Shown: positions 1 to 64,000 of the stretch, in pieces | Layout of the letters: the number at the start of each line of letters is the position of its first letter | Position numbering within the stretch: the stretch's first letter is position 1 | NCBI GenBank assembly: GCA_965652395.1 | Contig: CBFGUW010000002.1 | Span: forward strand, 57,583 to 121,582 | Direction: 5' to 3' | DNA length: 64,000 nt | Source of the DNA: an uncultured Saccharospirillum sp. | GTDB lineage: Bacteria > Pseudomonadota > Gammaproteobacteria > Pseudomonadales > Natronospirillaceae | The notes under the pieces: model-generated | Told to the model about the DNA's origin: nothing | Databases searched by the model: none | The model's input: the letters and a program-made list of their open reading frames with translations, nothing else | Translations under genes and position numbers: made by a program

Positions 1-130
1 CGGCATTCGCGCTTTGCTGTGAACGGGCCAGATCGGTTTGCAGGGATTGGTAGATATAAGCCCCTACTGCCGAGCCGACCACTAAAATGACCGCCAGCGC
101 TACGGATACCCAACCTCTTTGTGCTACCAC
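1..130 (-). CDS. hypothetical membrane-anchored protein, N-terminal fragment (gene runs off the window start)
   Basis: Minus-strand GTG at 128-130 preceded by GGAGG; translation VVAQRGWVSVALAVILVVGSAVGAY... is a single TM helix; remainder outside window. Confidence 0.3.
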   Translation of the reverse strand, partial: MVAQRGWVSVALAVILVVGSAVGAYIYQSLQTDLARSQQSANA

Positions 131-218
131 CTTGTTCGCCTCCTGCCGTGCGTTATTGTTGTCGTTTGTAAAGTTAAACTAGCAGTCTAGTGCAGCCTGA
201 TAAACTTTTCATTGCAAG

Positions 219-510
219 GGAACCTCTGAACAATTCCCCCTGGGCTCTGCGGGAGCCAAAACGTTCTGCCACAGTGGTGCGGCATCCCGACGGACTTCGC
301 AGCGCAATGGCCTTAGTCCTTGTCAAGAAGTCCAACGACGGGGCAGGACGTTTTGGCCCCGCCCGGAGGGGCTTTCCGAGGAACGCTACCACTTCGTTGG
401 ACTCATTTGAAAGGTCTGGACATTCCTGCATGAGTCCGTCGGGATGCCGCATCACTCGCGGTACCGTCCCTCGGAAAGCCAGAGCCCCGGGGGAATTGTT
501 CAGAGGCTCC
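219..510. repeat. ~292-bp palindromic MITE-like element, copy A (terminal inverted repeats GGAGCCTCTGAACAATTCC / GGAATTGTTCAGAGGCTCC)
   Basis: Near-identical second copy at 41948-42209; element is a long imperfect palindrome; copy A carries a complementary extension on both arms relative to copy B. Confidence 0.8.
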
Positions 511-530
511 CAAGACTTGGAGGATAACCC

Positions 531-932
531 ATGGAAACCACGGATCAGCAAGACGAGACCATCGACCGCGTTCGCGCCTTTATTCGCGAACACGCTCCGG
601 ATCTGATCGAAACCGGGGGCGACAGCCGTTGGACGGTGGGGAACATTCTGTTCCGCTACGAATCGGATGCGCCTGGGATGTACGCTTATATGGTCGGTCC
701 GTTGAAGAATGGCAAGGTAAGTTGGCACCTGATGCCGCTGTATGCTGTGGAATCCATCCGGGAAAAATGCTCGGAGCCCTTGAAACCTTTTATTTCGGGC
801 AAAAGTTGTATCCAATTCGCCCGGTTTGATGACTTACCGCTGGAGACTCTGAGGTTGTTGGTCACAGACGGCACGCCCCTGTTCAAAGAGGCGATGGAGG
901 CGCATCTGAGGAAGCGGAAGCCTCGGAAGTAG
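531..932 (+). CDS. DUF1801 (YdhG-like) domain protein
   Basis: 133-aa ORF with GGAGGA RBS 6 nt upstream, immediately after repeat copy A; sequence resembles YdhG/DUF1801 family (family call from memory). Confidence 0.55.
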   Translation: METTDQQDETIDRVRAFIREHAPDLIETGGDSRWTVGNILFRYESDAPGMYAYMVGPLKNGKVSWHLMPLYAVESIREKCSEPLKPFISGKSCIQFARFDDLPLETLRLLVTDGTPLFKEAMEAHLRKRKPRK

Positions 933-1006
933 AAAGCGGAACGGAGACAGGCGCTATACTTGAACTCAAGTTTCAGTGTTAGCGAGATGCTGGTTGCCAG
1001 AATTGC

Positions 1007-1119
1007 GCACCGGCTACCTGGTAGGCCCGTCAAGGGTCGGCATAAACCCATCCATGGGGCCTGGACCGCAGCATCCTTGCTGCGGACCACCCTTGACGGG
1101 CCTACCAGGCATCCGGTGC
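1007..1119. repeat. intergenic hairpin repeat (conserved core AACCCATCCATGGGGCCTGGACCGCAGC...GCTGCGGACC with copy-specific complementary arms), copy 1
   Basis: Core shared with elements at 1651-1774, 6469-6546, 6640-6767 (both inverted) and 63682-63787; arms CCTGGTAGGCCCGTCAAGGGT / ACCCTTGACGGGCCTACCAGG are perfectly complementary. Confidence 0.7.
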
Positions 1120-1166
1120 TCGCCTTGCCTGCTAACACGGACTGTGAGAGTGGGAGGAGGTCAAAC

Positions 1167-1595
1167 GTGCGTCAGTACATTCGACACCCGACAGACATAC
1201 CCCTGCACTATCATCTGGCCGATGAGCCGGAGGAATGCCACCCGCGCTTGAAGGATGTCAGCACGGGCGGTCTCAGTTTTTCCACCGACCAGCCGTTCGA
1301 TGCGGGGCAGATGCTGCGGATTCGCATTGATGTGACCGATCCGCCGTTCGAGATTCAGGGCCAGGTGGTGTGGTGCCATGCCCAGGATGACCATTATCTG
1401 GTGGGCATCAGTTTCGATTCCGTGGAAAAGGCTTTTGCGATCCGTATGGTGGAGCAGGTGTGCCACATCGAGCAGTATCGGTCGGCGGTCAAGCAATTGG
1501 AGCGGCGCGAGTTATCCTCGGAGGAAGCCGCCCAGGAGTGGATTGAGCGCCACGCCCGGGACTTTCCTGCCTGGCAGCCTCGGCAGGAGTCTTGA
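1167..1595 (+). CDS. PilZ domain protein (c-di-GMP receptor family)
   Basis: GTG start with GGGAGGAGG RBS at 1152-1160; RxxxR (RQYIR) and DxSxGG (DVSTGG) PilZ motifs. Confidence 0.65.
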   Translation: MRQYIRHPTDIPLHYHLADEPEECHPRLKDVSTGGLSFSTDQPFDAGQMLRIRIDVTDPPFEIQGQVVWCHAQDDHYLVGISFDSVEKAFAIRMVEQVCHIEQYRSAVKQLERRELSSEEAAQEWIERHARDFPAWQPRQES

Positions 1596-1650
1596 TCGAG
1601 TGTCCCCACCCTCCAACAATGGTTTAGATGTGTGAAGGCTAGCACCGGGT

Positions 1651-1774
1651 GCCAGGTAGGCTCATCCAGGGTGGTCCGCAGTATGGATCGGTCCGACGCC
1701 TCGGCTGCGGCCCAGGCCCCATGGATGGGTTGAGTGGGCGGCATTCCGCACGACCCTGGAGGAGCCTACCTGGC
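1651..1774. repeat. intergenic hairpin repeat, copy 2 (inverted orientation, expanded inner loop)
   Basis: Reverse complement contains CCATCCATGGGGCCTGGGCCGCAGC core; flanked by complementary arms GCCAGGTAGGCTC... / ...GAGCCTACCTGGC; lies between convergent PilZ and pullulanase genes. Confidence 0.65.
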
Positions 1775-1812
1775 AACCGATGCGGGTTCTCGGCACCAGA
1801 CTGTCTAAGGTG

Positions 1813-3984
1813 TCAGTCCTGATACAACACCGTCACAGCCGTCCCCTCGATGTCCACCGTGCCACTAACAGTCCTTCCGTTACCGGCATTCGGATCATTC
1901 CTTTCCATCGCCACCTTCCAGGTGCCGCCCGGTAGCGGGTAGCTGAAGTTTCCGCCCGAAGCGTAAATCACCAGGATTCGCGACCAGTCATCTCCGTTGG
2001 CACCGGCATTGATGTCGGTCACCAAGACATCGTTCGCGTAGCGCGTGGTGGTGACGTGTTGGTCGATCTCGTTCCAGCTGTTCATGCGGAAGCCGGGGTG
2101 GGCTTTGCGCAGGGCGATGGCGTCGCGGTAGTACTGATAGATGTCGGCGTTGTCGATTTTCCAGTTCCAGCGGATTTTGTTGACGGAGTCCGGTGAGCGG
2201 TAGCTGTTATGGTCGCCGTCTTTGTCACGCAGCATCTCGACCCCGCCGTGCAGAAAGGGGATGCCTTGGGAGGTCAGCACCATGCCGTTGGCGAAGTTGT
2301 GAATCCGCCGCAAATAGTCGCTGTTTTCAGGCACGTTGTTGAGCGCCGCCCAGGCGAGGATTTTGTCGCGGAGTGAGAGGTTGTCGTGTGCGGAGACGTA
2401 GTTGATGCTCTGCTCGGGGTCGGTGGCGAACATCGGGTCCCAGAGGTCGATAACCTGGTTCGGGTCGTTGTTGTATCGAATGCCGCCGCGGCTGCCGAAG
2501 TCGATTTGCCAACTTTGGCCTTGGTTAAAGGCGAAGCCTCCACCGTGGCCGCTGTCGTTGTCGCCTTTGATGGCTTCCCGGTATTTCGGGTTGAATACGC
2601 CAACGTGGGCGCTTTCCTCGCGCGCTATGGTGCCGAGGCGAACGCGTTGGGCTTCTCGGGTATCGGTGGCGTAGCCGTTCCAGGGTTCGCCGTAAATCAG
2701 CAGGTTCCGATCCGGGAACTGCTGATTCAAATGACGGCCCCAAGCGCCGAATTCGTCGTAATCGAAGATTCCCACCAGGTCGAAACGGAAGCCGTCCAGG
2801 TTGTATTCACGCACCCAGTATTCGAGGGAGTCCTGGATCATCCGTCCGACCATGGGGACGTTGGCATCCGTTGAGTTTCCGGTGCCGGAGAGGTCGGTGT
2901 CGGTGTAATACTGCATGGAGATGTTTTCGAACATTTCGAAATCGAAGGTGTGGTTGTAGACCACGTCCATTACCACCCGAATGCCCGCTTTGTGGAATTC
3001 GTTGATCATGGTTTTTACTTCGCGCACCCGCTCCAGATAGTCCGTGGTGGTGGCATAGCGTTCTTCGGGCACGTTGTAGTTGCGCGGGTCGTAGCCCCAG
3101 TTATAACAACTGGTGTCCGCCGGATCGGAGCAGGTGGAAAAATCGTAGAACGGTAATATCTGAACGTGGGTGACGCCCAGTTCTTTCAGGTGGTCGATTC
3201 CGGTAGTCACACCCTGATAGGTGGTGCCGCCTTCGACCATGCCGAGGTATTTGCCACGCTTTTCCGGTGATACGCCGGAGGTGGCGTCGATGGTGAAATC
3301 CCGAATGTGGATCTCGTAAATAATGGCGTCTTCACGTTCCACCAACGGCGGCGGTGCCACCCAGCCTCCGGCCGGTTCCGTGCGGCTCATGTCCATCACG
3401 ATGTTCACGTCCTGGTTGGGCAGGGCCATTTTACCGTAGGGGTCTCTCACCTGGACGCCATCGATGGTGAAGTAGTATTCGGCACCGTGCAGGTCTCCGG
3501 CGATTTCGATGCCGTAAATGTGGCTATAGCCCTGTTGATCAGCGAGCCTTGGCAGGGAATATGGCTGGCCGTTGAGCACCAGCCCGACGTTGGCGGAGTC
3601 CGGCGACCAGATGGCGAAGGTGGTTGCGCTCGGGCTGTATTCCGCGCCCAGTCTGTCAACGGTCAGGTTACCGGCCACAGTCTCGACCAGGCTGATCTGT
3701 TGGCTGCCGGTATCGAAGCAGATCTCGTAACGGGTGTCGGCCGCGACGTTATAGTCCGCCGAGGGGTAGCTTTCACTCCAGTCGGCATAACGGTCGATTT
3801 TAAAGCGGGGGCCGCCCGCCGAATCGCCATTACCGAAACTCTGGGTGGTGCACCAGCGGTTGCCGGTTTCCTGAGTCATCTGGGTCGCGCCCCAGCCGTT
3901 TGGCGTGCCGCGAAAATACCAGTCCGCCTGGGCCAGGCTGCTGCTTAGCGCGAGCAGGCCCACCATCGCCGTGATTTTCAACAT
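1813..3984 (-). CDS. pulA: type I pullulanase (GH13 family) with signal peptide and N-terminal CBM-like region
   Basis: YNWGYDP pullulanase motif, GH13 catalytic regions; start placed at MLKITAMVGLLALSSSLAQA signal peptide with AAGAGGAG RBS. Confidence 0.85.
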   Translation of the reverse strand: MLKITAMVGLLALSSSLAQADWYFRGTPNGWGATQMTQETGNRWCTTQSFGNGDSAGGPRFKIDRYADWSESYPSADYNVAADTRYEICFDTGSQQISLVETVAGNLTVDRLGAEYSPSATTFAIWSPDSANVGLVLNGQPYSLPRLADQQGYSHIYGIEIAGDLHGAEYYFTIDGVQVRDPYGKMALPNQDVNIVMDMSRTEPAGGWVAPPPLVEREDAIIYEIHIRDFTIDATSGVSPEKRGKYLGMVEGGTTYQGVTTGIDHLKELGVTHVQILPFYDFSTCSDPADTSCYNWGYDPRNYNVPEERYATTTDYLERVREVKTMINEFHKAGIRVVMDVVYNHTFDFEMFENISMQYYTDTDLSGTGNSTDANVPMVGRMIQDSLEYWVREYNLDGFRFDLVGIFDYDEFGAWGRHLNQQFPDRNLLIYGEPWNGYATDTREAQRVRLGTIAREESAHVGVFNPKYREAIKGDNDSGHGGGFAFNQGQSWQIDFGSRGGIRYNNDPNQVIDLWDPMFATDPEQSINYVSAHDNLSLRDKILAWAALNNVPENSDYLRRIHNFANGMVLTSQGIPFLHGGVEMLRDKDGDHNSYRSPDSVNKIRWNWKIDNADIYQYYRDAIALRKAHPGFRMNSWNEIDQHVTTTRYANDVLVTDINAGANGDDWSRILVIYASGGNFSYPLPGGTWKVAMERNDPNAGNGRTVSGTVDIEGTAVTVLYQD

Positions 3985-4265
3985 GAGTCGAGCTCCTCTT
4001 TTTGTTGTTGTCGCGTCGACTATGCCGTTTTCCCTCGCCCTTTGGCTTCCTCCCTGGGGATGATTTTCCATGCGCTCCAGTCAGCGCCCCGTTCCCCAGG
4101 GCTTTAGAGGGTTTTGCGGCAACGGCGGGGAAACCAACCCTTTGGCAAATTCCGCCCCCGGGGGAGGAAGACCTGAAAGAGCAGTGGGGGCACACTGTTG
4201 ACACTGAGTTGTACCTGCCCGAAATCCGGGCCGCACCCTACAAAAACAACGACGAGGTGATATTC

Positions 4266-6233
4266 GTGACACACTCTGTATTACACCCGAGCCGACTGGC
4301 GCTGGCCGGTTCCCTGGTGTTGGCCTCCCTGGCCATGCCCGCCCTGGCCGATATGGCCGCTTCCGCCAATGTGATGGCCCCGCTTGAAGTCAGCGACTAC
4401 GGCGCGTTCGAAAATCAGCTGCAAACCGCGAAGAATATGGGCGTGACCGCAGTGTCGGTCGATGTCTGGTGGGGCAAGGTGGAAGGCGCCGGTGACCAGC
4501 AGTTCGACTGGGGTTACTACGACGACCTGTTTGGCCGTATCACTGCCGCCGGGCTGGATGTGGTGCCCATCATGTCGTTCCACCAGTGCGGTGGAAACGT
4601 CGGCGACACCTGCAATATCCCGATTCCAGGCTGGATCTGGAACCACTACAGCGTGCCTTCGTCCGACCTGCGCTATAAGAGCGAACAGGGCAATGAATCC
4701 TGGGAAACGGTGTCTCTGTGGGCGGATTCCCTGGTGCTGGGCGAGTATCAGGAATTCATGGAAGCCTTCGAAAGCCACTTCTCCTACATGGCCGGTGACA
4801 TCGATGAGATCAACATCTCCATGGGCCCGGCCGGTGAGCTGCGCTACCCCTCCTACAACAGCCACGACACCGGCAGCGGTTACCCGACCCGGGGCGCGTT
4901 CCAATCCTACAGCGACCCGGCCAAGGCGGATTTCCAGGCTTGGGCTATCGACAAATACGGCAGCCTCTCAGGCGTGAACAATGCCTGGGGCACCAGCCTG
5001 AGTTCCACAAGCCAGATTCAACCGCCCTCCAACGCGGGCACTTTCGTCAGCAACGGCGACCATTACTACACCCAGTACGGTCGGGACTTTGTCCGCTGGT
5101 ATCACGACAGCCTGATGGGCCACGGTTACAACATGATGGACACCGCCCTGGCCGGTTTCGACGGCGCCTTCGCGGACATCGAGCTGGGCATGAAGATTCC
5201 GGGTATCCATTGGAAAATGTCGGCGACGGACAATACCAAGCGCAGCGCGGAAATCGCGGCGGGTTTGATACCCTCCGATGTCGACCTGGACAGCAGCGCC
5301 ACCGGTCACGGTTATGCGGATATCGTGGGTATCCCGGCCAGCTACCAGAGCGAGCCTCGCGGTGTGGTACTGCATTTCACGGCACTGGAGATGAACGACG
5401 ACCCTTACGGCGGCGGTCAGTCCCTGGCGCAAACGCTGGTCTTCTGGGTGGCCGAGGAAGCGGCGAACCAGGGCGTTCCCATCAAGGGTGAAAACGCGCT
5501 GGCCGGTGGTGTCACCAACGATAACGGCTGGGACAACATCGAGAATGCCTTCGACTATGCCAGTTACAGTGGCATGACGGTGCTACGCATCAACCAGGTG
5601 GCCACCGGCGGCACGGGGCAATACCGCTACGAGCAGTTCATCAATAATTATCTGCAGGTGGAAGGCGACTGGCAGCGGACGGTAATCTTCATGTACGGCC
5701 AAACGCAAAGCGGTCAGGATATGTTCATTCGCGGCGGCATCGACCACGATTACGCGAACAACAATCTGGGCCGCAACTGCGCGACGTCGAATTTCGACTG
5801 CGCCATCCGCATCCAGCACAACAATCTGCTCAATGCGACAACCCAACCCTGGAAACAGGGCGATTTGTACCTTGACTGGTACGGCCTGGAGGCCAATCAG
5901 GGTTCCGGTGCCGAGGGAACAGCGATGGATTGGACGACTAACCTGTGGCCAACCAGCTGGGGCACAAAGCGCACGGTGGCTGTCGACGGCTACGGTGAAG
6001 AACCGCTGAACAATTACGGTGACCATTACTGGATGCTGGATGTCCAAATGGACTGCTCCAACACCGTCAATGGCTGGTTCGAACTCAAGTCCTACATTTC
6101 CAACGGTCCTGGCTGGGAAGGCACCATCAGCCAAAGCGGCACGCCATATGCCTCCGGCAACCACATGGCGCAGTGCGGCAAGATCAACGTCTTCCAACGC
6201 AACAACAGCAGTGCTCAGATCCTGAACTTCTAA
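4266..6233 (+). CDS. beta-amylase (GH14) with signal peptide and ~230-aa C-terminal extension of unknown family
   Basis: [27 protein letters not shown] (catalytic Glu) and FTALEM (second catalytic Glu) motifs of GH14; GTG start with GAGGTGA RBS; signal peptide [28 protein letters not shown]. Confidence 0.85.
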
Positions 6234-6257
6234 CGCTAACTCTCTGTCGGACTTCAC

Positions 6258-6280
6258 GGGCGCTTCGGCGCCCTTTTTTT
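6258..6280 (+). terminator. rho-independent terminator of beta-amylase gene
   Basis: GGGCGCTTCGGCGCCC hairpin followed by T7 tract. Confidence 0.6.
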
Positions 6281-6287
6281 GCCTGTC

Positions 6288-6444
6288 GTTTTGGGATGGT
6301 GCCTCTGCTCGTTATGGCTAAGCCTTCTACGGTGTCTATCGTTTGGAATTGTGCCACTGTTTTATACGGCTAGGCCTTCTACTCTGCCTATGGTTTGGGA
6401 TGGTGCCACTGTTTTACGCGGCTAGGCCTTCTACTTTGCCTGTG
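6288..6444. repeat. three tandem direct repeats of ~52 bp (GTTTGGGATGGTGCCACTGTTTTA.GCGGCTAGGCCTTCTAC...)
   Basis: Units at 6288-6340, 6341-6392, 6393-6444 with ~85% identity; each unit contains a GGATGG/GGAATT motif and a palindromic GGCTAGCC. Confidence 0.8.
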
Positions 6445-6468
6445 GTCCGTGCCTGCTACTGGGGTAAG

Positions 6469-6546
6469 CCCCTGGAGGGCACGCCATTAACCCATCCATG
6501 GGGGCTCGGCGGCGCGCATCCCTGCGCGCCGACGTCCCTCCAGGGG
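6469..6546. repeat. degenerate copy of intergenic hairpin repeat (core CCATCCATGGGGG + inner stem GGCGCGCA/TGCGCGCC)
   Basis: Arms CCCCTGGAGGGCACG / CGTCCCTCCAGGGG complementary; inner stem-loop differs from other copies but preserves pairing. Confidence 0.5.
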
Positions 6547-6639
6547 CTTCCCCCAGCATCAGGCACTTGTTCTTAGGCTGACTGTGAATTGTATGATCCC
6601 TTTTTGCTTTATGGTTCAACCACAGTTGGAGTATGGGTG

Positions 6640-6767
6640 GGTCGAGGGGTCGGGGACTACCCTATGGGGATGTCGGCAGTATGGATCGGTCCGACGCCTC
6701 GGCTGCCGTCTAGCCTCCATGGATGGATTCACGGCGACCCCAGAGGGTAGTACCCGACCCCTCGACC
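6640..6767. repeat. intergenic hairpin repeat, copy (inverted orientation)
   Basis: Shares GCAGTATGGATCGGTCCGACGCCTCGGCTGC and CCATGGATGG core with 1651-1774; arms GGTCGAGGGGTCGGG.ACTACCCT / AGGGTAGTACCCGACCCCTCGACC complementary. Confidence 0.7.
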
Positions 6768-6935
6768 CGCCCTGGCACAAAAGGAGCACTACAAAAGTGC
6801 CACCAAAACAACCACGGGCACAAAAAGGGTAGGAAATATCAAACTACGGGCTAATTCGTCCTGATAGTGGGAGGAGGGTTGATTTAGGCTTGCGGGCGGT
6901 ATGGACTATTACAGCGTTCCTATTGAGCCCGGTAC

Positions 6936-9614
6936 ATGACATCGAATAAGAATAATACTTCTCGGTTCGTTCCCGACGCCAGCCGCAACCGGTTGTGGAT
7001 ACAGCCCTATAAACTCGTTCAGCCCAGCAGTGGTTCGCCCCTGCTCGACCGACCACGACTGATATCGCAACTGGATCAATGTCGGCAGTTTCCGCTCACC
7101 CTGCTGCGCAGCCCCGCCGGTTATGGCAAAACCAGCCTGCTGACGCAATGGGCCGCCGACACCCGCGCCAACGTCATGTGGTATGGGCTCGACCCCAGTG
7201 ACAACGACCCCAGTTATTTTGCCAGCCACCTCATTTACGGCCTCCACATCGCCACCGGCGAAGGGTGCCCCGACTCCCTGCGGCTCGTCGAAACCAACCA
7301 GTTCGACCGGCTCGACAGCCTGCTGACCAAAGCCTTGATCGAACTCTCCCACCACTTCGAGCCCCTGTTTATCGTGCTCGACGACGCCCATACCCTGGTA
7401 GAACCCGCCATTCTCAGTGCACTGAAACAATGGATTCGCTTTCTGCCACCCAACATTCATCTCATCCTCACCGGCCACCACGAACCCGGCCTCGGGCTCT
7501 CCGCTCTGCGGGTAAAAGGCCAGCTGCTCGAAATTCAGGCCGACCAGCTCGCCTTCAATCGTGACGAGCTCGACCGCTTTTTGCACAAACGCCTGCCGTT
7601 TACTCCCTCCGCCGACGCCATCGACCGCCTGATGGAAGAGACCGGCGGTTGGCCTGGGGGCTTGGAGCTGATCAGCCGTAACGCCCACAGCGAGGACGAC
7701 CTGGTCTACGCCAGTGGAAAGTTGCAGCGGTCTTTCCAGCATCTGGAAGCCTATCTCGACGATGAAATCTTGAGCGACCTGCCCGAGGCGCTTTACCACT
7801 TTTTAACGTCAGTCTGTGTGTTCGGGCGGTTTGATGCGCCGCTGTGCGATCAGTTGCTGGGGCGGAACGACTCCGAGACGTTGATCCAACAGTTGCGCGA
7901 GCATCAGTTGTTTATCGTTCCCGTCGATGAGGATAAAGGCATTTTTCGCCTGCAAGCTCTGTTTCGACAAACGCTGATCAAGCGGATGCACAGCCACGAG
8001 CCGGAGCGCTGGCGACAGATTCGCGTTCGGGCGGGTTACGCTTACCTGCATCAGGGGCGGCCTATGGAGGCGGCGCAGTTGGCTCTGCAGTTGAGTGATT
8101 CCGACCTTAACCTGGCGATTCTTACCTCCGGTGGGTTGGATTTTTACCGGTCCGGGCAATTCTCGGTGGTGCTGCGGTTACTTGAGCCGCTGGATGAAGC
8201 CACGCTGCTCGCCCACACCGATCTGATTCTGCTGAAAGCCTGGATTTGTCTGCTCAGCTACCAGGAAGACAAGGTGCTGCCCATGCTGGCTCAGGCGGAA
8301 AGCCGGTTGGGGCGGGACCAGCCCCAAATCGGGCTGGAATATGCCGTGGCCCGCGCTCAGGCGGCTATCAATGGTGAGCATTTCGCTGAAGCCAAAGCAT
8401 TGGCCGGTGGTGCCATCGATCAGTTACCCAGTGGTAGTTTTGTATCGCGAACGGTGGCGGCGTCGGTGTTGGGACAGGCGGCGCTCTGTGAGGGAGAGCT
8501 GGAGCAGGCGACGCACTATCTCGCCCAGGCGGAGGCGCTTTCGGTACAGCAGGGTTTGACCCAGCAACGGCTTTGGGCGTTGTGTTTGATGGCGGATGTG
8601 CAGATGGTCAAAGCCGAACCTGATTCAGCCTTGGATCGGCTGAATCAGGCCATGGCGTTGGCCAGGAATCATTGCATCGAGCAGGTCCTGCATATGGAGT
8701 TTGTGTATCGTAACAAGGCGCAGGTTCTGGTCGAGCGGGGGCAATGGGAAACAGCCTTGGAATGCCTGGAGTTGGGTACGGAAATCATCGAGCCTCTGGG
8801 TGACTACGGTCTGCTGAACGCCTACGTCATGCGTGGGCGCCTGGCGCTGCTCTCCAACGACCCGCATCTTGCCGGGCAGTTGGCGATTCAGGTTCGTAAT
8901 CTGCTGCAACGTTACCACTACCATACCGATTGGGTGGCCCAGGCCCATGAATTCCTGATCTGTGCGGATCGCCTGCTGGAACCGGGTGCCAGCCCGGTCT
9001 TCATGCCACCGGAATGCGACAGTGGCCCAGCCATTAATCATTTCTACCAGCATTATGATCGCAACCGGGCCATCGCCGCCTGGCTGAACGGCGATGAGGC
9101 CGAGGCGCGTCAGGCGGTGGAGACGCTGCTATCGCTGGCGGACCGACATGGCCTGAAACTGATGTCGCTGAAAGCCCATTTACTGCTGGCGGTCTGGTCG
9201 GACGACGACCGGGGTCTGGCTCATTGGCAGGCCATTCAGCCGGATTTACCCAAGGTGAGGCCGGTGACCACGTTGGACATCTATCGCCGCCTGTTCAACA
9301 TCGGCCACCGTGACTGGCCGGATTGGGATCTCTGGTTTCAGCCCAAAGACCCTCATCGCCCCAAGGCACAGGCCACCGATGCCGACCCTCGGTTGAAGCA
9401 GTTGAACCAGCGACACGCCCGGGGTCATGAATCGGTGACGGTGAAAGAGTTTCAGGTGCTGTTACTCATCGGTGAGGGGCTGAGTAATGAAGACATCGCC
9501 CAGTGCATGCATGTGGCGCTATCGACGGTGAAAAGCCACATTCGCCGCCTTTACCGCAAGCTGGACATCGACAACCGGGAACAGGCCAGAACCCTGATGC
9601 GAATGCTTCAGTGA
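6936..9614 (+). CDS. malT: MalT-type transcriptional activator (STAND NTPase + LuxR HTH)
   Basis: N-terminal SPAGYGKTSLLTQWAA Walker A and WYGLDPSDND/FASHLI blocks closely resemble E. coli MalT; C-terminal LuxR-type HTH; 892 aa; adjacent to amylolytic genes. Confidence 0.8.
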   Translation: MTSNKNNTSRFVPDASRNRLWIQPYKLVQPSSGSPLLDRPRLISQLDQCRQFPLTLLRSPAGYGKTSLLTQWAADTRANVMWYGLDPSDNDPSYFASHLIYGLHIATGEGCPDSLRLVETNQFDRLDSLLTKALIELSHHFEPLFIVLDDAHTLVEPAILSALKQWIRFLPPNIHLILTGHHEPGLGLSALRVKGQLLEIQADQLAFNRDELDRFLHKRLPFTPSADAIDRLMEETGGWPGGLELISRNAHSEDDLVYASGKLQRSFQHLEAYLDDEILSDLPEALYHFLTSVCVFGRFDAPLCDQLLGRNDSETLIQQLREHQLFIVPVDEDKGIFRLQALFRQTLIKRMHSHEPERWRQIRVRAGYAYLHQGRPMEAAQLALQLSDSDLNLAILTSGGLDFYRSGQFSVVLRLLEPLDEATLLAHTDLILLKAWICLLSYQEDKVLPMLAQAESRLGRDQPQIGLEYAVARAQAAINGEHFAEAKALAGGAIDQLPSGSFVSRTVAASVLGQAALCEGELEQATHYLAQAEALSVQQGLTQQRLWALCLMADVQMVKAEPDSALDRLNQAMALARNHCIEQVLHMEFVYRNKAQVLVERGQWETALECLELGTEIIEPLGDYGLLNAYVMRGRLALLSNDPHLAGQLAIQVRNLLQRYHYHTDWVAQAHEFLICADRLLEPGASPVFMPPECDSGPAINHFYQHYDRNRAIAAWLNGDEAEARQAVETLLSLADRHGLKLMSLKAHLLLAVWSDDDRGLAHWQAIQPDLPKVRPVTTLDIYRRLFNIGHRDWPDWDLWFQPKDPHRPKAQATDADPRLKQLNQRHARGHESVTVKEFQVLLLIGEGLSNEDIAQCMHVALSTVKSHIRRLYRKLDIDNREQARTLMRMLQ

Positions 9615-9720
9615 CGCCGATTGACCGCTTTTTGAGAGCACCAGGCAAACGACCATTGCAGCGCCGCCCGGCACACCCCATACAGAAAGAGGTTAACCCC
9701 AAGGAAAAGGAGTCACTGCT

Positions 9721-10146
9721 ATGACACCCAGCCAAATCATGCTGCTTTGGAGTTTCGGCGGCCTGGCCACTTTCGTGATACTGGCCCTGTTGCCCTGGGT
9801 CAACCTGGGCATGATGGGTTATCTCAGGGAGTTCAGCGCACTCATTCTGGCGTTTCTCGCAGGCACCCTTTGGCTTCCGGCGGTGCGTAACGCCGATGAC
9901 CGCCACCCTAAAGCCACGGCTCTGGCCATGGCGATTTTCCTGCTGTGTTGGCTGGCGCTTTTCATTCCGGCCTGGGCTGCAGTGGCGCTATTGACTGTGG
10001 GCTACCCGGTGGTCTGGTGGTTTGAGCGCCACTGGTATGGTGCCGATCAAAGTCTGGATTACCGAAACCTCCGCACCCTGCTGACCTGGGGTGTGGTGGC
10101 GGCTCATTTACTGGCTCTGGCGGCGCTGTCCCGCAGTCCGGGTTAA
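9721..10146 (+). CDS. small integral membrane protein (4 predicted TM helices)
   Basis: AAGGAG RBS; hydrophobic segments throughout. Confidence 0.5.
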   Translation: MTPSQIMLLWSFGGLATFVILALLPWVNLGMMGYLREFSALILAFLAGTLWLPAVRNADDRHPKATALAMAIFLLCWLALFIPAWAAVALLTVGYPVVWWFERHWYGADQSLDYRNLRTLLTWGVVAAHLLALAALSRSPG

Positions 10147-10391
10147 TGGCCATTCCTAGTGGATACTCAGTGGAACTGGAACTTTATTACGTTCCGACTA
10201 GCGATACTCAGTCGAAGTCCCTCAAAAAAGTCTGAAAACGGGGGTTTTCCACGTTAAAATGGTCGCCAAACAGAAGCGCTCGCCACCATGGCTGTAATTT
10301 TGTTACATTCAGCGCTCTTCAACAGACAGCGGCAGGGTCGGACAGTAACCTTTCTCCGGCCTCTGGAACCAGCGACAACACGTTAAAGGTA

Positions 10392-11363
10392 GTGCAGGCC
10401 ATGATTAATAAAATTGGTGTACTGACCAGCGGAGGCGATGCGCCGGGCATGAATGCCGCCGTTCGCGCCGTGGTAAGAACCGCGATCAGCAAGGGTGTTC
10501 AGGTATACGGTGTCTGGGATGGGTATCTCGGTTTGCACCAAAACCGTATCGAGAAACTGGAACGCCACGACGTTTCCGACCTGATCAACCGGGGCGGCAC
10601 CTTTCTGGGCTCAGCCCGGTTCCCTGAGTTCAAAGAGGAATCCGTGCGTCGCGAGGCCATTGAGAACCTGCGGGAACACGGAGTGGAGGCTCTGGTGGTC
10701 ATCGGCGGTGACGGCTCCTACATGGGTGCCAAACGCCTGACCGAAATGGGCTTTCCCTGCATCGGCCTGCCGGGCACCATCGATAACGACGTGGCCGGAA
10801 CCGACTTCACCATCGGCTTCCACACCGCCCTGAATACCGTCCTCGACGCTATCGATCGTTTGCGCGATACCTGCTCCTCCCACCACCGCATCGCCATTGT
10901 CGAGATCATGGGTCGCTACTGCGGCGATCTGACGTTGATGGCCTCCATTGGCAGTGGCGCCGAATTCACCATCGTGCCGGAAAAAGGGTTCGATGAAGAG
11001 TCTTTGATTCAGACCGTAGCCCAGGACGTCGCCGCCGGTAAAAAACACTCCATCATCGCCATCACCGAGCATGTGACCGATGTCAGCGCGCTCGCCAAGC
11101 GAATCGAAGCGCGGACTGGCCTGGAAACCCGGGCGACGATTCTCGGTCATATTCAACGCGGCGGTGTCCCCTGCGCCTTCGACCGGGTATTGGCGAGTCA
11201 AATGGGTTCGTACGCGGTTGATCTACTGATTGATGGTGTAGGTGGCCGTTGTGTCGGTATCCAGAGCAACAAGCTAGTCCACCACGACATTGTGGACGCC
11301 ATCGAAAACATGCCCAGACCGTTCAAGCAGGACTTGTACGATTTGACCAGTCTGCTGGCGTAA
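10392..11363 (+). CDS. pfkA: ATP-dependent 6-phosphofructokinase
   Basis: [37 protein letters not shown] motifs. Confidence 0.9.
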
Positions 11364-11395
11364 AACCTTGTAACGCTGGATGCTAAACGGGAGAC

Positions 11396-11427
11396 GGGAG
11401 ACGCTTACTTAGCGTTCAGCGTCTCCC
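11396..11427. terminator. putative bidirectional terminator hairpin between convergent pfkA and motB
   Basis: GGGAGACGC ... GCGTCTCCC 9-bp stem; weak U-tract; same 20-mer occurs inverted at 16757-16790. Confidence 0.35.
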
Positions 11428-11447
11428 GTCATGCCTCTCCCGGCCTC

Positions 11448-12410
11448 TCAAAAGATTTCCTCCGGCTCCAACCCAAACAGGGAAGGATCTCCGAACTCAA
11501 TCTCTTCGCCCTGCTCTTCTTCCGGTACCACGTCACCCTGAAAATCAGGATTGTCCTTACGCACAATGATTTCCACGCGGCGATTGGTGGCTCGGCCTTC
11601 CGGTGTCTCGTTGGAGGCAATCGGCTCGGTGGAGCCATGACCGACAATGGTAAAACGGTCCTCCGGCATTTCTGGCGCGGCCCAGAGGTATTCCGCCACC
11701 GACAGCGCCCGGGCGGAGCTCAACAGCCAGTTGTTGCGGAAGCGGGCGGTAGCGATGGGGACGTTGTCGGTATGCCCTTCCACGGAAATCGATCCCGGCA
11801 CGGTCACCAGCAGGTCACGCACCCGGTCGAGAATGGGCAAATAGGCGTCGGCGACGAAATCCGTTCCTTCACCAAAAGACTGCTCCTTCACTCGAATGAT
11901 GATGGTCTGATTGACGGTTTCGATCTGCAGCAAGCCGTCGGCGATCACATCCGACAGCGCTTCGGCGATTCGCTGCGCTTCCTCCTGGACCTCCTTTTGC
12001 AATTGCTCGTCGGGCACCACGATGCGCCGCGTCAACTGGCCGTCTTCGCCTTGCGCCGTCTCCTGCATCGTCATGGTGTCCTGACAGAGGACTTCGAGGG
12101 AATCCTTCAGATCGGAAATCGTATCCTGACGGATAACGTTCAACGGGGTCGGGTCGGGCCGGGCCGGACTAAATTCCTGGGCGATAATGGAGGTACCCTT
12201 GGGAATCTCATTCACATTCAGTTCGGCCTGCACCCCGAAGGCATTGCGCATAGAACCGGCCAGCCGCTTGAACTTCAGCGCGTCCATTTCCGAAAATGAC
12301 AACAACAGCACGAAAAAGCACATCAGCAGCGCCATCAAATCGGCAAAGGTCGCCATCCAGGCGGGTAACCCGGGTTCGCATTCAGGGCATTCGTCGAAAT
12401 CGTCGCTCAT
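11448..12410 (-). CDS. motB: flagellar stator protein MotB/PomB (OmpA-like C-terminal domain)
   Basis: N-terminal TM with FADLMALLMCFFVLL plug region; C-terminal OmpA/MotB peptidoglycan-binding motif (NRRVEI). Confidence 0.8.
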   Translation of the reverse strand: MSDDFDECPECEPGLPAWMATFADLMALLMCFFVLLLSFSEMDALKFKRLAGSMRNAFGVQAELNVNEIPKGTSIIAQEFSPARPDPTPLNVIRQDTISDLKDSLEVLCQDTMTMQETAQGEDGQLTRRIVVPDEQLQKEVQEEAQRIAEALSDVIADGLLQIETVNQTIIIRVKEQSFGEGTDFVADAYLPILDRVRDLLVTVPGSISVEGHTDNVPIATARFRNNWLLSSARALSVAEYLWAAPEMPEDRFTIVGHGSTEPIASNETPEGRATNRRVEIIVRKDNPDFQGDVVPEEEQGEEIEFGDPSLFGLEPEEIF

Positions 12411-12428
12411 CTCTACTCCGGACCCGGC

Positions 12429-13181
12429 TTACTCGGTGCCACGCTTGGACGACGGCAGGTAGCTTTTCAGCATCGACTCGATGATGCGCGGGTTCTGACC
12501 CGCCTGAATGGAAAGCAGCCCATCGATGATCATGCGTTGAATGCGCTCTTCCTCCAATGCCCGCAGTTTGAGCTTGTCTCTGATCGGCAGCGCCACGGCC
12601 GTTGCCATGAAAGACCCGTACAGTGTGGTCAACAACGCCACCGCCATGGCCGGGCCGATGGACTTTGGATCGTCCATGTTCGCCAGCATGGCCACCAGGC
12701 CGATCAGGGTGCCGATCATGCCCATGGCCGGGGCGACATCCCCAATGGCGGCGAAAAAGGAAGCGCCCTCCTGGTGGCGGTCGGAGGTCATCTTCATGTC
12801 CTTGCCGAGCAACTGCTTAACCACTTCGGGGTCGTGACCGTCCACCAGCAACTGAATGCCCTTGCTGAGGAAGTCATTGCTGGTTTCGCGGCCTTCGAGA
12901 GACAGCAAACCGCCCTTACGGGCGGCATCCGCCAGCTCGACAATCTCTTCGATCAATTCATCCTGGCTGACCAATGAAAAGGAAAACGCCTTGCCGATCA
13001 CACTGCCTACGTTTAAAAAACGGTCCAGCGTCAGTTTCGACATGGCCACGAAGATCGAACCGACAACCACGATAAGAATGGACGGTACATTGATATACAT
13101 CCCGAAGCTGCCGCCCAACAGCATCGACATCAACACCATTGCTAAGGCCCCGATCAGGCCGATGATCATCGCTAAATCCAC
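12429..13181 (-). CDS. motA: flagellar stator protein MotA/PomA (MotA/TolQ/ExbB proton channel family)
   Basis: 4-TM MotA architecture, 250 aa, directly upstream of motB. Confidence 0.8.
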   Translation of the reverse strand: MDLAMIIGLIGALAMVLMSMLLGGSFGMYINVPSILIVVVGSIFVAMSKLTLDRFLNVGSVIGKAFSFSLVSQDELIEEIVELADAARKGGLLSLEGRETSNDFLSKGIQLLVDGHDPEVVKQLLGKDMKMTSDRHQEGASFFAAIGDVAPAMGMIGTLIGLVAMLANMDDPKSIGPAMAVALLTTLYGSFMATAVALPIRDKLKLRALEEERIQRMIIDGLLSIQAGQNPRIIESMLKSYLPSSKRGTE

Positions 13182-13508
13182 GGTTCACCCTTCCCGGACT
13201 GGCATGGGAGCCCTACCGGCCCCCGGGAACAACTCAGCCTGACCCACCGGGCCGGCCCTTGATAACCTGGCTTTCATCCTGAAATGCTTGATTTTGGCGA
13301 CGCATCCCGTCACCGCCTTTGTATCCGTTCAGTCTAGCAACGCAGCAGCCTGTCCGCGTGCAAGCTTGGAGAAATTCACTCAGGATAAAGTTCCCAACGG
13401 GCGCTTTATCGAGAGACTGACCTCTATTCTATCGGCCGCCGTTCTGATTAGTTGACCCCTTCGGCTTCGATCAGTACCTTTGCCGCCAGAGAATCTTAGG
13501 AAACCCCC

Positions 13509-13742
13509 ATGTCTGAGCAGAAAACTCCGGACTTCGAAAGCAAGATGGAAGCCCTGGAAACCTTGGTGGAGCGCCTGGAATCGGGCGAGTTGTCGCTGGA
13601 TGACGCCATGAAAACCTTCGAACAGGGCATTAAACTGACCCGTGAATGCCAGTCGGCGCTCGATGCCGCCGAGCAAAAAGTACAGGTATTGCTCGGCCAG
13701 GCCGGTGACGAACACCTGGAGCCCTTTACTCCCGAAAAGTGA
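13509..13742 (+). CDS. xseB: exodeoxyribonuclease VII small subunit
   Basis: FE..M..LE.LV..LE.G.L.LD family signature; conserved xseB-ispA-dxs order. Confidence 0.9.
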
Positions 13743-13753
13743 GCCCTCCCTGA

Positions 13754-14635
13754 ATGAATCTTGAGCGCTTCCAGGACGATACCCGTCGACGGCTGGAACG
13801 GCACCTGGATGATCTGACGTTGTCCGCGCCTTCGGAACGATTACGGGCGGCCATGCGATATTCCCTGCTCGACGGCGGTAAACGGCTGCGGCCGTTGCTG
13901 GTTCGGGCGGCGGCCCAGAGCTTGAAGGTGGACAGCGATCAATGGCTGTACCCCGCCGCCGCTTTGGAGATGGTGCATGCCTACAGCCTGATCCACGACG
14001 ACCTCCCGGCCATGGACAACGACGATCTGCGTCGGGGTCGACCAACCAACCATAGGGCATTCGATGAAGCCACCGCCATTCTCGCGGGAGACGCCCTCCA
14101 GGCGCTGGCATTCGAGCACCTGACCCAAACGCCGGACCTCTCCGACAGCACCCGTCTCAAAATGGTGCGGATTCTGGCCCGCCAGGCGGGACAACAGGGT
14201 ATGGTGGGCGGTCAGATGCTTGACCTTCAAGCCGAAGGCCGGGATCTGGACGAGACCGAATTGGCCTCGATTCATCGGCTCAAGACCGGCGCCCTGATCG
14301 AATCGGCCCTGCAATTGGGCGCCCTTTGTGCGCCGGGGTTGGATGAAGCCAGCCTGGAGCCATTCACCACCTACGGTCAGGCTTTGGGGCTCGCCTTTCA
14401 GATTACCGACGACATTCTGGATGTGACCACCGACACCGCCACCCTGGGCAAACCTCAGGGCAGCGACGTGGCACGTAACAAATCCACCTACGTGCGTCTA
14501 CTGGGGCTGGAGGGTGCGCGGGCCCAGGCATTACACCAGGTGAACACCGCCAAGACCGCCCTGGCATCACTGGCCATCGACACGGACAGCCCCTTACACT
14601 GGCTGGCCGACTACGTGCTCGCTCGGGATCATTGA
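13754..14635 (+). CDS. ispA: farnesyl diphosphate synthase (geranyltranstransferase)
   Basis: DDLPAMDNDDLRRGRPT first aspartate-rich motif; second FQITDDILD motif. Confidence 0.9.
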   Translation: MNLERFQDDTRRRLERHLDDLTLSAPSERLRAAMRYSLLDGGKRLRPLLVRAAAQSLKVDSDQWLYPAAALEMVHAYSLIHDDLPAMDNDDLRRGRPTNHRAFDEATAILAGDALQALAFEHLTQTPDLSDSTRLKMVRILARQAGQQGMVGGQMLDLQAEGRDLDETELASIHRLKTGALIESALQLGALCAPGLDEASLEPFTTYGQALGLAFQITDDILDVTTDTATLGKPQGSDVARNKSTYVRLLGLEGARAQALHQVNTAKTALASLAIDTDSPLHWLADYVLARDH

Positions 14636-14845
14636 CGCGAGACAATCGCTGACAGCCCCTGTTTTGGGTAAACTGTGCGGTTTCAGCACCCCGGCCAATC
14701 ACTTGGCCGTTCTGTTCCAACGACTTTTTTATGAGCGGTTCAGCCCGGTTTCAGATCGTCCCTTATCCGTTTGGCTGACCGAACAACGATAAACCGAATA
14801 ACCATGGGTACCGGGACGGGCCCTTTGGCAGGTACGCTCATTCGC

Positions 14846-16735
14846 ATGAAGGTTTTCACACACATCCCGAAAGCTCGGCCGACGACACCTTTGCTCGACA
14901 GCATCGACACCCCGGCCGATCTGCGTCGGTTGTCGGTGTCCGAACTGCCGGAACTGGCCGACGAGTTGCGGGAGTATTTGCTGTACACAGTCGGCCAGTC
15001 CGGCGGGCATTTTGGCGCCGGGTTGGGCGTTGTCGAACTGACAGTCGCCCTGCATTACGTCTATGAAACCCCGAACGAACGGCTGGTGTGGGATGTCGGT
15101 CATCAGGCGTATCCCCATAAAATTCTCACCGGCCGCCGGGAAAAAATGCCCACCATTCGTCAGGGTGGCGGTCTGGCCGCCTTCCCCGCACGCCAGGAGA
15201 GTGAATACGACACCTTTGGTGTGGGCCATTCCAGCACCTCCATTTCAGCCGCTCTGGGCATGTCCATCGCGGATCGGCTGGTGGGCCGGGCACGGCAATC
15301 GGTCGCTATCATCGGCGACGGTGCCCTGACTGCGGGCATGGCGTTCGAAGCACTGAACCATGCCGGGCATGACGGCGCCGATCTGTTGGTGGTTCTGAAC
15401 GACAACGACATGTCGATTTCGGAAAACGTCGGCGCGCTGTCGAAGGCGTTCTCCCGCGTGTTCGCCTCCAAAACCTACAGCCACATGCGTGAGAACAGCA
15501 AAAAAGTGCTGCAGAACCTGCCCCCCATGCTGGAATTCGCCCGCAAGGCTGAAGAACACATGAAAGGCATGGTCTCGCCGGGCACCCTGTTCGAAGAATT
15601 GGGTTTCAACTATGTCGGCCCGATCGACGGCCATGATGTTGTCGAGCTGGTGCATACCCTCAGAAATTTGCGCTCCTTCAAAGGCCCACAGTTTCTGCAT
15701 ATCGCCACCCAAAAGGGCAAAGGGTTCACTCCCGCTGAAAACGAGCCGATCAAATACCACGCCATCACCAAAATCGAACGGGAAGACACCGCCCCGGCTC
15801 CGAAAAAACCCAGCGGTCCAAAATACTCCAACGTTTTCGGGCAATGGCTGTGCGACATGGCCACTCACGACCAACGTCTGGTGGGCATTACACCAGCCAT
15901 GCGCGAAGGCTCGGATCTGGTGAAGTTTTCCGAGCAATTTCCGGAAAGATACATTGACGTCGCCATCGCCGAGCAACATGCCGTTACCTTGGCGGCTGGC
16001 CTGGCCTGTGACGGCGCCAAACCCGTGGTCGCCATCTATTCCACCTTCCTGCAGCGCGCCTACGACCAATTGATTCACGATGTCGCACTGCAGAATCTGG
16101 ATGTCCTGTTCGCGATCGATCGCGCCGGGCTGGTCGGAGAAGACGGCCCAACTCACGCGGGGAGTTTCGATCTGACCTATCTACGCTGCGTTCCCAACAT
16201 GGTGGTCATGGCGCCGAAGGACGAAAACGAATGCCGCCAAATGCTCACCACCGGCTACCGCCATGAAGGCCCGGCCGCCGTGCGCTATCCGCGTGGCACC
16301 GGTCCGGGAACGCCAATCGACCCTGAACTGATCGACCTGCCCATCGGCAAGGCCGAGCCCCTGCTGGAAGGCCGGAAAGTCGCCATTCTGGCCTTTGGTA
16401 GTCTTGTACCCGCCGCCATCGAGGCAGGCAAAGCTCTGAACGCCACCGTCGTCAACATGCGCTTCATCAAACCTCTGGATGTCGACTTGGTCGTCGAGAT
16501 GGCGGACAAGCATGACCTGCTGGTCACGGTGGAAGAAAACGCCATCATGGGCGGCGCCGGTTCCGCTGTCAGTGAAGCCTTACATGCACAGGGTATTAAC
16601 CTACCCATGCTGCAGCTCGGCCTGCCGGATACCTACATAGAACACGGCAAACCGGCGGATATGCTGGCCGGTGTAGGATTGGATGCCGCTGGAGTTCAAC
16701 GTGCTATCGAAGCCCGGCTCGCCGAGATGGATTGA
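14846..16735 (+). CDS. dxs: 1-deoxy-D-xylulose-5-phosphate synthase
   Basis: TPP-binding GDGA...NDN region, GGHFGAGLG motif; start placed at [18 protein letters not shown] by analogy to Pseudomonas Dxs N-terminus. Confidence 0.9.
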
Positions 16736-16906
16736 CATAGGGAGATGCTTGACGGAAGACGCTGAACGCAAGTTCTAAACAGCGCCTCCCGTCTCCCATC
16801 CAGCGTCTCCCATTCCGCATATATTCCATTTTGAGACCTCAATCGCATTCGTATTCCCCCGGTTATCGGCTAAACTGACCGCTCGGACTAACCAAGGGAT
16901 TCAATC

Positions 16907-17287
16907 ATGAATCAGGGACTCTCTACCTATCAGCAGCAAGTGGAAGAGTGGCGGGAGAGACTCTCGGCCAAGTCCGGTGCCCAAGAGGAGACTCCTTTCG
17001 GCCCCGAGGCTCTCGTTTATAAGGTCGCCGGTAAAATGTTCGCACTGATCAGCCTGGGGGAAAGGTTGCGACTGAACCTGAAGTGCGATCCGCAGGAAGC
17101 GATGATTCTGCGGGAGACATTTACCGCCGTTACTCCCGGATATCACATGAACAAGAAACATTGGAACAGTATCGACCTGCTGGCCGGGCTGGATACTGCG
17201 TTGATACAGGGCTGGGTGGATGACTCCTACGACCTGGTCACCGCCAAGCTGCCCAAAAAGGTTCAGGCTCACCTTACTGGGGCCTGA
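16907..17287 (+). CDS. MmcQ/YjbR family DNA-binding protein
   Basis: 126-aa protein with family-typical YKVAGKMFA block (family call from memory). Confidence 0.55.
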   Translation: MNQGLSTYQQQVEEWRERLSAKSGAQEETPFGPEALVYKVAGKMFALISLGERLRLNLKCDPQEAMILRETFTAVTPGYHMNKKHWNSIDLLAGLDTALIQGWVDDSYDLVTAKLPKKVQAHLTGA

Positions 17288-17307
17288 ACATCCGCCAAGG
17301 AGGACTT

Positions 17308-17964
17308 ATGAATAACCTGTCACTCGTCATCGGCAACAAGAATTATTCCAGCTGGTCGTTGCGGTCCTGGCTGTTGCTACGCCACTTCCAGATCCATTTC
17401 CGGGAAGTCAAAATTCCGTTGTACTCCGCGGAGACCAAAGCATTGCTGGCCCGCCATTCGCCTTCGGGCAAGGTGCCGGTTCTCGACATTGGCACCACCC
17501 TGATCTGGGATTCGCTGGCCATCGCCGAGACTGTCAATGAGCTCTACCTGGAAGGTTCCGGATGGCCGCGTAAGCCCGACCTGCGAGCGCTGGGCCGCTC
17601 CGCCTGCGCCGAGATGCATTCGGGCTTCAACCATTTGCGATCAAACATGCCGATGAACTGCCGCCGCCGGGTCAAGGGCTTCCAACCAGACGCCGCCACC
17701 CAGGCCGATATCGACCGTATGAACACCCTGCTGGGGGAATGCCTGGAACGTTCCGGCGGCCCTTTCCTTCTTGGGCGTTTTTCAATCGCCGATGCTTTTT
17801 TTGCTCCTGTGGCCAGCCGTTATGTCACCTACGGAATCGAGGTTCCGGCACCAATTGGCGCCTGGATGGACAAGCTCGCCAGTCTTGAGGCTATGCAGGA
17901 ATGGCTCTTGGAAGCGGAAGCTGAGCCGGAGGTAATCGAAGAAGCCGAAGTGGCGGATCGTTGA
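17308..17964 (+). CDS. glutathione S-transferase family protein
   Basis: N-terminal thioredoxin-like GST fold (YSSWSLR, KVPVL), C-terminal helical domain. Confidence 0.7.
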   Translation: MNNLSLVIGNKNYSSWSLRSWLLLRHFQIHFREVKIPLYSAETKALLARHSPSGKVPVLDIGTTLIWDSLAIAETVNELYLEGSGWPRKPDLRALGRSACAEMHSGFNHLRSNMPMNCRRRVKGFQPDAATQADIDRMNTLLGECLERSGGPFLLGRFSIADAFFAPVASRYVTYGIEVPAPIGAWMDKLASLEAMQEWLLEAEAEPEVIEEAEVADR

Positions 17965-17971
17965 CGGACAT

Positions 17972-18322
17972 TCAAACGTGGTGCTTTAAATAACGCCGCA
18001 TGACCTCAGCGTACTCTTCATCACGACTGATGGCCTGCACCCCCACCACCGTCTCCCGTCCGCCGGAGCGGAAGGTGGTGTAGGCCACTTGCCCCACAAA
18101 ACAGCAGTGCTGTTTTTTCCCATCAAAAAAAGCGTTTACGCAGACCAGTACTTTCTCACCTTTTTTCAGACAGGCATCCGTGGTGAATTGGATACCGTTG
18201 GCGCTGACATTGGTGGACCGCGCATTAACCTTTGTTTTATCAGCCTTGACCACAACCACAGACCAAAAGGCCTTGGCCCTCCCCTCACTACGCCGCTCTG
18301 ACATGGCTACTACTCTTAGCAT
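17972..18322 (-). CDS. PilZ domain protein
   Basis: RSEGR (RxxxR) and NVSANG (D/NxSxxG) motifs; true start may be internal Met (MSERR...). Confidence 0.55.
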   Translation of the reverse strand: MLRVVAMSERRSEGRAKAFWSVVVVKADKTKVNARSTNVSANGIQFTTDACLKKGEKVLVCVNAFFDGKKQHCCFVGQVAYTTFRSGGRETVVGVQAISRDEEYAEVMRRYLKHHV

Positions 18323-18433
18323 CGGGAACTGTCATTCAGTTTAGTTCGTGAACGACCCGCCGGTGGAAAAAGCTGCCAGAACTTCTTTAAAAATTGTTAA
18401 GCTAACCAATCGGACAACTTCCAGGACTGCGCT

Positions 18434-19261
18434 ATGTTGACTACCGAACAACTGAATTCTTTTAAAGAAGATGGCTATCTGCTGTTACCGGACATCGTTG
18501 ATGAGAGCGAGCGACAGGCGCTGATAGATCGGTCTTACGGCATCATCGAGGAGGCCAATCTGGACCAGACCAGCCGCTTTTCCACCACCGACCGGGCACA
18601 AATCAATCACGATTATTTTCTGGGTTCGGCTGAAACCGTGCGTTGTTTTTTCGAGGAGGGTGCGTTCGACACATCCGGCAGGTTGCAGCAGCCCAGAGCG
18701 CAGTCAATCAACAAAATCGGCCATGCGCTGCATGATCATGAGCCCTTGTTCAACCGCTTCGCGCGACGCGCCGACTTCAGCGAACTAGCCCGCGACCTGG
18801 GGCACGCCCAACCCGCCCTGTATCAAACCATGGTGATTTTTAAACAACCGCGCATCGGCGGCGAAGTCACTTGGCACCAGGACGCGACGTTCTTTTACAC
18901 CGAGCCGACCAGTGTTATTACCTACTGGTTTGCGCTGGAAGATGCCACCCTCGAAAACGGCTGCCTTTGGGTCGAGCCGGGCGGTCACAAAGGCCCGCTG
19001 CGAGAGCGGTACTTCTGTGAAAACGGGGAATTGCGAATGGAAACGCTCAACGACATGCCCTGGCCGGGCGACCACGGCACGCCCATGCCGGTGAAAGCCG
19101 GCAGCCTGCTGATATTTCACGGCCACCTTCCCCATTACAGCGCGCCCAACCGCTCAACCAGATCCCGTTTGGCGCTGACGTTTCATGTGGTGGACGCCGC
19201 CACTGACTACGCCACTGAAAACTGGCTGCAGCGTCCAAATCTTGGGGAGTTTCACCTGTAA
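18434..19261 (+). CDS. phytanoyl-CoA dioxygenase (PhyH) family Fe(II)/2OG oxygenase
   Basis: PhyH-like HxD...H arrangement (WHQD, HGHLPH). Confidence 0.7.
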   Translation: MLTTEQLNSFKEDGYLLLPDIVDESERQALIDRSYGIIEEANLDQTSRFSTTDRAQINHDYFLGSAETVRCFFEEGAFDTSGRLQQPRAQSINKIGHALHDHEPLFNRFARRADFSELARDLGHAQPALYQTMVIFKQPRIGGEVTWHQDATFFYTEPTSVITYWFALEDATLENGCLWVEPGGHKGPLRERYFCENGELRMETLNDMPWPGDHGTPMPVKAGSLLIFHGHLPHYSAPNRSTRSRLALTFHVVDAATDYATENWLQRPNLGEFHL

Positions 19262-19281
19262 CCGGGATCGAACCGCCCGGC

Positions 19282-19719
19282 TTACTCTCCGATATCCTCA
19301 TTCCAAAGCTCGGGGCGGCCTGCGATAAACCGCTCCATGAGGGCTATACAGTCTTCATTTTGAACGACTTCGACCTCAACGCCCCGGCTCTTCAACAGTT
19401 CCTCCTCCCCCATAAACGTCTTGTTCTCGCCAATCACCACCTTGGGGATGCCATACAACAGAATGGCCCCGGTACACATCGGGCAAGGCGACAGGGTGGT
19501 GTACAACACCGAATCCCGATAGACGGAAGCCGGTTGACGCCCGGCGTTTTCCAGGGCGTCCATTTCGCCATGCAGGACCACAGAACCGCTCTGCACCCGG
19601 CGGTTGTGACCGCGACCAATGATCACCCCCTTGTGTACCAATACCGAGCCGATAGGAATACCGCCTTCCCGAGCACCCAGTTCAGCCTCTTCCAACGCGG
19701 CCTGTAAGCATAAGTCCAT
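19282..19719 (-). CDS. nucleoside/nucleotide deaminase (CMP/dCMP-type zinc deaminase family)
   Basis: HGEMDA (HAE-type) and PCPMC zinc-binding motifs. Confidence 0.75.
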   Translation of the reverse strand: MDLCLQAALEEAELGAREGGIPIGSVLVHKGVIIGRGHNRRVQSGSVVLHGEMDALENAGRQPASVYRDSVLYTTLSPCPMCTGAILLYGIPKVVIGENKTFMGEEELLKSRGVEVEVVQNEDCIALMERFIAGRPELWNEDIGE

Positions 19720-19741
19720 GGTGACCTCCCTCTATTTATTG

Positions 19742-20221
19742 TCAGTCTCGCTGATAAGTCCCCACCAGGCGATTCATACCAATCACATGAGGCTCCACAG
19801 CTTCCAACAGTTGCCAGAGCGACATGCCCTTGTCCAGTTTCAGATCGGTATCCAGCGCCAAGACCCAGAAATAATAGCGATGCACTCCGTGGCCTTCCGG
19901 CGGCATCGGGCCGCCGTAACCGACTTTTCCAAAATTGTTCTTGCCGGGGGTGCCCAGCTCGGTTCCCTCCTCCAACGAAGTAGTGGAGGCGGGAAGGTTA
20001 TACAGCACCCAATGCACGAAACCATAGGTACCGTTGGACGAAATGAGGGGGGCATCCGGGTCGTGACACAGCACGGCCAGCGACTGAGTACCCTCTGGGA
20101 TGTTGCTCCAGTTCAAAGCCGGAGAGACATCCTCCCCTTCACCCGAGTATTTTTTGGGAATGGACCCGCCATCATCAAAGGCCGGGCTGGTCAAGGTGAT
20201 TTCAGATAACGCGAACGGCAT
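19742..20221 (-). CDS. YbhB/YbcL family phosphatidylethanolamine-binding (Raf kinase inhibitor-like) protein
   Basis: CHDPDAP and GHGVHRYYF PEBP motifs; start placed at MPFAL. Confidence 0.7.
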   Translation of the reverse strand: MPFALSEITLTSPAFDDGGSIPKKYSGEGEDVSPALNWSNIPEGTQSLAVLCHDPDAPLISSNGTYGFVHWVLYNLPASTTSLEEGTELGTPGKNNFGKVGYGGPMPPEGHGVHRYYFWVLALDTDLKLDKGMSLWQLLEAVEPHVIGMNRLVGTYQRD

Positions 20222-20318
20222 GGCAGACCTCCTGGATTTTTTATATGAGTCTACCGTTTCAGCATAGCCCAACTACCGGCCGTGAAGTCAATCAGATCAT
20301 TGGCGGGTTGTTAACGGG

Positions 20319-21782
20319 TTATAAGCCTGGAAGCGTATAAATCAACGGTAATTGAATCCGAACCACCAACCCACCCTGGGGATGGTTCTCCAACACCAAG
20401 TCGCCCCCATGCCCGTGAATAATGCTCTGGGCGATACCCAAGCCCAGGCCCATGCCCCCTGCATTCATGGTTTTTCCGTGATCCAGGCGGGTATAGGGGT
20501 TGAACAGCGCCTCGGGATTGTCGGTTTGCAGGCCGGGGCCATAATCCCGAATGATGATGACCACCTGATCGCCTTCTGTGCCCAACCTGACATCAGCGCG
20601 TTGACCGTATTGAATGGCATTTTCGATCAGGTTGGTGAGGCATCGTTTCAGGGCCAGGGGTTTGCCGATGTATTGGGCATCCTGTTCGATCCGGACCGAA
20701 ACACTCTGATCCGCCAGTTGTTTTTCATGGGCGATTTTTTGCAACAGCGCACCCAGGTCCACCGGCGTTGGCTCTTCATGGATGTCTGAATCCCGCACGG
20801 TTTGCAGAGCGCCCTTCACCATCATTTCCAGCTCTTCCAGGTCTTCGTCGAGCGAAGCCCGCAACGCGTCATCATCTATCATTTCCGCCTGCAGACGCAG
20901 GCGGGTTATCGGTGTTCTCAGGTCGTGCGAGATGGCGGCAAACAGCCGCTCCCGATCGTTCAGGTAGCGTTGAATGCGCAGTTTCATGGCCTGGAAGGCT
21001 TCGGCGGTCGCGTCCAACTCACGCATACCGGAGGCCTGAACCGGTGCCAACTCCAAGCCCCGGCCAAACGCATCCGCCGCTTCGGAAAGGCGCCGCAGAG
21101 GCCTTGTCTGCCAACGCACGAACAAAAAACATAACACGCCCACCACCAACAGGGTAGCACCGAGAGACCACCACCGGTCCCGCGTGAGAACACGGTTTTT
21201 GTCCAGCAGATAGGGGTCCGGCAGGAGAGTGGCCAGATACAGCCATTGGCCGTTATTCAAACTCACCTGGGTGGTGAGAATGGGTGCGGGGTCCGGTTCC
21301 AGGATCAGGCTTTGCCGAATCCACCGTACCGGGATGTCGGCAATGGGAATGCGTTCGTCATAAACCCGAACCTGGTCCGGCATCGATAACCCCAGTTCAA
21401 GCGTGACACCGTCCAGTTCGTCGTTCAATTGGGTGTGGATCGCCTCCAACAGCGGCTCCCTCAGCGGAGCGTCCACTTCCTGAGTCATGGGCACCCGCAT
21501 CTTGTTCACACTCATGAACAGACGACTGCCACCGACTTCCCGCTGCTGGTCAATGACTATGGGGCGAACGTTATCCGGTAGCGCCAGAAAATAACGGATC
21601 GTGGCCGAAAGCGAAGTGGCCAGATATTGGGCGTTTTTCTCCATGCGCTGGCGGCTGTCACTGTCGAGCTGTCCGGCCCAGATCAGGCTGGTGAGGATCT
21701 GCGCCAAGGTGATACCGGTCAACATCACCAGCAACAGCCGCCCGAATAATGACCGGGGTAACCATCGCTTAAGGCCGGTCAT
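20319..21782 (-). CDS. sensor histidine kinase (EnvZ-like)
   Basis: HAMP, H-box AISHDLRTPITR, N/G1/G2 ATP-binding boxes (GGMGLGLGIAQS); start MTGLKRWLP overlaps RR stop. Confidence 0.8.
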   Translation of the reverse strand: MTGLKRWLPRSLFGRLLLVMLTGITLAQILTSLIWAGQLDSDSRQRMEKNAQYLATSLSATIRYFLALPDNVRPIVIDQQREVGGSRLFMSVNKMRVPMTQEVDAPLREPLLEAIHTQLNDELDGVTLELGLSMPDQVRVYDERIPIADIPVRWIRQSLILEPDPAPILTTQVSLNNGQWLYLATLLPDPYLLDKNRVLTRDRWWSLGATLLVVGVLCFLFVRWQTRPLRRLSEAADAFGRGLELAPVQASGMRELDATAEAFQAMKLRIQRYLNDRERLFAAISHDLRTPITRLRLQAEMIDDDALRASLDEDLEELEMMVKGALQTVRDSDIHEEPTPVDLGALLQKIAHEKQLADQSVSVRIEQDAQYIGKPLALKRCLTNLIENAIQYGQRADVRLGTEGDQVVIIIRDYGPGLQTDNPEALFNPYTRLDHGKTMNAGGMGLGLGIAQSIIHGHGGDLVLENHPQGGLVVRIQLPLIYTLPGL

Positions 21783-22500
21783 GCACCCGCTCCACTTCGG
21801 CGGTGAATACATAGCCCTGGCCTCTGATGGTCTTGATCAGTTGACCGGTCCGGCCATCGTCACCCAAACGGGTGCGCAGGCGGCTGATTTGAACATCCAG
21901 ATAGCGATCCAGCGGGCCCAGATCCCGCCCTCGGGTGGCCTTCATTAAAAAACTGCGGGACAGTACTTCACCGCTATGGTCTAAAAACAGTTTCAGCAAC
22001 TGAAAATCCGCACCGCTGATGGTTTCGGGTTCGGTGCCGTTGCAGCTTAGGGTTCGCTCGAGTGTATCGAGGTAATGTCGGCTAAAGCGATAATAGCGGC
22101 CGCCTTCCGAAACCGACGCCGCCGTGGGTTCGTAGCGGCGGTGAATGGCTTTGATACGCGCCAGCAACTCCCGTGGGCTGAAGGGTTTTGCGATGTAATC
22201 GTCAGCCCCCATTTCAAGACCCACCACCCGGTCAGTTTCCTCCGCGTTCGCGGTCAGCATGATGATGGGAACATCCGATACCGAGCGGATCTTCTGACAT
22301 ACGCTGAAGCCGTCCTGACCAGGCAGCATGATATCCAACACTACCAGGGATATATCGGCCGAGGCGTCGCGGAACTCCGACAGAAAGGATTCGCCGTCCG
22401 CTGCCACCGTCACCCGGTAATTGTTCTTTTCGAGATAACTTTTCAGCAGCTCTCTAATTTTGTAATCGTCGTCTACCACGACAATGCGTTTTTGCGTCAT
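21769..22500 (-). CDS. OmpR-family response regulator
   Basis: Receiver domain (VVDDD...D) and winged-helix output domain. Confidence 0.85.
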   Translation of the reverse strand: MTQKRIVVVDDDYKIRELLKSYLEKNNYRVTVAADGESFLSEFRDASADISLVVLDIMLPGQDGFSVCQKIRSVSDVPIIMLTANAEETDRVVGLEMGADDYIAKPFSPRELLARIKAIHRRYEPTAASVSEGGRYYRFSRHYLDTLERTLSCNGTEPETISGADFQLLKLFLDHSGEVLSRSFLMKATRGRDLGPLDRYLDVQISRLRTRLGDDGRTGQLIKTIRGQGYVFTAEVERVHDRP

Positions 22501-23756
22501 TACCTTAATGCTCTCAGCGATTGCGCCAATTGGGCAGTGGCCATTTCCGGCGTGACCCGGTCGTCGATAAAGAAACGATGCACGATTTCGAACACGGCAT
22601 CTTCGGATTCGGGCGACGTTGCCATGGAATGAGCCATACTCGGGGCCAGACGGTTCTCGTTACCCGCTTGAACGAATACATGGTGAGAGGCGCGAGAACA
22701 ATCATCAAAGGCGACCATCGGGATGTCGCTGCGGGCCGGTATGGTTCCTTTGGCCTGGCTGAACGCCAGTTGCACTTCAGGCATCAGAAGAGCATCGATA
22801 AAAGGCGTAATGGATTCCGGTGTGGGGTTATCCTGATACACAACAAAGGTATCGATGCTGTACAAGTGCTGCTCGGTGGTCCCCGGGACCGGCAGGCACA
22901 GATAGTCATCACCCGCTTGCATTCCCCAGGCGGTGAACTCGCCCTTTACCCAGTCACCCATGATCTGAACGGCGGCTTCGCCTTCGGCCACCATTCGGCT
23001 CGCTTCCTGCCACTCCCGTCCACCGATGTCCGCATCCATCAACCCTTTCAGTTCACGCAGCAAACGAAAGCTTTCAATCACTCTAGGGTCATTCAGTACC
23101 GTTTCGTCATGCTCAACAAAATATCTCTGATAAAAAACCGGCCCGGCAACGCTCAATAATACCGTCTCGAACAGGGTGGCGTTTTGCCAGGGCTGGTTCC
23201 CATGGGCCAGCGGCACAATACCCGCATCTCTCAGAGCTGGGGCGAGATCGATAAACTGACTCCAGGTGGTCGGTAACGGTAACTTGAGCTGCTCGAACAC
23301 CTGGGGGTTCAGCCACATCCAATTGATGCGGTGAACACTGAGTGGAATGGCAACCCGATCATTGTCGACCCGTATCAAATCGTTGATCACAGGGTGGAAA
23401 AGCGCCCGATTATTCAATTGCGGATGTGAGAGCGGCGCTAAAAAGCCCAGGTTGGCCCAATGACGAATGTTAGGGCCGATAATCTGTGCGGCACCCGGCG
23501 GAGTACCCGCTATCACCCTGGCTTTCAATACCGCCATGGCGGAATCCCCTCCGCCGCCGCGCACCGGATAATCGACCCAGGCAACACCCCGCGCCGCCAG
23601 ATTGTTCTTCAATATCCGGAGTGCCGCCTCTTCACCGGCGGATGTCCACCAGTGCAGTACTTCCAGAGACTGCTCGGCATGGAGTGGCCGCAAAACCAGT
23701 TGCAGCACCAGTAATAACGTTACAGCTATCGGCTTCATCGTTGTTGTTATCGTCAC
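22500..23756 (-). CDS. periplasmic solute-binding protein (ABC family 1) co-operonic with two-component system
   Basis: Signal peptide, SBP fold; stop overlaps response regulator start (same operon as RR-HK). Confidence 0.7.
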   Translation of the reverse strand: MTITTTMKPIAVTLLLVLQLVLRPLHAEQSLEVLHWWTSAGEEAALRILKNNLAARGVAWVDYPVRGGGGDSAMAVLKARVIAGTPPGAAQIIGPNIRHWANLGFLAPLSHPQLNNRALFHPVINDLIRVDNDRVAIPLSVHRINWMWLNPQVFEQLKLPLPTTWSQFIDLAPALRDAGIVPLAHGNQPWQNATLFETVLLSVAGPVFYQRYFVEHDETVLNDPRVIESFRLLRELKGLMDADIGGREWQEASRMVAEGEAAVQIMGDWVKGEFTAWGMQAGDDYLCLPVPGTTEQHLYSIDTFVVYQDNPTPESITPFIDALLMPEVQLAFSQAKGTIPARSDIPMVAFDDCSRASHHVFVQAGNENRLAPSMAHSMATSPESEDAVFEIVHRFFIDDRVTPEMATAQLAQSLRALR

Positions 23757-24050
23757 CGTCCAACACCCATCCTACTCCACAACCACCCTTCAAAGTATGT
23801 CTTAATCTTACCAGTACCTTTCAATAAAGCCGTACGGCCTTTCATACAAGACAAAGATAGGTAGCACTGAATATAACCAATCATAACCACCAGCCCGCTC
23901 TCCGCGCCCGGCACCCGAACCTTCGGCATCTTTCCGACTTTGGAACACCGTATTAACAGTCAGATGAGCGACCGGATTATCGTGAACCTGCCATTCAATA
24001 CCCCTTCGCGTGAAGCGAAGTTTATCTATAACAACAAGAGGTACATTGTC

Positions 24051-25304
24051 ATGCCTTCTATCAAGCTGGGGCTGGCGCTGGTCACATTGGCTGGAGCCGT
24101 CAGTCTGAATAGTGCTGCCCAAACACTCACCATCGAAAGCTGGCGGGTGGATGATAAAGACCTGTGGGAAGATGTATTGATTCCCGCGTTCAACAAACAC
24201 AACCCCGACATTCAGGTTCGCTTTAACCCGACCTCCCCTACTGAGTACGACTCTTCCATCAACGCTCGCATGCAGGCGGGAACCGCTGGCGACCTGATCA
24301 CCTGCCGCCCCTTCGATGTGTCACTCAACCTGTACAAACAGGGAAATCTGATCCCGCTCAACGGCCTTTGGGGGCTGGACCATTATCAGGATTTCGCGAA
24401 ACGCGCCTGGAGTACGGACGACGGACAAACCACCTTCTGCATGCCCATGGCTTCGGTCATTCATGGGTTCTTTTACAACAAGGAGATATTCGAAGAACTG
24501 AATCTGAAGGTGCCGGAAACCCGCGAAGAATTCTTTAACGTTCTCGAAACCATCCAGCAGGATTCCAATTACACACCGATCGCCTTAGGCACCAACGACC
24601 AATGGGAAGCCAACCAGATCGTCTTCACCAACATTGGCGCCAATTACTGGAAAGGCGAAGACGGCCGGATGAAACTTCTGGAGGGAGACACGAAGTTCAC
24701 CGATCAGCCTTATGTGGACACCTGGGCCGAGATGGCTCGCTGGGGTGACTATATGGGACGTGGGTATGAAGCCCAAACCTATGGTGATTCGCAGAACCTG
24801 TTTGCTCTGGGCCGCGCGGCGATCTATCCGACCGGTTCCTGGGATATCTCTTATTTCAATGACCAGGCAGTGGCCGAATTCGGTGCTTTCAAACCGCCGG
24901 TGGCGAATAAAGGCGACACCTGTTACATCTCGGATCACACCGACATCGGCCTCGGCATCAATGCCGACTCCGACAATCAGGAAGCGGCCAAGGCATTTTT
25001 GAACTGGGTGGCCAGCCCTGAGTTTGCGGATTTATTCACCAACAAAGTCACCGGTTTCTTCTCCCTCTCGAACCACGAGGTGGAAGTGACCGACCCCGTC
25101 GCGGCGGAGATGATCAGTTGGCGGCAGGATTGTGAATCCACCATTCGTCTGAACGCCCAGGTGATGAACCGTGGCACGCCGAATATGGAGCAGGAACTCT
25201 GGGTCGTCAGCAGTCAGGTTTTAAACGGCACTCTGTCTCCTGAAGCGGCAGCCAAGCGCATCCAGGATGGTTTTGCTCAATGGTACGAACCTCAGTCTGA
25301 GTAA
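24051..25304 (+). CDS. ABC transporter substrate-binding protein (carbohydrate, CUT1 family)
   Basis: Signal peptide MPSIKLGLALVTLAGAVSLNSAAQ; family-1 extracellular solute-binding fold; RBS AAGAGG. Confidence 0.75.
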   Translation: MPSIKLGLALVTLAGAVSLNSAAQTLTIESWRVDDKDLWEDVLIPAFNKHNPDIQVRFNPTSPTEYDSSINARMQAGTAGDLITCRPFDVSLNLYKQGNLIPLNGLWGLDHYQDFAKRAWSTDDGQTTFCMPMASVIHGFFYNKEIFEELNLKVPETREEFFNVLETIQQDSNYTPIALGTNDQWEANQIVFTNIGANYWKGEDGRMKLLEGDTKFTDQPYVDTWAEMARWGDYMGRGYEAQTYGDSQNLFALGRAAIYPTGSWDISYFNDQAVAEFGAFKPPVANKGDTCYISDHTDIGLGINADSDNQEAAKAFLNWVASPEFADLFTNKVTGFFSLSNHEVEVTDPVAAEMISWRQDCESTIRLNAQVMNRGTPNMEQELWVVSSQVLNGTLSPEAAAKRIQDGFAQWYEPQSE

Positions 25305-25437
25305 TCGGGCTGTTGAGCCTACTGCTGAACCTGCACCTAGGCTCTTTTCAGGGGCTCATCGAGCCCCTCTTTTTCACTGTTTCGAGAAGCGCTCAGCGCC
25401 CATCGCACCAATAAGAAAAGAACCGATCGAGGCTATA

Positions 25438-26352
25438 ATGAGACGTACCTTCCCCTGGCACATCGTCGTATTCCTGGCACCTGCCGTGCTGATTTACGGA
25501 ATATTCAGTGCCTATCCTCTATTCGATACATTGCGCCTGAGCTTCTTCGCCGATACCGCCACCGGCGAACGATCATTCGCGGGCCTTGCAAACTTCGCCA
25601 CCTTGCTGGGCGATGATCTTTGGTCCGACGCTTTCTGGAATGCGATGTGGAACAACACCAAATTCTTTCTGATTCATCTGCTGGTGCAGAATCCGATCGG
25701 TCTCGCCATTGCGGCACTTATCAGTTTAAAAGGCCTGAAAGGCGCGCGGACCTACCGCACACTCATTTTTCTGCCGACGCTTTTGTCCGTGGTGATTATC
25801 GGTTTTATCTGGCAGTTGATCCTGAGCCCCCTGTGGGGTGTCTCCGAAGGATTCCTTGAGTTCTTTGGCCTGGGGTTTCTATTCGATGCCTGGCTGGGTA
25901 AAGAAAATACCGCACTCATAACACTGGCGTTGATTTCGGTCTGGCAGTTTATCGGCATACCCATGATGTTGATTTATGCCGCCATGCTGTCGATACCCGA
26001 TGATTTGATCGAAGCGGCGCACGTCGATGGTGCCTCACCCTGGAAAATTTTCTGGAAAATCCGCCTGCCGTTGATCTTTCCGACATTGGGGCTGGTCACC
26101 ATTCTCACCTTCGTCGGCAATTTCAACGCCTTCGAATTGATCTACGCCGTAAAAGGCGCCCTGGCGGGACCCAATTTTTCCACCGACATATTGGGTACCT
26201 TTTTCTATCGCACTTTCTTTGGTTATCAATCGCAGCTCGGTAGCGCCACCATGGGCGCAACCGTAGCCACCATGATGTTTCTGGTCATCCTGTTCGGTGT
26301 CATGGCGTATTTCTATTTGATTCAGCGCCGCCTGACGCGCTACCAGCTTTAA
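25438..26352 (+). CDS. ABC transporter permease (MalF/UgpA-like, CUT1)
   Basis: 6 TM, EAA loop (IEAAHVDGASPWKIFWKIRLPL). Confidence 0.8.
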   Translation: MRRTFPWHIVVFLAPAVLIYGIFSAYPLFDTLRLSFFADTATGERSFAGLANFATLLGDDLWSDAFWNAMWNNTKFFLIHLLVQNPIGLAIAALISLKGLKGARTYRTLIFLPTLLSVVIIGFIWQLILSPLWGVSEGFLEFFGLGFLFDAWLGKENTALITLALISVWQFIGIPMMLIYAAMLSIPDDLIEAAHVDGASPWKIFWKIRLPLIFPTLGLVTILTFVGNFNAFELIYAVKGALAGPNFSTDILGTFFYRTFFGYQSQLGSATMGATVATMMFLVILFGVMAYFYLIQRRLTRYQL

Positions 26353-26364
26353 GAGGTTAGGACG

Positions 26365-27207
26365 ATGAGCCCAAGCAATATTCAACAACGCAGCCGTACC
26401 GCACTGGTTCATGTCGCGCTGGCGGGGTATACCCTGATCGCCCTGTTTCCGATTGTGCTGGTAATTATCAATTCCTTTAAATCGCGCCGAGCTATTTTCA
26501 ACGACCCGCTGTCATTGCCCACACCCAGTAATTTCAGTGTAACGGGCTACGCCAAGGTGCTGGAGGAATCGAATTTTCTGCTGTTTTTCACCAACAGCCT
26601 GATCGTCACTCTTATTCCACTGATCCTGGTTTTGTTGTTTGGCGCCATGGCGGCCTGGGCGTTGAGTGAATATAAATTTCGAGGCAACCGACTCCTGGCG
26701 CTGTTCTTGGCCATGGGCATTATGGTGCCCATCCGGTTGGGTACCGTGAGTATTCTGGAAATCATGGTGGGGCTGGATCTGGTCAATACGAGGCTGGCAT
26801 TGATTCTGGTTTATACGGCTCAAGGCCTGCCGCTCGCTATTTTTATCCTGACGGAATTCGTCAACCAGGTTCCGGTCGAGCTAAAGGAAGCGGCACGGTG
26901 CGACGGCATCAGCGAATACCGGCTGTTTTTTCAGATTATTCTACCGTTGATTCGCCCCGCTGTAGCGACGGTCGCGGTATTCACCATGGTGCCGATGTGG
27001 AACGACCTTTGGTTTCCGTTGATCCTCGCGCCTGGAGAATCGACCCAGACCATTCAGTTAGGAGTGCAGCAGTTCATCGGTCAGTACGTGACGGATTGGA
27101 ACTCCGTGCTCAGCGCCCTGACCCTGGCGGTGCTCCCCGTGCTGGTGCTGTACGTCTTCTTTTCACAACAACTGATTCGGGGTTTGACCTCAGGAGCGGT
27201 CAAGTAA
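26365..27207 (+). CDS. ABC transporter permease (MalG/UgpE-like, CUT1)
   Basis: 6 TM, EAA loop (KEAARCDGISEYRLFFQIILPL). Confidence 0.8.
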   Translation: MSPSNIQQRSRTALVHVALAGYTLIALFPIVLVIINSFKSRRAIFNDPLSLPTPSNFSVTGYAKVLEESNFLLFFTNSLIVTLIPLILVLLFGAMAAWALSEYKFRGNRLLALFLAMGIMVPIRLGTVSILEIMVGLDLVNTRLALILVYTAQGLPLAIFILTEFVNQVPVELKEAARCDGISEYRLFFQIILPLIRPAVATVAVFTMVPMWNDLWFPLILAPGESTQTIQLGVQQFIGQYVTDWNSVLSALTLAVLPVLVLYVFFSQQLIRGLTSGAVK

Positions 27208-27246
27208 TTCGGCGGCCGGTTTTTTGGCCGGCCACCGTTCGGCACC

Positions 27247-28494
27247 TCAATTCGCCAGATAATGCTTCCGGGACCACATTTTCATGTCATCCAACCGGCG
27301 CAGACGCTCACCTATTTTTTCCAGCGTGGCCTGCACCGGTAACTCCCCGACCGCCATCTCTTGCAGATGAGCTTCCCAACTGCTCCAAAAACGGCGCATT
27401 TCAGGAATATCCGGCATGGTTTCGCCGGTGGCCGCCATGGCAAAGGTATGGGCGATACGCGGGTTGGCATCCAACTCCGCCATCAGTTGCTTGTTAGCGG
27501 CTGCACCCAGGGGGCGGTCGTCATTCATGGTCTTCACACCTTCGTAAATCACGACGTATTCTTCGAGAAACTGCTTGGCGATGGCCGTATTCGGGCTGTA
27601 TCCATTGATCGCTGCGGATAAAAAGCCGACGAAAGGGCGACCGTGCCCGGCCGTATCGGAAATGGCGGGAAAGCGCGCCAGTTCATAGTCGATACCGGCG
27701 GAGCTGATCTGGTTCCACGCCCAGGGGCCATTGATGATCATGGCAGTATCACCCGCCAGGAAACTTTCCATCATCAGGCTGTAGTTGTCTTCCGGCTCGA
27801 GCACCCCGGTTTCCATCAAACGATGCAGCATCGCCATCCCCTGAATGGCGCCTCGGTTATCCACCCCGACATCCGTCAATTGATACACCTGGTCAACCTT
27901 GCGGAACGAATAACCACCAGCGGAGGTCACCAGAGGCCAGGTAAAATAGGGGGTGGTGTAATCCCACACGATGGCTCGTTTGCCCTGTTCGCGCAGCTTA
28001 CGGTCAAGGGCAATCACCTCGTCCCAGGTGGCGGGTGGGGTGCTTACCAACGCTGGATTGTAGATAAGCGATATGGCTTCCATAGCCACGGGATAGCCGT
28101 AGATATTGTCGCCAACGGTCACCGCATTCCAGGCGAAATCGTGTATGGCATCACGCACTTCGGCCGAGGGCTCCACCGGTTCCAGATAACCTTCGTTTAT
28201 CCAACTGCCAAAGCGGTCGTGCGCCCAAAAAATGATATCGGGCCCTTCCGATGTAGCCGCGAATTTGGTGAAACGGGCGGCGGGGTCGTCCTCCCCTTCC
28301 CAGTCGTCCTGCGTTTGGATAATGACGGGAATACCCGTGGCCTTAGTGAACCGGTCCCCAACGGCTTGGAGCCCTTCGTAGCTTTTATCGTTGTTGATCC
28401 AGACTTCAAGGGCTTCCTGTTCAAACCCGTAGGTGGGAAATATAGTGGTCGTCAAACAGAAAGTGAGTGCGGTGAGCAGAGTGTGGATACGCAA
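27247..28494 (-). CDS. malE: maltose/maltodextrin-binding periplasmic protein
   Basis: Strong similarity along length to E. coli MalE (GPDIIFWAHDRFG, YPVAMEAISLIYN, EPYFTWPLV, GPWAW, RPFVGFLSA); start at MLRIHTLL with GGAG RBS. Confidence 0.8.
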   Translation of the reverse strand: MRIHTLLTALTFCLTTTIFPTYGFEQEALEVWINNDKSYEGLQAVGDRFTKATGIPVIIQTQDDWEGEDDPAARFTKFAATSEGPDIIFWAHDRFGSWINEGYLEPVEPSAEVRDAIHDFAWNAVTVGDNIYGYPVAMEAISLIYNPALVSTPPATWDEVIALDRKLREQGKRAIVWDYTTPYFTWPLVTSAGGYSFRKVDQVYQLTDVGVDNRGAIQGMAMLHRLMETGVLEPEDNYSLMMESFLAGDTAMIINGPWAWNQISSAGIDYELARFPAISDTAGHGRPFVGFLSAAINGYSPNTAIAKQFLEEYVVIYEGVKTMNDDRPLGAAANKQLMAELDANPRIAHTFAMAATGETMPDIPEMRRFWSSWEAHLQEMAVGELPVQATLEKIGERLRRLDDMKMWSRKHYLAN

Positions 28495-28846
28495 CATAAT
28501 CATCTCCAAGGGCCCGATCAACCTCGCTACCGAACCCGTGATCTTTGTTATTCTTATCTTCCATGCCGCCTCGAATGTGATCGAGTCGACAAATTGGAAG
28601 TGAGCGGCCTGCTATTATCCACAGTCGCCTCGCCACCATTCAGTTGAATTAGGGGTTGAACCCACCCGGTAGACCCGGGTGGAGAAAGGGTTGGATCACC
28701 CCATCTAGCATGACAAGGACAGCCATATGCACATAACACCCATGGACGGCGCCGCCTTTCCCCGCTGGTCTGTCACCTCTTACTCAAACACTCATGCCCA
28801 CGTGCCTCTAGGCCTTTTACAGCCTCTGCCTGCACATGCCAAGTTC

Positions 28847-28900
28847 TTACATGTAATACTTTCAATAAATTACATGTAATGATTGACAGCTTACATGTGA
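28847..28900 (+). promoter_or_regulatory. three copies of 10-bp perfect palindrome TTACATGTAA (third TTACATGTGA) at 21-23 bp spacing, overlapping a TTGACA -35 element
   Basis: Sites at 28847-56, 28870-79, 28891-900; TTGACA at 28883-88; immediately upstream of first gene of the PspA/flotillin cluster. Confidence 0.5.
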
Positions 28901-28917
28901 GAGATTAACTTGACGGC

Positions 28918-29559
28918 ATGAACACACGAAAAACATCCGCGGACTATCAACGGGAATACCGTAAACGGTTGCGCGCTCAGGGCCTGGTCAAGAAAGAAGT
29001 CTGGATTCACCCGGAGCACGCAAGGCTGCTCAGCCGCTTGGAAAAGCAGCTGCGCCAGCCGGGTTACGTCAAGGCTGACGCAGCCCCCGCTTTGAACCAT
29101 CAATCGGAGGTGAGCATGAGTAATACCCGAGTCTGGACCACCCACACCCTCTTCGAAGCCCTCAAAGAGGTCGAACCCTTTGCAAACGGCCAAGCCAGCC
29201 TGGAAATGGTGGAAGGCGCAGAGGCCAGCATCCACCTGACTATGCACGAATATGGCGACCTGCCTGTCTTCGTAACGGTTGCAGGCGAACAGATTATTGT
29301 GGATTGCCTGTTGTGGCCCGAATCCGATGTACGTGATCGAGCCTCCTTCAATGAAGAAGTGTTGACCACCCACAAACTCTTTCCGCTATCCACCATCAGC
29401 CTGGACTCTCTGCCGGATGGCGAGCGCTACTACACCATGTTCGGTGCGCTGAGCGCGTATTCGGTTCTGCCCAATATCGTCTTCGAAATCGAAGTGTTGG
29501 CAGACAACGTAATCAAAGCCACCGAAGCCTATGAACGCTTCCTCACCGTGGCCGCTTGA
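28918..29559 (+). CDS. DUF2170 (YjfI-like) family protein candidate, with 66-aa basic N-terminal extension (alternative internal start at 29116 with GGAGGTG RBS)
   Basis: C-terminal 148 aa resemble YjfI-type proteins that precede PspA-paralog YjfJ in E. coli (call from memory, moderate); N-terminal region is Arg/Lys-rich. Confidence 0.45.
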   Translation: MNTRKTSADYQREYRKRLRAQGLVKKEVWIHPEHARLLSRLEKQLRQPGYVKADAAPALNHQSEVSMSNTRVWTTHTLFEALKEVEPFANGQASLEMVEGAEASIHLTMHEYGDLPVFVTVAGEQIIVDCLLWPESDVRDRASFNEEVLTTHKLFPLSTISLDSLPDGERYYTMFGALSAYSVLPNIVFEIEVLADNVIKATEAYERFLTVAA

Positions 29560-29574
29560 AGCCGGAGACTGAAA

Positions 29575-30267
29575 ATGACTATCTGGAGCAAACTGGTAAC
29601 CGCACTTAGGGGCAATGTAAACGAACTGGGCGAGGCGGTGGTCGACAGTCAGGCCATGGTGATACTCGACCAGGAAATTCGCGATGCGGACAACGAACTG
29701 CGGCAGGCCAAATCGTCTCTGGCCGAAATTATGGCCAAGCACAAAGTGGCTCGCGACCATATCGAAACGCTGAACAGGAAAGCGGCCGAATACGAAGGTT
29801 ATGCCTTAAAGGCACTGGAAAAAAATGAAGAGACTCTGGCAGCGGAAGTCGCCGAGAAAATCGCCCAATTGGAAAACGAGACCCGGAACCAGCAGGTTGT
29901 TGTGGATAATTACGCCACCAGCGTGGCGGATTTGCGGAAAGCGGTGCAGCAGGCCGAAGGCAACCTGAAGCGATTGCGGCAGCAGGCCGATACGGTCAGA
30001 GCGACGGAGTCCGTCCAAAAAGCCCAGGCCGCCGTGGCCAGCCGCCACAGCGGCAGCAACGCCAAGCTGCGAACCGCCATGGATTCACTGGAACGCATCA
30101 AACAGAAGCAGGCGGAACGCGGGGCGCGCATGGAGGCGGCTCAAGAACTTGAACGGGAAACCCATGGCGACGAGCTGGCCACCAAGCTGAAAGCCGCCGG
30201 TATTACAGGGGAAAACCACAACGCCGCTGCTGTGCTTGAGCGATTGAAGAAACAACAACAAAAATAA
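29575..30267 (+). CDS. PspA/IM30 family protein (YjfJ-like, ESCRT-III-like superfamily)
   Basis: N-terminal MTIWSKLVTALRGNVNELGEAVVDSQAMVILDQEIRDADNEL closely parallels PspA N-terminus; long coiled coil. Confidence 0.8.
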   Translation: MTIWSKLVTALRGNVNELGEAVVDSQAMVILDQEIRDADNELRQAKSSLAEIMAKHKVARDHIETLNRKAAEYEGYALKALEKNEETLAAEVAEKIAQLENETRNQQVVVDNYATSVADLRKAVQQAEGNLKRLRQQADTVRATESVQKAQAAVASRHSGSNAKLRTAMDSLERIKQKQAERGARMEAAQELERETHGDELATKLKAAGITGENHNAAAVLERLKKQQQK

Positions 30268-30330
30268 CCTGGATTACCAGACAAGGCGGCGCACTCGTCA
30301 CCTTGTCTCATTACCTTAAGGGATCATTCC

Positions 30331-30969
30331 ATGGAAGTATTCATATCCCTCATTACCGCCTACCCGGTGGTACTTTACACTTTCGGGCTGGTGCTGGTTG
30401 TCCTCTACTGGCTTGTTGCCAGCATGGGGCTGCTTGATATAGACGCGCTGGACCTGCCGGACCCCGAATCCGATATGGATCTGGATGTCGGAGCCGAAGG
30501 TTTGGCCGGATTGCTGTTGAAGGTCGGCTTGAACGGCGTGCCGTTAACCATCGTTCTCAGCCTACTGATTCTACTCAGCTGGATATTCAGCTATTTCGCC
30601 AGCTTACTGCTTATGCCCATCGTACCGGGAGCCATCCTTTGGTTTTTCGCAGGGACGGCGATCCTGATCGGCGCGTGGGTGGTGGCCGTTCCCATCACGG
30701 CGATCCTGATCAAACCGCTTAAACCTCTTTTTGCAAAAACCAAGGGCCATTCACGGACATCCGTACTCGGCCAAGTGGCCATCATCCGAACCTCAAGGGT
30801 GGACGAAACCTTTGGCGAGGCGGACTTCAACGACGGCGGCGCGGGCTTGGTGCTGAAAGTGAGGGCGGAAACGCCAAACGAGTTCAAACGAGGTGATCGG
30901 GCTGTCCTGCTCGAGTACCTGGAAACCGACAACGCTTACCGCGTTATCCCCGAAAGGGACTTTTATTAA
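30331..30969 (+). CDS. NfeD-like inner membrane protein (YqiJ/DUF1449-like: polytopic N-terminal region + C-terminal OB-fold)
   Basis: Multiple TM helices followed by soluble beta-rich C-terminus; positioned directly upstream of flotillin as in yqiJ-yqiK. Confidence 0.6.
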   Translation: MEVFISLITAYPVVLYTFGLVLVVLYWLVASMGLLDIDALDLPDPESDMDLDVGAEGLAGLLLKVGLNGVPLTIVLSLLILLSWIFSYFASLLLMPIVPGAILWFFAGTAILIGAWVVAVPITAILIKPLKPLFAKTKGHSRTSVLGQVAIIRTSRVDETFGEADFNDGGAGLVLKVRAETPNEFKRGDRAVLLEYLETDNAYRVIPERDFY

Positions 30970-30992
30970 TCGCTAAAACGGAGACTTAATCT

Positions 30993-33008
30993 ATGGATTT
31001 GTCGCTTCTCATGCCTGTGCTCGTTGGCGCCGGGGTGTTCTTCCTGGTTTTGATGGGCATACTCGCCCTGTTCAAAGCCTTCTACGTTAAAGTTCCCCAG
31101 GGTTGGGCCTTGATTGTCAACGACATGTCGTCGACGCCCAAGGTCTATTTCACCGGCGGCATGGTGTTGCCGGTCATCCACAAAAAAGAATACATGCGGG
31201 TCTCGCTCATCTCTATGGAGATAGACCGCCGCGCGAAAGACGGCCTGATCTGCGCGGACAACATGCGCGCGGACATCAATGTCGCTTTTTACCTCCGTGT
31301 CAATGAAACCGCCGAAGACGTACTGAAAGTCGCCAAAAGCATCGGCGTTGACCGGGCATCCGATAAAGACGCCGTCAACGAACTGTTCGCCGCCAAGTTC
31401 TCCGAAGCACTGAAAACCGTTGGTAAACAGATTGATTTCGTCAAACTGTTTGAAGACCGTCAGTTCTTCCGCGAGAAGATCATCGAAACCATCGGCAACG
31501 ATCTGAACGGCTATGTGCTGGAAGACGTGGCCATCGATTACCTCGAGCAAACTCCTCGAGAGTCGTTGGACCCGAACAATATTCTTGATGCCGAAGGCAT
31601 TCGCAAGATCACCGAGCTGACCGCCAAGCAAAACGTCATCACCAATGAGCTCGAACGCAACCGTGAGTTGGCCATCACCAAGAAGAACGTCGAAACCCGC
31701 GAGGCGATGCTTGAGCTTGAACGCCAGGAAGCCGATGCCACGGCGCGTCAGCAGCGTGAAGTCGAGTCCATCAAGGCACGCGAGGAAGCCGAAACGGCAC
31801 GGGTTCGCGAAGAAGAGCGCCTGCGCTCGGAAACAGCCCGTATCGAAACCGAGAAGCAGCTGCAAATTCAGGAAGAAAACCGCCTGCGCGAAATCGAAGT
31901 GGCTCAACAGAATCGGGCACGGGCTGTGGCCATCGAAGAGGAAAAAGTCACGCGTGCACGCGACCTGGAGATTGTCGCCCGCGAGAAAGAAGTGACACTG
32001 CAACAGATCGACAAAGAGAAGTCGGTCGAGATCGAACGCAAGGACATCGCCAACGTTATCCGCGAACGAGTGGCCGTAGAGAAGACCGTCGCCGAGGAAG
32101 AGGAGCGCATCAAGCAGGTGCGTGAAGTCTCCGAAGCGGAACGCCGCAAGCAGGTGCACTTACTGGCGGCCCAAGCCGAGGCGGAAGAAGCCAAGGTGAA
32201 GGAAGTGACGGCGGCCGAAGCATCGGAAATCAAAGCCAAACACCGCGCCCAGGAAATCAACACCATCGCCCAGGCGGAGTTGGAAGCGGCGGCGAAGCAG
32301 GCCGAGTCGAAGAAGAAACTGGCCGAGGGCATCGAAGCCGAACGCGCGGCTCCAGGGTTGGCCGAGGCGAAGGTGAAGCAAGTGACTGCGGACGCCTTGG
32401 AAAAAGAAGGCCTCGCGAAAGCACGCATCGAAGAGGAATCCGGTCTTGCCCAGGCAAGAGTGCTCGAAGCGCAGGCGGTCGCCAAAGAAAAAGACGGATT
32501 GGCGGAAGCGAAAGTACTGGAAGAGAAACTCCACGCCGAGGCTCAGGGCGAAGAACAAATGGGTCTGGCCCAGGCGAAGGCGGAAAAAGAGAAGGGCTTG
32601 GCCGCAGCCGAAGTCACACGCGAACGCTTCAAGGCGGAAGCCGATGGCTTGGTGGAGAAATTCAATGCCATGAACGCCATGACCGAAGTGGCGCGCGAAC
32701 ACGAAGAGTTCCGCATGAAGCTGGAGAAGGACTACGAACAGAACATGGCGTCCATCGAAGCGAACAAAGAGATCGCGGAAGCTCAGGCCCGCATGCTGGC
32801 CGAGGCGCTGCGGGAAGCGAACATCGATATCGTGGGTGGCCAGGGCGACTATTTCAACAATTTCGCCAAATCGCTTGGGCTGGGTAAAGCCGTGGAAGGG
32901 TTTTCCGCCAAAAGCCCTACCGTGCAGGCGCTGCTGAACAAATTCCTGGGGGGCAACGGTCTGGACGGGGCCATCGCCAAGCCCGAGAAGGACACACTGC
33001 CTAACTAA
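30993..33008 (+). CDS. flotillin (SPFH/band 7 family, YqiK-like) with long Glu/Ala/Lys-rich coiled-coil repeats
   Basis: N-terminal TM + SPFH domain (VKVPQGWALIVN...), periodic GLA(E/Q)AK(V/A) repeats. Confidence 0.85.
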   Translation: MDLSLLMPVLVGAGVFFLVLMGILALFKAFYVKVPQGWALIVNDMSSTPKVYFTGGMVLPVIHKKEYMRVSLISMEIDRRAKDGLICADNMRADINVAFYLRVNETAEDVLKVAKSIGVDRASDKDAVNELFAAKFSEALKTVGKQIDFVKLFEDRQFFREKIIETIGNDLNGYVLEDVAIDYLEQTPRESLDPNNILDAEGIRKITELTAKQNVITNELERNRELAITKKNVETREAMLELERQEADATARQQREVESIKAREEAETARVREEERLRSETARIETEKQLQIQEENRLREIEVAQQNRARAVAIEEEKVTRARDLEIVAREKEVTLQQIDKEKSVEIERKDIANVIRERVAVEKTVAEEEERIKQVREVSEAERRKQVHLLAAQAEAEEAKVKEVTAAEASEIKAKHRAQEINTIAQAELEAAAKQAESKKKLAEGIEAERAAPGLAEAKVKQVTADALEKEGLAKARIEEESGLAQARVLEAQAVAKEKDGLAEAKVLEEKLHAEAQGEEQMGLAQAKAEKEKGLAAAEVTRERFKAEADGLVEKFNAMNAMTEVAREHEEFRMKLEKDYEQNMASIEANKEIAEAQARMLAEALREANIDIVGGQGDYFNNFAKSLGLGKAVEGFSAKSPTVQALLNKFLGGNGLDGAIAKPEKDTLPN

Positions 33009-33026
33009 TCTCCGGAGACAGGGACC

Positions 33027-36000
33027 ATGACCACTGACCATCAGGATGTCAGCCAGCAGGAACAGGATAGCGCTATCGACAAGGCCGTCTCCGAAGGTGG
33101 CGCTTACGATGTTATTCGCAAGCGGCTGCTGGACCAGGGCCGTCAACTGGCCACCGAGGTCGAGCATCTCAATAATGCACGACTGGAGGAGTTTGGAAAC
33201 ACCGGTCAGGAAGTGATCGGTCGCATGAGAGTGCGCACCGAGAACAACTGCGTTGCCCGCGACATTGTGAGAGTCGGTGAAAACCTGCTGTTCGGCTACA
33301 ACGTTTACATCGGGCTGAAGCAGACCACCCGGATCGAAGACGTGTTCGCCCTGTTTCGACTGGTCGACCAGGGCGGCCAGTTCGAAATGGAAGCCGTTTC
33401 TCTGAAGCCCTCCTTCCTAAGCGATCCGGGTTTTATTAAAGACTTCGAAGAACTCTATACCTATTACAAACAAACCAAGCTGATTCAGTTGCTGGTGATC
33501 AACGGCAAGCTCCTGGCGGCGTTCCAGATTGGCGAGCGCGCCTCCGACATTCGTGTTTTCCGTTGGTCGGTGTCAGCGGATGGTCAGGAGGTCCGCTATA
33601 TCGATAACAGAGGCGAGCGGGATATCGCATTGCCTCCGGCTCATGATTTCGAGTGGACCGCCACCACCCGAGACGACATCGTTCATGGCAGCCAGCCTCA
33701 CGTAAATATTCTGGATACCTTGTTCGTCGAAACCCTTCAGGGTGAGCTGACCATCAAGGTTGAAAACAACACGGAAGACGGGCTTGGTCTGTATCGGGAA
33801 CCGGTGGAAGAAGCCAACCAATCGCTGACCGACGCCGAGTTCCACTACGCGCGTCTGGGCGAATTGATCTTACTGAAAGTACTGCCCTACCGGGAGGACG
33901 CACCCCGCCACTTTGTATTCAACAGCCTGACACAAAGCGTTCACCGTATCGACGCACTGGGAGAAGCTTGCCAGCAATTGCCGGAAGACCACGGCATTAT
34001 ATTCCCGGGCGGTTATTACCTGACGAACGGTGAAATGAAACAGTTTGAAAGTAACAGCCAAGGGCTTAAATTTCGCCGGGTCATCAAGTCTCCCAATGGA
34101 GAGGATGTACTCTACGTTTTTTATGAACCCGAAGAAGGCCGGGTAGAACTGTTTCCCTACAATCTGATCAACAAGGCGCTGAGCAACCCGATCGTCGGTC
34201 ATGGTTATGCCCTGGGTGAGGACGGCAAACTGGTAATCTTCACGGCCGAAGGGGAACCCACCCGGGTCCACCCCATGCAGGTGTGGCAGACGCCGTTCTT
34301 TACGGAGGAGTTCGCCAGTGCTCAGCCGCCCAGTCAAAGTTTTTATGGCCGCATCGGCAACCCGGAGCTGGTGCGAGGTATTTCGGAAATCTATTCCATC
34401 GTCCGAACGATCAATCAACAATCGGCCTCCAGCCGCCTCTACAGTGACCTGGCGCAACATTGCCGCAAGGTGTTCGATGCCTATCACTGGCTCGACACCC
34501 AAGAGTTACAGGCCGCCGCTACACTCATCAAAGAAATCGCCAACACGGCCGAGCTGGTACTGGACGAGTTTGAAAAAGTCCAAACCATTCGGGAGCAGGC
34601 GGAAACCGCCCTTCGCGACGCCAGAGCCGACCAGGCCAAATTGATTGGCCAACTGCACATCGATAGCTGGCAAAGGCCGGATCAATACGTCGATGCACTG
34701 GCTCAGCTCAGGCGTCAACGCGGCCGCCTGCTGACCATCCGCGAACTTCGCTACATGGATGTCGCCGAGGTCGATGCCCTTGAAAACGAACTGGTCACAG
34801 CCGATGATCGGGTCGCTTCCGCAACGGCCACCTTTCTGGCCGGTGAAGAAGCGCTGTCACCCTACCTCACCCGACTGAATGAAATACAGGAAGCCATCGA
34901 AGCTGCCGACACTATTGCCGAACTGAAACCGGAACTCGCCACACTGGACCAGCTTTCTGAAGGACTCGACCTGCTTTCCGAGCTCGCCGCCGGGCTAAAG
35001 GTTGAGGATGCCACCCAACATACCCGCATCATCGATTCCATAGGAGAGGTTTACGCCCTGGTAAACCAACGAAAGGCTCAGGCACGCAATAAACAACAGA
35101 ATCTGGGTGGCGCCGAAGCACGCGCTCAGTTTGCCGCTCAATTCAAGTTATTCAGCCAGTCCATCACCAACGCACTCAGCCTGGCACGCACACCCGAACA
35201 AAGTGATGAACAGCTATCCCGACTGCTGGTGCAATTGGAGGAACTGGAAGGGCAGTTTTCGGAGCACGATGAATTTCTGGGCGATATCCTGACCAAACGT
35301 GACGAAATTCATGAGTCCTTCGAGGCCCACCGCCAGCGGTTAATGGATGAACGTCATGCCCGGGCACAATCGCTATTCGATGCCGCCAGCCGCATTCTGG
35401 ACAACTTGCAGCGCCGCGCTAACAAATTCGACAAGGCCGAAGAACTGAACAGCTACTTCGCGGCCGACGCCATGGTGCTCAAGCTCACCGACCTGGCCAG
35501 GAATTTGAGAGTGCTGGACGATGTCGTCAAAGCCGACGATATCGACGCGCGTCTTAAGTCTATTAAAGAGCAGGCGATACGTGGTCTGCGTGACAAGACG
35601 GACATTTTCGAAGAAGGTGGCAAGGTCATTAAACTCGGCCCCCGCCACAAGTTCAGTGTCAATACACAAGAACCAGACCTGACCTTGCTGCCACGCGAAG
35701 ACGATTTGTACCTGCATTTAACCGGCACCGATTATTACGAAGCGCTGAATCACTCTGAGTTGAACGCCTGCCGACCCTTCTGGCATCAGACTCTTGAGTC
35801 CGAAAACGAACAGGTCTATCGCGCCGAATACCTGGCGTCCCGCATCATGGAAGCGGCCGATCGAAACCTGGAAGGGCTCGATATCGAACAGCTGGAGTAT
35901 GCCGCCAGTGACTCCAAGGCACTGCTTGAACTGGTTCGACGTTACAGCGCTCCACGCTACAAGGAAGGTTATGAAAAGGGCATCCACGACGCCGATGCGG

Positions 36001-38282
36001 CCGCCATTCTCGCACGATTAATGCCCGTCAGGGCTCAAGCCGGTTTACTTCGCGTCGCACCCAAAGCCCGGTCTCTCGCCATGCTGTTCTGGGCCGCCGG
36101 TCAGAAAGAGCAACCCCAACGGGATTGGCCACAACGCGCCCGCGCCGCCACCCACATGGCCAGACTGTTTGCTTCGCGCGGCGCCCACGATTTACTGGTG
36201 GCCGAGGCATCCAGACTCCTTACTCAATTCGTCGAGGCGCACCAACTCCCGATGACGGAGCTTGAGTGTCAACGGGCGGCGGACTATCTGATTTCAGAGT
36301 TATCGGAGGAAAGACCCTCCTTTGGCATCAGTAAATACGCTCAGAGGCTGGCGGATGAACTGCGACAAAGGATGGATCAAAACAGCTGGCGCGATTACCA
36401 AAACGCTCTAGCCCAATTGAAAGGCCAGCCGGGTCCGCGCTGGGCGCTGACCGAAGCCTGGTTATTGGCCCTGGTGCGCACCGAAGAACTTGCCGGGCTC
36501 AGAGCCTACATACCCGAGGCGGTTGCACTCGTTAACACCGAGGAACGAATCGACCTGCGCCCGTCGGAAGTCGATCTGTCTTTCGAGGTGACGGGTCTGC
36601 TCGGCCAACACAGTCGAATCAAAAACCAATGCCTGTCGCTCCGGCTTGATGACTTCATCGAACGCCTGGATCACTATCGGGAAGTCACACTGCCCGGCTA
36701 CAGGGCCTATCTTGATTTACGTGGCAAGGTGCTGCATGAAGCAAGAGAGTCCATGCGGTTGGATGAATTCAAGCCTCGGCCTCTCAGTTCTTTCGTCCGC
36801 AACAAGCTGATCAACGAAGCTTACCTGCCCATTATCGGTGACAATCTCGCCAAACAAATGGGCACCGTGGGAGACACCAAACGCACGGACCTGATGGGCC
36901 TGCTTATGATGATCTCACCGCCCGGTTACGGTAAAACCACCCTGATGGAATACGTCGCCAACCGGCTCGGGTTGATTTTCATGAAGATCAATTGCCCCTC
37001 GCTTGGTCACGATGTTCTCTCACTCGATCCGGAACAAGCACCGAATGCCACCGCACGTCAGGAGCTGAACAAACTCAACCTGGCGTTGGAAATGGGTAAC
37101 AACGTCATGTTGTATCTTGACGATATTCAACATACTCATCCAGAGTTCCTGCAAAAATTCATCTCCCTGTGCGACGGCACCCGACGCATCGAAGGCGTGT
37201 GGAAAGGCCGAACGCGGACCTACGACATGCGCGGCAAGAAATTCTGCGTGGTCATGGCCGGAAACCCCTACACCGAATCCGGCGAGGCGTTCAAAGTGCC
37301 CGACATGCTGGCCAACCGGGCGGACATTTACAACTTGGGTGATATTCTGGGCGGCATGGAAGAGCAGTTCGCACTGTCGTTTATCGAAAACTGCCTTACC
37401 TCGAACCCGGTACTGGCGCCACTCGCCACGCGCGAAATGTCGGATTTTTACAGGCTTGCCGAACTGGCCGCCGGTAATAATGTGAGCACCAACGACCTGT
37501 CGCACGACTATTCCGCCGCTGAAGTTGCGGAAATCACCGGCGTATTGAAAAAACTCTTCGTCATTCAGAATGTCGTGCTTAAAGTAAACCAGCAATACAT
37601 TCACAGCGCCGCCCAGGCGGACAAATACCGAACCGAACCGGGCTTCCGTTTGCAGGGTTCCTACCGGAACATGAACAAGATGGCCGAAAAGGTCTCGGGC
37701 ATTATGAACGACGCCGAGCTCAACCGCTTAATTGACGACCACTACCTCGGCGAAGCCCAGCTGCTGACCTCCGGTGCCGAAGAAAACCTGCTTAAACTGC
37801 GTGAAATCAGGGGCATTCTCACGGAACAGGAGACCCAGCGTTGGCAGCAAATAAAAGCCGACTTTCTGCGCAACAAAGCCATGGGTGGTGAAGACGCCGA
37901 CACCGGCAGCCGGGTCGTCGCCCAGTTGGCCGACATCGCCGCGGCATTGCAACAACCGGAAACAAAGGGAGAGCCCAATTGGCAAGCCCCGTTGGCGGCT
38001 CTTGACCAGGGGTTGAAACAAATAGCCTCGGCGCTCACCAAGGCCCAATATCAGGTGGAAGTCATCAACCAGCCGGTGCCAGGAATGGACAAAGTCCTGA
38101 ATACGCTGGCCGATACCGTGGAGAATTCCCTGATGCCGTTGGTTCACGCCATGGAGGGAAAACTCGGTATCGATCTGCGTACACACGACCGTCTGGTCTC
38201 CATCAGTCAGGAAATAAAAGAGCTTAAGCAGGAAGTGATCCGCACCACATCGGTTAAACATCGGCCGGTGGCGGATAGCTGA
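33027..38282 (+). CDS. 1751-aa multidomain protein: beta-rich N-terminal region, long alpha-helical/coiled-coil middle, C-terminal MoxR/AAA_5-type AAA+ ATPase
   Basis: Single uninterrupted ORF; Walker A SPPGYGKTT (~36921-36941), Walker B VMLYLDD (~37111-37125), sensor-1 VMAGNPY, LANRADIY; 18-nt gap after flotillin stop. Confidence 0.7.
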   Translation: MTTDHQDVSQQEQDSAIDKAVSEGGAYDVIRKRLLDQGRQLATEVEHLNNARLEEFGNTGQEVIGRMRVRTENNCVARDIVRVGENLLFGYNVYIGLKQTTRIEDVFALFRLVDQGGQFEMEAVSLKPSFLSDPGFIKDFEELYTYYKQTKLIQLLVINGKLLAAFQIGERASDIRVFRWSVSADGQEVRYIDNRGERDIALPPAHDFEWTATTRDDIVHGSQPHVNILDTLFVETLQGELTIKVENNTEDGLGLYREPVEEANQSLTDAEFHYARLGELILLKVLPYREDAPRHFVFNSLTQSVHRIDALGEACQQLPEDHGIIFPGGYYLTNGEMKQFESNSQGLKFRRVIKSPNGEDVLYVFYEPEEGRVELFPYNLINKALSNPIVGHGYALGEDGKLVIFTAEGEPTRVHPMQVWQTPFFTEEFASAQPPSQSFYGRIGNPELVRGISEIYSIVRTINQQSASSRLYSDLAQHCRKVFDAYHWLDTQELQAAATLIKEIANTAELVLDEFEKVQTIREQAETALRDARADQAKLIGQLHIDSWQRPDQYVDALAQLRRQRGRLLTIRELRYMDVAEVDALENELVTADDRVASATATFLAGEEALSPYLTRLNEIQEAIEAADTIAELKPELATLDQLSEGLDLLSELAAGLKVEDATQHTRIIDSIGEVYALVNQRKAQARNKQQNLGGAEARAQFAAQFKLFSQSITNALSLARTPEQSDEQLSRLLVQLEELEGQFSEHDEFLGDILTKRDEIHESFEAHRQRLMDERHARAQSLFDAASRILDNLQRRANKFDKAEELNSYFAADAMVLKLTDLARNLRVLDDVVKADDIDARLKSIKEQAIRGLRDKTDIFEEGGKVIKLGPRHKFSVNTQEPDLTLLPREDDLYLHLTGTDYYEALNHSELNACRPFWHQTLESENEQVYRAEYLASRIMEAADRNLEGLDIEQLEYAASDSKALLELVRRYSAPRYKEGYEKGIHDADAAAILARLMPVRAQAGLLRVAPKARSLAMLFWAAGQKEQPQRDWPQRARAATHMARLFASRGAHDLLVAEASRLLTQFVEAHQLPMTELECQRAADYLISELSEERPSFGISKYAQRLADELRQRMDQNSWRDYQNALAQLKGQPGPRWALTEAWLLALVRTEELAGLRAYIPEAVALVNTEERIDLRPSEVDLSFEVTGLLGQHSRIKNQCLSLRLDDFIERLDHYREVTLPGYRAYLDLRGKVLHEARESMRLDEFKPRPLSSFVRNKLINEAYLPIIGDNLAKQMGTVGDTKRTDLMGLLMMISPPGYGKTTLMEYVANRLGLIFMKINCPSLGHDVLSLDPEQAPNATARQELNKLNLALEMGNNVMLYLDDIQHTHPEFLQKFISLCDGTRRIEGVWKGRTRTYDMRGKKFCVVMAGNPYTESGEAFKVPDMLANRADIYNLGDILGGMEEQFALSFIENCLTSNPVLAPLATREMSDFYRLAELAAGNNVSTNDLSHDYSAAEVAEITGVLKKLFVIQNVVLKVNQQYIHSAAQADKYRTEPGFRLQGSYRNMNKMAEKVSGIMNDAELNRLIDDHYLGEAQLLTSGAEENLLKLREIRGILTEQETQRWQQIKADFLRNKAMGGEDADTGSRVVAQLADIAAALQQPETKGEPNWQAPLAALDQGLKQIASALTKAQYQVEVINQPVPGMDKVLNTLADTVENSLMPLVHAMEGKLGIDLRTHDRLVSISQEIKELKQEVIRTTSVKHRPVADS

Positions 38283-38824
38283 TGGCGAGATTACGCTCCG
38301 CTTTTATCGCCGTCGCGCTCATTTGGGTGGTTTTCTTGGCCAATGCATTCCTGCCAACAATTGAACTGCGCACTTTCGGCGTACTGCCCCGCGACCCAGA
38401 CCGCCTCTGGGCGGTTCTGACCAGCCCCTTCCTGCACGGTAACTGGCAACATCTGATCGGCAACAGCATTCCGCTGTTCATTTTCAGCTGGCTGGTGCTG
38501 CGCCGGGGGCAGCGACGCTATCTCACGGCCAGTGCCTTCATCATCATTGTGGGGGGGTTGATCCTCTGGCTGATCGGTCGCCCGGCACTTCATATTGGGG
38601 CCAGTGGCTGGGTATTCGGGCTCTGGGGGCTGATCATCGCCGATGGCTGGTATGAGCGCAGCCTGGCAGCGGTGCTGACCAGCCTGGCGGTGATCCTGCT
38701 GTACGGCGGAATGCTCTGGGGGCTGCTGCCCCAGGCCACAGTGAGCTTCGAAGCCCACCTGGGAGGCTTGGTGGCCGGTGTGATGTATTCGGCACTGAGT
38801 CATACCCGGAAACAGAAAAGATGA
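38282..38824 (+). CDS. rhomboid family intramembrane serine protease
   Basis: FLHGNWQHLIGN (TM2 motif), GASGWVFG (GxSG catalytic Ser), HLGGLVAG (catalytic His); ATG overlaps stop of upstream ATPase (ATGA... coupling). Confidence 0.75.
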   Translation: MARLRSAFIAVALIWVVFLANAFLPTIELRTFGVLPRDPDRLWAVLTSPFLHGNWQHLIGNSIPLFIFSWLVLRRGQRRYLTASAFIIIVGGLILWLIGRPALHIGASGWVFGLWGLIIADGWYERSLAAVLTSLAVILLYGGMLWGLLPQATVSFEAHLGGLVAGVMYSALSHTRKQKR

Positions 38825-38897
38825 AAGCAATGACATCCCTCAATGACGTTGCTTCCTTCGGGCTGTTATCATAGCCGCCATTCCCAATTACCCGAGT

Positions 38898-40127
38898 GTG
38901 CTCATGGAGCCCTTTGACATTGCCATTGTCGGCGGCGGCATGGTGGGTCTGACCCTGGCATCCGCACTTCGCCCCGCACTGGACGCCGGTGCCCGGCTGG
39001 TTTTGGTCGACCCCGCGCCTCAGCCGACCGATTCCGTCCCACAATCGCCCAGTTTCGATGACCGGGCCACCGCCCTTTCCTCCCTCACCTGTACCGCGCT
39101 GGACCGCCTCGGCCTGTGGTCCCGCCTGGAACCACACGCCAGCGCCATCAACTGGATTGAAGTGAGCGATCGCGGTCATGCCGGTTACCAGGTGATGGAC
39201 GCCAAGGAATTTCCGGGCCATCCCTTTGGCTCTGTCGTGGCCAACCGGAACCTGGGTGTGGTGCTCTGGCAGGGTTGTCAGGATCTGCCTTCGGTGGAGT
39301 GGCGTTTCGATACCAGTGTCGAACGCCTTGAACCCGACAATGAATACCAACAACTCCAGCTAAGCTCCGGCGAAACCCTTCGCGCCCGTCAGGTGTTTCT
39401 CTGCGATGGCGGTCGTTCGCCGCTGGCTCGCCGCCTGGGCATTCAATATCGCCAGCAGGATTATCAGGCCAGCGCGCGCGTGGCCTCCGTTCGCACCGAG
39501 GAACACCACGGCGGCCGGGCGTTCGAACGCTTCACTGAGGACGGCCCGATTGCACTGCTGCCCTTCGGCGAGTATTCAGCTCTGGTCTGGACTGTTCCGG
39601 ATCGCCTGCTTTCCCGCATACGGGCTATGAGCAAGACTGAACAGCTTGGCTGGCTCAACGAGCGTTTTGGCCAACGTCTGGGGCGCATCACTGACATCAG
39701 CGACCCCTCAAGCTACCCCCTTATTCTGCGCCAATGCCGGGAACCGGTTCGCCACCGGTTGATGGTGCTGGGAAACTCCGCAGCCACGCTCCACCCGGTC
39801 GCGGGGCAAGGCTTCAATCTCGCCATGCGTTCCGTGCTGAGAACCGCCGAGCGTATTAACGCCACCCTGCTCAATGCCCGGGACCCTGGTGATTATCGGG
39901 GCCTGCGCGACCTCGCCGCAGAGATTGATCGCGACCAACGGCTGACCGCCACCCTGTCGGATGGCCTGGTGCGTACCTTTGCCAATCCACAGCCCTGGTT
40001 CCAACTGGGGCGCAACCTCGGTCTGAACATGCTCGACCGTCACCCTTTACTCAGCAAAGCCTTCACCCTGACCAGCATGGGGGTACTGCAAGGAGCCCCA
40101 CTACCCAAAGGAGATGCCGTTCTATGA
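38898..40127 (+). CDS. ubiH: FAD-dependent ubiquinone biosynthesis hydroxylase, UbiH/UbiF/UbiI(VisC)/Coq6 family
   Basis: [17 protein letters not shown]-binding GxGxxG; family architecture; E. coli-like ubiH-ubiI tandem. Confidence 0.6.
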   Translation: MLMEPFDIAIVGGGMVGLTLASALRPALDAGARLVLVDPAPQPTDSVPQSPSFDDRATALSSLTCTALDRLGLWSRLEPHASAINWIEVSDRGHAGYQVMDAKEFPGHPFGSVVANRNLGVVLWQGCQDLPSVEWRFDTSVERLEPDNEYQQLQLSSGETLRARQVFLCDGGRSPLARRLGIQYRQQDYQASARVASVRTEEHHGGRAFERFTEDGPIALLPFGEYSALVWTVPDRLLSRIRAMSKTEQLGWLNERFGQRLGRITDISDPSSYPLILRQCREPVRHRLMVLGNSAATLHPVAGQGFNLAMRSVLRTAERINATLLNARDPGDYRGLRDLAAEIDRDQRLTATLSDGLVRTFANPQPWFQLGRNLGLNMLDRHPLLSKAFTLTSMGVLQGAPLPKGDAVL

Positions 40128-41338
40128 CCACACACCACTCGCACGATGCCATTATTGTTGGCGGCGGCATGGTAGGCCTGGCACTGGCGGTGGCCGCCGC
40201 TCGCGAAAATCTGTCCGTTCTGGTGATCGAGCAACACTATCCGGAAATCGAAGCGCCTAATCCGGGCAAATTCGCGCCCCGGGTAAGCGCGATCAGCCAT
40301 CACAGCCAACAATGGCTCGCCCGCCAGGGTGCCTGGCAGCGACTGCCCAAAGGGCGGGTGTGCAGCTACGGGCACATGAGCGTTTGGGACGGGCTCGGCA
40401 GCGGCCACATAGACTTCGACGCCGCCGAGGTGCAGGCCGAAAGCCTCGGGCACATCGTGGAAAATCACTGGGTGACCCAGGCACTGTGGGAAACCGCCGA
40501 AGAGCACCCCACCCTGCAACTGGTGGCTGGACACAAAGTGGCACACTGGGAGGAATCCGAATCCGGTGTCGAGGTGACGCTGGATGACGGTCAGGCGTTC
40601 TCAGCGCCGGTGTTGGCCGCCTGTGATGGCAAATTCTCTAAAATTCGGGAGGAAGCAGGCTTTGATACCCGGGAGTGGGCCTATGGCCACACCGCCCTCG
40701 TCACGTCGATCCGGCACAGTCATTCCCATGCCTTCACCGCCCGCCAGGTGTTTCTGGATTCAGGACCGCTCGCCTTTTTGCCACTCACCGACGAAACCGG
40801 CACCAGCGAATGGTCTTCTATTGTCTGGAGTGCTGAAACCGAGCGGGCGGAAGCCTTGTTTCGACTCGATGAGGCCGAATTCCTGACTGAATTGAACCGT
40901 TTCAGCGAGGGTTGCCTCGGGGAAATCACCGCCACCGATCCGCGCTTCCGCTTTCCACTGACTCAAATGCATGCCAAGCGCTATTGGCGTGGCCGGGTTG
41001 TCCTTCTGGGGGATGCGGCCCACGCCATCCACCCTCTTGCAGGCCAGGGTGTGAACCTGGGTTTTTTGGATGCGGAAGCCCTAAGCCGGGAATGGGTAGA
41101 GGCCAAAAACCAAGGCCGCTCGACCGGCGATGCCTGGACGCTGAGACGTTTCCAACGAAAGCGTCAGGCCCACAACCTGGCCGCAATGGCGACGATGGAA
41201 GGTTTCAAGCGTTTGTTTGGCACCGACCACCCGGCACCGGTGCTGTTGAGAAACCATGGCCTCGCCTTGTTCGATCGCTTCACGTTGGCCAAACGCCCTT
41301 TGATTCACGCTGCCATGGGTGAATTCACCGGGGGTTAA
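40124..41338 (+). CDS. ubiI: FAD-dependent ubiquinone biosynthesis hydroxylase, UbiI(VisC)-like
   Basis: [14 protein letters not shown] GxGxxG; start overlaps upstream stop. Confidence 0.55.
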
Positions 41339-41799
41339 ACGGCCCCCTCGAATCCTATCTGGCGCCAAGCCTCGTATACCATGATGGCTGCCGCATTCGA
41401 CAAGTTCAGGCTGCGGCTGTCCGGTGTCATTGGCAAGCGCAGCACCTGGCCTTCCGGCAGCGCTTCGCGCACCTCAGCAGGAAGCCCGCGGGTTTCCGGT
41501 CCGAACATCAAATAATCCCCCGGCTGAAAACGAACATCGGACGGGTAGCGCTTGCCTTTGGTCGAAAGCGCGTACAGCCGCTCTGGTCTGGCCTCGGCCA
41601 GAAAAGCCGCGTAATCCGGCCAGATTCGGATATCAGCGAACTCATGGTAGTCGAGCCCCGCCCGGCGTAGCGCCTTCTCTTCCATACTGAACCCCAAAGG
41701 CTCGATCAGATGCAGGTGGCAACCGGTGTTGGCACACAACCTGATAATGTTACCCGTATTGGGCGGAATTTCGGGCTCGAAAAGCACGATGTGAAACAT
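41335..41799 (-). CDS. trmL: tRNA (cytidine34/cmnm5U34-2'-O)-methyltransferase TrmL (SpoU family)
   Basis: [26 protein letters not shown] and SLN(L/V)S.A SPOUT motifs; 154 aa. Confidence 0.85.
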
Positions 41800-41947
41800 G
41801 ACCGGTTTTTCCTTTAGAATTGTGAGACAGTTAACAATAAATCACATACACTGCGGAAAATTCGCTTGTGTTTTTGACGCCAAGGCCGACAACACCGTTA
41901 GAAGGCGTCAAGAACTTGAACATCCATAAGGACATCGCGCCGCTTTA

Positions 41948-42209
41948 GGAGCCTCTGAACAATTCCCGCGCGGCTCTGCGGGAGCAAAAACGCTTTGCCA
42001 CTAGGCGGACTTCGCAGCGCAATGGCTGGTCATTGTCAAGAAGTCCAACGACGGGGCAGAGCGTTTTGGCCCCGCCCGAAGGGGCTTTCCGAGGAACGGT
42101 GCCACTGCGTTGGACTCATTTGAAAGGTCTAGACATTCCTGCATGAGTCCGCCTTGTGGCACCGTCCCTCGGAAAAGCCAGAGCCACGCGGGAATTATTC
42201 AGAGGCTCC
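41948..42209. repeat. palindromic MITE-like element copy B (~262 bp)
   Basis: ~90% identical to 219-510 apart from matched indels on both arms; TIR GGAGCCTCTGAACAATTCC / GGAATTATTCAGAGGCTCC. Confidence 0.8.
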
Positions 42210-42354
42210 TTAATCGTGGCATCCCCTGTAGCGGCTCCCGTAATTACAGGGGTTCTTCAAGCCAAATGACGGCTAATCCCGGGAAAGGTTGCTAAACTGC
42301 TGTCTAACTGTATTTGACACCCTAACTTTTTGGGAATTGTGGAGCGCTGAGCTT

Positions 42355-43305
42355 TTGGGCTTATTGTCACCGATTCGACGTAACAAACGCCAACATTGGA
42401 TTTACCTCACCGAAGAGGGCATGGGGCTGGCGGGCATTCAGGCCAATGGCGATGCCATGCCACGGCTGGAATATTGCGACTGGCTGTCCGAGCCGGATGC
42501 ATTGAACCGCCCGGGCGAACTGGCCTCTAAAGTGGCCGAGAAAGCCAGTGGCACGGTGAATCTGTTGCTGGGTGAAAGCTTCTATCAGTTATTACTGGTC
42601 GATGTTCCCGATGTCCCGGCCGAGGAAATCGAATCCGCTCTGCGACTCAAGGCGGCGGAACTCATCAGTTATGACATCGAAGAAGCGGCTATTGATGTGA
42701 TATTGCTGCCGACGGATGCCTATCGCGGCCGGTTGCGCATGGCATTCGTCGTGGCCACCCAAAAAGCGCCGTTGCGCCAATGGGCTCTCGAGCTCGCCAA
42801 GCGCGGACTGATACTGTCGGTTATCGATATCGACCAGATGCAACTGCGCAACCTCGCCATTCGCACCCAGCAGCGTCATCAGAGCGGTCTGCTCCATTTA
42901 GGGCCGACCCAGTGCCGCCTGGTGCTTCTCTACGAAAACGAGATCGTCTTGTCGCGCCAGTTCGATATAGGCTACCAAAGCCTTGGCATGGAAGGCCCCG
43001 GCGAACCGGGACTGGTGCTGGAGGGGCAGGACGATATCCAGCTTGAATCCCTGGTGCTGGAGCTACGCCGCTCGTTCGATTATTACGAATCCCAACTCGG
43101 CCTTGGCAGCATCAGCGAAGTGTCGTTGCTGGGTTGGCCCGGCGATACCAGTCTGGCGGGCTCCCTGGGTGATAAAATGGGCGTTCGCTTCCAATTGTTG
43201 ATGCCCGAAGACGTACTCCTGTTACCGGCTGAACTGGAGAGCTCCCCCCTGCCCGACCCGGTTATTCCGCTATTGGGAACCGCCTTTCGGGAGGTCAGCC
43301 CATGA
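42355..43305 (+). CDS. mshI: MSHA pilus biogenesis protein MshI (PilM-like actin-fold domain); start uncertain (TTG at 42355 chosen; ORF opens at 42289 in AT-rich leader)
   Basis: PilM-like N-terminus LLGLLSPIRRNKR...; first gene of msh-type cluster. Confidence 0.55.
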   Translation: MGLLSPIRRNKRQHWIYLTEEGMGLAGIQANGDAMPRLEYCDWLSEPDALNRPGELASKVAEKASGTVNLLLGESFYQLLLVDVPDVPAEEIESALRLKAAELISYDIEEAAIDVILLPTDAYRGRLRMAFVVATQKAPLRQWALELAKRGLILSVIDIDQMQLRNLAIRTQQRHQSGLLHLGPTQCRLVLLYENEIVLSRQFDIGYQSLGMEGPGEPGLVLEGQDDIQLESLVLELRRSFDYYESQLGLGSISEVSLLGWPGDTSLAGSLGDKMGVRFQLLMPEDVLLLPAELESSPLPDPVIPLLGTAFREVSP

Positions 43306-43925
43306 CTCGTCATATCAATCTGATGCAGCCGGACATCCTACCGGGCTTCGGGCGCTGGCAGGTTCCTTCGTTTATTGCCGCTGTCCTGGTGACACTGATC
43401 ATCAGCGGGCTCTATACCCTCTACCAATGGAACGAACGACAAGAACTGCTCGACGAAACCGCCTATTGGCAAGGCGAAGTGGTCACCAGCCAGCAGCGTC
43501 TGCAGGATTTCCAACGCGCCAATCCTTCCATGGCGAGCGAAACGGAGCTGCAAAAGGAAAACGAGACCCTGAAAACCCGGCTGAAAGAGCGTGAGTCGGC
43601 CTTGAGCGGCCTGGCCACCCAGCTGGATATCTCAGCCCAAGGGTTTTCCCAATCCCTGGCGAATCTGTCCAACTATGACCTGGACGGCATCTGGCTGACT
43701 CACATCCAATTGAGAGACAGCAGTGCCCATCTGGGCCTGGAAGGCTTTACCCGCGACCCCGGCCTGGTACCCCGCTATCTGGCACAACTCGAAGGGTCGG
43801 TATTCGACGGTTTGAGCATTCGCAACCTCAACATTCAGCAGGCAGGCGAAGAAGCGGACAACCTTTGGCGGTTCTCCATCGCCGATACCGCTGTCACCCC
43901 AACCACTGACGGAGGGGTGCGCTGA
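43302..43925 (+). CDS. MSHA biogenesis protein, PilN-like (MshI C-terminal half / MshI2)
   Basis: Single N-terminal TM, coiled coil, PilN-like periplasmic domain; overlaps upstream stop. Confidence 0.5.
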   Translation: MTRHINLMQPDILPGFGRWQVPSFIAAVLVTLIISGLYTLYQWNERQELLDETAYWQGEVVTSQQRLQDFQRANPSMASETELQKENETLKTRLKERESALSGLATQLDISAQGFSQSLANLSNYDLDGIWLTHIQLRDSSAHLGLEGFTRDPGLVPRYLAQLEGSVFDGLSIRNLNIQQAGEEADNLWRFSIADTAVTPTTDGGVR

Positions 43926-44567
43926 ATGGCCTGGACATTCCAACTGAGGCTCTGGCTCGATCGTTTCCAGCCCCGGGAACGTTTGTTAATGCTGATTTCC
44001 CTGGTACTGGTGGTGGGATTCTTGTTTCAGGCAGGAATCTGGCTAAGTGGCCTGACCCACCAGGACACCCTCGAACAACGCATTGAAACGCTGCGCAAGG
44101 AGTTCACAGCCAACCAAAACGCGCTGATCGCCTTGCAGGAAGCGATGAACAATCCACTGGCCCGAAACCTGAGCGAGCAAAACCGGGCTCTGCAAGACCA
44201 ATTGCAGGAACTCGACAATCGTATCAGCCGAGTGACCGATGTCCTGATTCCACCGGACCGGATGGTCACCCTGCTGCGCGAACTGTTAAACGAAAACGGC
44301 CTTACCCTGCAGCGCCTGGACGTCAAACCAGCGGCCAGAGTGCAAAGCAGTGAAGGCGACCCGGGGGTCATTCTCTATCGACACCGGCTGGAACTGGATT
44401 TGCAAGGCAACTACACCGCCTTGATGCAATATCTTGACGCTATCGAGGCCAAACCCTGGCAACTGTTTTGGGATGAGATCAGCATCGAAACCAAGAATTA
44501 CCCCCAATTGAACATCCGGCTGCGGGTTCATACCCTCAGCGATCAGGAGGAGTGGTTGAATGTTTAA
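43926..44567 (+). CDS. mshJ: MSHA biogenesis protein MshJ (PilO-like)
   Basis: TM + coiled coil + PilO-like domain; position in cluster. Confidence 0.55.
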   Translation: MAWTFQLRLWLDRFQPRERLLMLISLVLVVGFLFQAGIWLSGLTHQDTLEQRIETLRKEFTANQNALIALQEAMNNPLARNLSEQNRALQDQLQELDNRISRVTDVLIPPDRMVTLLRELLNENGLTLQRLDVKPAARVQSSEGDPGVILYRHRLELDLQGNYTALMQYLDAIEAKPWQLFWDEISIETKNYPQLNIRLRVHTLSDQEEWLNV

Positions 44568-44904
44568 AGCTCGCTCCTTGATCTGGGCGCTGATACTGCT
44601 GCCCTGGGTTTCGGCTACTCACGCCGACCCCATGCGACCGGACAACTATCAGTTGCCGCAGACAAACCAGGCTCCATCAATCGTCTCCGAACCCAGCCTG
44701 GTACTGAGCTCCATCTATATTCTCGACGATCAGCGCTATGCCGTGATCAACGGTCAGTGGCTGACTCTGAACGATACCATTCACAACTACCGGTTGACGG
44801 ATATCAGACCCGACCATGTTCACCTCAGACAGGGCAGCCGCCAGCGCACCCTGGAACTGCGGCAGGCGGGATCGCTATCCATCACCGAAACCGACGAGGA
44901 ATGA
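44560..44904 (+). CDS. mshK: MSHA biogenesis protein MshK (PilP-like lipoprotein)
   Basis: Signal peptide, ~110 aa, position between mshJ and secretin. Confidence 0.5.
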   Translation: MFKARSLIWALILLPWVSATHADPMRPDNYQLPQTNQAPSIVSEPSLVLSSIYILDDQRYAVINGQWLTLNDTIHNYRLTDIRPDHVHLRQGSRQRTLELRQAGSLSITETDEE

Positions 44905-44920
44905 CCTTGTGACAGCCCGT

Positions 44921-46480
44921 ATGCCCTCGGCCATCGTCAAACCGCTGTTCGTCCTGGGGGGAATCGTCCTCACCGGCTTGGTGGGATGCGCTTCCGTTCC
45001 CGACCAACCGGATGAAGTCCCCGATTTTGATGCCCGCGCCGCCCTGGCCGAAGAACGCCCGAATGCGGTTCCGAATCCACGGCCGGCCACACCGGTCAGC
45101 GCGCCCTCCGCGCTGGAAAGCGATCTGCTGGATTTCAGCCAGGCGCCCCGCACCGCCAAGCGGTTCGATGTGCAGGCCCAGAACGTTCCATTGCAACGAT
45201 TCTTCGCCGACCTCGGCCAAACTGAAGGCATCAACGTTCTGGTGGACCCTACGATCAATGGGAGCATCAGCCTGAACATGCGGTCGGTTACGATTGATCA
45301 GGTCATGAATGCCATACGCGATCTCTATGGATACGATTACCGCCGTACGGACTACGGCTACCGAGTGCTACCCAACCAGATCCAGACCCGGATTTACCAT
45401 TTGAACTACCTGAATGTATCGCGTTCGGGTCGTTCCGATACCACCGTCAGTGGCGGCCAGATTGTTGCTTCTGAAAGCGGCAGTAACGAAACCAGCAGCG
45501 TTTCCACCGAATACAGCGCGGATTTCTGGCAGGGTATGGAAACCACTGTTCTGGGCCTGCTTGAAGATGAACCGGGCCGCCAGGTCGTGGTCAACCCGCA
45601 GTCCGGGCTGCTGGTTGTACGCGCCACGCCCCGTGAACACGAGACAGTCGCCCGGTTTCTGGAAGATGCCGAAGGCAGCCTGCAAAAGCAGGTAGTGATT
45701 GAAGCCAAAGTGGTTGAGGTGACTCTTAGCAACGAGTTCAGGGCCGGTATCAATTGGAACACCTTTGCCAACGATCTGAGCCAGGCCTCCTCTGAAACCG
45801 GTGGCATCCTCAGTGGTAACGCCCTCTCGGGTGTTGGTGGCATTGGCGGTGTCTTCAGCCTGAGCATTGCCAGTGGCGATTTCGCCGCCATGTTGCAGTT
45901 GTTGTCTCACCAAGGCGATGTTCAGGTGCTCTCCAGCCCTCGGGTTTCCACCGTAAATAATCAGAAAGCTGTGATTAAGGTCGGTACCGATGAATTCTTC
46001 GTTACCGAAGTGACCTCACGAGTGGAGGACGAGGATACGGGAGAGGCCACGCCCGAATTCGTGTTATCCCCTTTCTTCTCTGGTATCGCGCTTGACGTTA
46101 CCCCTCAGATCAGTGCTGAAGACAACGTAATCCTGCATGTTCGCCCCTCAGTGACCGAAGTGACCGAAAGCACCAAGGTGATCAATGTAGGCGGCGCCAC
46201 CTACAACCTGCCGCTGGCCCTGTCTAACATCCGGGAAACAGACAGCATTATTCGGGCGTCCAGCGGCCAGATCGTCGTCATCGGCGGGCTGCTGTCCCAG
46301 AAAAACGATACCTCGGCCACCGGCCTGCCCTGGCTCTCCCAGGTGCCGGGTTTGAAATTCCTGTTCGGTCAACAGCGGCAGGCCCGCAGCAAGAGCGAAC
46401 TGGTGATCCTGTTGAAGCCGATCGTCTACGACGAAGGCACCACCCTGAACGACCTGGACCAGGTCCTCAAACGGATGTAA
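44921..46480 (+). CDS. mshL: MSHA secretin MshL (type II/IV secretion secretin family lipoprotein)
   Basis: Lipobox LVGC; secretin C-domain (VIKVGTDEFF..., LLSSPRV, VVIGGL); alternative GTG start 44909. Confidence 0.8.
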   Translation: MPSAIVKPLFVLGGIVLTGLVGCASVPDQPDEVPDFDARAALAEERPNAVPNPRPATPVSAPSALESDLLDFSQAPRTAKRFDVQAQNVPLQRFFADLGQTEGINVLVDPTINGSISLNMRSVTIDQVMNAIRDLYGYDYRRTDYGYRVLPNQIQTRIYHLNYLNVSRSGRSDTTVSGGQIVASESGSNETSSVSTEYSADFWQGMETTVLGLLEDEPGRQVVVNPQSGLLVVRATPREHETVARFLEDAEGSLQKQVVIEAKVVEVTLSNEFRAGINWNTFANDLSQASSETGGILSGNALSGVGGIGGVFSLSIASGDFAAMLQLLSHQGDVQVLSSPRVSTVNNQKAVIKVGTDEFFVTEVTSRVEDEDTGEATPEFVLSPFFSGIALDVTPQISAEDNVILHVRPSVTEVTESTKVINVGGATYNLPLALSNIRETDSIIRASSGQIVVIGGLLSQKNDTSATGLPWLSQVPGLKFLFGQQRQARSKSELVILLKPIVYDEGTTLNDLDQVLKRM

Positions 46481-46492
46481 CCGACCAACCCT

Positions 46493-47407
46493 ATGTACGA
46501 AGCGCACTTCGGGCTACAGCAACGGCCTTTCAGCCTGTCTCCGGACACGGCCCTGTTCGTGCAACTGGACGATCACGAAGCCTGTTACCGGCTGCTGACG
46601 CACGTATTGGACACCGGAGAAGGGTTTTTGAAGGTGATCGGCGACGTGGGCACCGGCAAAACCATTCTTTGCCGCCGCCTGCTGCGCTATCTCAGCGACG
46701 ACCCGGTCGCCAAAGACCGTTTTCACAGCGTATATATTCCCAACCCCATGCTGTCCCCGGTGGGGCTTTACCGGGCGGTCGGGCATGAGCTGGGGCTCAA
46801 GCTTTCCGAGCAGGCCGATAACGCCGCGCTGCTCGAACATATCAACCGGCGCATTCTGGCCCTGGCGGAACAGGAGCGGGGCGTGGTCATCGTCGTTGAC
46901 GAGGCCCAATCACTGCCCGCCCAAACCCTGGAAGCGCTGCGGCTGATCACCAATCTGGAAACCGAGCGGCAAAAGCTGGTACAGATCATCCTGTTCGGCC
47001 AGCCGGAGCTGGATGATCTGCTGAACCACAAACGTTTTCGCCAGTTGCGGCAGCGAATCACCTTCGCCCACTACTTAAAACCGCTTGATCGGCAAGCCAC
47101 CCGTCAATACCTTGACTACCGGCTATCCCGTTGCGGTTATAACGGCCCGACACTATTCGACCAACGCACTTTGGCCACGCTGCACAAGCGCACCCATGGT
47201 GTGCCCCGAATGATCAACGTTCTGGCGCACAAAGCTCTGCTGTCAGCATTTTCCGAACAACGACGCCAGATCAAACCGGCCGACATTGACCGCGCCTGGA
47301 GGGACAGTCAACCGGAACACCAAGGCTACCGTCGATGGCTGGCCCCTTCGATGGCCGTATTGACCGTAGGCCTCCTGATCGCCGTGTCGGCCTGGAGCTT
47401 CCTGTGA
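46493..47407 (+). CDS. mshM: MSHA biogenesis protein MshM (ExeA-like AAA ATPase)
   Basis: Walker A GDVGTGKT, Walker B VVIVVDEAQ; ExeA family. Confidence 0.75.
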   Translation: MYEAHFGLQQRPFSLSPDTALFVQLDDHEACYRLLTHVLDTGEGFLKVIGDVGTGKTILCRRLLRYLSDDPVAKDRFHSVYIPNPMLSPVGLYRAVGHELGLKLSEQADNAALLEHINRRILALAEQERGVVIVVDEAQSLPAQTLEALRLITNLETERQKLVQIILFGQPELDDLLNHKRFRQLRQRITFAHYLKPLDRQATRQYLDYRLSRCGYNGPTLFDQRTLATLHKRTHGVPRMINVLAHKALLSAFSEQRRQIKPADIDRAWRDSQPEHQGYRRWLAPSMAVLTVGLLIAVSAWSFL

Positions 47408-48504
47408 GCCTGATCCATCAGGCGCTCAACCGACCGGAACCGCCGGAGCGGGAGAATAACTCTCAGTTCAACCCTATGGGCCGACCGAACAGCCAAAGCC
47501 GGGCGCTCTGGTGGTGGATCACCGCCATGGCAAGTCTCGCCACCCTATCCCTTTTGGGTTATCAGGGCTGGCAATCTCTGAACAACACCCCTGCCGTACA
47601 GGAATCTACACCTCAAACTCCGTCGGCGAATCAGGCGGTCGCAAGGCTCAGCCCACCGAAAGAGGTTGCCAAGCCAGTAGACCCGTCCTCCGGCTCAAGT
47701 GTTGAACAGACACCCATCATTCAGAGCAAACCTGAGGAATCGCTCCCGGCAGCACCGGTTCCAGCAAATCCCAAACCCGCGACGCCGAAACCAGCACCCA
47801 TCGAAGCACCTCAACCTGAGACTCAGCCAAAGGTTGAGGTGGATGTTGAAACAAAAGCGGCACCAGAGATGACCCAACCGGAACCCGAAGTAAAACCGGA
47901 AGCGGTTGCCAACGCGCCAACAGAGGAAACACCGGCTAAGGAAACCGGTGCGAATTCGACACCAACCATCACCAAAGCTACCGTTAAACCGGTCATGGAG
48001 ACGGCGAACACCGACACTGCGGAAAGCAACCCGGTAAGACCGGCGCGAAACCCAGATCAGGACCTGGAAGCCCGGGTGCAAAACGCGCTTGACCAAGGGG
48101 AACTGGAACGCGCCGAATCCTTGCTTAAAGGGTGGATCGACCGCGCGCCTGACGCCGAAATGCCGCGTCTTTGGCTGGCCAAAATCTATCTCTCCAGCGG
48201 GCTGCCTGAAGCAGCCGACCCCTTGTTAAACGGCCTCGGCTCAGTGGAAGCGCTGGGGCTTCGGGGCTTGCTGCTGGAAAAGACCGGGCGTTATCAGGAT
48301 GCTTCCCGAGTGTTTGAACACCTGACCCGCCGGGAGCCGGAAACCCCCGGCTGGTGGCTTCATTGGGCGATTAACCAGGAAAACGGCGGTCAACTGGCAA
48401 AGGCACGAATCTTGTATCAGACTTTCCTGAAAGAATTCTCAGCCTATGACGCCAGCCTGACTGCTTTTGCCAGGGAGCGTTATCAGGCACTGGAGGGGTG
48501 GTGA
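47404..48504 (+). CDS. mshN: MSHA biogenesis protein MshN (TM + Pro/Ala/Glu-rich linker + C-terminal TPR)
   Basis: GTG start overlapping mshM stop (GTGA); low-complexity PAPxxPKP linker; TPR-like C-terminus. Confidence 0.5.
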   Translation: MSLIHQALNRPEPPERENNSQFNPMGRPNSQSRALWWWITAMASLATLSLLGYQGWQSLNNTPAVQESTPQTPSANQAVARLSPPKEVAKPVDPSSGSSVEQTPIIQSKPEESLPAAPVPANPKPATPKPAPIEAPQPETQPKVEVDVETKAAPEMTQPEPEVKPEAVANAPTEETPAKETGANSTPTITKATVKPVMETANTDTAESNPVRPARNPDQDLEARVQNALDQGELERAESLLKGWIDRAPDAEMPRLWLAKIYLSSGLPEAADPLLNGLGSVEALGLRGLLLEKTGRYQDASRVFEHLTRREPETPGWWLHWAINQENGGQLAKARILYQTFLKEFSAYDASLTAFARERYQALEGW

Positions 48505-49346
48505 TGGCGACCAGCAGGCTGTATCAGGTATTGCGAGAGCATTCGGACATCGATCCGCAAATGCTGGATGCAATCCAGGCTGACCTGGAAGACCCCGAGG
48601 ACGGACGCAAGCTGGGTGAAACGGTCGTTAGAGAGGGCCTGATTTCGTTTTCCACTATGATGGAGCTGTCCTTTACCCACGAACTGTTTCCAAAAACGCA
48701 AAGTGTCCTAAAGCGCATCGCCAAGGCCCGCCAAAAGCGTCAGTTCATCAAACCCAAAGCACATGAGACCCGCTACCGCCTCGCCGATGATGAGAAAATG
48801 TCTGAAATGGTGGTGTTTCCCGGAAACGAGATTCAGCTGAAAATCCCCAGGCCCAATCTGGCCCGTTACAACGCCGTCAGCACGGACGAACGACAGGTGG
48901 TGGAAATGGCTGTGGAGCTGGTCAACATCGGGCAACTGCGGGAAGCGGAAATGTTCCTGATAGACGCCCGGGAGGAATTTCCAAATTCAGTCCGGGTCCC
49001 ATTGCTGATCGTCTGGCTTTATTTTTTGTGTCAACGCTTCGGCCCTGCCTGGGAATGTGCCAACCAGGCCAGAAAAGAACACCCATCGGACGTCAATCTC
49101 CTCGAATATCAGGCTTTTTTGGAACAATGCATCGGCAAGCATTTGCTTGCCGTCCACCATTACCAGCAACTCACCTTGCTCGCGAATATCAAAAACATCT
49201 GGTACCTGCTGCTCGCCTACTCTTTGGAACACGCGGGGCTCGCCATGGATGCGGCTATTAACTATCGAATCTTCCTGAAGCTCAATCAACAGGAGGAATT
49301 GACCCATTTTGTTCAACATCGATTGGAAAAACTGGTTTCCCAATGA
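48498..49346 (+). CDS. hypothetical protein with T2SS-E-N-like N-terminal segment and TPR-like helical repeats, inserted between mshN and mshE
   Basis: Overlaps both neighbours by 4-7 nt (operon member); no confident family. Confidence 0.45.
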   Translation: MVMATSRLYQVLREHSDIDPQMLDAIQADLEDPEDGRKLGETVVREGLISFSTMMELSFTHELFPKTQSVLKRIAKARQKRQFIKPKAHETRYRLADDEKMSEMVVFPGNEIQLKIPRPNLARYNAVSTDERQVVEMAVELVNIGQLREAEMFLIDAREEFPNSVRVPLLIVWLYFLCQRFGPAWECANQARKEHPSDVNLLEYQAFLEQCIGKHLLAVHHYQQLTLLANIKNIWYLLLAYSLEHAGLAMDAAINYRIFLKLNQQEELTHFVQHRLEKLVSQ

Positions 49347-51100
49347 CACAACAAAACGACGCAAGCCGTAGTCAAAAACGCGTCCGACTGGGTGACCTCC
49401 TGGTCGAAGCTGGCCTCATCACCGAAGGGCAGCTGAACCTCGCGCTTCAGGAACAAAAGCACACCGGTAAAAAAATCGGCAGGGTGTTGGTCGATATGGG
49501 ATTGGTTCCTGAGAACAAACTGCTGGGCACGCTATCCAACCACTTGAAAATTCCGTTTATCGAGTTGCGCCAGTTCCAGCTGAACAACGATGTGATGCAA
49601 CGCCTTGATGAATCCATCGCCCGCCGTTTCCGTTGCCTGCTGCTGGCCGACAACAACGACGGTCTGCTGCTCGCCATGGCCGACCCGTTGGACTTGATGG
49701 CCATCGACGAGGTTGAAAAACGTCTTAAGAAAACCGTCAAACCGGCCATTGTTCGTGAATCGGAACTGTTGGCCACGCTCGACTCGGTTTATCGTCGGAC
49801 CGGACAAATCGAATCCATCGCAGTGGAACTGGAAGGCGAACTGCGCGACAGCGACTTCGACCTCGCCAACCTCGCCGACGATACGGACCTTCAGGACGCG
49901 CCCGTCGTTCGTCTTCTGCAAAGCCTGCTGGAAGACGCCGTCTCGGTGCGTGCCTCGGACGTTCACATCGAACCGGACGAGGCGGTTTTCCGCATTCGCA
50001 TGAGGGTCGACGGTGTTCTACAGGAACAGGTGATCAAAGAAAAACGGGTCGCCTCAGCGCTCGTGCTGCGCCTTAAAATCATGTCCAACCTGGATATCTC
50101 AGAACGCCGCCTGCCACAGGATGGCCGCTTCAATATTCGGGTCAACAACAAGTCCATTGATGTGCGTCTGTCCACCATGCCCGTTCAATACGGCGAGTCG
50201 GTTGTGATGCGACTGCTTGATCAAAGCGGCGGTGTGCTGTCGCTTGAAGCCCTGGGCATGCCGGAAAGTGTTCGCAAGCGGTTTGAGTTAATGATTGAAC
50301 GGCCACACGGCCTGATTCTCGTTACCGGTCCGACGGGTAGTGGTAAAACCACGACCCTCTATTCGGCTTTAAACCTGCTGAATAAACCGCAAAACAAAAT
50401 CATCACGGCGGAAGACCCGATTGAATACCGGATGAGCCGTATCAACCAGGTTCAGGTCAACCCCAAAATCAATCTCGATTTTGCCAGCATTCTGCGCACC
50501 GCCCTGCGTCAGGACCCGGACATCATTCTCGTCGGCGAGATGCGCGACCACGAAACCGTCTCCATCGGCGTGCGCGCCGCCTTGACCGGCCACCTGGTGA
50601 TGAGCACTTTGCACACCAACGATGCCATATCCAGCGCCATGCGCCTGGCTGACATGGGAGTGGAACCCTATCTGGTCGCCTCGGCACTGCGCGGCGTAAT
50701 GGCGCAGCGACTGCTGCGCAAAGTCTGCGAAGACTGCCGCCAACCACATGAACCCAGCGTACGGGAAAAGCTTTGGTTGCAAAACATGGCCGGAGGCCGA
50801 TTTGTCGACCATCATTTTCACACCGGCGCGGGGTGCTACCAATGCAACAATACCGGCTATCGCGGTCGGGTGGGTGTTTATGAGTGGCTTGAGCTGGATG
50901 AAGCCATGCTCCTGGCACTACGGGACCAAAACCACAATGCTTTTGTCGACGCTGCGCGACGCAACCCCAACTTTAAATCGATGGAAGAATGGGCTCTGGA
51001 ATATGCCGAAGCCGGCATTACCGATCTGAATGAAGTGTTCAAGATCACCGCCGATCTGAACGAAGACTCATCGACTGAACAGACGACCCAACATGGCTGA
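49343..51100 (+). CDS. mshE: MSHA pilus extension ATPase MshE (GspE family) with N-terminal c-di-GMP-binding MshEN domain
   Basis: RLGDLLVEAGLITEGQLNLALQEQ...GRVLVDMGLV MshEN motifs; Walker A GPTGSGKTTT; tetracysteine CxxC...CxxC zinc motif. Confidence 0.85.
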   Translation: MTQQNDASRSQKRVRLGDLLVEAGLITEGQLNLALQEQKHTGKKIGRVLVDMGLVPENKLLGTLSNHLKIPFIELRQFQLNNDVMQRLDESIARRFRCLLLADNNDGLLLAMADPLDLMAIDEVEKRLKKTVKPAIVRESELLATLDSVYRRTGQIESIAVELEGELRDSDFDLANLADDTDLQDAPVVRLLQSLLEDAVSVRASDVHIEPDEAVFRIRMRVDGVLQEQVIKEKRVASALVLRLKIMSNLDISERRLPQDGRFNIRVNNKSIDVRLSTMPVQYGESVVMRLLDQSGGVLSLEALGMPESVRKRFELMIERPHGLILVTGPTGSGKTTTLYSALNLLNKPQNKIITAEDPIEYRMSRINQVQVNPKINLDFASILRTALRQDPDIILVGEMRDHETVSIGVRAALTGHLVMSTLHTNDAISSAMRLADMGVEPYLVASALRGVMAQRLLRKVCEDCRQPHEPSVREKLWLQNMAGGRFVDHHFHTGAGCYQCNNTGYRGRVGVYEWLELDEAMLLALRDQNHNAFVDAARRNPNFKSMEEWALEYAEAGITDLNEVFKITADLNEDSSTEQTTQHG

Positions 51101-52340
51101 GTTTTTTTACCGGGGCCGTACCCAGGACGGCCAGGCCGTTGAAGGTGTATTGGAAGCCGCTTCCCAGGGAGCGCTGCTGCAACAGCTGAAGCGCCAGAAC
51201 ATCATCCCCACTACCGTACAACCTGCTGGAAAACGAGCGGGCTCGGGCGGTTCAAAGTTCAAACTCGACGTTTCGATGGGCGAGCTGCTGAATCGGAAGA
51301 AAAAAGTCAGCACCGATGAACTGATCATGTTCTGTCGCCAGATGTTTGCCCTCACCCGCTCGGGCATTCCGCTGATGCGTGCCATCAACGGTCTCGCCGA
51401 TGCAACGCGTTCACCGCGCCTCGGCGAAGTACTGCGCGACATTACCCGCAGCCTGACCCAGGGCACCACTCTCTCCACAGCGTTTCGCGGCCACCCGGAT
51501 GTGTTCAACGATTTATTCATCTCGATGATTCGCATGGGGGAATCCACCGGGCAACTGGACACCGCGTTCAAGCAGCTGATTACCCATCTTGAGCTGGAAA
51601 AAGAAACAAAAAAACGCATTGCCTCGGCCACGCGTTACCCCATCATTGTGGTCAGCGCCATTATGGTGGCCATGCTGGTAATTAACTTCTGGGTGATTCC
51701 CGCCTTTGCCGGCGTGTTCGCCAAACTCGGCGCCGACCTGCCGATACCCACCCGCATTCTCATCGGCAGTTCCGAATTCATGCTCAGTACCTGGCCTTAC
51801 CTGCTGGGGCTGATCGCGCTGTGTCTCTACGCGTTCTTCCGGTGGAAAAAGACATCGGAAGGCCGTCTGAAATGGGATCGTCTGATTCTGAAATTCCCGC
51901 TGCTGGGCGGCGTCTACGAACGCATTGCGCTCGGACGCTTCGCACGCCCCTTCGCTATGATGCTGGAAGCCGGAGTTCCGCTGCTGCAGGCACTGAATGT
52001 CGCCAGCCGCACCACCGGTAACCGCTATATCGGTCGCGGTATAGAAGGCATGGTGGGTGGCATCGAGCGGGGCGAATCACTGCTCGCCACCGCATCGGCG
52101 AGCGGCATGTTCAACCCCCTGATTCTGCAAATGATCGCCGTTGGCGAGGAAACCGGTAACGTCAGTGACTTGCTCGTCGACATCGCGGATTTTTACGACC
52201 AGGAAGTGGAATACGATCTCAAACGCCTCGCCGAAGCCATAGAACCCATACTGTTGGTATTCATGGGCGCCATGGTATTGGTGCTGGCTCTGGGCGTGTT
52301 TTTACCGATGTGGGATTTGGGGTCGGCGTTTGGGGGGTAG
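51093..52340 (+). CDS. mshG: MSHA platform protein MshG (GspF/PilC family)
   Basis: Two GspF repeats, 3 TM; overlaps mshE stop. Confidence 0.8.
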   Translation: MAEFFYRGRTQDGQAVEGVLEAASQGALLQQLKRQNIIPTTVQPAGKRAGSGGSKFKLDVSMGELLNRKKKVSTDELIMFCRQMFALTRSGIPLMRAINGLADATRSPRLGEVLRDITRSLTQGTTLSTAFRGHPDVFNDLFISMIRMGESTGQLDTAFKQLITHLELEKETKKRIASATRYPIIVVSAIMVAMLVINFWVIPAFAGVFAKLGADLPIPTRILIGSSEFMLSTWPYLLGLIALCLYAFFRWKKTSEGRLKWDRLILKFPLLGGVYERIALGRFARPFAMMLEAGVPLLQALNVASRTTGNRYIGRGIEGMVGGIERGESLLATASASGMFNPLILQMIAVGEETGNVSDLLVDIADFYDQEVEYDLKRLAEAIEPILLVFMGAMVLVLALGVFLPMWDLGSAFGG

Positions 52341-52357
52341 TTATATCAGAGCAGAAT

Positions 52358-53035
52358 TCAAACCGGCCGCACATCCGCGAAAACAAACTGACCTCGTTGG
52401 ATGACTTCGCCCACCTCTATGTCGATAGGGGAATCAAAAAACGGGGCATCGAATACAAAGCTGTGGAACTCCCCGTTTTCACCACAGGGGTCTACCTTTT
52501 CAGGCAGGTTCTCCAAAAGGGCGTCGTCATAATAGCGGCCGACGTATTCTCCGGGAAGCTGTTCCGTATCCACGCAGGTCAGAACTGTTTTAATCCCCGT
52601 TTTCACCATTTGGCGGGAGAGGGTTTTGGTATCGAGCCCCCAAATCGGAAACAGGGGCGTAATACCCGTGCCTTCAAGGTTTCTCTCACGATAGCGCCTA
52701 ACGTCCTCCAGAAAGAGATCCCCGAAGGCAAAACAGTCGATTTCACGCCGTTTGACATCCTCCACAAAGGCACTCATGAGGTGTTCATATTCGTCATTGG
52801 GGCAAGGGTTTGGTATCTCTATAATCTCCAGAGGAAGACCAATCCGGCTTGCTTGTTGCTCAAGGAGCTCCCGCCGAACGCCATGCATCGCGACGCGGTC
52901 ATATTCGGCGTTCAGGGTGGAGAAGAGACCCACCACCTCCACATCGGCGTTATTCAACAGTGCCTGCAGAGCCCAGGCGCTGTCTTTGCCACTGCTCCAT
53001 GACATCAATACTCGTGATTTAGCGTTTTTTGGCAT
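52358..53035 (-). CDS. PP-loop ATP pyrophosphatase, MJ0570/Dph6-related (DUF71) family
   Basis: SWSSGKDS PP-loop motif; 225 aa. Confidence 0.7.
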   Translation of the reverse strand: MPKNAKSRVLMSWSSGKDSAWALQALLNNADVEVVGLFSTLNAEYDRVAMHGVRRELLEQQASRIGLPLEIIEIPNPCPNDEYEHLMSAFVEDVKRREIDCFAFGDLFLEDVRRYRERNLEGTGITPLFPIWGLDTKTLSRQMVKTGIKTVLTCVDTEQLPGEYVGRYYDDALLENLPEKVDPCGENGEFHSFVFDAPFFDSPIDIEVGEVIQRGQFVFADVRPV

Positions 53036-53184
53036 TGCCGGTCACATCTCTTACTGAAAGACGAAATGAGGTTTGATTTCAGTCTATCACTTATCACTCT
53101 CTTAAGGCCCAGCTCTGGAAATGATTCGCCCGCACCGCCATAGTAGAGGCTGAGAGTTGGCATTTACTACAGGGAGTACTCATT

Positions 53185-54138
53185 GTGAATACGAAAACCG
53201 TCGCATTGGTTCTAGGCAGCGGAGGGGCGCGCGGTATCGCCCATATCGGCATCATTCGCTGCCTGGAGGATTACGGTTACGATATACGTTGCATCGCCGG
53301 TTCCAGCATCGGCGCGCTGATTGGCGGCTTCTACGCCGCCGGCAAGCTCGACAGCTATCAAAGCTGGGTGTGTGCGCTGGAACGGTCGGACGTGCTGCGC
53401 CTGCTCGACCTGAGCTTCAACGGTGGCGGGCTGTTCAAGGGCTATAAGATCATGGATGTGCTCAAACGCCTCGTTGGTGATGCCCAGATCGACGAACTGC
53501 CCATCGACTTTACCGCTGTCGCAGTCGATATCGAACGCCAGAAGGAAATCTGGTTTACCGATGGTTCGTTGTTCGAGGCCATCCGGGCTTCCATTGCCAT
53601 TCCTTCGGTGTTTCGACCGCACACCTACAGAGGCATGATGCTGGTGGATGGTGGCGTGCTCAACCCCGTGCCCATCGCACCGACATTGCGGACGACCACT
53701 GATCTCACTCTGGCGGTCAATTTGAACGGTCGCGAGGAAATGCCTGCCTTGAGGCACGGCCAAAACGAACAGAAGCCGGTGAAATTGAGCGAAGAATCCC
53801 AGAGCACCGTCCATAAGGCGATCAATCGCTTCATCGACCGGTGGTGGACTGAAAACGAAGTGAAAGAACCCCAAAACCAATGGAGCGTACTCGAATTGAT
53901 GACCCGCTCCATCGATACCATGCAGAACAGCATCGCTCACATGAAACTGGCCGCGCACCGGCCGGACATCATGATCGAAGTCCCGCGCAGCACCGGCGGT
54001 CTGTTCGACTACCACCTGTCGGACCAAATGATTGAAGAAGGTTACCGCCTGTGCGAGGAGGCGCTGCATCGATATGAAAGCCGTATGGCGCCCAGCGAGC
54101 CCTTGGAAGAAGCGCAAAACGGAGTCGAGGTACAATAA
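53185..54138 (+). CDS. patatin-like phospholipase family protein
   Basis: GSGGARG oxyanion motif, GSSIG (GxSxG) nucleophile, DGG catalytic Asp motif. Confidence 0.8.
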   Translation: MNTKTVALVLGSGGARGIAHIGIIRCLEDYGYDIRCIAGSSIGALIGGFYAAGKLDSYQSWVCALERSDVLRLLDLSFNGGGLFKGYKIMDVLKRLVGDAQIDELPIDFTAVAVDIERQKEIWFTDGSLFEAIRASIAIPSVFRPHTYRGMMLVDGGVLNPVPIAPTLRTTTDLTLAVNLNGREEMPALRHGQNEQKPVKLSEESQSTVHKAINRFIDRWWTENEVKEPQNQWSVLELMTRSIDTMQNSIAHMKLAAHRPDIMIEVPRSTGGLFDYHLSDQMIEEGYRLCEEALHRYESRMAPSEPLEEAQNGVEVQ

Positions 54139-54177
54139 ACGGACAGGGGAGGCGTATTTTCACGCCCCCCTCTTGGA

Positions 54178-55188
54178 TCAGCGGTGATCGCTGTCCCAAT
54201 TGAACAGCAAGGCGGCGATCAACAGGAAGATAGCCGACATCCCGGCTAGAATCAGTAAGTGGTCACTCACTTGCATCAGTGTCGCACCCTCGGTCGTAAT
54301 CTCCCTGGCGGCCGATACCAAATGGGTTAACGGCAGCAACTGGGAGACCTGATGCACGCTCTCCGGTGCGCCTTCCAGCGAGAACCACACTTCCGACAGC
54401 CCCATCATCGGCCAAGTGGCCATGTTCATCAGCCCCCCCGTCAACTCTTCGCTGCGGGTACGGCTGGCTACGGCCAGACCGAGGGAAATCATTGCCAGGG
54501 CGCCCAATACAATAGTCAGCACCAAGGGACCATAGGAACCCAACATCAGAGTGCCCAACGCCCAATGGCTGCCAAAGAACAGAATGGCGGCGATCACCAT
54601 GACGGTAAGCAGGCGAGAGAGAATCTGAGCACCGACAAATTCGAACGCCGATAAGGGTGTCGCTTTCAACCGCTTCAATACACCGTTCTTGCGGTAGCGA
54701 ACAATCGCGTACCCCACCCCGAACAGTGAACTGAACATAATATTCATGCCGATCACACCCGGCAGCACCCAATCCACGTAACGAATCGGCTCACCATGGA
54801 CCAGTCGCCGGTTGAAATCCGTGTCCTCGGCGACCAACAGGCGCTCGGCCATATAGCCATTGCGGCTTTCCTCGTTGACCCAGTACAGGCGTTTGTCGAG
54901 ATCCAACAACAGATCGATCTGATGGCGGCGCACCCGGTCGATGGCGACATCCTGCTCCTCATAGGGCACGAACTGAATATGGTTCAGCGCCATGAAGCGG
55001 GGTTTGGTGATGTAAGCATCTTCCTGGCTGATCACCCCGACTTTGAACATGGGCATGCCCTGCCCGAAGATAAAGTAGAAACCGAAGACCAACAGGAACG
55101 GAAAGGCCAGGTTCCAGGCCAGTGAACTACGGTCGCGCCAGAATTCTTTATTGCGGGCGTTAAATACCGCCAGCATGCGTGTCAGCAT
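54178..55188 (-). CDS. ABC-2 type transporter permease
   Basis: 6 TM ABC-2 architecture; follows ATPase gene. Confidence 0.7.
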   Translation of the reverse strand: MLTRMLAVFNARNKEFWRDRSSLAWNLAFPFLLVFGFYFIFGQGMPMFKVGVISQEDAYITKPRFMALNHIQFVPYEEQDVAIDRVRRHQIDLLLDLDKRLYWVNEESRNGYMAERLLVAEDTDFNRRLVHGEPIRYVDWVLPGVIGMNIMFSSLFGVGYAIVRYRKNGVLKRLKATPLSAFEFVGAQILSRLLTVMVIAAILFFGSHWALGTLMLGSYGPLVLTIVLGALAMISLGLAVASRTRSEELTGGLMNMATWPMMGLSEVWFSLEGAPESVHQVSQLLPLTHLVSAAREITTEGATLMQVSDHLLILAGMSAIFLLIAALLFNWDSDHR

Positions 55189-55206
55189 TGCTCAGTCTCC
55201 AAGGGG

Positions 55207-56085
<879 letters not shown>

Positions 56086-56312
56086 GCTTTTTTCACTGTG
56101 GTTGCCCTGCCCCGGCCCGCTACAATGCGGCGGGTAGAGACTAGAGAATTAAGTCGACGCTTTCCATGGCCGATAAGTCATTCAATTGAACGGCCCCTAA
56201 GTGTTAGACTGACCTGTCAAAATCGCAGCCGGCAAGGCTGTGTGCCTGCTCTCTCTTTTCTGCTTTTTCTTACCGGTCACCGGGCAGGCCGTCACAACAT
56301 TGAGGTAGCTGT

Positions 56313-57077
56313 GTGATTCCCGAAAAAGTCCTGGTGGTGTCTCCGGCTCTGGCAGAGACACTGGGCCTGGAAGAGGCGCTATTGTACCAGTTGCTGACCG
56401 AGCTGGCCCTACTGGGTGGTCAACCGTTACAGCTGACGGAAGAGCATCGCCGTCGGCTGCTTCCCTTTTGGAGCCCGACCCAACTCAGCTCGGTACTGCG
56501 TCGTCTACAGGCGCAGGGCTTGCTGACAGCGGAAGGGAGCGCTCCCTGGCAGGTCAGACTGATCGATCTCGACAACGAAGCAACGGAACCTGAGCCGGAG
56601 GCCAAAGCCACTGCACCGGCTGTGAGTCAACCCGTCGAACCACTCAATCGAGTGCCTGTGTTCGGAATGAACGATGCCCGGCGGCGGAACCAAATGGAAG
56701 ACGACCTGGCTTATCTGCGTAACGATCAGGCTCCCCAGGAATCGGTCAGAGCGGAACGGACGCGGATGCACGACAGCTGGGAACCCTCGGAAGACTTTCC
56801 CCGATTACTGTCTTTCCACGACATCCCACTGACGTTCGCCTTATCCGAACTGGCCAAGTTCCGTCAGTACTACCAGGATAAGGACAGAGCGGAATACAGC
56901 TGGGATGTTCGTTTTTTAAACTGGGTCCAACGGGCCTGGCACGACCAACTGAATAACAAGGGCCGATATGAGCGTACCCAACGAACCCAAAACACCCCAG
57001 AGAGTGCAAACCCTGCTCGGGAAAAGCGGGCCAAAGTTCGTGAAGCCCTTCGAAACATCCAAGACACAGACTGGTGA
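56313..57077 (+). CDS. DnaT-like protein (N-terminal winged-helix-like region, acidic linker, C-terminal DnaT ssDNA-binding domain homolog)
   Basis: C-terminal WEPSEDFPRLLSFHDI...ELAKFRQYYQDKD...VRFLNWVQRAWHD parallels E. coli DnaT C-terminus (YPDWQPDADFIRLAALWGV...ELASFIAYWQAEGK...VQWQQKLARSLQ). Confidence 0.6.
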   Translation: MIPEKVLVVSPALAETLGLEEALLYQLLTELALLGGQPLQLTEEHRRRLLPFWSPTQLSSVLRRLQAQGLLTAEGSAPWQVRLIDLDNEATEPEPEAKATAPAVSQPVEPLNRVPVFGMNDARRRNQMEDDLAYLRNDQAPQESVRAERTRMHDSWEPSEDFPRLLSFHDIPLTFALSELAKFRQYYQDKDRAEYSWDVRFLNWVQRAWHDQLNNKGRYERTQRTQNTPESANPAREKRAKVREALRNIQDTDW

Positions 57078-57765
57078 CGCTTCACCGCTGGATCACGAAA
57101 CCAAACTGCTGATCAACATGCTGTTCGCTCGGCTGCAGCTCATTTACACCCACCGTTTCGAAAGCGCCTACGGCGATGAGACCACCATCACCCAGGCCAA
57201 ACGCGAGTGGGGGTACAGTCTGGCCGGTTGCCCCAGGGAACGCATCGAATATGCTTTGGAACGCTGCAAACTGGAGTTGGCCTGGCCCCCGACCATCGCC
57301 GAATTCCGCGCCTATCTGGAACCCCGGCCCGAGGACCTCGGTTTGCCATCCACCCGCGAGGCCTACCTGGAAGCCTGCCAGAAAAGCCATGCCCCGCTGC
57401 GGGAGCGCTGGTCACACATTGCCGTCCACCTGGCAGCCAGAAACACCGGCTATTTCTCGCTCCGGTCGGAGTCCGAACGACTGACCTGGCCATCTTTCGA
57501 GAAAGCTTATAAAGAAGTGGTCTCGCGCTATGCCGATGGCGAAGAGCTGGTCATCGACACTCCAATAGCCCTGCCCGAGCCAGACCTGAGCGCCGAAGAG
57601 CGGTTGGTGGAACAGCTGGTGGCGGCCGGAGTGGAAAAAGCCGAGGCCTACCCTCTGGCCTACTACTTGGAAAAGCCCCAGGGCAGTGCCGTGAGAACGC
57701 GTTATCGGGAGCGGGCGCAACACCAACTCAAGGCGTTGAACATAGAGCTGACACTGCCGGATTAG
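56968..57765 (+). CDS. phage lambda replication protein P-like helicase-loader homolog (start uncertain: 56968 with 110-bp overlap, or 57118)
   Basis: LLINMLFARLQ...REWGYSLAG...LAWPPTIAEFRAY aligns in order with lambda P GVFSQLLATF...RQWVLAFREN...PFLPSPGQFVAWC; N-terminal length matches lambda P if 56968 start used. Confidence 0.5.
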   Translation: MSVPNEPKTPQRVQTLLGKSGPKFVKPFETSKTQTGDASPLDHETKLLINMLFARLQLIYTHRFESAYGDETTITQAKREWGYSLAGCPRERIEYALERCKLELAWPPTIAEFRAYLEPRPEDLGLPSTREAYLEACQKSHAPLRERWSHIAVHLAARNTGYFSLRSESERLTWPSFEKAYKEVVSRYADGEELVIDTPIALPEPDLSAEERLVEQLVAAGVEKAEAYPLAYYLEKPQGSAVRTRYRERAQHQLKALNIELTLPD

Positions 57766-57784
57766 TCCAGCGAATTGCCCGCAA

Positions 57785-58705
57785 TCAGGGGTTAACCGCC
57801 AGCTTTTCGCGATAGAAATCGATAAAAGCCCGTACCTTGGTCGGCATCTGCTTCCGGCTGGGATAGAGGGCAAACATCTGGTTGACCGGCAAACCTTTGA
57901 TATCGAACCGATATTCAGGCATCAATGCCACCAACTCGCTACGCTCAAGCGCCTCGCCGATCAGCAGATCCGGCAGCAGCGCCAACCCCAGATGCTGTTT
58001 AACGCCGCTGATAACCGCCGCTACCGAATGGCTGGCTACCCGGCTGTCGACATCCAGACTGTGATGGTCTTTTCCCTTCGTGCAGATCAATGACCGATAG
58101 TGTTTAAAGGTCAAAAAGGGATGATTCGACAGATCGGCGATGGTCCTGGGCTCCCCTCTTTCCGCCAGATAGTTCGGAGTGGCGCACAGCACCAGCCGGA
58201 CATCGGCGAAGGGCACCGCTATGTATGACGAATCAACCAGGCGCCCCACCCGAATCACCAGATCGAGTTGATCGGCCACCATATCCTGGAGGCTGTCGTC
58301 GCATTGAATTTCAAGCCTGATGTCCGGAAACCGGTTTAGAAATTCACCCAGGTGGGGCGCGATTTTCGCTTCCATCCAGGTGTGAGGAGCGCTGACCCGG
58401 AGCAGCCCAGAGGGCCTATCATGAAACTCGCTGACAGCCTGATGGGCCTCCGTCACCCGCCGCTGCACATCACGCGCCTTCTCATAATACAGCTGGCCCG
58501 CCTCGGTAAGGTTCAAACAGCGCGTGGTACGTTGCAGCAGCCGCACATTCAAATGCGCTTCGAGCGCATTCACCTGACGCGACACCGATGGCTGTGACAG
58601 CCCCAACCGCCGTGCGGCCTCGGAAAAGCTGCCGCTGTCGACCACGGCGATAAACACCTGCATGGATGCCAGAAGATTGGTATTCAGCAAAACCGGCTCA
58701 CTCAT
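57785..58705 (-). CDS. LysR family transcriptional regulator
   Basis: N-terminal HTH (FIAVVDSGSFSEAARRLGLSQPSVSRQVNALE), C-terminal LysR substrate-binding domain. Confidence 0.85.
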   Translation of the reverse strand: MSEPVLLNTNLLASMQVFIAVVDSGSFSEAARRLGLSQPSVSRQVNALEAHLNVRLLQRTTRCLNLTEAGQLYYEKARDVQRRVTEAHQAVSEFHDRPSGLLRVSAPHTWMEAKIAPHLGEFLNRFPDIRLEIQCDDSLQDMVADQLDLVIRVGRLVDSSYIAVPFADVRLVLCATPNYLAERGEPRTIADLSNHPFLTFKHYRSLICTKGKDHHSLDVDSRVASHSVAAVISGVKQHLGLALLPDLLIGEALERSELVALMPEYRFDIKGLPVNQMFALYPSRKQMPTKVRAFIDFYREKLAVNP

Positions 58706-58803
58706 ACGTTTTTCAAATAAATACTATGCGCCTGGGCATTATTGTCAAAAATCATTTATGAAATAACAATCGTCGCCTCCACATCACGCTTAAGAGGTTC
58801 ATC

Positions 58804-59544
58804 GTGCCATTTACGCTCTCTGGGAAAACCGTTTTGATCACAGGGGCCAACCGGGGTATCGGCTTGGGTTTTGTCACCACCCTGTTGGAGGCCGGAGTCA
58901 GCCGGATTTACGCCACCGCCCGTCAGGCGGAGGGGTTACAGCAATTGGCGGATATGAATGCGGACATCATTCGGGCGCTGCCGCTGGACCTGAACGATAC
59001 CGCCTCCATTCAGGCACTGGCCGGGCAGATTGAATCACTGGACATTCTGGTCAACAACGCAGGGACCATCGCCGCCACACGCTGCAGCGACGATAACGCC
59101 GTAGAAATGATCCGCCAGGAAATGGAAACCAACCTGTTTGGAGCGATGAAATTGACCTCTGAACTATTGCCCTTGCTCAGGCAATCCCAAGAGGCGGCGA
59201 TTGTGAACGTGTCATCCATCGCCGCGATCTGCAACTTTCCGTCCATTGGCACCTACTCGGTGACCAAAGCGGCCATGCAATCCTATACCGAAGGCCTGCG
59301 GGCGGATCTGGCCGGATCGTCGATTCAGGTGGTTGGAGTGTACCCGGGCCCGCACGACACCCGCTTGGCTGCCGGCACCGAGATGGATAAACCGGCTCCT
59401 GACAATGTGGCGGTAAAGACGTTCGAGGGCCTGGAACAGGGCAGTCTGGACATCTACCCCGACGAATTTTCGGCCCAGATGAGAAGTCTGTTCCGGGAGG
59501 ATGAGGCAAAACTGGCCCAACTCTTTGCCCAGATGAGCCAGTAG
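58804..59544 (+). CDS. SDR family oxidoreductase
   Basis: TGANRGIG cofactor motif, YxxxK catalytic (YSVTK). Confidence 0.8.
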   Translation: MPFTLSGKTVLITGANRGIGLGFVTTLLEAGVSRIYATARQAEGLQQLADMNADIIRALPLDLNDTASIQALAGQIESLDILVNNAGTIAATRCSDDNAVEMIRQEMETNLFGAMKLTSELLPLLRQSQEAAIVNVSSIAAICNFPSIGTYSVTKAAMQSYTEGLRADLAGSSIQVVGVYPGPHDTRLAAGTEMDKPAPDNVAVKTFEGLEQGSLDIYPDEFSAQMRSLFREDEAKLAQLFAQMSQ

Positions 59545-59553
59545 ATAGAAGGG

Positions 59554-60681
59554 TTATTCGTCGGCCGGTGTCATGTAGCGCCCACTGGCATAGCCGACGG
59601 TATCTCCGACCCGCACTTGCTGCCAGAAGCCTTCGGATTTGGAAGGATCGACCCAGACTTCAGCGCCGTCGCCGAGTTTCATAACGATCTCGGCATCCAG
59701 GGAAGGCTCCGCACGCACGTTCAACACCGAAGCGGTGATCGTCATCAGGATTTCCTTAGCAGGTGCCTGCTCAAGGTTGGGTTCGGGTTCTTCCTGTACT
59801 TCTGCGGTCGGAGCCTGAGCGGCATCAGACTCGGACGCCAGGGAAGAATCCGGCTCGACGGCAGGTTCCTGAGGCAGGTTTGGCGCTTCAGGCGCCTTAC
59901 TTTGCTCAACCGACGACTCGGCATTGGGCTCGAACGGCTCAATGGCGGGAGCTGGTCCACTGTCCCGGCTATTCGGCGAACCGGATGATTCCATGACCAG
60001 GTGCGACATTCTCGGAATGGTCTGGCGCCCCAATTGCAGTGGGCCCCACACCAGAAAAGCCAACACACCGGCCCCAAAAACCACCCCGGCCATGAACAGC
60101 CCAAGCCAGGCCCAACTTCGGCCCGCCGGTGGTTTTTCGTAGTGTGAATAGTTGCGCCGAACCGGATCGCTCACGCCGTAGAGGCGCCATTCCACCCGGT
60201 CGAGATAGCGCGGGTCCTCGGGCAGTAATGGCGCGAGATTTTCCTCGGCCTCCCCCTGAGTCTCTCGTTGAACCTGTTGACCGATGTCCAGAATCTCGAA
60301 TTCGGGAACATCCAGAATTCGCCCCATCAGCCTGAGCGCGAGGGGAACATGGCTGGGCATGTCGTGCGAAACCAGCAACAGCCGCCAGCAGCTCTCCACC
60401 AGGAAGGGCACCTGCTCCCGCGACAACGTTTTGGACAGCCAGCGCAACGCCTCGACATGATCGTCGACGCCCTTCTCTTCCAAAAAATCACGCCACCGCT
60501 TGCTCAATTCCGGGTCGGCATAGGGCAGCGCCTGTCGCAGTGTCGCTTCGAGATGCAGCTCACTGGCAGGATAAACATAGGCGAGCCACTGCAGCGCCAG
60601 GTGCACGGCCGCCTGGGTCGGGTCGGGGTGACGCAACCAGAAAGACGAGCTTTTCACATCAATATCAGCCAAGGATTTCAT
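59554..60681 (-). CDS. membrane-anchored protein: cytoplasmic helical N-domain, one TM, Pro/Glu-rich linker, C-terminal bacterial SH3 domain (start uncertain)
   Basis: TM WAWLGLFMAGVVFGAGVLAFLVWG; SH3_3-like C-terminus; ORF upstream of 60768 overlaps pnp terminator so earlier start unlikely. Confidence 0.4.
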   Translation of the reverse strand: MKSLADIDVKSSSFWLRHPDPTQAAVHLALQWLAYVYPASELHLEATLRQALPYADPELSKRWRDFLEEKGVDDHVEALRWLSKTLSREQVPFLVESCWRLLLVSHDMPSHVPLALRLMGRILDVPEFEILDIGQQVQRETQGEAEENLAPLLPEDPRYLDRVEWRLYGVSDPVRRNYSHYEKPPAGRSWAWLGLFMAGVVFGAGVLAFLVWGPLQLGRQTIPRMSHLVMESSGSPNSRDSGPAPAIEPFEPNAESSVEQSKAPEAPNLPQEPAVEPDSSLASESDAAQAPTAEVQEEPEPNLEQAPAKEILMTITASVLNVRAEPSLDAEIVMKLGDGAEVWVDPSKSEGFWQQVRVGDTVGYASGRYMTPADE

Positions 60682-60767
60682 AGTTCCGTCATTCAACCAT
60701 TGGCGCCGCAGGTTCGCAACAGGGCAATGCCAACAGGTCGCAGCGTCCCAACCCAATTGTGCGTCCA

Positions 60768-60794
60768 TAAAAAAACCCGGCATTTAGCCGGGTT
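60768..60794 (-). terminator. rho-independent terminator of pnp
   Basis: Minus-strand hairpin AACCCGGC-TAAAT-GCCGGGTT followed by T7 tract. Confidence 0.6.
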
Positions 60795-60820
60795 CTCATC
60801 AAGCTGCCTTGGAAAGCGAA

Positions 60821-62974
60821 TTATTCGCCTTCGGGACCTTCGACCTCGACACTGTCAGGATCAACAGCGGCGCGCTCTTCAGCGGTCACTTCGCGGATAG
60901 ACAGCTTCACACGGCCACGGTTGTCGACGTCCAGGATCTTCACGACCACGTCGTCTCCTTCACTCAGCTCATCGGTCACCTTGGCGATGCGGCGATCAGC
61001 GATCTGGGAGATGTGGACCAAACCGTCCTTACCGGGCAGGAACTGAACAAAGGCACCAAAGTCGGCGATGCGAACGACCTTGCCCTTATAAACAGAACCC
61101 GGCTCCGGCTCGGTGGTCAGGGACAGGATCTTGTCCTTGGCGGCCTGAGCGGATTCTTTGTTCGGGGCGTAGAGACGAACGGTACCGTCATCGGAAATGT
61201 CGACTTCGGAGCCGGTCTCTTCCACGATGGAACGGATGGTGGCACCGCCTTTACCGATCACGTCGCGGATCTTGTCGGTGTCGATCTTCATGGTTTCCAT
61301 GGTCGGCGCGTTCTCGGACAGCTGGCTGCGCGACTGTTGGATGACCTTCGCCATCTCACCCAGGATATGGGTACGGGCGGCGTGGGCCTGCTCCAGCGCA
61401 ATTTCCATGATCTCTTCGGTGATACCCTCGATCTTGATGTCCATCTGCAGGGCGGTCACACCGGCGTCGGTACCGGCCACTTTAAAGTCCATATCGCCCA
61501 GGTGATCTTCGTCACCCAGGATATCGGTCAATACCGCGAACTGATCGCCGTCTTTCACCAGACCCATGGCAATACCCGCTACCGGGCGTTTAACCGGCAC
61601 ACCGGCATCCATCAGGGCCAGAGAGGCACCACACACGGACGCCATGGAAGAGGAACCGTTGGATTCGGTGATTTCAGACACGACACGAATCGAGTATGGG
61701 AAATCGTCCTGTTTGGGCATGAGCGCCAAAACGCCACGCTTGGCCAGACGGCCATGACCGATCTCACGACGCCCTACCGCACCGATACGACCGGCTTCGC
61801 CGACGCTGAACGGAGGGAAGTTGTAGTGGAACATAAAGTGGTCGGTGAAGTTGCCCTGCAGCGAGTCTTCCATCTTGCCATCGCGCATGGTGCCCAGTGT
61901 GGTGGTGACCAGGGCCTGGGTTTCGCCACGTGTGAACAGAGCGGAACCATGGGCGTTGGGCAGGACACCGACTTCGACGCTGATCGGACGCACGGTCTTG
62001 TTGTCACGTCCGTCGATGCGGGGTTCGCCCTTGACGATGCGCGAGCGCACCAGTTTCTTCTCGAGCTTGGCGAAAATGGCCTGAACGTCGTCAGCCTTGG
62101 GCTGGCCGTCCTCTTCACCGGCAATGGCTGCTACCGCTTCGGCACGCAGGTTCGACAGGATGTTGTAACGCTCCATTTTGTCGGAAACCTGATACGCTTC
62201 GGCGATCTTGGCGCCAAAGCCATTGCTGACCTGTTCGATCAAGGCGGTGTTTTCAGGTTCAGGCTGGAATTCCCATTTCGGCTTACCGGCTTCGGCGGTG
62301 AACTCGGCAATGGCGGTAATGGCACCTTGGAATTCCTGGTGGGCGTAAAGAACGGCGCCCAGCATCTGGTCTTCGGACAGCTCATCCGCTTCGGACTCAA
62401 CCATCAGAACGGCATCTTTAGTACCTGCCACGACCATGTCGAGGCGGGATTCTTTCAACTGCGCGAAGGTCGGGTTCAGCAGGTAGCCTTCGGCATCGGT
62501 GTAACCTACACGGGCGGCGCCGATGGGTCCGGCGAACGGGATGCCGGAAATGCTCAGGGCGGCGGAGGTCGCGATCATGGCGCAGATATCGGGGTCATCC
62601 GTTTTGTTGGCGGAGATGACGTTCAGGATCACCTGCACTTCGTTCATGAAGCCCTTGGGGAACAGCGGGCGGATCGGGCGGTCGATCAGGCGGGAGGTCA
62701 GGGTTTCCTTCTCGGAAGGACGACCTTCACGCTTGAGGTAACCACCGGGAATTTTACCGGCGGCGTAGTATTTTTCCTGGTAGTGGACGGACAGGGGGAA
62801 GAAGTCCTGACCGGGTTTGGTGTCTTTGGCGGCGACGACGGTGGCCAGTACTTGAACATCGTCGATGGAGCACAGGACGGCTCCTGTGGCCTGACGGGCG
62901 ATACGGCCGGTTTCCAGGGTGACGGTTTTACCGCCGAATTCGAATTGCTTGGTAATCGGGTTCAAATGACTCAC
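60821..62974 (-). CDS. pnp: polynucleotide phosphorylase
   Basis: Two RNase PH domains, KH and S1 domains; GTG start with AAGGAG RBS. Confidence 0.9.
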
Positions 62975-63027
62975 ATGAGTCTCCTTTTCAGCTTTCTTTC
63001 AGTTAAAAGGATACCGATCCCAACGAT

Positions 63028-63080
63028 GCTTCTATCAATACGCCCTTTCCTTGAGAACATGAGGACACATTGATAGAAGC
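63028..63080 (-). promoter_or_regulatory. pnp leader stem-loop (candidate RNase III autoregulatory processing site)
   Basis: 12-bp perfect inverted repeat GCTTCTATCAAT / ATTGATAGAAGC in the rpsO-pnp intergenic leader; matches known E. coli organisation. Confidence 0.5.
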
Positions 63081-63207
63081 TCCACGGTTGGGCCAGCCCA
63101 TACCGGGGAAGATATCGTTGTTCACGGCTATCCGGATTCTTGGTTTTTCACCGACCCTTACAGTAGTCGGCGGGCGGGGAGTTGCAAGCGGCAACACTGT
63201 CTTGAAA

Positions 63208-63238
63208 TGACAAGGGCTCCCGTGGGGAGCCCTTGCTG
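63208..63238 (-). terminator. rpsO terminator hairpin (partial terminator allowing read-through into pnp)
   Basis: CAAGGGCTCCC-GTGG-GGAGCCCTTG hairpin 12 nt after rpsO stop, followed by U-rich TCATTTC. Confidence 0.55.
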
Positions 63239-63250
63239 GAAATCGTTGGC

Positions 63251-63520
63251 TTAGCGACGCAGGCCCAAGCGCTTGATCAGGCTGGCGTAACGCTCAACAT
63301 CTTTGCGCTTCAGGTAGTCCAGCAGTTTACGGCGCTGGTTTACCATGCGGATCAGACCACGACGAGAGTGGTGATCTTTGCCGTTGGCTTTGAAGTGGCC
63401 TTGCAGACCTTCGATGTTGCGGGTCAGCAGGGCGACCTGAACTTCAGGAGAGCCGGTGTCGGTTTCGTTCGCACCAAACTCTTTTACGATTTCAGCTTTT
63501 TGCTCAACAGTGAGTGCCAT
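63251..63520 (-). CDS. rpsO: 30S ribosomal protein S15
   Basis: 89-aa, canonical S15 sequence ([19 protein letters not shown]). Confidence 0.9.
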
Positions 63521-63681
63521 GGGCTAATAACTCCACGAATGTGCCTAATAAAAGGAGTGACCACCGTGCACATTAACAGTGGCATTCCAGCCCCGATCCC
63601 ACATGGACCGAAACCGCGCGCATTATACATGAAGCCCGTGGCCGAACAAACCCAGGTTGCGGCTCCTGCCGATAACCCGTA

Positions 63682-63787
63682 CCGGTGACTGGGTAAGCTG
63701 ATACAGGGCCGGCGTGAATCCATCCATGGAGCCTGGACCGCAGCGTCCTGCTGCGGACCTCCCTGTATCAGCTTACCCAGCCACCGG
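63682..63787. repeat. intergenic hairpin repeat, copy (same orientation as 1007-1119)
   Basis: Core AATCCATCCATGGAGCCTGGACCGCAGCGTCCTGCTGCGGACC; 27-bp arms CCGGTGACTGGGTAAGCTGATACAGGG / CCCTGTATCAGCTTACCCAGCCACCGG (1 mismatch). Confidence 0.7.
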
Positions 63788-63846
63788 TACTAGCCATGAG
63801 CGGAAAAATAAATCTCTTCGGCTTACCCGCAATGGAGTTCGTTCGT

Positions 63847-64000
63847 TAACCAGCAGGATTAGCCACAACCCGAACGGGCTGCAACTCCCCCTGCTCGGTC
63901 ACCTCTCCCACACCAAGGAAGCGACCGGTGCCCTCTTCACGCACCCGTACCTGTCCGGGCGCCATTGGAGCAATACGATCCACCGGGTTGCCGTGACTGA
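63847..64000 (-). CDS. truB: tRNA pseudouridine(55) synthase TruB, C-terminal (PUA) fragment; gene continues beyond window end
   Basis: Minus-strand translation ...GRFLGVGEVTEQGELQPVRVVANPAG* resembles TruB PUA C-terminus; conserved truB-rpsO-pnp order. Confidence 0.65.

Follow-up and report, generated by a model that had tools for sequence, protein, structure and literature searches.

Two related palindromic repeats lie in the window, the whole 64-kb stretch of Saccharospirillum DNA analysed here, and pose the question of what such sequences are: mobile elements, structured RNAs of the host, or by-products of DNA processing, and whether the shape into which they fold is maintained by selection.

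Two insertions of one dispersed element

Copy A (219-510, 292 bp) and copy B (41948-42209, 262 bp) were both recovered where an earlier note on this DNA had placed them. They are 86% identical, share the same orientation and cease to resemble one another at their terminal inverted repeats (TIRs), with no duplication of the flanks. The 19-bp TIRs of that note proved slightly longer, with a core of 20 nt and an inverted repeat that reaches ~31 nt; GGAGCCTCTGAACAATTCCC (allowing up to 3 mismatches) occurs at four sites in the window, 219, 491(-), 41948 and 42190(-), against 0.01 expected in shuffles. Copy A is flanked by a CAAG/CAAG duplication and copy B by TTA/TTA, the latter confirmed by comparison with an empty site, and the length of the target-site duplication (TSD) is ambiguous between 3 and 4 bp across copies. 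Both copies fall below the ~500-bp upper limit of MITEs and share the other features of such elements, namely TIRs, a TSD, non-coding sequence, and dispersed copies with presence/absence polymorphism. Coding capacity is absent, as the ORFs across A and B differ, indels between the two measure 14-16 nt and stem covariation is independent of any reading frame; a coding reading was rejected on finding copy A open in one frame per strand and copy B not.

Presence or absence in orthologous intergenic regions of relatives, which the earlier note had proposed as a check on mobility, bore out insertion at copy B: TTA is duplicated in the window, and the site is empty both in a relative with a 98% identical TrmL and in Saccharospirillum salsuginis, which carries copies at other sites (L007, L010). 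The empty site was obtained through a protein-based look-up. It is empty in loci L186, L188 and L189, and the trmL-mshI spacer spans 555 bp in the window versus 291 bp in L186, 258 bp in S. salsuginis and 251 bp in L189. Orthologous filled/empty pairs were absent among the fetched Saccharospirillum loci, and exact look-up of the DUF1801-like protein beside copy A returned no record, hence no empty site for that copy. Nor are there only two copies, the case that the note had set against its own reading: homologues are scattered over unrelated sites, in metagenomes as well as in at least six genomes of Saccharospirillum. A one-armed relative is nested inside another element (TSD TTAA), assembly breaks of repeat type fall at element copies, and internally deleted copies of 45-97 bp have lost the arms with TIRs and flanks intact. 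Copies of TIR class 2 with identical TIRs are very numerous, so the amplification of that class is recent. No match was found on plasmids (BLAST, two TIR classes), on viral contigs (scans for TIR or core) or, by blastn, in 5,426 genomes of E. coli, a host of REP, ERIC and IS5.

The gene context was described correctly in the note, in that a DUF1801-like gene begins 21 nt past copy A and copy B sits between trmL and a PilM/PilN-type pilus operon. Across relatives, elements occupy convergent, tandem and divergent intergenic regions alike, in both orientations and beside unrelated genes, with no preference for positions 5' of genes. Scans for promoter and terminator consensus sequences returned nothing wholly inside copy A or B; a weak minus-strand promoter-like match (9/12, 42222-42194) overlaps the right end of copy B. 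Element ends coincide with the stop codon of an ORF in 13 of 80 cases, against 11 of 920 random positions.

Table 1. Features of the two copies in the window (R1, covariance model built from left arms; H, the arm module)
Feature	Position	Strand	Remarks
Copy A left TSD CAAG	215..218		same CAAG follows the element at 511-514
Copy A left TIR, IS5-type, stem P1 with 480-510	219..249	+	20-nt core equals IS5-family TIR
Copy A left arm, module H sense on + strand	246..361	+	R1 match 265-356, 44.6 bits; alignment A3/A7
Copy A 18-mer GTGGTGCGGCATCCCGAC inserted in left-arm internal loop	274..291	+	
Copy A small central hairpin (GGCCCC GCCCGGA GGGGC)	355..372		
Copy A right arm, module H sense on - strand	371..483	-	R1, 28 bits, E 5e-4
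Copy A 18-mer again (GTGATGCGGCATCCCGAC on - strand), right-arm internal loop	438..455	-	
Copy A right TIR	480..510	-	
Copy A right TSD CAAG	511..514		
Copy B left TSD TTA	41945..41947		empty GCTTTAAACGTGGCA in L186 versus filled GCTTTA(262 bp)TTAATCGTGGCA
Copy B left TIR	41948..41978	+	
Copy B left arm, module H	41975..42074	+	R1, 79.5 bits, E 7e-16
Copy B central hairpin (CCCCGCCCGAAGGGGC)	42070..42086		
Copy B right arm, module H	42084..42182	-	R1, 61.8 bits, E 8e-12
Copy B right TIR	42179..42209	-	
Copy B right TSD TTA	42210..42212		

Relationship to the IS5 family

Full-length IS5-family insertion sequences of Microbulbifer, Pseudoxanthomonas and others have exactly the same 20-mer TIR, which there bounds ~1.17-kb elements encoding 309-aa transposases with DDE_Tnp_1 and DUF772 domains (E 1e-33 and 5e-18 beside the shared TIR), whose relatives are annotated as IS5 family and which are ~58% identical to enterobacterial IS5. 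Full-length IS5 elements and MITEs alike are flanked by CTAA, CTAG or TTAA, consistent with a YTAR target and a short duplication; YTAR stands on both sides in the TIR classes tallied, 1-3, and not in the three class-4 copies. Together with the target duplications and the empty site, this shared TIR backs the label 'MITE-like' that the two copies had been given. The 64-kb window holds no transposase, insertion sequences with the matching TIR were found in other genera only, and since no autonomous IS5 copy occurred in any Saccharospirillum locus examined, we infer the mobilising enzyme in this genome. Among the fetched loci there was no partner insertion sequence for class 2 or class 3 TIRs.

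The arms are absent from full-length IS5-family elements with the same TIR, and the core is therefore not a deletion remnant of a parent insertion sequence. No autonomous element with arms was found: one candidate (L086) is a truncated relic beside ABC transporter genes, and ~270-bp 'elements' in a Planctomycetota MAG proved to belong to a 1.47-kb insertion sequence with an unrelated interior, of which they are the left end. Four further loci (L027, L049, L048 and L033) share the TIR but do not match R1 and are other families or too diverged; two of them, L027 and L049, share the cloverleaf outline.

A conserved two-arm fold

Folding, suggested in the earlier note as a check, gave a clear result, with both strands of the copies folding far better than shuffles (z = -11 to -15). 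In the conserved fold the TIR stem encloses two hairpin arms of ~100 nt and a small central hairpin, giving a cloverleaf seen in copy B and most relatives. The long imperfect palindrome that the note had described forms a single long hairpin in copy A alone and fares worse across relatives, with a covariation score of 0.146 versus 0.304 for the two-arm fold and 83% versus 91% of cells paired. Both arms are inverted copies of one ~100-nt module (H), R1 finding the right arms on the opposite strand, and 49 of 50 elements combine a single L arm with a single R arm; as L and R remain distinct in every TIR class tallied, the arms are not being homogenised. The same module, with its loop motifs conserved, lies inside marine metagenomic elements with quite different TIRs, and conservation of the core spans one-armed as well as two-armed forms and reaches more widely than that of the TIRs. 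In one locus (L155) the apical 50 nt of one arm are inverted in place, and either orientation is seen for the loop of the central hairpin. We considered and rejected selection for pairing of one arm with the other, CAAGGCG varying in one arm with the other unchanged. Rfam gave no hit at gathering score over the whole window, chance-level matches only for copy A at E <= 10, and nothing at E <= 1 for three other TIR classes; the motifs of the module had no match in the literature or RNA databases searched.

The insert of copy A requires a different reading from the one first given to it. An 18-mer in the left arm recurs as its reverse complement in the right (with one G·T), at the same R1 model position, and copy B has short versions there with one T·T mismatch, so that a mirrored insert is real, at 14-16 nt net and not just ~14. 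The earlier note took it as proof of a selected fold. It lies, however, in the internal loops of the arms and is one-sided in relatives: paired inserts occur in 1 of 19 aligned copies, L038 has it on one arm only, L148 has it at the centre, and in L040 and L096 it sits in copies without a right arm, truncated or decayed. Rather than proving selection, the mirrored insert probably arose as a templated copy, the same 16-nt segment most likely having passed from arm to arm by hairpin-templated synthesis or intra-element conversion; its presence switches the predicted fold of copy A to a rod.

Covariation and strand polarity

That the folded form is selected nonetheless stands, on covariation in the two local arms across a large family and not on the inserts or the long hairpin. 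In the seed alignment 24 of 35 pairs covary, and across 124 distinct module copies compensatory changes affect 34 of 35 pairs, and 95.9% of cells are paired, a share that drops to 31-45% once the partner is shifted along. Pairing percentages are inflated by the fitting of alignments A4 and A6 to the model, and many metagenomic copies are closely related, so that cells are not independent events; none of 500 shuffles reached the observed pairing and covariation values. Stem positions show 3-6 pair types each, while unpaired motifs stay conserved.

The stems also have a polarity. In both arms the strand that reads inward has more G·U than A·C, 202 to 56 (~4:1) overall, 42 to 8 among representatives below 70% identity, and 56:21 in L and 64:7 in R arms. 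Sense RNA is stabler than antisense in 41 of 47 arms (p = 2e-7).

Weighing the explanations

The best explanation, which we hold to be likely, is that A and B are MITE insertions mobilised in trans by an IS5-group DDE transposase and carrying a conserved structured core under selection. The transposase would recognise the ~20-30-bp TIRs and insert at YTAR-like sites with a 3-4-bp duplication. The core consists of two inverted module copies (L, R) around a small GC hairpin and, since the arms are inverted copies, a single strand folds as a cloverleaf closed by the TIR stem. Selection on a single-stranded form, RNA or ssDNA, would keep the stems, the selected strand at each end being the one that reads inward from the terminus. 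A tentative extension is that transcripts entering the element on either side meet the arm of that side, which may act on them as a stable hairpin for 3'-end formation or processing, with the TIR duplex a putative RNase III-type substrate; so insulated, an insertion on a stop codon or in a short intergenic region would be tolerated, and such copies would therefore persist. The conserved loops, unneeded in a simple 3'-end hairpin, suggest a specific binding partner.

The same loops could also be read as contacts for transposition. Arms serving as cis-acting cofactors, hairpins recognised single-stranded or extruded by the transposase or a host factor, would mean that only hairpin-keeping copies proliferate and that effects on host transcripts are incidental. 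Conservation of the core across TIR classes and across one- and two-armed forms, polarity symmetrical about the two termini as for transposon ends, and the recent amplification of class 2 all fit such a role, which we nevertheless consider possible but rather unlikely: full-length IS5-family elements with the same TIR lack arms, so the transposase needs none on its own element, the 45-97-bp armless copies keep intact TIRs and flanks, and IS4/IS5-type DDE transposition is not known to rely on ssDNA hairpins. That the palindrome is a by-product of template switching, intra-element conversion or hairpin-loop inversion, its fold unselected, draws on the templated look of copy A's second insert, the insert on a single arm of L038, the inverted apex of L155 and the two orientations of the central loop. 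Such processes would account poorly for L and R arms that stay distinct or for unpaired motifs conserved whilst stems vary, and neither a symmetric DNA process nor a genome-wide strand bias can produce the surplus of G·U found in each arm on the strand that reads inward; we judge this origin improbable. A host structured ncRNA or cis-regulatory leader that merely resembles a transposon would explain the strong covariation and RNA-like G·U polarity, and copy A, 21 nt before a start codon, must lie in a 5' UTR or carry a promoter; it is contradicted by the empty site and its target duplication, by IS5-type TIRs, nested insertions and repeat-type assembly breaks, by unrelated flanking genes in all arrangements and both orientations, and by the lack of any Rfam family even at E <= 10, and is very improbable. 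Segmental duplication including the flanking genes, for which the presence of just two copies in the window might speak, and a chance palindrome are refuted beyond reasonable doubt, as similarity ends at the TIRs, homologues lie at unrelated sites in the Saccharospirillum genomes and metagenomes, and shuffles scarcely ever yield the TIR.

Implications for MITE biology

MITEs are usually regarded as decayed insertion sequences in which the interior drifts unconstrained. No other part of the present element is as conserved as its interior, which has stems that covary like those of a bona fide structured RNA and a defined strand polarity at each end. It is conceivable, though doubtful, that the module represents a novel, widespread class of functional structured nucleic acid, carried in IS5-type MITEs with interchangeable ends and acting single-stranded with fixed polarity per end, of which Correia elements are perhaps reduced relatives. 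Its role might lie in DDE transposition, as a cofactor that works through its structure, or in RNA, as a mobile insulator, processing site or protein-binding site which the elements place beside stop codons. A requirement for the module in transposition would hint that IS5-type elements pass through a step, dependent on single strands or on structure, that has gone unrecognised; if the module works on RNA instead, marine proteobacterial genomes have been seeded with a mobile element of regulation or insulation, in many cases precisely at a stop codon. In the window, a very stable structure of 260-290 nt stands between each of the two neighbours, the DUF1801-like gene and the pilus operon, and its upstream region, and the close relative without it at the pilus locus offers a natural comparison for expression studies.

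Comparison with known elements

IS5-family MITEs and their eukaryotic counterparts, the Tourist MITEs (PIF/Harbinger), resemble the element in being short and non-coding, with TIRs common to IS5-group insertion sequences, a YTAR/TTA target with 3-4-bp duplication, insertion polymorphism between close relatives and internally deleted derivatives; they differ in that the interior here is a conserved two-hairpin core, not a remnant of the parent. REP/REPIN and ERIC sequences of gamma-proteobacteria are likewise dispersed intergenic palindromes kept as hairpins, often just 3' of stop codons, where they act on mRNA ends. REPINs, however, are ~100 nt long, begin with GTAG and require a RAYT (HUH) transposase, without IS-type TIRs or TSDs, and assignment of the element to REP/REPIN was rejected given its lack of GTAG-type units, its IS5-type ends and TSD, and no likeness to E. 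coli repeats. The IS110 bridge RNA and IS200/IS605 omega RNA share two stem-loops, conserved internal loops, strong covariation and a mobile setting, but adjoin a recombinase or nuclease gene and have loops that covary with target and donor DNA, whereas the loops here are invariant whatever the TIR or target, the ends are DDE-type TIRs with TSDs, and Rfam gives no match.

Correia elements (CREE/NEMIS) of Neisseria are palindromic MITEs that can act as a source of promoters or of an IHF site and whose folded transcripts RNase III cleaves (PMC10969869). They have a TA-containing target and no known transposase, and differ in being AT-rich, 100-155 bp long and confined to Neisseria. The window TIR GGAGCCTCTGAACAATTCCC is unlike the 26-bp Correia inverted repeat TATAGTGGATTAA, TAGTGG occurring only in another TIR class. 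In published Correia ends (tatagtggattaacaaaaatcaggacaa, PMC5039591; caggacaaggcg) there are nonetheless two shared motifs, TAGTGG, which recurs at the class 2 terminus, and CAAGGCG, which recurs in the module's internal loop. As a further lead, the right half of Correia, CAAGGCGAGGCAACGCC, places the two loop motifs of the module side by side.

Mobility and IS5-type ends

The element is a real mobile element. Its two copies in the window, copy A and copy B, lie where the earlier note placed them, are 86% identical to one another, and cease to be alike at their inverted termini. A scan of the window for the terminal 20-mer GGAGCCTCTGAACAATTCCC with up to three mismatches recovered the four termini only, against 0.01 expected from shuffles, which excludes a chance palindrome; the window holds neither a third copy nor a transposase.

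Scanning with the terminal inverted repeat (TIR) across one genome per species yielded 64 loci, among which full homologues of the ~265-bp element occurred in Saccharospirillum species only, together with a diverged one in Gilvimarinus. Longer elements also end in the same 20-mer: some of ~1.17 kb, from Microbulbifer, Pseudoxanthomonas and an uncultured gammaproteobacterium, and one of 1.47 kb, from a Planctomycetota MAG. All of them code for a protein of 309-337 aa that has both a DDE_Tnp_1 and a DUF772 domain. Plasmid-borne relatives of this transposase bear the annotation IS5 family transposase; its identity to the enterobacterial IS5 type is ~58%, and a Marinobacter relative carries the TIR GGGAGACTCTGAATAA. 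Flanks of CTAG, CTAA, TTAA or TTAG are found on full-length and small elements alike, and CAAG stands on both sides of copy A.

The insertion of copy B can be read against its orthologous site. The window organism is near Saccharospirillum, sharing 88% identity with S. salsuginis in TrmL, and its trmL-mshI spacer measures 555 bp, as in a 99.9% identical metagenomic contig, compared with 291 bp in a relative with 98% identical TrmL, 258 bp in S. salsuginis and 251 bp in another relative. Empty, the site has the sequence GCTTTAAACGTGGCA; filled, it is GCTTTA[262 bp]TTAATCGTGGCA, so that TTA (or TA) was duplicated; S. salsuginis itself bears copies at other sites (L007, L010). Segmental duplication is excluded by the abrupt end of likeness at the termini and by the site of copy B being empty in relatives. 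The IS5-type TIR, the flank duplications and the empty orthologous site thus bear out the proposal that the repeat is MITE-like, and in every testable respect it passes as a MITE that would be mobilised by the IS5 group, the TIR-sharing IS having been seen in other genera.

Two further kinds of locus share these ends. Internally deleted derivatives retain both TIRs and YTAR flanks, the smallest being two abutting TIRs. In the Planctomycetota MAG (L036, L001, L015, L052, L059), the window-type TIR is followed by an AT-rich leader, which contains a TATAAT-like box as well as a TIR-like repeat and lies 5' of an IS5-family transposase gene; the contig-end copies are probably ends of this IS rather than MITEs.

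Positions of the element, its variants and other features (L-numbers are loci fetched from genomes and metagenomes)
Feature	Position	Length	Remark
Copy A	window 219-510	292 bp	
Copy B	window 41948-42209	262 bp	same orientation as copy A
Copy A, left-arm insert	window 274-291		GTGGTGCGGCATCCCGAC
Copy A, right-arm insert	window 438-455		complement of left-arm insert, one G·T
Element with inverted right-arm apex	L155:244-519		
One-armed element	L072:3540-3703	~160 bp	IS5-type TIR
One-armed element	L127:10178-10340	~160 bp	IS5-type TIR
One-armed element	L178:~458-618	~160 bp	IS5-type TIR
Deleted derivative	L013:4517-4613	97 bp	
Deleted derivative	L039:125-194	70 bp	
Deleted derivative	L031:1015-1059	45 bp	
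Deleted derivative	L040:1946-2113	168 bp	
Planctomycetota leader	L036:4880-5150	~270 bp	
Second repeat family, units	window 1007-1119, 1642-1783, 6449-6566, 6635-6772, 63679-63790	~115-140 nt	
Second repeat family, weak unit	window 21323-21357		
ORF between two inverted units	window 960-1595		
Tandem repeat	window 6290-6446	52-nt unit x3	units 74-75% identical
Ribosomal protein S15 leader	window 63464-63587 (-)		RF00114, 47 bits

Interior architecture

The subterminal regions of full-length elements with the same TIR have nothing in common with the MITE interior, which is therefore not IS-derived. Scanning metagenomes with the inner motif TTCGCAG(N)GCAATGG...TTGNCAAGAA returned at least 120 loci; among the matches listed, seven carry the window TIR, and most have this inner architecture enclosed by TIRs of quite another sequence (for example TGGGCCAAGTGGAAAGTTCTGTAAC, TGTAGTGTCCTATACTGCAGCAGG and TTAACCCGGCATCAATCTATGCC), with flanks that are mostly CTAG. 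The shared order is TIR stem, TCAG, left arm, a small CCC-N4-GGG hairpin, right arm, CTGA and TIR stem. Each arm, a hairpin of ~100 nt, rises from a 19-bp stem of free sequence through an internal loop, whose 5' side reads CAAGGCG and whose 3' side reads GCAAC, and a 7-bp stem ending TTC/GAA to an apical part, GCAG GCAATGG ... TTGNCAAG. A covariance model trained on 17 left arms has four matches only in the window, namely both left arms (plus strand) and both right arms (minus strand), so the element consists of two inverted copies of one module. One left-type and one right-type arm are present in 49 of 50 elements; the two types were already distinct before the TIR classes, the groups of elements defined by their ends, diverged. 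In the one-armed versions, the single hairpin module is more diverged; the L127 copy has landed in another element's terminal repeat and is flanked by a TTAA duplication.

Fold and strand polarity

On self-alignment the copies are quasi-palindromes, with ~31 terminal bp well paired and an interior that alternates between paired and unpaired stretches, and both strands fold 11-15 sd better than shuffles. Evidence that the fold is selected comes from the arms. Compensatory double changes occur at 24 of 35 pairs in the seed alignment, and across 124 distinct metagenomic module copies 95.9% of cells are paired, compared with 31-45% when the partner column is slid, percentages that are upper bounds, since many of the copies are relatives and the alignment itself had been fitted to the model. 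Both sides have changed in 34 of the 35 pairs, and none of 500 shuffles reached any one of the observed measures. An alignment artefact is excluded by the three to six pair types per stem position that stand beside invariant loops.

It is the form of the fold that departs from the single long hairpin first proposed. In a MAFFT alignment of 19 whole elements of the window TIR type, a cloverleaf, in which the TIR stem closes the two arms and the central hairpin, has 91.1% of cells paired, a covariation score of 0.304 and 168 cells with both-side changes, against 83.4%, 0.146 and 84 for the long hairpin, much of whose signal is due to the TIR stem common to both folds. The long hairpin cannot form in the TIR class with most members, where the outer stem of one arm has no sequence relation to that of the other. 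Copy A alone prefers the long hairpin (-172.7 vs -145.5 kcal/mol); for copy B the cloverleaf is the more stable (-161.6 vs -143.4 kcal/mol).

The arms are also polar. When each arm is read in the sense orientation set by its asymmetric loops, there are 202 G·U-type cells to 56 of A·C type; the excess is 42:8 among representatives less than 70% identical, and it is present in both arms (left 56:21, right 64:7). Independently of any alignment, folding as RNA is more favourable for the sense strand than for the complementary one in 41 of 47 representative arms (mean -6 kcal/mol, p = 2e-7). Because the sense strand of the left arm is opposite to that of the right arm within an element, a mutation bias linked to replication or transcription cannot explain this polarity. 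Selection acts on a single-stranded form, which at either end is the strand running inward from the terminus; the polarity fits RNA entering from the flank and single-stranded DNA equally.

The mirrored insert of copy A

Both inserts of copy A sit at the same module position, CAAG–TGATGCGGCATCCCGA–CGGAC, in the internal loop and outside the conserved stems. The segment, GTG[GA]TGCGGCA[CT][CT]CCGAC (16-18 nt), occurs only inside these elements and at three different positions, with no other occurrence in the 1.06 Mb of sequence fetched: it is in the left arm alone in L038, in the left arm of L040 (which has no right arm) and of the decayed L096, L156 and L176, and at the element centre in L148. 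It behaves like a small insertion. As the right-arm insert has copy A's private T (GCATCCC), the simplest account of the second insert is a single templated copy, arm to arm, in copy A's lineage. Compared with all other copies, the right arm of L155 has its apical ~50 nt inverted in place, an inversion that spans the inverted repeat of the arm itself, so DNA-level events of such kind do occur in the family. The mirrored insert that had been read as a compensatory indel is thus real, but its position in a loop and its one-sided occurrence in L038 make it weak evidence of selection.

Genomic context and possible role

Elements occupy convergent, tandem and divergent intergenic regions in both orientations. 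The right end of copy A lies 21 nt before the start codon of a DUF1801-like gene, just 5' of its GGAGG, so that the transcript of this gene must begin in the element or bear it as a leader. Neither copy A nor copy B wholly contains a consensus for a sigma-70 promoter or an intrinsic terminator; one weak minus-strand promoter-like match overlaps the right end of copy B. Of 80 element ends, 13 fall on the stop codon of an ORF of 90 codons or longer, compared with 11 of 920 random positions, as expected if YTAR targets in GC-rich genomes are mostly available as TAG/TAA stops. Such coincidences are seen in L082, L088, L098, L110, L132, L171 and others, and in L082 both convergent ORFs stop within the two CTAG flanks.

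Our best guess is that the arms handle, at the RNA level, transcripts reading in from either side, a role that would account for the inward polarity, the dyad symmetry and the tolerated insertion at gene ends. A serious rival is that the arms act as a cofactor of transposition: their conserved loops suggest a specific partner.

Relation to known elements

No Rfam family matches the element, its motifs were not found in the literature searched, and it is absent from two recent surveys of MITEs. In behaviour it comes closest to the Correia element of Neisseria, with which the family has short motifs in common, TAGTGG at the terminus of one class and CAAGGCG inside; these may hint at distant kinship. 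What is unusual here is a deeply conserved, covarying and polar two-hairpin core common to elements with different ends.

Other features of the window

A second, unrelated repeat family consists of hairpins whose arms are ~31 nt long and whose loop, ..AACCCATCCATGGGGCCTGGACCGCAGC.., is conserved; the family has no Rfam match at gathering score, and two of its units, inverted relative to each other, flank an ORF. A tandem repeat lies directly before another of its hairpin units. The sole Rfam match in the window is an ordinary feature, the ribosomal protein S15 leader.

Follow-up and report, generated by a model that had tools for sequence, protein, structure and literature searches.

A dispersed palindromic repeat with a TwoAYGGAY-like three-way junction in a Saccharospirillum genome segment

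What kind of element keeps one conserved core in several intergenic palindromes while the arms around it change from copy to copy? A 64-kb stretch of Saccharospirillum DNA, analysed here over its whole length (the window), raises this question. A sequence-only reading had described five such palindromes and proposed a structure-selected element, which might be a structured RNA, such as a terminator module, or a hairpin substrate for a HUH transposase. Here, we followed up these proposals with covariance models, comparison with relatives and an inspection of the gene context.

Copies of the element in the window

A covariance model built from relatives was run over the whole window and returned exactly five copies with scores of 41-99 bits, at 1007-1119 (c1), 1642-1783 (c2), 6449-6566 (c3), 6635-6772 (c4) and 63679-63790 (c5), and no further match at E<=10 was found in the rest of the window. 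All five palindromes were present in this search and in the core-pattern search, at the positions first given for them or slightly beyond. The conserved core was also borne out: the pattern CCATCCATGGRGCCTGG, with up to three mismatches allowed, matched six times in the window against 0.48 expected, six matches were obtained in none of 100 shuffles, and five of the six matches were the copies. The sixth match, at 44667 and with three mismatches, does not belong to an element. The inverted arms of the five copies are 30-37 nt long with a complementarity of 86-97%, and every copy folded far better than shuffled sequence (z -6.3 to -11.3).

The copy c1 (1007-1119; 99.2 bits) lies between a DUF1801 gene (531-932, plus strand) and a PilZ gene (1167-1595, plus strand), and the strand that displays GGA in its loops (the GGA strand) is the minus strand. 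Its basal helix arms (1007-1037 and 1089-1119) enclose hairpin A (1039-1061), with a UGGA loop on the minus strand, and hairpin B (1063-1088), with an AAGGAU loop on the same strand. The copy first drawn at 1007-1119 is real, but it does not end there: when compared with 184-bp Saccharospirillum units, it extends as a MITE-like unit on the minus strand to about 972-1150, with an outer imperfect helix in which gtgttagc...ttgcc is paired with ggcaa...gctaacac. The family terminus AACTCAAGTTTCAG stands at 972-985, and the other end of the unit, which is degenerate, directly adjoins the ribosome-binding site of PilZ. A recognisable family terminus was found in the window only at this one end of c1.

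The copy c2 (1642-1783; GGA strand plus; 40.9 bits), with arms at 1642-1678 and 1747-1783, is located between the convergent PilZ and pullulanase-like (1813-4071, minus strand) genes. An additional small hairpin is found in this copy (GCGGCAUUCCGC on the plus strand, which is its GGA strand), with a loop that lacks GGA, and loop B of the copy holds the insertion UAUGGAUCGGUCCGACGCCUCGG. The same loop-B insertion is present in c4 (6635-6772; GGA strand plus; 70.1 bits), which has arms at 6635-6669 and 6738-6772 and a MalT-like gene (6936-9614, plus strand) downstream. A supposedly degenerate copy at 6469-6546 turned out to be the complete element c3 (6449-6566; GGA strand minus), the second-best copy by covariance-model score (89.8 bits), with arms at 6449-6479 and 6536-6566 and a hairpin B with the stem GGCGCGC/GCGCGCC and the loop AGGGAU. 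A tandem repeat without strand assignment, made of 3.1 copies of 52 bp (6280-6441), adjoins c3 on the 3' side of the GGA strand, a flanking array like those described beside TwoAYGGAY elements. Close by, the GH14 gene has a real terminator at 6258-6273. The copy c5 (63679-63790; 85.8 bits) is situated in the interval that separates the truB stop (63846) from the rpsO promoter and S15 leader, and its GGA strand is the minus strand, which is sense for truB-rpsO; it consists of arms at 63679-63708 and 63761-63790, hairpin A at 63711-63733 and hairpin B, with an AGGAC loop, at 63735-63759.

Fold, conserved loops and relation to TwoAYGGAY

Each copy has the same architecture, in which a basal helix of 30-37 bp closes a three-way junction with two small hairpins, and in the models one strand folds into this junction. 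Hairpin A has the form GCC-CCCA-UGGA-UGGG-UUYAC-GGC, and hairpin B has 8-11 bp, a purine-A mismatch and an A(N)GGAY loop. In 150 homologues from many Gammaproteobacteria, 93.8% of 5561 cells were paired, compared with 62% after shuffling and about 39% when the partners were slid, and double changes occurred at 36 of the 39 pairs (1700 compensatory cells); neither value was reached by any of 500 shuffles. RNAalifold, applied to an unfitted alignment, gave clean swaps (CG:34/GC:24, CG:48/UA:10 and GC:35/AU:23) with no broken pairs. These alignments show a basal helix that is free in sequence and whose pairing is maintained by compensatory change, and they strongly support the proposal of a structure-selected element with co-varying stems. 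The arms are self-complementary as first described, but they are not unrelated between copies: in this lineage the outer half keeps the pattern GYRCCGG..ACCNGGGTA, and it is the roughly 10 bp beside the junction that vary, with compensation.

The mismatches in the basal helix distinguish the two strands. On the GGA strand of the 150 homologues there were 162 G.U against 30 A.C mismatches (about 5:1), and an independent ungapped count gave 119 against 21. All groups compared agreed in this direction, namely Saccharospirillaceae, Methylococcales, Marinobacter, Xanthomonadales and the other taxa together. The excess fits a folded single strand of DNA as well as it fits RNA. On the same strand, both loops read C-A-N-G-G-A-Y-G and stand about 25 nt apart, with a nearly invariant GGA and varying adjacent positions. 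In hairpin A the sequence is CAUGGAUGG in 103 of the 150 copies, and the five window copies all have AUGGAU. For hairpin B the readings are CAUGGAUG, CAGGGAUG, CAAGGAUG or CCAGGACGG, and in the window AAGGAU (c1), AGGGAU (c3), AGGAC (c5) or AUGGAU with the insert (c2 and c4); loop-B insertions bring in further hairpins with GGA loops.

This centre is a variant of a known, uncharacterised RNA motif, TwoAYGGAY (RF01731, clan CL00106; Weinberg et al. 2010, PMC2864571), within a repeat that is widespread in Gammaproteobacteria. TwoAYGGAY was earlier proposed to bind CsrA (PMC4333381), and in Pseudomonadota it has been described as multi-copy, doublet-forming and mobile-like, with 68.4% of doublets divergent, a median gap of 249 bp and flanking repeat arrays beside the elements (preprint 10.64898/2026.09.22.753630). 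RF01731 is the top Rfam match of c5 (35.7 bits, E 2.2e-4, full model, GGA strand) and of relatives (31 and 35 bits). These scores lie below the gathering threshold of 43 bits, at which no match was found in the window or in 18 loci holding copies. At E<=10, RF01731 matched none of c1-c4 in a scan of 1-7000, nor c1 searched alone.

The likeness lies in the three-stem junction (a basal helix and then two hairpins in succession), which appeared in the MFE folds of the five copies, in the consensus fold and in the pair counts of the 150 copies, in the A-Y/N-GGA-Y loops, and in the same order, linker (..AG) and closing CG(G). Both occur in Gammaproteobacteria in many copies per genome, form mostly divergent doublets, are flanked by repeat arrays and include variants with extra GGA hairpins. 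Unlike TwoAYGGAY, the elements score below the 43-bit threshold, most copies being without any detection, and the second hairpin has 7 bp with a 5-nt UUYAC bulge compared with about 15 bp. AYGGAY does not stand in both terminal loops: hairpin B keeps the GGA but often replaces the Y of position 2 by G or A, or has a loop of 5 nt. Moreover, the basal helix is nearly perfect over 30-37 bp, and the element sits inside a 184-bp unit with terminal inverted repeats. The sequence-only reading had not recognised this known family, while its structured-RNA alternative is favoured by the 5:1 G.U bias, the CsrA-type GGA loops and the Rfam match, all on the same strand.

Mobility and retention of the copies

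Sixteen MITE-like relatives carry both ends, CTCAAGTTTCGGAGTT and AACTCCGAAACTTGAG; ten of them are 184 bp long (range 171-255 bp), and they are short non-coding units with terminal inverted repeats, as expected of a MITE. Perfect 7-bp flanking repeats were seen at two of the 16 units (TTAAAAA and TTGCTTA) and were partial or absent at the rest, and no empty sites were found among the examined loci or in metagenomes. ISXa1, of the ISAs1 family (plasmid pDCA, NZ_KU922118), has one module within each of its two ends, the two being divergent (70-80 bits with our own model). However, the ISXa1 termini (CAGGGCAATCGCACTA, 10-bp duplication) show no relation to the ends of the chromosomal units, and ISAs1 relatives of ISXa1 at 59-66% identity are without the module. 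Neither an ISXa1 homologue nor any transposase was found near the chromosomal copies, a tblastn search with the DDE enzyme that is the sole linked transposase gave no match near the elements, and no autonomous element encoding a transposase between the same termini was found, since ISXa1 has the module but different termini.

ERIC, Neisseria Correia, Yersinia YPAL and REPINs are likewise MITE-like, intergenic, palindromic repeats of 100-200 bp bounded by terminal inverted repeats, which form hairpins as RNA and are found in either orientation. Within a genus their whole palindrome is conserved, whereas the arms of the present element vary between copies and the three-way junction at its centre is asymmetric, highly conserved and common to several orders.

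Doublets (n = 38) were divergent in 23 cases, tandem in eight and convergent in seven, with a median gap of 159 bp in the divergent ones. Both doublets of the window are divergent: c1/c2 encloses the PilZ gene, and c3/c4, with a 92-bp gap, lies upstream of the MalT-like gene. An orthologous divergent c3/c4 doublet is present in Saccharospirillum salsuginis, with flanking genes at only about 75% identity, and c5 is 100% identical in two relatives in which the adjacent spacer has diverged. Because copies are retained at orthologous sites with compensated arms, the resident copies appear to be under selection.

A purely selfish MITE could be proposed, in which core and hairpin are cis-requirements of transposition (for example as a subterminal binding site of a transposase or host factor, or as a DNA cruciform) and the RNA is a functionless by-product. 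The terminal inverted repeats, the fixed 184-bp length, the flanking duplications in relatives, the numerous and clustered copies, their unbiased orientation relative to genes and the subterminal module at both ISXa1 ends are what such an element would have, and the conservation of the core could partly reflect transposition requirements. We nevertheless find this account doubtful, since one core is combined with unrelated termini (Saccharospirillum type, Methylotuvimicrobium type and ISXa1), and closer as well as more distant ISAs1 relatives do without it. Moreover, binding to double-stranded DNA would leave unexplained both the G.U strand bias and the variation at the N positions around an invariant GGA, and resident copies stay intact at orthologous sites while the neighbouring spacer diverges.

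Gene context and a possible Csr/Rsm role

All copies are intergenic, and c2 and c5 stand just past stop codons. By crude gene calls, the GGA strand was sense to co-directional neighbour genes in 20 cases and antisense in 29, an unbiased distribution, so that, without promoters of their own, many copies would have the "wrong" strand transcribed; by the same calls, convergent genes flanked the copies in 24 cases and divergent genes in 14. Simple consensus scans found neither an attached sigma-70-like promoter nor an intrinsic terminator (GC-rich hairpin with U-tract) at the window copies. As the elements have no U-tract, they are not intrinsic terminators, and the proposed terminator module is not supported. 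A sponge sRNA gene of the CsrB/RsmY/Z type is likewise unsupported for the window copies, as no promoter- or terminator-like site was attached in these scans.

The long stem itself might be the functional part, as a site processed by RNase III or RNase E, or as an mRNA 3' stabiliser or insulator, with GGA loops that are incidental or serve something other than CsrA. Such stem-based roles have been shown for ERIC, Correia and REP elements, and a near-perfect helix of 30-37 bp in intergenic positions, somewhat more often between convergent genes and in c2 and c5 directly after stop codons, agrees with them. Yet this explanation is unlikely: it accounts neither for the very strong cross-order sequence conservation of the junction and both loops nor for the GGA loops that recur in nested inserts, and the missing U-tract removes termination from its possible roles. 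A single-stranded DNA hairpin used by a HUH enzyme (RAYT/REP or IS200/IS605) or in another ssDNA transaction would fit a structure conserved without arm sequence and a strand-specific wobble bias, G.T being tolerated in DNA hairpins too, but is highly improbable. No gene or protein family recurs beside the elements in 110 loci, and the tblastn search with the DDE enzyme was negative. Relatives have terminal inverted repeats with direct target duplications, which are typical of DDE-mobilised MITEs and which HUH transposition does not produce. Neither a conserved REP-like 5' tetranucleotide nor a guide arrangement is present, the arms lack the sequence conservation of REPs, and the element matches an RNA family model.

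The SELEX consensus of CsrA is RUACARGGAUGU with GGA in a hairpin loop (PMC4347634), and the element displays at least two loop GGA motifs that fit this consensus at a spacing that a dimer can bridge. Judged by their sequence, the loops look like candidate CsrA/Rsm binding sites. [quoted passage not shown] Unlike these RNAs, the elements have a predicted binding and no dedicated promoter or terminator that we could find, they are dispersed in dozens of copies as opposed to one to three regulated genes, and their module is mounted on a long perfect helix.

On balance, we lean towards a dispersed, non-coding, MITE-like palindromic repeat of Gammaproteobacteria whose centre, a TwoAYGGAY variant, is a Csr/Rsm module, moved by a DDE enzyme and selectively kept. 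When the GGA strand is transcribed, the junction would hold two C-ANGGAY-G loops about 25 nt apart, a geometry that may suit a single CsrA/RsmA dimer bridging both sites, and each copy would be a predicted high-affinity Csr/Rsm binding module; variants whose loop B contains further nested GGA hairpins would engage several dimers. A DDE-type transposase acting in trans would spread the repeat as units of about 184 bp that end in terminal inverted repeats and duplicate 7-8 bp of the target, as is partly shown in relatives, and insertion would often occur beside, or into the end of, a resident copy, giving divergent doublets. The resident copies would then be maintained by selection. The module may be a decoy or sponge, or it may act in cis and place the neighbouring transcript under Csr control.

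Element copies in the window and selection on their structure

With at most three mismatches allowed, the core CCATCCATGGRGCCTGG matched the window six times against 0.48 expected, and none of 100 shuffles reached six. Five of these matches are copies of a hairpin element, c1 (1007-1119, minus strand), c2 (1642-1783, plus), c3 (6449-6566, minus), c4 (6635-6772, plus) and c5 (63679-63790, minus), and the sixth is a chance match. Inverted arms of 30-37 nt, 86-97% complementary, are present in each copy, and folding of each copy gave z-scores of -6.3 to -11.3 and a common shape, in which a long basal helix closes a three-way junction with two small hairpins (hairpins A and B; hereafter the module). 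A covariance model built from relatives and searched against all 64 kb recovered only c1-c5, at 41-99 bits, with no others at E ≤ 10. The five hairpin copies named in the sequence-only reading are all present, but the copy it had called degenerate, at 6469-6546, is a complete element at 6449-6566 with the second best covariance score.

All five copies are intergenic. On either side of c1 are a DUF1801 gene and a PilZ gene; c2 separates that PilZ gene from a convergent pullulanase-like gene; c3 and c4 share the interval between a GH14 beta-amylase gene, whose own terminator is at 6258-6273, and a MalT-like gene; and c5 has the truB stop codon on one side and the rpsO promoter with the S15 leader on the other. 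This ribosomal S15 leader (RF00114, 47 bits) occupies 63464-63640 on the minus strand and is preceded by a promoter-like TTGTTC-16-TATAAT, upstream of which c5 lies, within the truB 3' region. Saccharospirillum salsuginis is syntenic with the window at about 75-77% identity, which makes the host a relative in that family. There too, the MalT-like gene is preceded by the divergent doublet c3/c4, with a conserved core and arms that are partly changed but still paired. Two close relatives have c5 at 100% identity, whereas its spacer to truB has diverged, and Marinobacter species, as well as Stenotrophomonas species, share copies at the same loci. This retention points to selection on resident copies in addition to recent spread.

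The element is strongly structure-constrained, its structure being selected. RNAalifold on an ordinary MAFFT alignment of 58 copies recovered both hairpins and parts of the basal helix, with swaps that broke no pairs (CG:34/GC:24, CG:48/UA:10 and GC:35/AU:23). In an alignment of 150 copies, which is fitted to the model and leans its way, 93.8% of 5561 cells were paired, compared with 62% when partners were shuffled and ~39% when partners were slid by 1-3 columns; 36 of 39 pairs, covering 1700 cells, changed on both sides, and 0 of 500 shuffles reached the observed values. The effect size and the unfitted 58-copy result agree. The co-varying stems proposed earlier are therefore borne out far above chance, and the arms are inverted complements, not direct target duplications.

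The two strands are unequal in their mismatches. Ungapped symmetric scoring of 70 clean copies gave 119 A:C and 21 G:T for the strand reading CCATCCATGG, and therefore 119 wobble pairs and 21 A.C mismatches for the opposite strand. In the basal helix of the fitted alignment, G.U outnumbered A.C by 162 to 30, with the excess spread across nearly all columns and in the same direction in every group (Saccharospirillaceae 74:11, Methylococcales 23:6, Marinobacter 4:0, Xanthomonadales 9:4, the rest 52:9). Since the transition mismatches in the basal helix are so unequal, the folded single strand that matters is the one reading CAUGGAUG, the GGA strand, on which the two hairpin loops show GGA. The wobble bias favours RNA, with single-stranded DNA a less likely option, and speaks against a site made only of double-stranded DNA; as a pattern, it would fit a folded single-stranded DNA equally well.

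A variant of TwoAYGGAY and its GGA loops

At curated gathering thresholds, Rfam returned no family for the elements in the window and in 18 loci that hold copies, and many weak matches to microRNA precursors were set aside as generic long-hairpin matches. The best permissive match of c5, in a 211-nt search, was the RNA motif RF01731 TwoAYGGAY (35.7 bits, E 2.2e-4), which falls below the gathering score of 43 bits. On the GGA strand, c5 aligns to the model from end to end, keeping the basal stem, both loops, the ..AG linker and the closing CG(G) in register. Among relatives, locus L097 matched RF01731 at 31 bits and L118, identical to c5, at 35 bits. No RF01731 match at E ≤ 10 was obtained for c1-c4 in a scan of 1-7000, nor for c1, the only one of these four that was searched singly. 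Literature searches by core sequence gave nothing relevant, and those on CsrA with MITEs and on the insertion sequence ISXa1 gave nothing direct.

The 2010 study that described TwoAYGGAY found it in human gut metagenomes, Gammaproteobacteria and Clostridiales and judged it "probably an RNA" (PMC2864571). Gardner and Eldai reported two strong CsrA-motif matches in it and proposed CsrA sequestration (PMC4333381). According to a September 2026 preprint, TwoAYGGAY elements of Pseudomonadota have elongated basal stems and include variants with additional AYGGAY hairpins; most Pseudomonas groups hold 11-23 copies per genome, the highest count being 202; 68.4% of the doublets are divergent, and repeats flank the elements. 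The preprint leaves a link between mobility and regulation open (10.64898/2026.09.22.753630).

The element resembles these Pseudomonadota copies in its mostly divergent doublets and in a flanking repeat array, here beside c3. Of 38 pairs lying within 2 kb of each other, 23 were divergent, 8 tandem and 7 convergent, and both window doublets, c1/c2 and c3/c4, are divergent. The array, a 52-bp tandem repeat at 6280-6441 (3.1 copies, 80% matches), directly adjoins c3 and recalls the arrays reported next to TwoAYGGAY elements. Unlike the Rfam family, the element has a short, bulged second hairpin and a long, almost perfect basal helix, and in hairpin B of three of the five window copies the "Y" position is G or A or the loop has 5 nt. 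Because of these differences, we file the element as a variant of TwoAYGGAY, not a member by Rfam criteria. It is not new in kind, being a divergent, unannotated branch of an orphan family whose function is putative; the functional strand, a MITE anatomy with target duplications, the ISXa1 association and nested GGA hairpins are the new leads.

On the GGA strand, hairpin A reads GCC-CCCA-UGGA-UGGG-UUYAC-GGC, and hairpin B has a stem of 8-11 bp with a purine-A mismatch near its base and a loop that is most commonly CAUGGAUG, otherwise CAGGGAUG, CAAGGAUG, or CCAGGACGG / CCUGGACGG. GGA hardly varies across the 150 copies, in contrast to the positions next to it. The two GGA sites lie ~25 nt apart, and the junction sets them side by side. 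The loop pattern of the element is that of the CsrA/RsmA site, for which the SELEX consensus is RUACARGGAUGU and a hairpin loop is the preferred place of GGA (review PMC4347634). Insertions in loop B of some copies are again GGA-loop hairpins; the extra loops lie on the same strand in Saccharospirillum loci L022, L082, L045 and L097, giving three to four GGA hairpins, and on the opposite strand in Methylotuvimicrobium and L092. c2 and c4 have a shorter loop-B insertion that keeps UAUGGAUC.

Scanning genome DNA with a 22-nt degenerate core pattern found more than 110 stretches, a lower bound, and the covariance model gave 158 matches in 100 sources, many without the exact core pattern. Among the matches listed, Saccharospirillum has many per genome, and further hosts are Methylotuvimicrobium, Methylomicrobium, Marinobacter, Microbulbifer, Halieaceae, Alteromonas, Stenotrophomonas, Solilutibacter, one Pseudomonas and a few MAGs with other labels. 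The wider core consensus, on the strand of the core pattern, is gaCACGCCGTGAACCCATCCATGGGGGCTCGGC-[stem]-ATCCNTG-[stem']-GACGGTC, with arms that vary from copy to copy. The variant family reaches Saccharospirillaceae, Marinobacter, Methylococcales, Xanthomonadales, Halieaceae and Microbulbifer. Copies also occur on MAG contigs labelled outside this usual host range, as Thermodesulfobacteriota (L001, L044 and L052) and as Klebsiella (L031 and L050); the latter two are likely mis-binned because they are very GC-rich. In Marinobacter loci L005, L013, L071, L072 and L091, GATCAG(A/G)CT directly flanks the basal helix on the 5' side of the GGA strand and may be the counterpart of the short 5' repeat motifs of the preprint (GATCT, GCTCT and similar).

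MITE-like units and ISXa1

Saccharospirillaceae copies have the module in the middle of a longer imperfect palindrome. Of these copies, 16 had both termini, CTCAAGTTTCGGAGTT and AACTCCGAAACTTGAG, and span 171-255 bp; 10 of the 16 are 184 bp long. Perfect 7-bp direct repeats (TTAAAAA and TTGCTTA) flank two of the 16, and partial AT-rich repeats flank several others. One unit is inserted in the terminal region of a neighbouring copy, which would offer a simple origin for divergent doublets. c1 keeps one family terminus, at 972, and Methylotuvimicrobium copies have a different carrier with its own termini. Comparison between loci for an empty site gave only one distant, uninformative pair, and one predicted empty site had no match in a metagenome scan; both close relatives have an element at the truB-rpsO site. 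We rejected the idea that arms are made anew at each insertion, either by inserting into palindromes or by duplicating the flank in inverted form, because arms of paralogues, orthologues and the two ends of ISXa1 are homologous, at least ~47% identical, and their changes are compensated. A second, unrelated MITE-like repeat of ~235 bp, with ends AATTCCCGCGNGGCTCTG... and ...CAGAGCCNCGCGGGAATT and several internal palindromes, has two copies in the window, at 240-490 and 41960-42200, in the same orientation and ~90% identical; it has no Rfam family at the gathering threshold in the window scan.

Searching plasmids located the module in ISXa1, which belongs to the ISAs1 family of insertion sequences and lies on plasmid pDCA (NZ_KU922118; locus L111) next to a haloalkane dehalogenase gene. 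ISXa1 (L111 5937-7508, 1572 bp) has perfect terminal inverted repeats of 16 bp, CAGGGCAATCGCACTA, and a target duplication of 10 bp that is also perfect, ACCCCAACCT. It carries a module inside each end; the two diverge around the transposase gene and score 70.6 and 79.6 bits, and an 87%-identical ISXa1 copy is laid out in the same way. Between its left and right modules, arm identity is only about one half, yet each arm pair is complementary, and flanks and core are conserved. The module is not a general ISAs1 trait; relatives at 59-66% identity have the same termini without it, indicating that the ISXa1 lineage acquired it. Near the chromosomal copies, tblastn with the ISXa1 transposase gave no match, and clustering the neighbouring ORFs all against all revealed no recurring protein family, whether transposase, RAYT or other.

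Divergent doublets enclosing a single gene occur at 1007-1783 in the window (c1/c2, around the PilZ gene) and, with gaps of ~1.3 kb, in relatives at L017 1336-2843, L013 6227-7708 and L097 2257-3858, where from ORF translations we take the enclosed genes to be FabH-like, hydrolase-like and amidase-like. Their geometry is the same as that of the two modules around the ISXa1 transposase (L111 5982-7463).

Candidate function and its meaning

We propose that the element is an RNA module presenting two CsrA/Rsm-type GGA loops on a stable stalk and dispersed by a MITE-like vehicle. Such a module would be transcribed and bind CsrA, with a decoy or cis-regulatory consequence. The proposal is weakened by the fit of the wobble bias to single-stranded DNA, by a search that found no promoter or terminator attached to c1-c5, and by an orientation to neighbouring genes that looks random, 20 GGA-sense and 29 antisense, a count that is indicative only, as gene calls were crude and at least two window neighbours were mis-called. 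Less probably, the element is a purely selfish MITE whose core serves transposition, or a stem-dependent processing or stability element. A hairpin substrate for an HUH or RAYT transposase, suggested in the sequence-only reading, has no support, given the terminal repeats with direct duplications in relatives and the lack of any linked Y1 gene near copies.

Extending the RNA-module proposal, we tentatively advance a wider reading, which we consider rather unlikely: TwoAYGGAY-type modules would be subterminal cargo of ISXa1 and several unrelated MITE lineages, doublets would be the two ends of one element or insertions of one copy into another's end, and the family would be a vehicle scattering putative high-affinity dual CsrA/Rsm sites through gammaproteobacterial genomes. 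If so, the regulator would be titrated or new transcripts recruited into the Csr regulon, and single genes would sometimes be bracketed, as is the PilZ gene in the window. For TwoAYGGAY, an orphan RNA motif known since 2010 and showing a mobile-like expansion, a role as a Csr/Rsm sponge has been proposed. The curated Rfam model misses the variant, so the family extends beyond its annotation. For experiments, the variant offers a strand defined as functional, a 95-nt minimal module on which CsrA binding can be tested, units of 184 bp that have terminal repeats and target duplications, and an insertion sequence carrying a module in each end. Should binding be confirmed, the repeats would form a layer of Csr/Rsm regulation that has gone unrecognised, also in groups without a known Csr sponge RNA.

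Follow-up and report, generated by a model that had tools for sequence, protein, structure and literature searches.

What kind of system is encoded by six adjacent genes of an uncultured Saccharospirillum sp., in which a 1751-residue ATPase lies between a flotillin and a rhomboid protease? We analyzed the locus within a 64-kb stretch of DNA (the window). Six ORFs on the + strand follow one another in the order bacA, bacB, bacC, bacD, bacE and rhomboid gene (Table 1). The first five lie 15, 63, 23 and 18 nt apart, and the last two overlap by 1 nt, the bacE stop and rhomboid start codons sharing one nucleotide in the junction TGATG. The preliminary description had noted this tight, co-directional packing and the contact between the last two genes, and both hold; its starting point, position 28847, marks a TTACATGTAA-type box (one of three, and the first) rather than a CDS start, the first CDS running from 28918. 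On balance, we favor reading the region as a Bac-type envelope-stress operon, comprising bacABCDE orthologs and a predicted active rhomboid that replaces the phospholipase D (PLD)-like hydrolase of Pseudomonas aeruginosa. The bac operon and its CesT/Tir-PspA, band-7/flotillin, YqiJ and AAA+ neighborhood are already described; new here are the rhomboid as last gene, the BacA N-terminal domain with its palindromes, and a possible short BacA isoform.

Table 1. Coordinates of the genes and of the predicted control elements in the window
Feature	Position	Strand	Description	Basis
Operator-like box 1	28847..28856	+	TTACATGTAA, perfect 10-bp palindrome	Motif scan of window
Operator-like box 2	28870..28879	+	TTACATGTAA, immediately 5' of -35 hexamer	Motif scan and related loci
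Putative sigma-70 -35 hexamer	28883..28888	+	TTGACA	Read from sequence
Operator-like box 3	28891..28900	+	TTACATGTGA, within -35/-10 spacer	Motif scan and related loci
Putative -10 hexamer	28906..28911	+	TAACTT (TAnnnT)	Read from sequence; inferred
bacA	28918..29559	+	213 aa	Pfam DUF2170, 2e-51; NCBIfam NF050185
Putative second bacA start	29106..29118	+	GGAGG 29106-29110, ATG 29116-29118 (Met67)	Sequence; long-form gene comparison
bacB	29575..30267	+	230 aa, PspA/IM30 (ESCRT-III-like), YjfJ type	PF04012, 169.7 bits, 9e-50
bacC	30331..30969	+	212 aa, YqiJ/short-NfeD-like	Hydrophobic segments; hhalign
bacD	30993..33008	+	671 aa, YqiK-type flotillin	hhalign; Band_7 in relatives
bacE	33027..38282	+	1751 aa, soluble	Pfam DUF3686 (2e-200), DUF7902, AAA
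Rhomboid intramembrane serine protease gene	38282..38824	+	180 aa, minimal core	PF01694, 94 bits, 1e-26

The first five genes can be placed with a named system, contrary to the earlier impression that the combination matched none. Judged by sequence, they are full-length orthologs of bacABCDE from the P. aeruginosa bacABCDEF operon (“biofilm-associated cluster,” PA3732-PA3727 / PA14_16140-16200; Mace 2008, PMC2587700; Wallart 2024, PMC10948618), in the same order and with full-length identities of 55% (BacA), 57% (BacB), 49% (BacC, PA14_16160), 70% (BacD/PaFlo3) and 59% (BacE). In P. aeruginosa, RT-PCR detected the six genes as one transcript (PMC10948618). The same five protein types also make up a neighborhood described by Ravi et al. 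2024 (PMC11237479), in which a PLD hydrolase is an optional member; the word “rhomboid” does not occur in that paper, and the BacA N-terminal domain and its operator are not described.

Pfam domain searches match the DUF2170, PspA/IM30 and rhomboid labels given previously. The flotillin and NfeD-like labels are borne out by profile-profile comparison, whereas the window BacC and BacD proteins themselves gave no Pfam or PDB sequence match. The BacD family aligns with Escherichia coli YqiK over 415 columns (hhalign, 99.9% probability, E 8e-33), and 5 of its 31 members match Pfam Band_7; BacD combines a TM segment at its N terminus with an SPFH domain and an extended coiled coil rich in Ala and Glu. 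BacC spans the membrane several times and has a soluble domain at its C terminus, and its family matches E. coli YqiJ (92.6% probability, E 4.5e-7). YqiJ is regarded as an NfeD homolog paired with an SPFH2 protein (PMC2636767), and PA14_16160 has been termed a short NfeD (PMC13086221). Together with the assignment of BacA to the DUF2170/YjfI family and of BacB to PspA/IM30, these matches uphold the proposal that the block fuses a yjfIJ-like with a yqiJK-like pair. In E. coli, yjfI-yjfJ and yqiJ-yqiK are two separate loci, without a BacE-type ATPase or a rhomboid. BacC and BacD would assemble into an SPFH membrane microdomain or cage.

BacE comprises DUF3686 (aa 41–487, nt 33147–34487), a helical region that holds DUF7902 (aa 608–691), a single AAA+ module at about aa 1290–1450 (nt 36894–37376) and a helical C terminus. 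Its Walker A (SPPGYGKT) and Walker B (LYLDDIQH) motifs, N1413 and R1431 are invariant across 22 diverse homologs. Neither the Pfam matches nor structural comparison established the MoxR-type label given previously. Databases name such proteins “DNA repair ATPase,” and the Pfam description of DUF3686 reads “ATPase involved in DNA repair,” which would make BacE a repair enzyme and the cluster something other than a membrane machine. We regard this as highly improbable: our search turned up no experiment behind the name, a Pfam search of BacE detected no nuclease, helicase or DNA-binding domain, its nearest structural neighbors are generic AAA+ remodelers, and its invariant gene neighbors encode two SPFH/NfeD-type membrane proteins.

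This last point comes from a survey of 79 related (BacE) loci. Genes for the NfeD-like protein, flotillin and ATPase (C-D-E) are present in every one of the 79 loci with enough upstream sequence on the contig, across Gamma- and Betaproteobacteria, Myxococcota, Actinomycetota and one Clostridia MAG; the DUF2170-PspA pair (A-B) is present in 39. BacC, BacD and BacE are thus the invariant core, and because this triad recurs in related loci, the membrane-associated module suspected from the single sequence is indeed linked in other genomes. The suggestion that the ATPase is joined to both PspA and flotillin has to be revised, since its invariant partners are the flotillin pair and not PspA. The survey reproduces the wider spread of abbreviated, PspA-less operons seen by Ravi et al. 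2024 (PMC11237479). The β-propeller/AAA+ BacE would spend ATP remodeling the BacC-BacD assembly or extracting clients from it; the linkage is observed, and this role is our proposal. Against the favored reading, mutants of P. aeruginosa paFlo3 (bacD) show only small phenotypes (PMC13086221).

The sixth gene sets the window apart from P. aeruginosa, where BacF is a 230-aa PLDc_2 (HKD) protein; there is no PLD homolog anywhere in the 64-kb window. Rhomboid residues H52, H57, N61, G106-x-S108-G109 and H159 are invariant in our alignment, and we take them to correspond to GlpG H145, H150, N154, S201 and H254. With these catalytic residues intact, the gene is predicted to encode an active rhomboid protease. 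Our search found no published description of a rhomboid linked to a bac-type module. A rhomboid adjoins bacE in 11 of the 79 loci and a PLD-like hydrolase in 16, and some relatives hold both (A-B-C-D-E-rhomboid-PLD).

Could the rhomboid be a resident housekeeping gene in its own right that happens to sit beside a five-gene module? Besides the modest count of adjacent rhomboids, a 72%-identical copy stands alone in Saccharospirillum salsuginis (L081), at the same place and beside the same solute-binding-protein gene, and a 76%-identical copy (L087) is likewise alone. Because these close relatives keep the rhomboid without bacA-E, it does not depend on the bac module. We nevertheless consider mere adjacency unlikely. 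The 1-nt overlap seen here is matched in other genera by 4-nt overlaps or very short gaps, and a rhomboid lies next to the module in Pseudomonadales, Cellvibrionales and Enterobacterales, whether A-B is there or not. In addition to the 11 surveyed loci, there are Providencia (L083), L091 and two further full six-gene copies (L088 and L089), and in Aliikangiella (L090) the linkage survives a changed gene order, F-C-D-E, with the rhomboid first. Of nine members of the rhomboid clade that we sampled, six belong to BacE clusters, and a seventh is part of a PspA operon of the yjfIJ type (L082). Within a Bac-type operon, the position after bacE would accept one of several membrane-active accessories (rhomboid, PLD-like, TelA-like or MscK-like), and the substrates of the rhomboid would be membrane proteins that the BacC-BacD microdomain presents. 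Mitochondria offer a parallel in the SLP2-PARL-YME1L proteolytic hub, where an SPFH scaffold, a rhomboid and an AAA+ protein share one inner-membrane assembly (Wai 2016, cited in PMC7966987). This is an analogy only, and BacE, which lacks both a protease domain and a TM segment, is unrelated to YME1L in architecture.

A slot that holds differing membrane-active enzymes by lineage resembles the effector slots of defense systems. BacE, as a large ATPase with a β-propeller, could then sense infection, the last gene supplying a membrane-damaging effector in an anti-phage system of the abortive-infection type; every phage infection tested induced a set of 17 genes that includes PA3728-PA3732 (PMC12041424). 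We think this quite unlikely. A PADLOC search gave no meaningful matches, and the flanking ABC-transport and ubiquinone-hydroxylase genes form no defense island. The core occurs widely and seems to have been kept by vertical descent, and C-D-E-only loci carry no enzyme in the slot. Moreover, the bac operon is induced by osmotic shock, and the cluster has biofilm and rhamnolipid phenotypes (PMC2587700). Induction by phage and by osmotic shock also counts toward the envelope-stress reading.

We propose that control of this Bac-type operon lies in BacA itself, which matches the NCBIfam equivalog “biofilm formation regulator BacA” over aa 4–213 (317 bits, cutoff 300). The protein consists of a basic N-terminal domain (aa 1–50, nt 28918–29067) joined through a variable linker to a DUF2170/CesT-like domain (aa 73–209). 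Neither the legacy annotation nor crystal structure 8q8o, which matches aa 70–211 only, includes the conserved 50-residue N-terminal domain, and YjfI-type (short) proteins lack it. It is kept across two homolog alignments and was found in 29 BacA homologs, fused to DUF2170 every time. Weak, below-threshold matches to a MazE-like antitoxin (PF11455) occur in 15 of 27 N-domains; comparison of a moderate-confidence structure model (pLDDT 71) gave no fold match.

The boxes upstream accompany this domain. Allowing at most one mismatch, the whole window contains three matches, all inside one 55-nt stretch, against 0.51 expected by chance. An ACATGT core (background frequency 0.007 per 70 nt) lies at -24 to -28 from the ATG, mostly at -25/-26, in 25 of 28 long-form bacA loci, and most have a second core at -46 to -50; 34 of 35 C-D-E-only loci lack such boxes. 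P. aeruginosa, with a 206-aa BacA, shares the TTACATGTGA boxes and the promoter geometry. The consensus of 25 aligned loci has a TTGA-type hexamer at the matching -35 place, although a generic promoter scan of the window did not flag the proposed bacA promoter. The putative -10 ends only 6 nt 5' of the bacA ATG with no SD between, which implies that transcription would start at this sigma-70-like promoter and yield a leaderless bacA mRNA. Against this reading, the authors of the P. aeruginosa work put forward a sigma-54 promoter for the bac operon.

TTACATGTRA palindromes occupy fixed positions over a sigma-70-like promoter only in loci that have the N-domain, and a diverged N-domain is accompanied by a different palindrome, CTCACGCGTGAG, in two copies. 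Because palindromes and domain co-occur and co-vary, BacA is probably a DNA-binding self-repressor, a function overlooked by earlier studies. Full-length BacA would bind the palindromes, which sit on both sides of the -35 and take up the spacer, through its basic N-domain and so repress the operon. In P. aeruginosa, repression by BacA is seen indirectly, in the proteome of a bacA transposon mutant: the other Bac proteins increase 6- to 13-fold (PMC10948618), a de-repression that could stem from transposon read-through. BacA would also bind the PspA-like BacB through its CesT-like domain, coupling repression to the free BacB pool; the literature mentions unpublished data for a BacA-BacB interaction, which AlphaFold also predicts (PMC13092808). 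By analogy with PspA-PspF, membrane damage would draw BacB to the membrane and lift repression. The E. coli PspF-PspA feedback and Bacillus subtilis pspA-ydjGHI likewise pair the gene for a PspA-family protein with that for its regulator or partner, and the latter operon also encodes an SPFH protein (PMC8581546). In contrast, the window has no PspF, PspB or PspC, and a repressor acting on a sigma-70 promoter apparently takes the place of the sigma-54 activator of E. coli.

Finally, 20 of 26 long-form genes carry an ATG with an SD-like motif at the N-domain/CesT boundary, compared with 3.9% of control windows. In the window, initiation at Met67 would yield a 147-aa protein corresponding to the CesT-like domain alone. 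This conserved internal start suggests a second, short BacA isoform, which may modulate BacA-BacB control.

The six co-directional open reading frames of the module constitute a Bac-type operon, in a variant that carries a rhomboid gene. The BacA protein matches the NCBIfam model NF050185, "biofilm formation regulator BacA", over aa 4–213 with 317 bits (cutoff 300). Full-length orthologs of A, B, C, D, and E, 55, 57, 49, 70, and 59% identical, respectively, lie in the same order and orientation in P. aeruginosa (locus L084), the BacA value referring to the 206-aa P. aeruginosa protein. There, PA3732–PA3729 were named bac (Mace et al., 2008; PMC2587700), and PA14_16140–16200 form a six-gene transcript by RT-PCR (Wallart et al., 2024; PMC10948618). 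A neighborhood of CesT/Tir-PspA, TM-band-7-flotillin, β-propeller AAA+, and YqiJ/YuaF-like genes, sometimes with a PLD hydrolase, has also been described (Ravi et al., 2024; PMC11237479), and PA14_16180 and PA14_16160 have been termed PaFlo3 and "short NfeD" (PMC13086221). The claim of the preliminary description that this combination matches no named system therefore falls: genes 1–5 are orthologs of bacABCDE, and the operon A–E and its neighborhood are already known (PMC2587700, PMC10948618, PMC11237479). The match ends at the sixth gene, where the rhomboid stands in place of the 230-aa PLDc_2 protein BacF; tblastn found no PLD homolog in the 64-kb window. BacF (PA14_16200), of the PLDc_2/HKD superfamily, begins 18 nt after bacE in P. 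aeruginosa, and its family was not named by Wallart et al. (PMC10948618). The Bac system of P. aeruginosa has a part in biofilm formation, in the production of rhamnolipids, and in virulence. Probably new in this analysis are a putative DNA-binding domain of BacA with its operator, a probable leaderless transcript, and a possible second BacA isoform.

Coordinates of the features in the window and in loci fetched for comparison (L-numbers)
Feature	Position	Strand	Assignment
Six-gene block	28918-38824	+	bacA to rhomboid
Gene 1 (bacA)	28918-29559	+	Pfam DUF2170
Gene 2 (bacB)		+	Pfam PspA_IM30
Gene 5 (bacE)		+	Pfam DUF3686 + DUF7902 + AAA
Gene 6	38282-38824	+	Pfam Rhomboid
Internal start in bacA	29106-29118	+	GGAGG-N5-ATG
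Solute-binding-protein gene	27247-28521		divergent
Antisense ORF, 334 aa	27643-28647	+	no Pfam match
Stretch shared with S. salsuginis	28615-28700 (L081:9880-9975)		first ~90 nt of the intergenic region
Promoter-like site	38843-38872		ATGACG-18-TATCAT with upstream TG
ubiH-like genes	38898 onward		
P. aeruginosa bacA	L084:10001-10621		
P. aeruginosa bacF	L084:19539-20231		PLDc_2
Paralogous operon	L082:8400-8560		diverged BacA-like N-domain

The genes are separated by gaps of 15, 63, 23, and 18 nt, and bacE and the rhomboid gene share one base (TGATG). Such short gaps (63 nt or less) and the shared base, together with the conserved operator-like layout described below, speak indirectly for a single transcript and for negative control by BacA. 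Ribosome-binding sites of the GGAG type are found ahead of genes 2, 4, and 5, but not ahead of gene 1. BacB aligns with PF04012 over its full length (aa 2–229; 169.7 bits, gathering score 33.9) and is distinct from the canonical PspA equivalog (TIGR02977, 25 bits versus a cutoff of 243). Neither BacC nor BacD has a Pfam match, even at E = 10, and sequence searches of the PDB were empty for both, as for BacE; their homology comes solely from profile comparison with E. coli YqiJ and YqiK, using profiles built from 31–32 homologs. The BacD family aligns with YqiK over 415 columns (hhalign, 99.9%, E = 8e-33). A Band_7 Pfam match is present in 5 of 31 family members, the window protein not among them. 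With an N-terminal TM segment and an SPFH/band-7 domain homologous to that of YqiK, BacD is an SPFH2/flotillin protein of the YqiK type. The BacC family aligns with YqiJ (92.6%, E = 4.5e-7), which is regarded in the literature as NfeD-like and as partner to YqiK, an SPFH2 protein (PMC2636767); BacC has hydrophobic segments, and its gene lies directly 5′ of bacD, which fits the position of such a partner. "NfeD-like," the weakest of the gene-list calls, is a putative label for gene 3; the list given earlier is otherwise borne out, by Pfam for genes 1, 2, 5 (as an AAA ATPase), and 6 and by the YqiK profile match for gene 4. The six proteins and ten flanking ORFs contain neither a VWA domain, as expected of a MoxR-type partner, nor the PspF (σ54 activator), PspB, and PspC of an E. 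coli-type Psp regulon. The label "DNA repair ATPase" for BacE was rejected as unsupported, and we regard such a role as extremely improbable.

Bac is part of a flotillin/AAA+ module of very wide distribution: a single scan of genomes, for which 22 BacE sequences were aligned, found relatives in at least 585 genomes, and 455 clusters at 50% identity were counted (E 1e-30 or better). Eighty loci were kept, their content was determined by ORF calling and iterated HMM searches, and counts refer to the 79 with BacE. The C-D-E core is present in every one of these whose contig reaches far enough upstream, across Gamma- and Betaproteobacteria, Myxococcota, Actinomycetota, and one Clostridia MAG, whereas the A-B pair occurs in 39 of 79, divergently oriented in four. 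Thus, the invariant partners of BacE are the flotillin pair and not PspA; the earlier suggestion that the ATPase is joined to both survives for flotillin, to which it is linked in each of the 79 loci with enough upstream sequence, and not for PspA.

The slot after bacE behaves as an exchangeable site for membrane-active proteins. Of the 79 loci, 16 have a downstream PLD gene and 11 an adjacent rhomboid; in six of these 11, the order is A-B-C-D-E-rhomboid-PLD; TelA-like genes take the position in Xanthomonadales loci and an MscK-like channel in Comamonas loci. The TelA-like genes were seen in L020, L026, L029, L030, L033, L036, and L057, the last encoding a full TelA domain (E = 4e-71), and the mechanosensitive channel of L038 and L039 is 1150 aa long.

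The rhomboid itself scores 94.3 bits against PF01694 (threshold 22.6) and is not a rhombosortase (TIGR03902, 36 bits versus 84). Because its catalytic residues are invariant in an alignment with GlpG (H52, H57, and N61 in H57xxxN61, S108 in G-x-S108-G, and H159), the predicted enzyme should be active. Its homologs form a clade of minimal rhomboids of 168–199 aa, of which nine were sampled, the window included. Four of the nine occupy A-B-C-D-E-F clusters, F being the rhomboid gene (the window, L088, L089, and L091, which has a PLD gene in addition). Another lies in a C-D-E-F cluster in Providencia (L083), another comes first, as F-C-D-E, in Aliikangiella (L090), and that of L082 follows DUF2170-PspA directly in a yjfIJ-type operon. 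The remaining two, in S. salsuginis (L081) and L087, stand alone. These stand-alone copies rule out a strict dependence of the protease on the module and would suit a rhomboid that is an incidental neighbor of bacA–E; however, the linkage survives both the changed gene order of L090 and the changed operon type of L082, which argues for a functional tie and leaves chance adjacency unlikely. A literature search found no report tying a bacterial rhomboid to PspA, YqiK, or NfeD genes. Few physiological roles are known for the rhomboids of bacteria, and a dedicated clade tied genetically to PspA and flotillin modules offers a candidate.

The yjfIJ-type operon of L082, from the P. fluorescens group, reads DUF2170-PspA-rhomboid-Ion_trans_2-DUF2491-DUF350-DUF1190-GSP_synth. 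In S. salsuginis, the rhomboid gene is in the syntenic position, adjoining the same solute-binding-protein gene. The stretch of intergenic region shared by the two species, next to that divergent gene, contains a direct repeat (GGGTTGAACCCACCC / GGGTTGGATCACCCC) and an inverted repeat (CCACCCGG/CCGGGTGG). Since the S. salsuginis rhomboid directly follows this stretch, bacA–E together with their promoter are cleanly present in one and absent from the other of these close relatives.

At the other end of the operon, BacA carries an N-terminal domain of ~50 residues (N-domain). The crystal structure of P. aeruginosa BacA, which is CesT-like (Wallart et al., 2024; PMC10948618), covers 146 aa (PDB 8q8o) and, like the legacy PA3732/PA14_16140 annotation, corresponds to residues 70–211 of the window BacA only; current NCBI models give 206 aa. 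The putative DNA-binding domain has thus been cut off in both the PAO1/PA14 annotation and the structure. Comparison of the two bacA genes shows that the legacy 146-aa (16-kDa) protein and 8q8o are without the conserved N-terminal 60 residues. The N-domain is highly conserved (K-S/T-S-A-x-Y-Q-R-x-x-R-x-R-L-R-E-Q-G-L-V-K-K-E-V-W-I-x-P-E), with S7, R15, R19, G22, K25, K26, W29, E42, and R46 invariant, and was found in 29 BacA homologs, fused to DUF2170 in all. Its AlphaFold model is a helix, an extended segment, and a helix (pLDDT 71); the model has no fold match, and the profile gave chance-level PDB matches only. The MazE-like antitoxin family PF11455 matches 15 of 27 N-domains weakly, with a best E of 7.6e-4, below threshold.

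Three TTACATGTAA-type palindromes, the only three in 64 kb, lie upstream of the window bacA. In 28 loci with long-form BacA (that is, with the N-domain), aligned on the ATG, an ACATGT core is found at −24 to −28 (mostly −25/−26) in 25, against a background of 0.007 per 70 nt, and a second core at −46 to −50 in most. These cores lie on either side of a TTGA-type −35 element; after them comes a TAnnnT hexamer, its end 5–7 nt before the ATG, with no Shine-Dalgarno (SD) motif between; P. aeruginosa shares this layout with the window. The boxes are absent from 34 of 35 C-D-E-only loci, and loci with short (YjfI-like) BacA, which lacks the N-domain, have GACAT-N4-6-ATGTC palindromes instead. The paralogous operon of L082, with its diverged N-domain, has a perfect palindrome, CTCACGCGTGAG, twice upstream. 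Considered together, this presence/absence pattern and co-variation, which are correlative, suggest that BacA is probably a DNA-binding autorepressor with the N-domain as its operator-binding part, and that the operon probably has a σ70 promoter and a leaderless mRNA. The published proposal is instead a σ54 promoter, placed relative to the short ORF (PMC10948618, PMC2587700); in P. aeruginosa, a σ54 site anywhere in the ~180 nt before that short start would fall inside the long ORF. If true, the σ70 and leaderless reading would call for another design of regulation experiments. The proposed bacA promoter was not among the sites reported by a generic promoter scan. In a PA14 bacA transposon mutant, the other five proteins rise 6- to 13-fold (PMC10948618); these proteomic data, like the RT-PCR, are from PA14 only.

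The palindromes of the short-form loci, (T)GACAT-N4-6-ATGTC(A), were seen in L023, L025, L034, L040, L045, L052, L053, L061, L063, L064, L067, and L068, often in two or three copies. No stand-alone homolog of the N-domain is encoded near the short-form bacA loci.

An in-frame ATG stands at the boundary between linker and DUF2170 in 23 of 26 long-form genes, in 20 of them with an SD-like motif upstream; control windows inside the same genes have both at a rate of 3.9%. As these sequences are related to one another, the binomial P can be taken as indicative only. A second BacA isoform, made from this internal start and containing the CesT-like, chaperone part only, is plausible from these motifs, and would be the 16-kDa protein annotated and crystallized earlier.

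We propose that full-length BacA would repress the operon at the palindromes and that binding of BacB to the CesT-like domain, by analogy with PspA-PspF, may couple this repression to membrane stress. A BacA-BacB interaction is cited as unpublished data (PMC10948618) and predicted by AF2 (PMC13092808), and bac is induced by osmotic shock in P. aeruginosa (PMC2587700). BacC and BacD would build an SPFH microdomain that BacE could remodel with ATP and in which the rhomboid might cleave membrane proteins. The nearest functional analogy for SPFH, rhomboid, and AAA+ proteins acting together is the mitochondrial SLP2-PARL-YME1L hub (Wai 2016, as cited in PMC7966987). Combining these points, we tentatively read the C-D-E core as a platform for membrane quality control that is powered by ATP and carries an interchangeable catalytic "head" (a rhomboid, a PLD, a TelA-like, or an MscK-like protein), a bacterial counterpart of the mitochondrial hub. 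It would be controlled by an autoregulator of a new kind, in which one bacA gene yields a leaderless full-length repressor, with an antitoxin-like DNA-binding and a CesT-like domain, and an internally started isoform, the chaperone part only, by which the repressor or BacB is titrated. This joint reading is possible but doubtful. That the block is instead an anti-phage defense system would fit the induction of the P. aeruginosa bac genes by phage infection (PMC12041424), but is quite unlikely, as PADLOC 2.0 returned no defense-system model, only two weak coiled-coil matches for BacB (E ~2e-4).

The upstream flank consists of sugar-ABC-transporter genes, one of them divergent, and the downstream flank of ubiH-like genes. 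The latter were rejected as operon members, being missing in all related loci and preceded by the promoter-like site between the rhomboid stop and the first of them; this site points to separate transcription of the FAD-monooxygenase genes downstream. An Rfam scan was negative. The 334-aa ORF antisense to the solute-binding-protein gene is most likely spurious.

Follow-up and report, generated by a model that had tools for sequence, protein, structure and literature searches.

The Pseudomonas aeruginosa gene bacE (PA3728 / PA14_16190) was named by Wallart et al. (2024; PMC10948618). Its operon has been linked to biofilm formation and virulence as well as to the phage response. The genes bacA to bacF are co-transcribed, a bacA mutant has 6- to 13-fold more BacB to BacF (PMC10948618), and PA3728-PA3732 are jointly induced on phage infection (PMC12041424). 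Deletion of the flotillin PaFlo3 (PA14_16180) in P. aeruginosa reduces biofilm by only ~20% (PMC13086221), suggesting a physiological role that is subtle or conditional. The ATPase and its genomic context have already been described through comparative genomics by Ravi et al. (2024; PMC11237479), who arrived at the same functional proposal as the one favored below. Their family shares the architecture and operon described here, and includes an optional PLD gene and an abbreviated flotillin-YqiJ-ATPase form. Both the family and its link to flotillin are therefore published, and the locus presented here adds no new kind of system. What is added to that account is the placement of the ATPase module in AAA_5, an Asp-Asp Walker B, a conserved loop and HD motifs, the predicted rhomboid coupling, and a candidate operator. 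The AAA_5 placement, the Walker B pair, the hydrophobic loop of the putative propeller, and the operator, together with a candidate PspA-linked tail, constitute sharpened targets. The family spans several phyla, always adjoins a flotillin gene, and is the obvious candidate for a link between energy supply and the assembly and recycling of bacterial flotillin cages and PspA polymers.

The window analyzed here, a stretch of 64,000 nucleotides from an uncultured Saccharospirillum sp., contains a predicted bacABCDE-type operon with genes for BacA, PspA, a YqiJ-like protein, an SPFH/flotillin protein, and the ATPase (Table 1). The genes are tightly spaced, and the order BacA-BacB-BacC-BacD-BacE is common to the window and the P. 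aeruginosa-type bac operon of P. paraeruginosa (locus L029). The ATPase is 59% identical to the P. paraeruginosa protein over residues 17-1733 and is, judged by sequence and gene order, an orthologue of BacE. The loci differ at the sixth gene, which encodes a PLD-type hydrolase in P. paraeruginosa and a rhomboid in the window, where no PLD gene follows; many Pseudomonas loci have both. The ATG of the rhomboid gene overlaps the ATPase stop codon (TGATG), and the two genes are predicted to be translationally coupled.

Table 1. Features of the predicted bac-type operon and of its ATPase, in window coordinates.
Feature	Position	Strand	Basis
Three TTACATGTAA-like palindromes, candidate operator	28847-28856, 28870-28879, 28891-28900	+	Sequence reading
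BacA homologue: conserved N-terminal ~69 aa and DUF2170/CesT-like domain	28918..29559	+	Pfam DUF2170, E 2e-51
BacB homologue: PspA/IM30, ESCRT-III-like, YjfJ type	29575..30267	+	Pfam PspA_IM30, E 9e-50
BacC homologue: membrane protein, 3-4 TM segments, soluble C-terminal domain of ~80 aa	30331..30969	+	TM scan
BacD homologue: N-terminal TM, SPFH/Band-7, long Glu/Ala-rich helical region; flotillin-like	30993..33008	+	Band_7, TM scan
BacE homologue: 1751-aa ATPase	33027..38282 (including stop)	+	Intact ORF, full-length homologues
DUF3686 domain, residues 41-487	33147..34487	+	Pfam E 2e-200, AF2 secondary structure, Foldseek, loop conservation
Helical stalk, residues 427-857	34305..35597	+	AF2 model
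Small beta element and globular helical domain	35679..36539	+	AF2 model, conservation
AAA+ module, ~residues 1250-1600	36774..37826	+	Pfam, alignments, structure model
Helical C-terminal tail, residues 1601-1751	37827..38279	+	Structure model, homologue alignment
Rhomboid-family intramembrane protease	38282..38824	+	Pfam Rhomboid, E 1e-26

The BacA homologue scores 317 bits against the NCBIfam model 'biofilm formation regulator BacA' (equivalog cutoff 300), and its match to PDB 8Q8O covers residues 70-211 only. The BacC homologue has no Pfam match even at E 10 and can be called YqiJ/DUF1449-like by position, the gene at the same position in Hymenobacter being annotated DUF1449. The full-length BacD homologue likewise has no Pfam match even at E 10; Band_7 is detected (E 1.4e-6, 28.9 bits against a gathering threshold of 23.6) only in a separate scan restricted to residues 1-260. 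The protein has one TM segment, and genes at the BacD position are annotated SPFH or flotillin in plasmid records.

The ATPase gene begins at an ATG preceded by a GGAGA ribosome-binding site ~8 nt upstream, and it contains no internal stops. Its full architecture is kept in more than 5,000 homologues, and relatives are found in at least 572 species genomes from Proteobacteria, Bacteroidota, Actinomycetota, and Deinococcota. This full-length conservation rules out a fusion or frameshift artefact, and the single giant polypeptide described in the initial annotation is genuine. A TM scan detects no transmembrane segment in the ATPase, which is a soluble, cytoplasmic protein. NCBIfam has no model for it, and PDB sequence searches with the whole protein and with profiles of its AAA module, mid-domain, and N-domain return P-loop-level matches (~35 residues only) or none.

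The AAA+ module does not form the C-terminal ~300 residues of the protein, as had been thought initially, since a helical tail comes after it. All four motifs assigned to it at the outset are present: Walker A (SPPGYGKTT, residues 1297-1305, within which PPGYGKTT at 1298-1305 fits GxxGxGK[ST]), Walker B (LYLDD, 1362-1366), the sensor (VMAGNPY, 1409-1415), and LANRADIY (1428-1435). None of 36 close homologues departs from their key residues G1300, K1303, T1304, D1365, D1366, N1413, and R1431, and across a diverse set of 67 full-length sequences (32-56% identity) the conservation of each is 97% or higher. The sensor-1 residue N1413 (GNPYT) comes after a modeled strand at 1406-1410, and R1431 is a putative arginine finger by its position. 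A lid with QGSYRxM occupies residues 1543-1549. The acidic pair of Walker B is Asp-Asp (D1365-D1366) instead of the canonical Asp-Glu, a substitution invariant across the family, so that hydrolysis may be slow and the protein, instead of being a motor, might work as a nucleotide switch. The AAA core is by far the most conserved part of the protein (~93% identical among homologues that are ~60% identical overall), as would be expected if its catalytic task were a demanding one.

The linkage of the ATPase to flotillin and PspA genes, proposed from this locus, where both are upstream, extends to its relatives. All 77 informative loci have a flotillin gene directly upstream of the ATPase, and the YqiJ-like membrane-protein gene is present in all 73 loci that are informative for it, while PspA is encoded in 49 of 80 related loci (~70% of the informative ones). 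The flotillin/ATPase pairing also occurs in Bacteroidota, Actinomycetota, and on a Pseudomonas megaplasmid. The reading we tentatively favor, at slightly less than an even chance, is that this BacE orthologue is an ATP-driven remodeler of a flotillin/PspA membrane-stress scaffold. It may be functionally analogous to Vps4 and FtsH, AAA+ machines whose partners are ESCRT-III and the SPFH proteins HflK/C, respectively. The SPFH assembly would be the likelier primary client, because its gene is always present and that of PspA is found in only part of the loci. The AAA+ modules, if they behave as is usual in the AAA+ family, would form a ring from which the N-terminal arms of ~1200 residues extend, placing their putative propellers on the flotillin (BacD/BacC) assembly at its cytoplasmic side. 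The same arms could dock on PspA polymers where PspA is present. While the membrane is under stress, or once the stress has passed, ATP binding and hydrolysis would then remodel or dismantle these scaffolds.

A competing and unlikely explanation is that the protein is a PspA-specific disassembly ATPase, analogous to Vps4, for which flotillin provides a membrane platform only. Reviews know of no Vps4-like partner for bacterial PspA (PMC7619361). The PspA gene shares the operon here, and the C-terminal tail of the ATPase, whose last ~100 residues are absent from more than half of the diverse homologues, is found in 38 of 43 PspA-bearing loci compared to 11 of 27 PspA-less ones, a count that ignores phylogeny. 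However, the ~30% of informative loci without PspA retain both flotillin and the ATPase. Homology to Vps4 can also be rejected, as Pfam detects no MIT domain in the ATPase and its AAA module lies outside the classical AAA clade: PF00004 matches just the part surrounding the P-loop (profile positions 2-72 of 131). Compared to Vps4 and FtsH, the BacE homologue has no MIT domain, protease domain, or TM anchor, and its homology to both is limited to the AAA+ fold. Generalizing the favored remodeling function, BacE-type proteins might be the missing ATP-driven machines that reshape or dismantle SPFH cages and PspA polymers, a Vps4 counterpart drawn from a different AAA+ clade in which the propeller is the client adaptor and the tail a PspA-specific addition; we regard this wider proposal as somewhat doubtful.

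The N-terminal arm invites a different interpretation. Its first ~450 residues are indeed beta-rich, as the initial annotation held, yet they do contain a recognizable domain, DUF3686. In the AF2 model (mean pLDDT 78 for the ATPase), an N-terminal helix is followed by ~24 beta strands, the beta-rich region spanning residues 62-421, and the domain models as a six- or seven-bladed beta-propeller-like fold. It includes a loop, LPEDHGIIFPGGYYL (residues 318-332), that is conserved in alignments of close and of diverse homologues. The description of the following region (~480-1150) as long helices or coiled coil was only roughly right. Stalk helices of up to 58 residues, with DUF7902 among them at residues 608-691 (Pfam E 4e-25), end at residue 857. 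Beyond them, the AF2 model has a small beta element at residues 885-907 and, at 932-1171, a helical domain that is globular (pLDDT ~90). The latter carries a conserved G985-x-H987-D988-x-D990 and has no PDB sequence matches. Foldseek retrieves propeller-containing proteins for the N-domain, with clathrin heavy-chain terminal domain and linker, nucleoporins, and Elp1 among the better matches. These, together with the invariant Asp-Asp Walker B and the ~70% of the modeled protein that is non-ATPase scaffold, would fit a structural coat or tether of the clathrin or nucleoporin type whose AAA+ module is a slow, nucleotide-controlled assembly switch. Such a role is less probable than PspA-specific disassembly: the Foldseek TM-scores are low (0.04-0.3) and the rmsd large, so the matches support a generic fold alone, and the near-identity of the AAA core argues for demanding catalysis.

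The class of the AAA+ module raises a further alternative. Of the two affinities first suggested, AAA_5 and MoxR, only the former persists. AAA_5 (PF07728) matches along profile positions 2-125 of 139 with 24.3-27.3 bits (gathering threshold 22), and all 38 family members score above this threshold, the best at E 9e-9. AAA_3 (PF07726), the profile of MoxR proper, appears in just 12 of the 38 and below threshold (best E 0.024). The module is thus closest to the AAA_5 group of NorQ/CbbQ, midasin, and McrB, with NorQ and CbbQ as its closest solved folds. As in this group, a beta-hairpin (1387-1400) precedes strand 4, lying after helix 3 in the structure model. At the helix-2 insert position (residues 1323-1356), the structure model has a loop and helix without a hairpin. 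This segment is presumably equal in length to that of CbbQ, and we take the 'NP' of sensor 1 and the downstream Arg to match the CbbQ pattern as well. Midasin carries six modules per chain, whereas the BacE homologue has one, preceded by an arm of 1200 residues; with a single P-loop, a multi-module chain of the dynein/midasin type is excluded. McrB hydrolyzes GTP and acts together with McrC. The Asp-Asp Walker B further sets the BacE homologue apart from these proteins. Relatives in the NorQ/CbbQ class normally require a VWA/MIDAS partner, and NorQ and CbbQ themselves are ATPases of ~270 residues paired with NorD and CbbO. The BacE homologue could accordingly be a maturation chaperone of the MoxR/CbbQ/NorQ type that inserts a cofactor or activates a membrane enzyme with a VWA partner encoded elsewhere. 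This is improbable, given that no VWA domain is found in the ATPase or in 16 scanned window neighbors (~10 kb on each side), bearing out the lack of a VWA neighbor remarked on initially, and that three annotated related loci have no VWA gene. In 80 further loci, surveyed for counterparts of genes from the window and for the PLD gene and so blind to VWA genes, the recurrent neighbors are BacA-D, a rhomboid, and PLD. The unmatched AAA_3 profile also speaks against a chaperone of this kind.

Downstream of the ATPase, a rhomboid gene follows in 32 of 80 loci and a PLD-type (HKD) gene in 28 of 80. The latter, along with the phage induction of PA3728-PA3732 and an ATPase copy on the megaplasmid pQBR103, could indicate an anti-phage or abortive-infection module, though we give this very little credence. 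Phage induction is classical behavior of Psp systems, and the genes keep their order from phylum to phylum in a setting of envelope stress. In addition, PADLOC, run on five of the six operon proteins (BacA, BacC, BacD, BacE, and the rhomboid), returned no matches. Finally, the generic name 'DNA repair ATPase', which homologues do bear as initially anticipated, hardly describes a real function: it derives from public names and the misleading Pfam description of DUF3686 ('ATPase involved in DNA repair') only, the literature searched makes no mention of DUF3686, no nuclease, helicase, or DNA-binding domain is detected with Pfam, NCBIfam, or PDB searches, and membrane-stress genes adjoin the ATPase in every locus.

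The region upstream of the operon differs from that of bacABCDEF in that no sigma-54 promoter consensus is seen in it. The pattern TGGCAC-N5-TTGCW, with up to two mismatches, has no site in 28522-28917, and its counts across the window are below chance; a sigma-70 scan 5' of bacA also found nothing. Directly 5' of the bacA-like start, the three palindromes are candidates for the operator of the bac-type operon. Of 49 related loci, 38 likewise have an ACATGT pair, spaced 20-27 nt apart, in front of bacA, and this conserved candidate operator may explain the repressor-like effect reported for BacA.

The reading frame of the giant ATPase, a homologue of Pseudomonas aeruginosa BacE, opens with ATG 18 nt past the stop of the preceding gene, has a GGAGA ribosome-binding site ~8 nt upstream, is stop-free through all 1751 codons, and matches its surroundings in base composition. 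A protein search returned at least 5,204 relatives, the best 120 of which measure 1749-1882 aa with 98-100% query coverage and 58-82% identity and, where named at all, are called 'DNA repair ATPase', 'AAA family ATPase' or 'MoxR-like ATPase'. Such near full-length relatives identify a single intact protein and not the fusion artefact that the initial annotation had allowed for. In a genome scan, relatives occurred in at least 572 species, mostly Gammaproteobacteria but also Zetaproteobacteria, Lampropedia and Longimicrobium, and tblastn against plasmid records added Deinococcus, Streptomyces, Nonomuraea and Hymenobacter (42-50% identity over >90% of the length). The N-domain alone retrieved 740 clusters at 50% identity, whose longest, complete-looking matches are 1590-2036 aa, so the domain appears essentially confined to this architecture; shorter matches may be fragments. 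Scanning the whole ATPase revealed no transmembrane-level hydrophobic stretch, hence the protein is soluble.

Features of the ATPase and its surroundings (window coordinates)
Feature	Residues	Window	Basis or remark
TTACATGTAA-like palindromes (three)		28847-28900	20-70 nt 5' of bacA-like start
BacA homologue, conserved N-terminal region	1-69	28918-29124	aligned in 46/49 loci
SPFH/flotillin-like protein		30993-33008	Band_7, only with residues 1-260 scanned alone
ATPase ORF	1-1751	33027..38282 (+)	
N-terminal helix	26-56		AF2
DUF3686	41-487		Pfam, E 2e-200
~24 beta strands	62-421		AF2
Disordered segment	310-345		AF2, pLDDT ~31
LPEDHGIIFPGGYYL	318-332	33978-34022	
Long helices, single ones up to 58 residues	427-857		AF2
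DUF7902	608-691		Pfam
Linker to next element			AF2, low confidence
Three-stranded element	885-907		AF2
Globular helical domain	932-1171		AF2, well modelled
G-x-H-D-x-D	985-991	35979-35999	helix start in globular helical domain
Long helix	1207-1242		AF2
Alpha/beta ATPase core, helical lid, helical tail	after the 1207-1242 helix		AF2, in this order
AAA, AAA_5, AAA_22	about 1291-1416		Pfam
SPPGYGKTT	1297-1305		
LYLDD (Walker B)	1362-1366	37110-37124	
VMAGNPY	1409-1415		
LANRADIY	1428-1435		
Tail region		37827-38279	
TGATG overlap, ATPase/rhomboid		38280-38284	
Pilus or secretion cluster		42289-46480	

Two AF2 models cover the protein (residues 1-1200, from 105 sequences, mean pLDDT 78; residues 1151-1751, pLDDT 71). 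The N-terminal region had been described as beta-rich and lacking a recognisable motif; its strands are borne out, but it matches DUF3686, which Pfam describes as an 'ATPase involved in DNA repair'. That label was rejected as unsupported. Foldseek against the PDB paired the N-domain model with propeller-containing proteins at probabilities of 0.9-1.0, with E values of only 1e-5 to 1e-3 and low TM-scores: the clathrin heavy-chain terminal domain plus linker, nucleoporins, Elp1, prolyl oligopeptidases, sialidase, PON1 and LGI1. A beta-propeller, the reading also given by Ravi et al. (PMC11237479), is thus supported only at the level of fold. The helical region previously placed at ~480-1150 does hold long helices, but these give way to the three-stranded element and the globular domain.

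All four ATPase motifs quoted in the initial annotation were located in the protein. The AAA_5 profile scored above threshold in 38/38 family members and was covered almost entirely, PF00004 aligned over its first half only, and AAA_3, the profile of MoxR proper, was found in 12/38 members at E 0.024 or worse; the label 'AAA_5-like' is therefore supported, and 'MoxR' holds only as a loose class. In agreement with the initial annotation, which saw no VWA neighbour, the VWA/MIDAS partner usual for MoxR-class ATPases was absent from the protein, from ~10 kb around it in the window and from three annotated loci inspected. In every family member examined Walker B reads Asp-Asp, not Asp-Glu, and is directly followed by an invariant I-Q-H, so a slower, switch-like or scaffold role is possible.

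Conservation peaks in the ATPase core, where residues 1251-1450 are ~93% identical, against ~60% for homologues overall. Across 67 diverse full-length sequences (32-56% identity), the P-loop, D1365-D1366-I-Q-H, G-N1413-P-Y-T, R1431 and QGSYRxM (1543-1549) are kept. So are L318, P319, G323 and G329, all within LPEDHGIIFPGGYYL, the best-conserved stretch of the N-domain, which lies in the disordered segment and, as a loop, may serve to bind a partner or touch the membrane. The mid-domain motif G985-x-H987-D988-x-D990, which matched no known family, also persists in this set, and down to 32% identity it is retained together with E926, R932, E1164 and H1195.

Closely spaced on the same strand upstream of the ATPase are genes for a BacA homologue (DUF2170, above the NCBIfam BacA equivalog cutoff), PspA/IM30, a membrane protein with 3-4 TM segments and the flotillin-like protein. 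The full-length flotillin-like protein had no Pfam match even at an E of 10, probably because its Glu/Ala-rich helical region trips the HMMER bias filter, and automated annotation may consequently miss such genes. Downstream, the final base of the ATPase stop codon doubles as the first base of the rhomboid start codon, an overlap that suggests translational coupling. Among 80 related loci, flotillin directly precedes the ATPase in 77/77 and the membrane-protein gene is present in 73/73 with enough DNA; BacA occurs in 50/80, PspA in 49/80, a 3' rhomboid in 32/80 and a 3' PLD-type (HKD) hydrolase gene in 28/80, often after the rhomboid in series. A Streptomyces record has flotillin, then the ATPase, and a Hymenobacter record runs 'chaperone Tir', PspA, DUF1449, a hypothetical protein, then 'DNA repair ATPase'. 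An SPFH-ATPase pair is also carried by the 425-kb Pseudomonas megaplasmid pQBR103 (NC_009444.1 86410-103626), where it directly follows polyamine-type Psp-associated genes (DUF2491, DUF350, DUF1190 and glutathionylspermidine-synthase-type genes) and a rhomboid; together these form the other Psp-associated gene set of Ravi et al. (PMC11237479). In the window, a cluster with PilN-like and secretin genes, 3' of ubiH/ubiF-like and trmL-like genes, appears unrelated to the ATPase.

Earlier publications already cover the family, its architecture and its flotillin/PspA link, and the ATPase is a further member of this known, uncharacterised family. RT-PCR placed PA14_16140-16200 in one operon, bacABCDEF (Wallart et al., 2024, PMC10948618). 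The operon was likewise described by Ravi et al. (2024, PMC11237479), who suggested a role in membrane dynamics. Phage infection induces PA3728-PA3732 (PMC12041424), which are also jointly raised in another proteome (PMC13637947), deletion of the flotillin gene PaFlo3 causes only a mild biofilm defect (PMC13086221), and a 2025 review describes bacteria as devoid of a Vps4-like partner for PspA (PMC7619361). Literature searches turned up neither biochemical nor structural work on the protein.

The earlier interpretation was largely right, though action on the flotillin/PspA scaffold and its mechanism are ones we infer. The AAA+ modules would assemble into a ring whose long arms bring the propellers up to the BacD/BacC flotillin assembly from its cytoplasmic side and, where PspA exists, to PspA as well. 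Nucleotide turnover might then remodel or recycle the scaffold under membrane stress, and the co-transcribed rhomboid or PLD could target proteins or lipids at those sites. The SPFH assembly, as the invariant neighbour, is favoured as primary client. As a possible energy-consuming partner of bacterial flotillin/PspA scaffolds, the ATPase is a candidate that can be tested. A C-terminal tail, scored as the last ~50-100 residues of the tail region across loci L001-L080, is present in 38/43 loci with PspA versus 11/27 without (Fisher p = 4e-5); as these loci are phylogenetically clustered, this is weak evidence for a PspA-linked add-on.

Palindromes resembling TTACATGTAA upstream of bacA form a candidate operator, and 38/49 related loci, P. 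paraeruginosa among them, share an ACATGT pair near -50 and -28 with a spacing of 20-27 nt. Upstream of the bacA-like gene the window shows no sigma-54 consensus, whereas sigma-54 was proposed for the P. aeruginosa operon (PMC10948618). The NCBIfam BacA model includes the N-terminal ~69 residues and crystal structure 8Q8O matches residues 70-211 only, so residues 1-69 are absent from the structure; they might serve an autorepressor as its DNA-binding part, with the palindromes as target. Autorepression would fit the derepression in a bacA mutant, where BacB-F rose 6- to 13-fold, BacE itself not being analysed (Wallart et al., 2024, PMC10948618).
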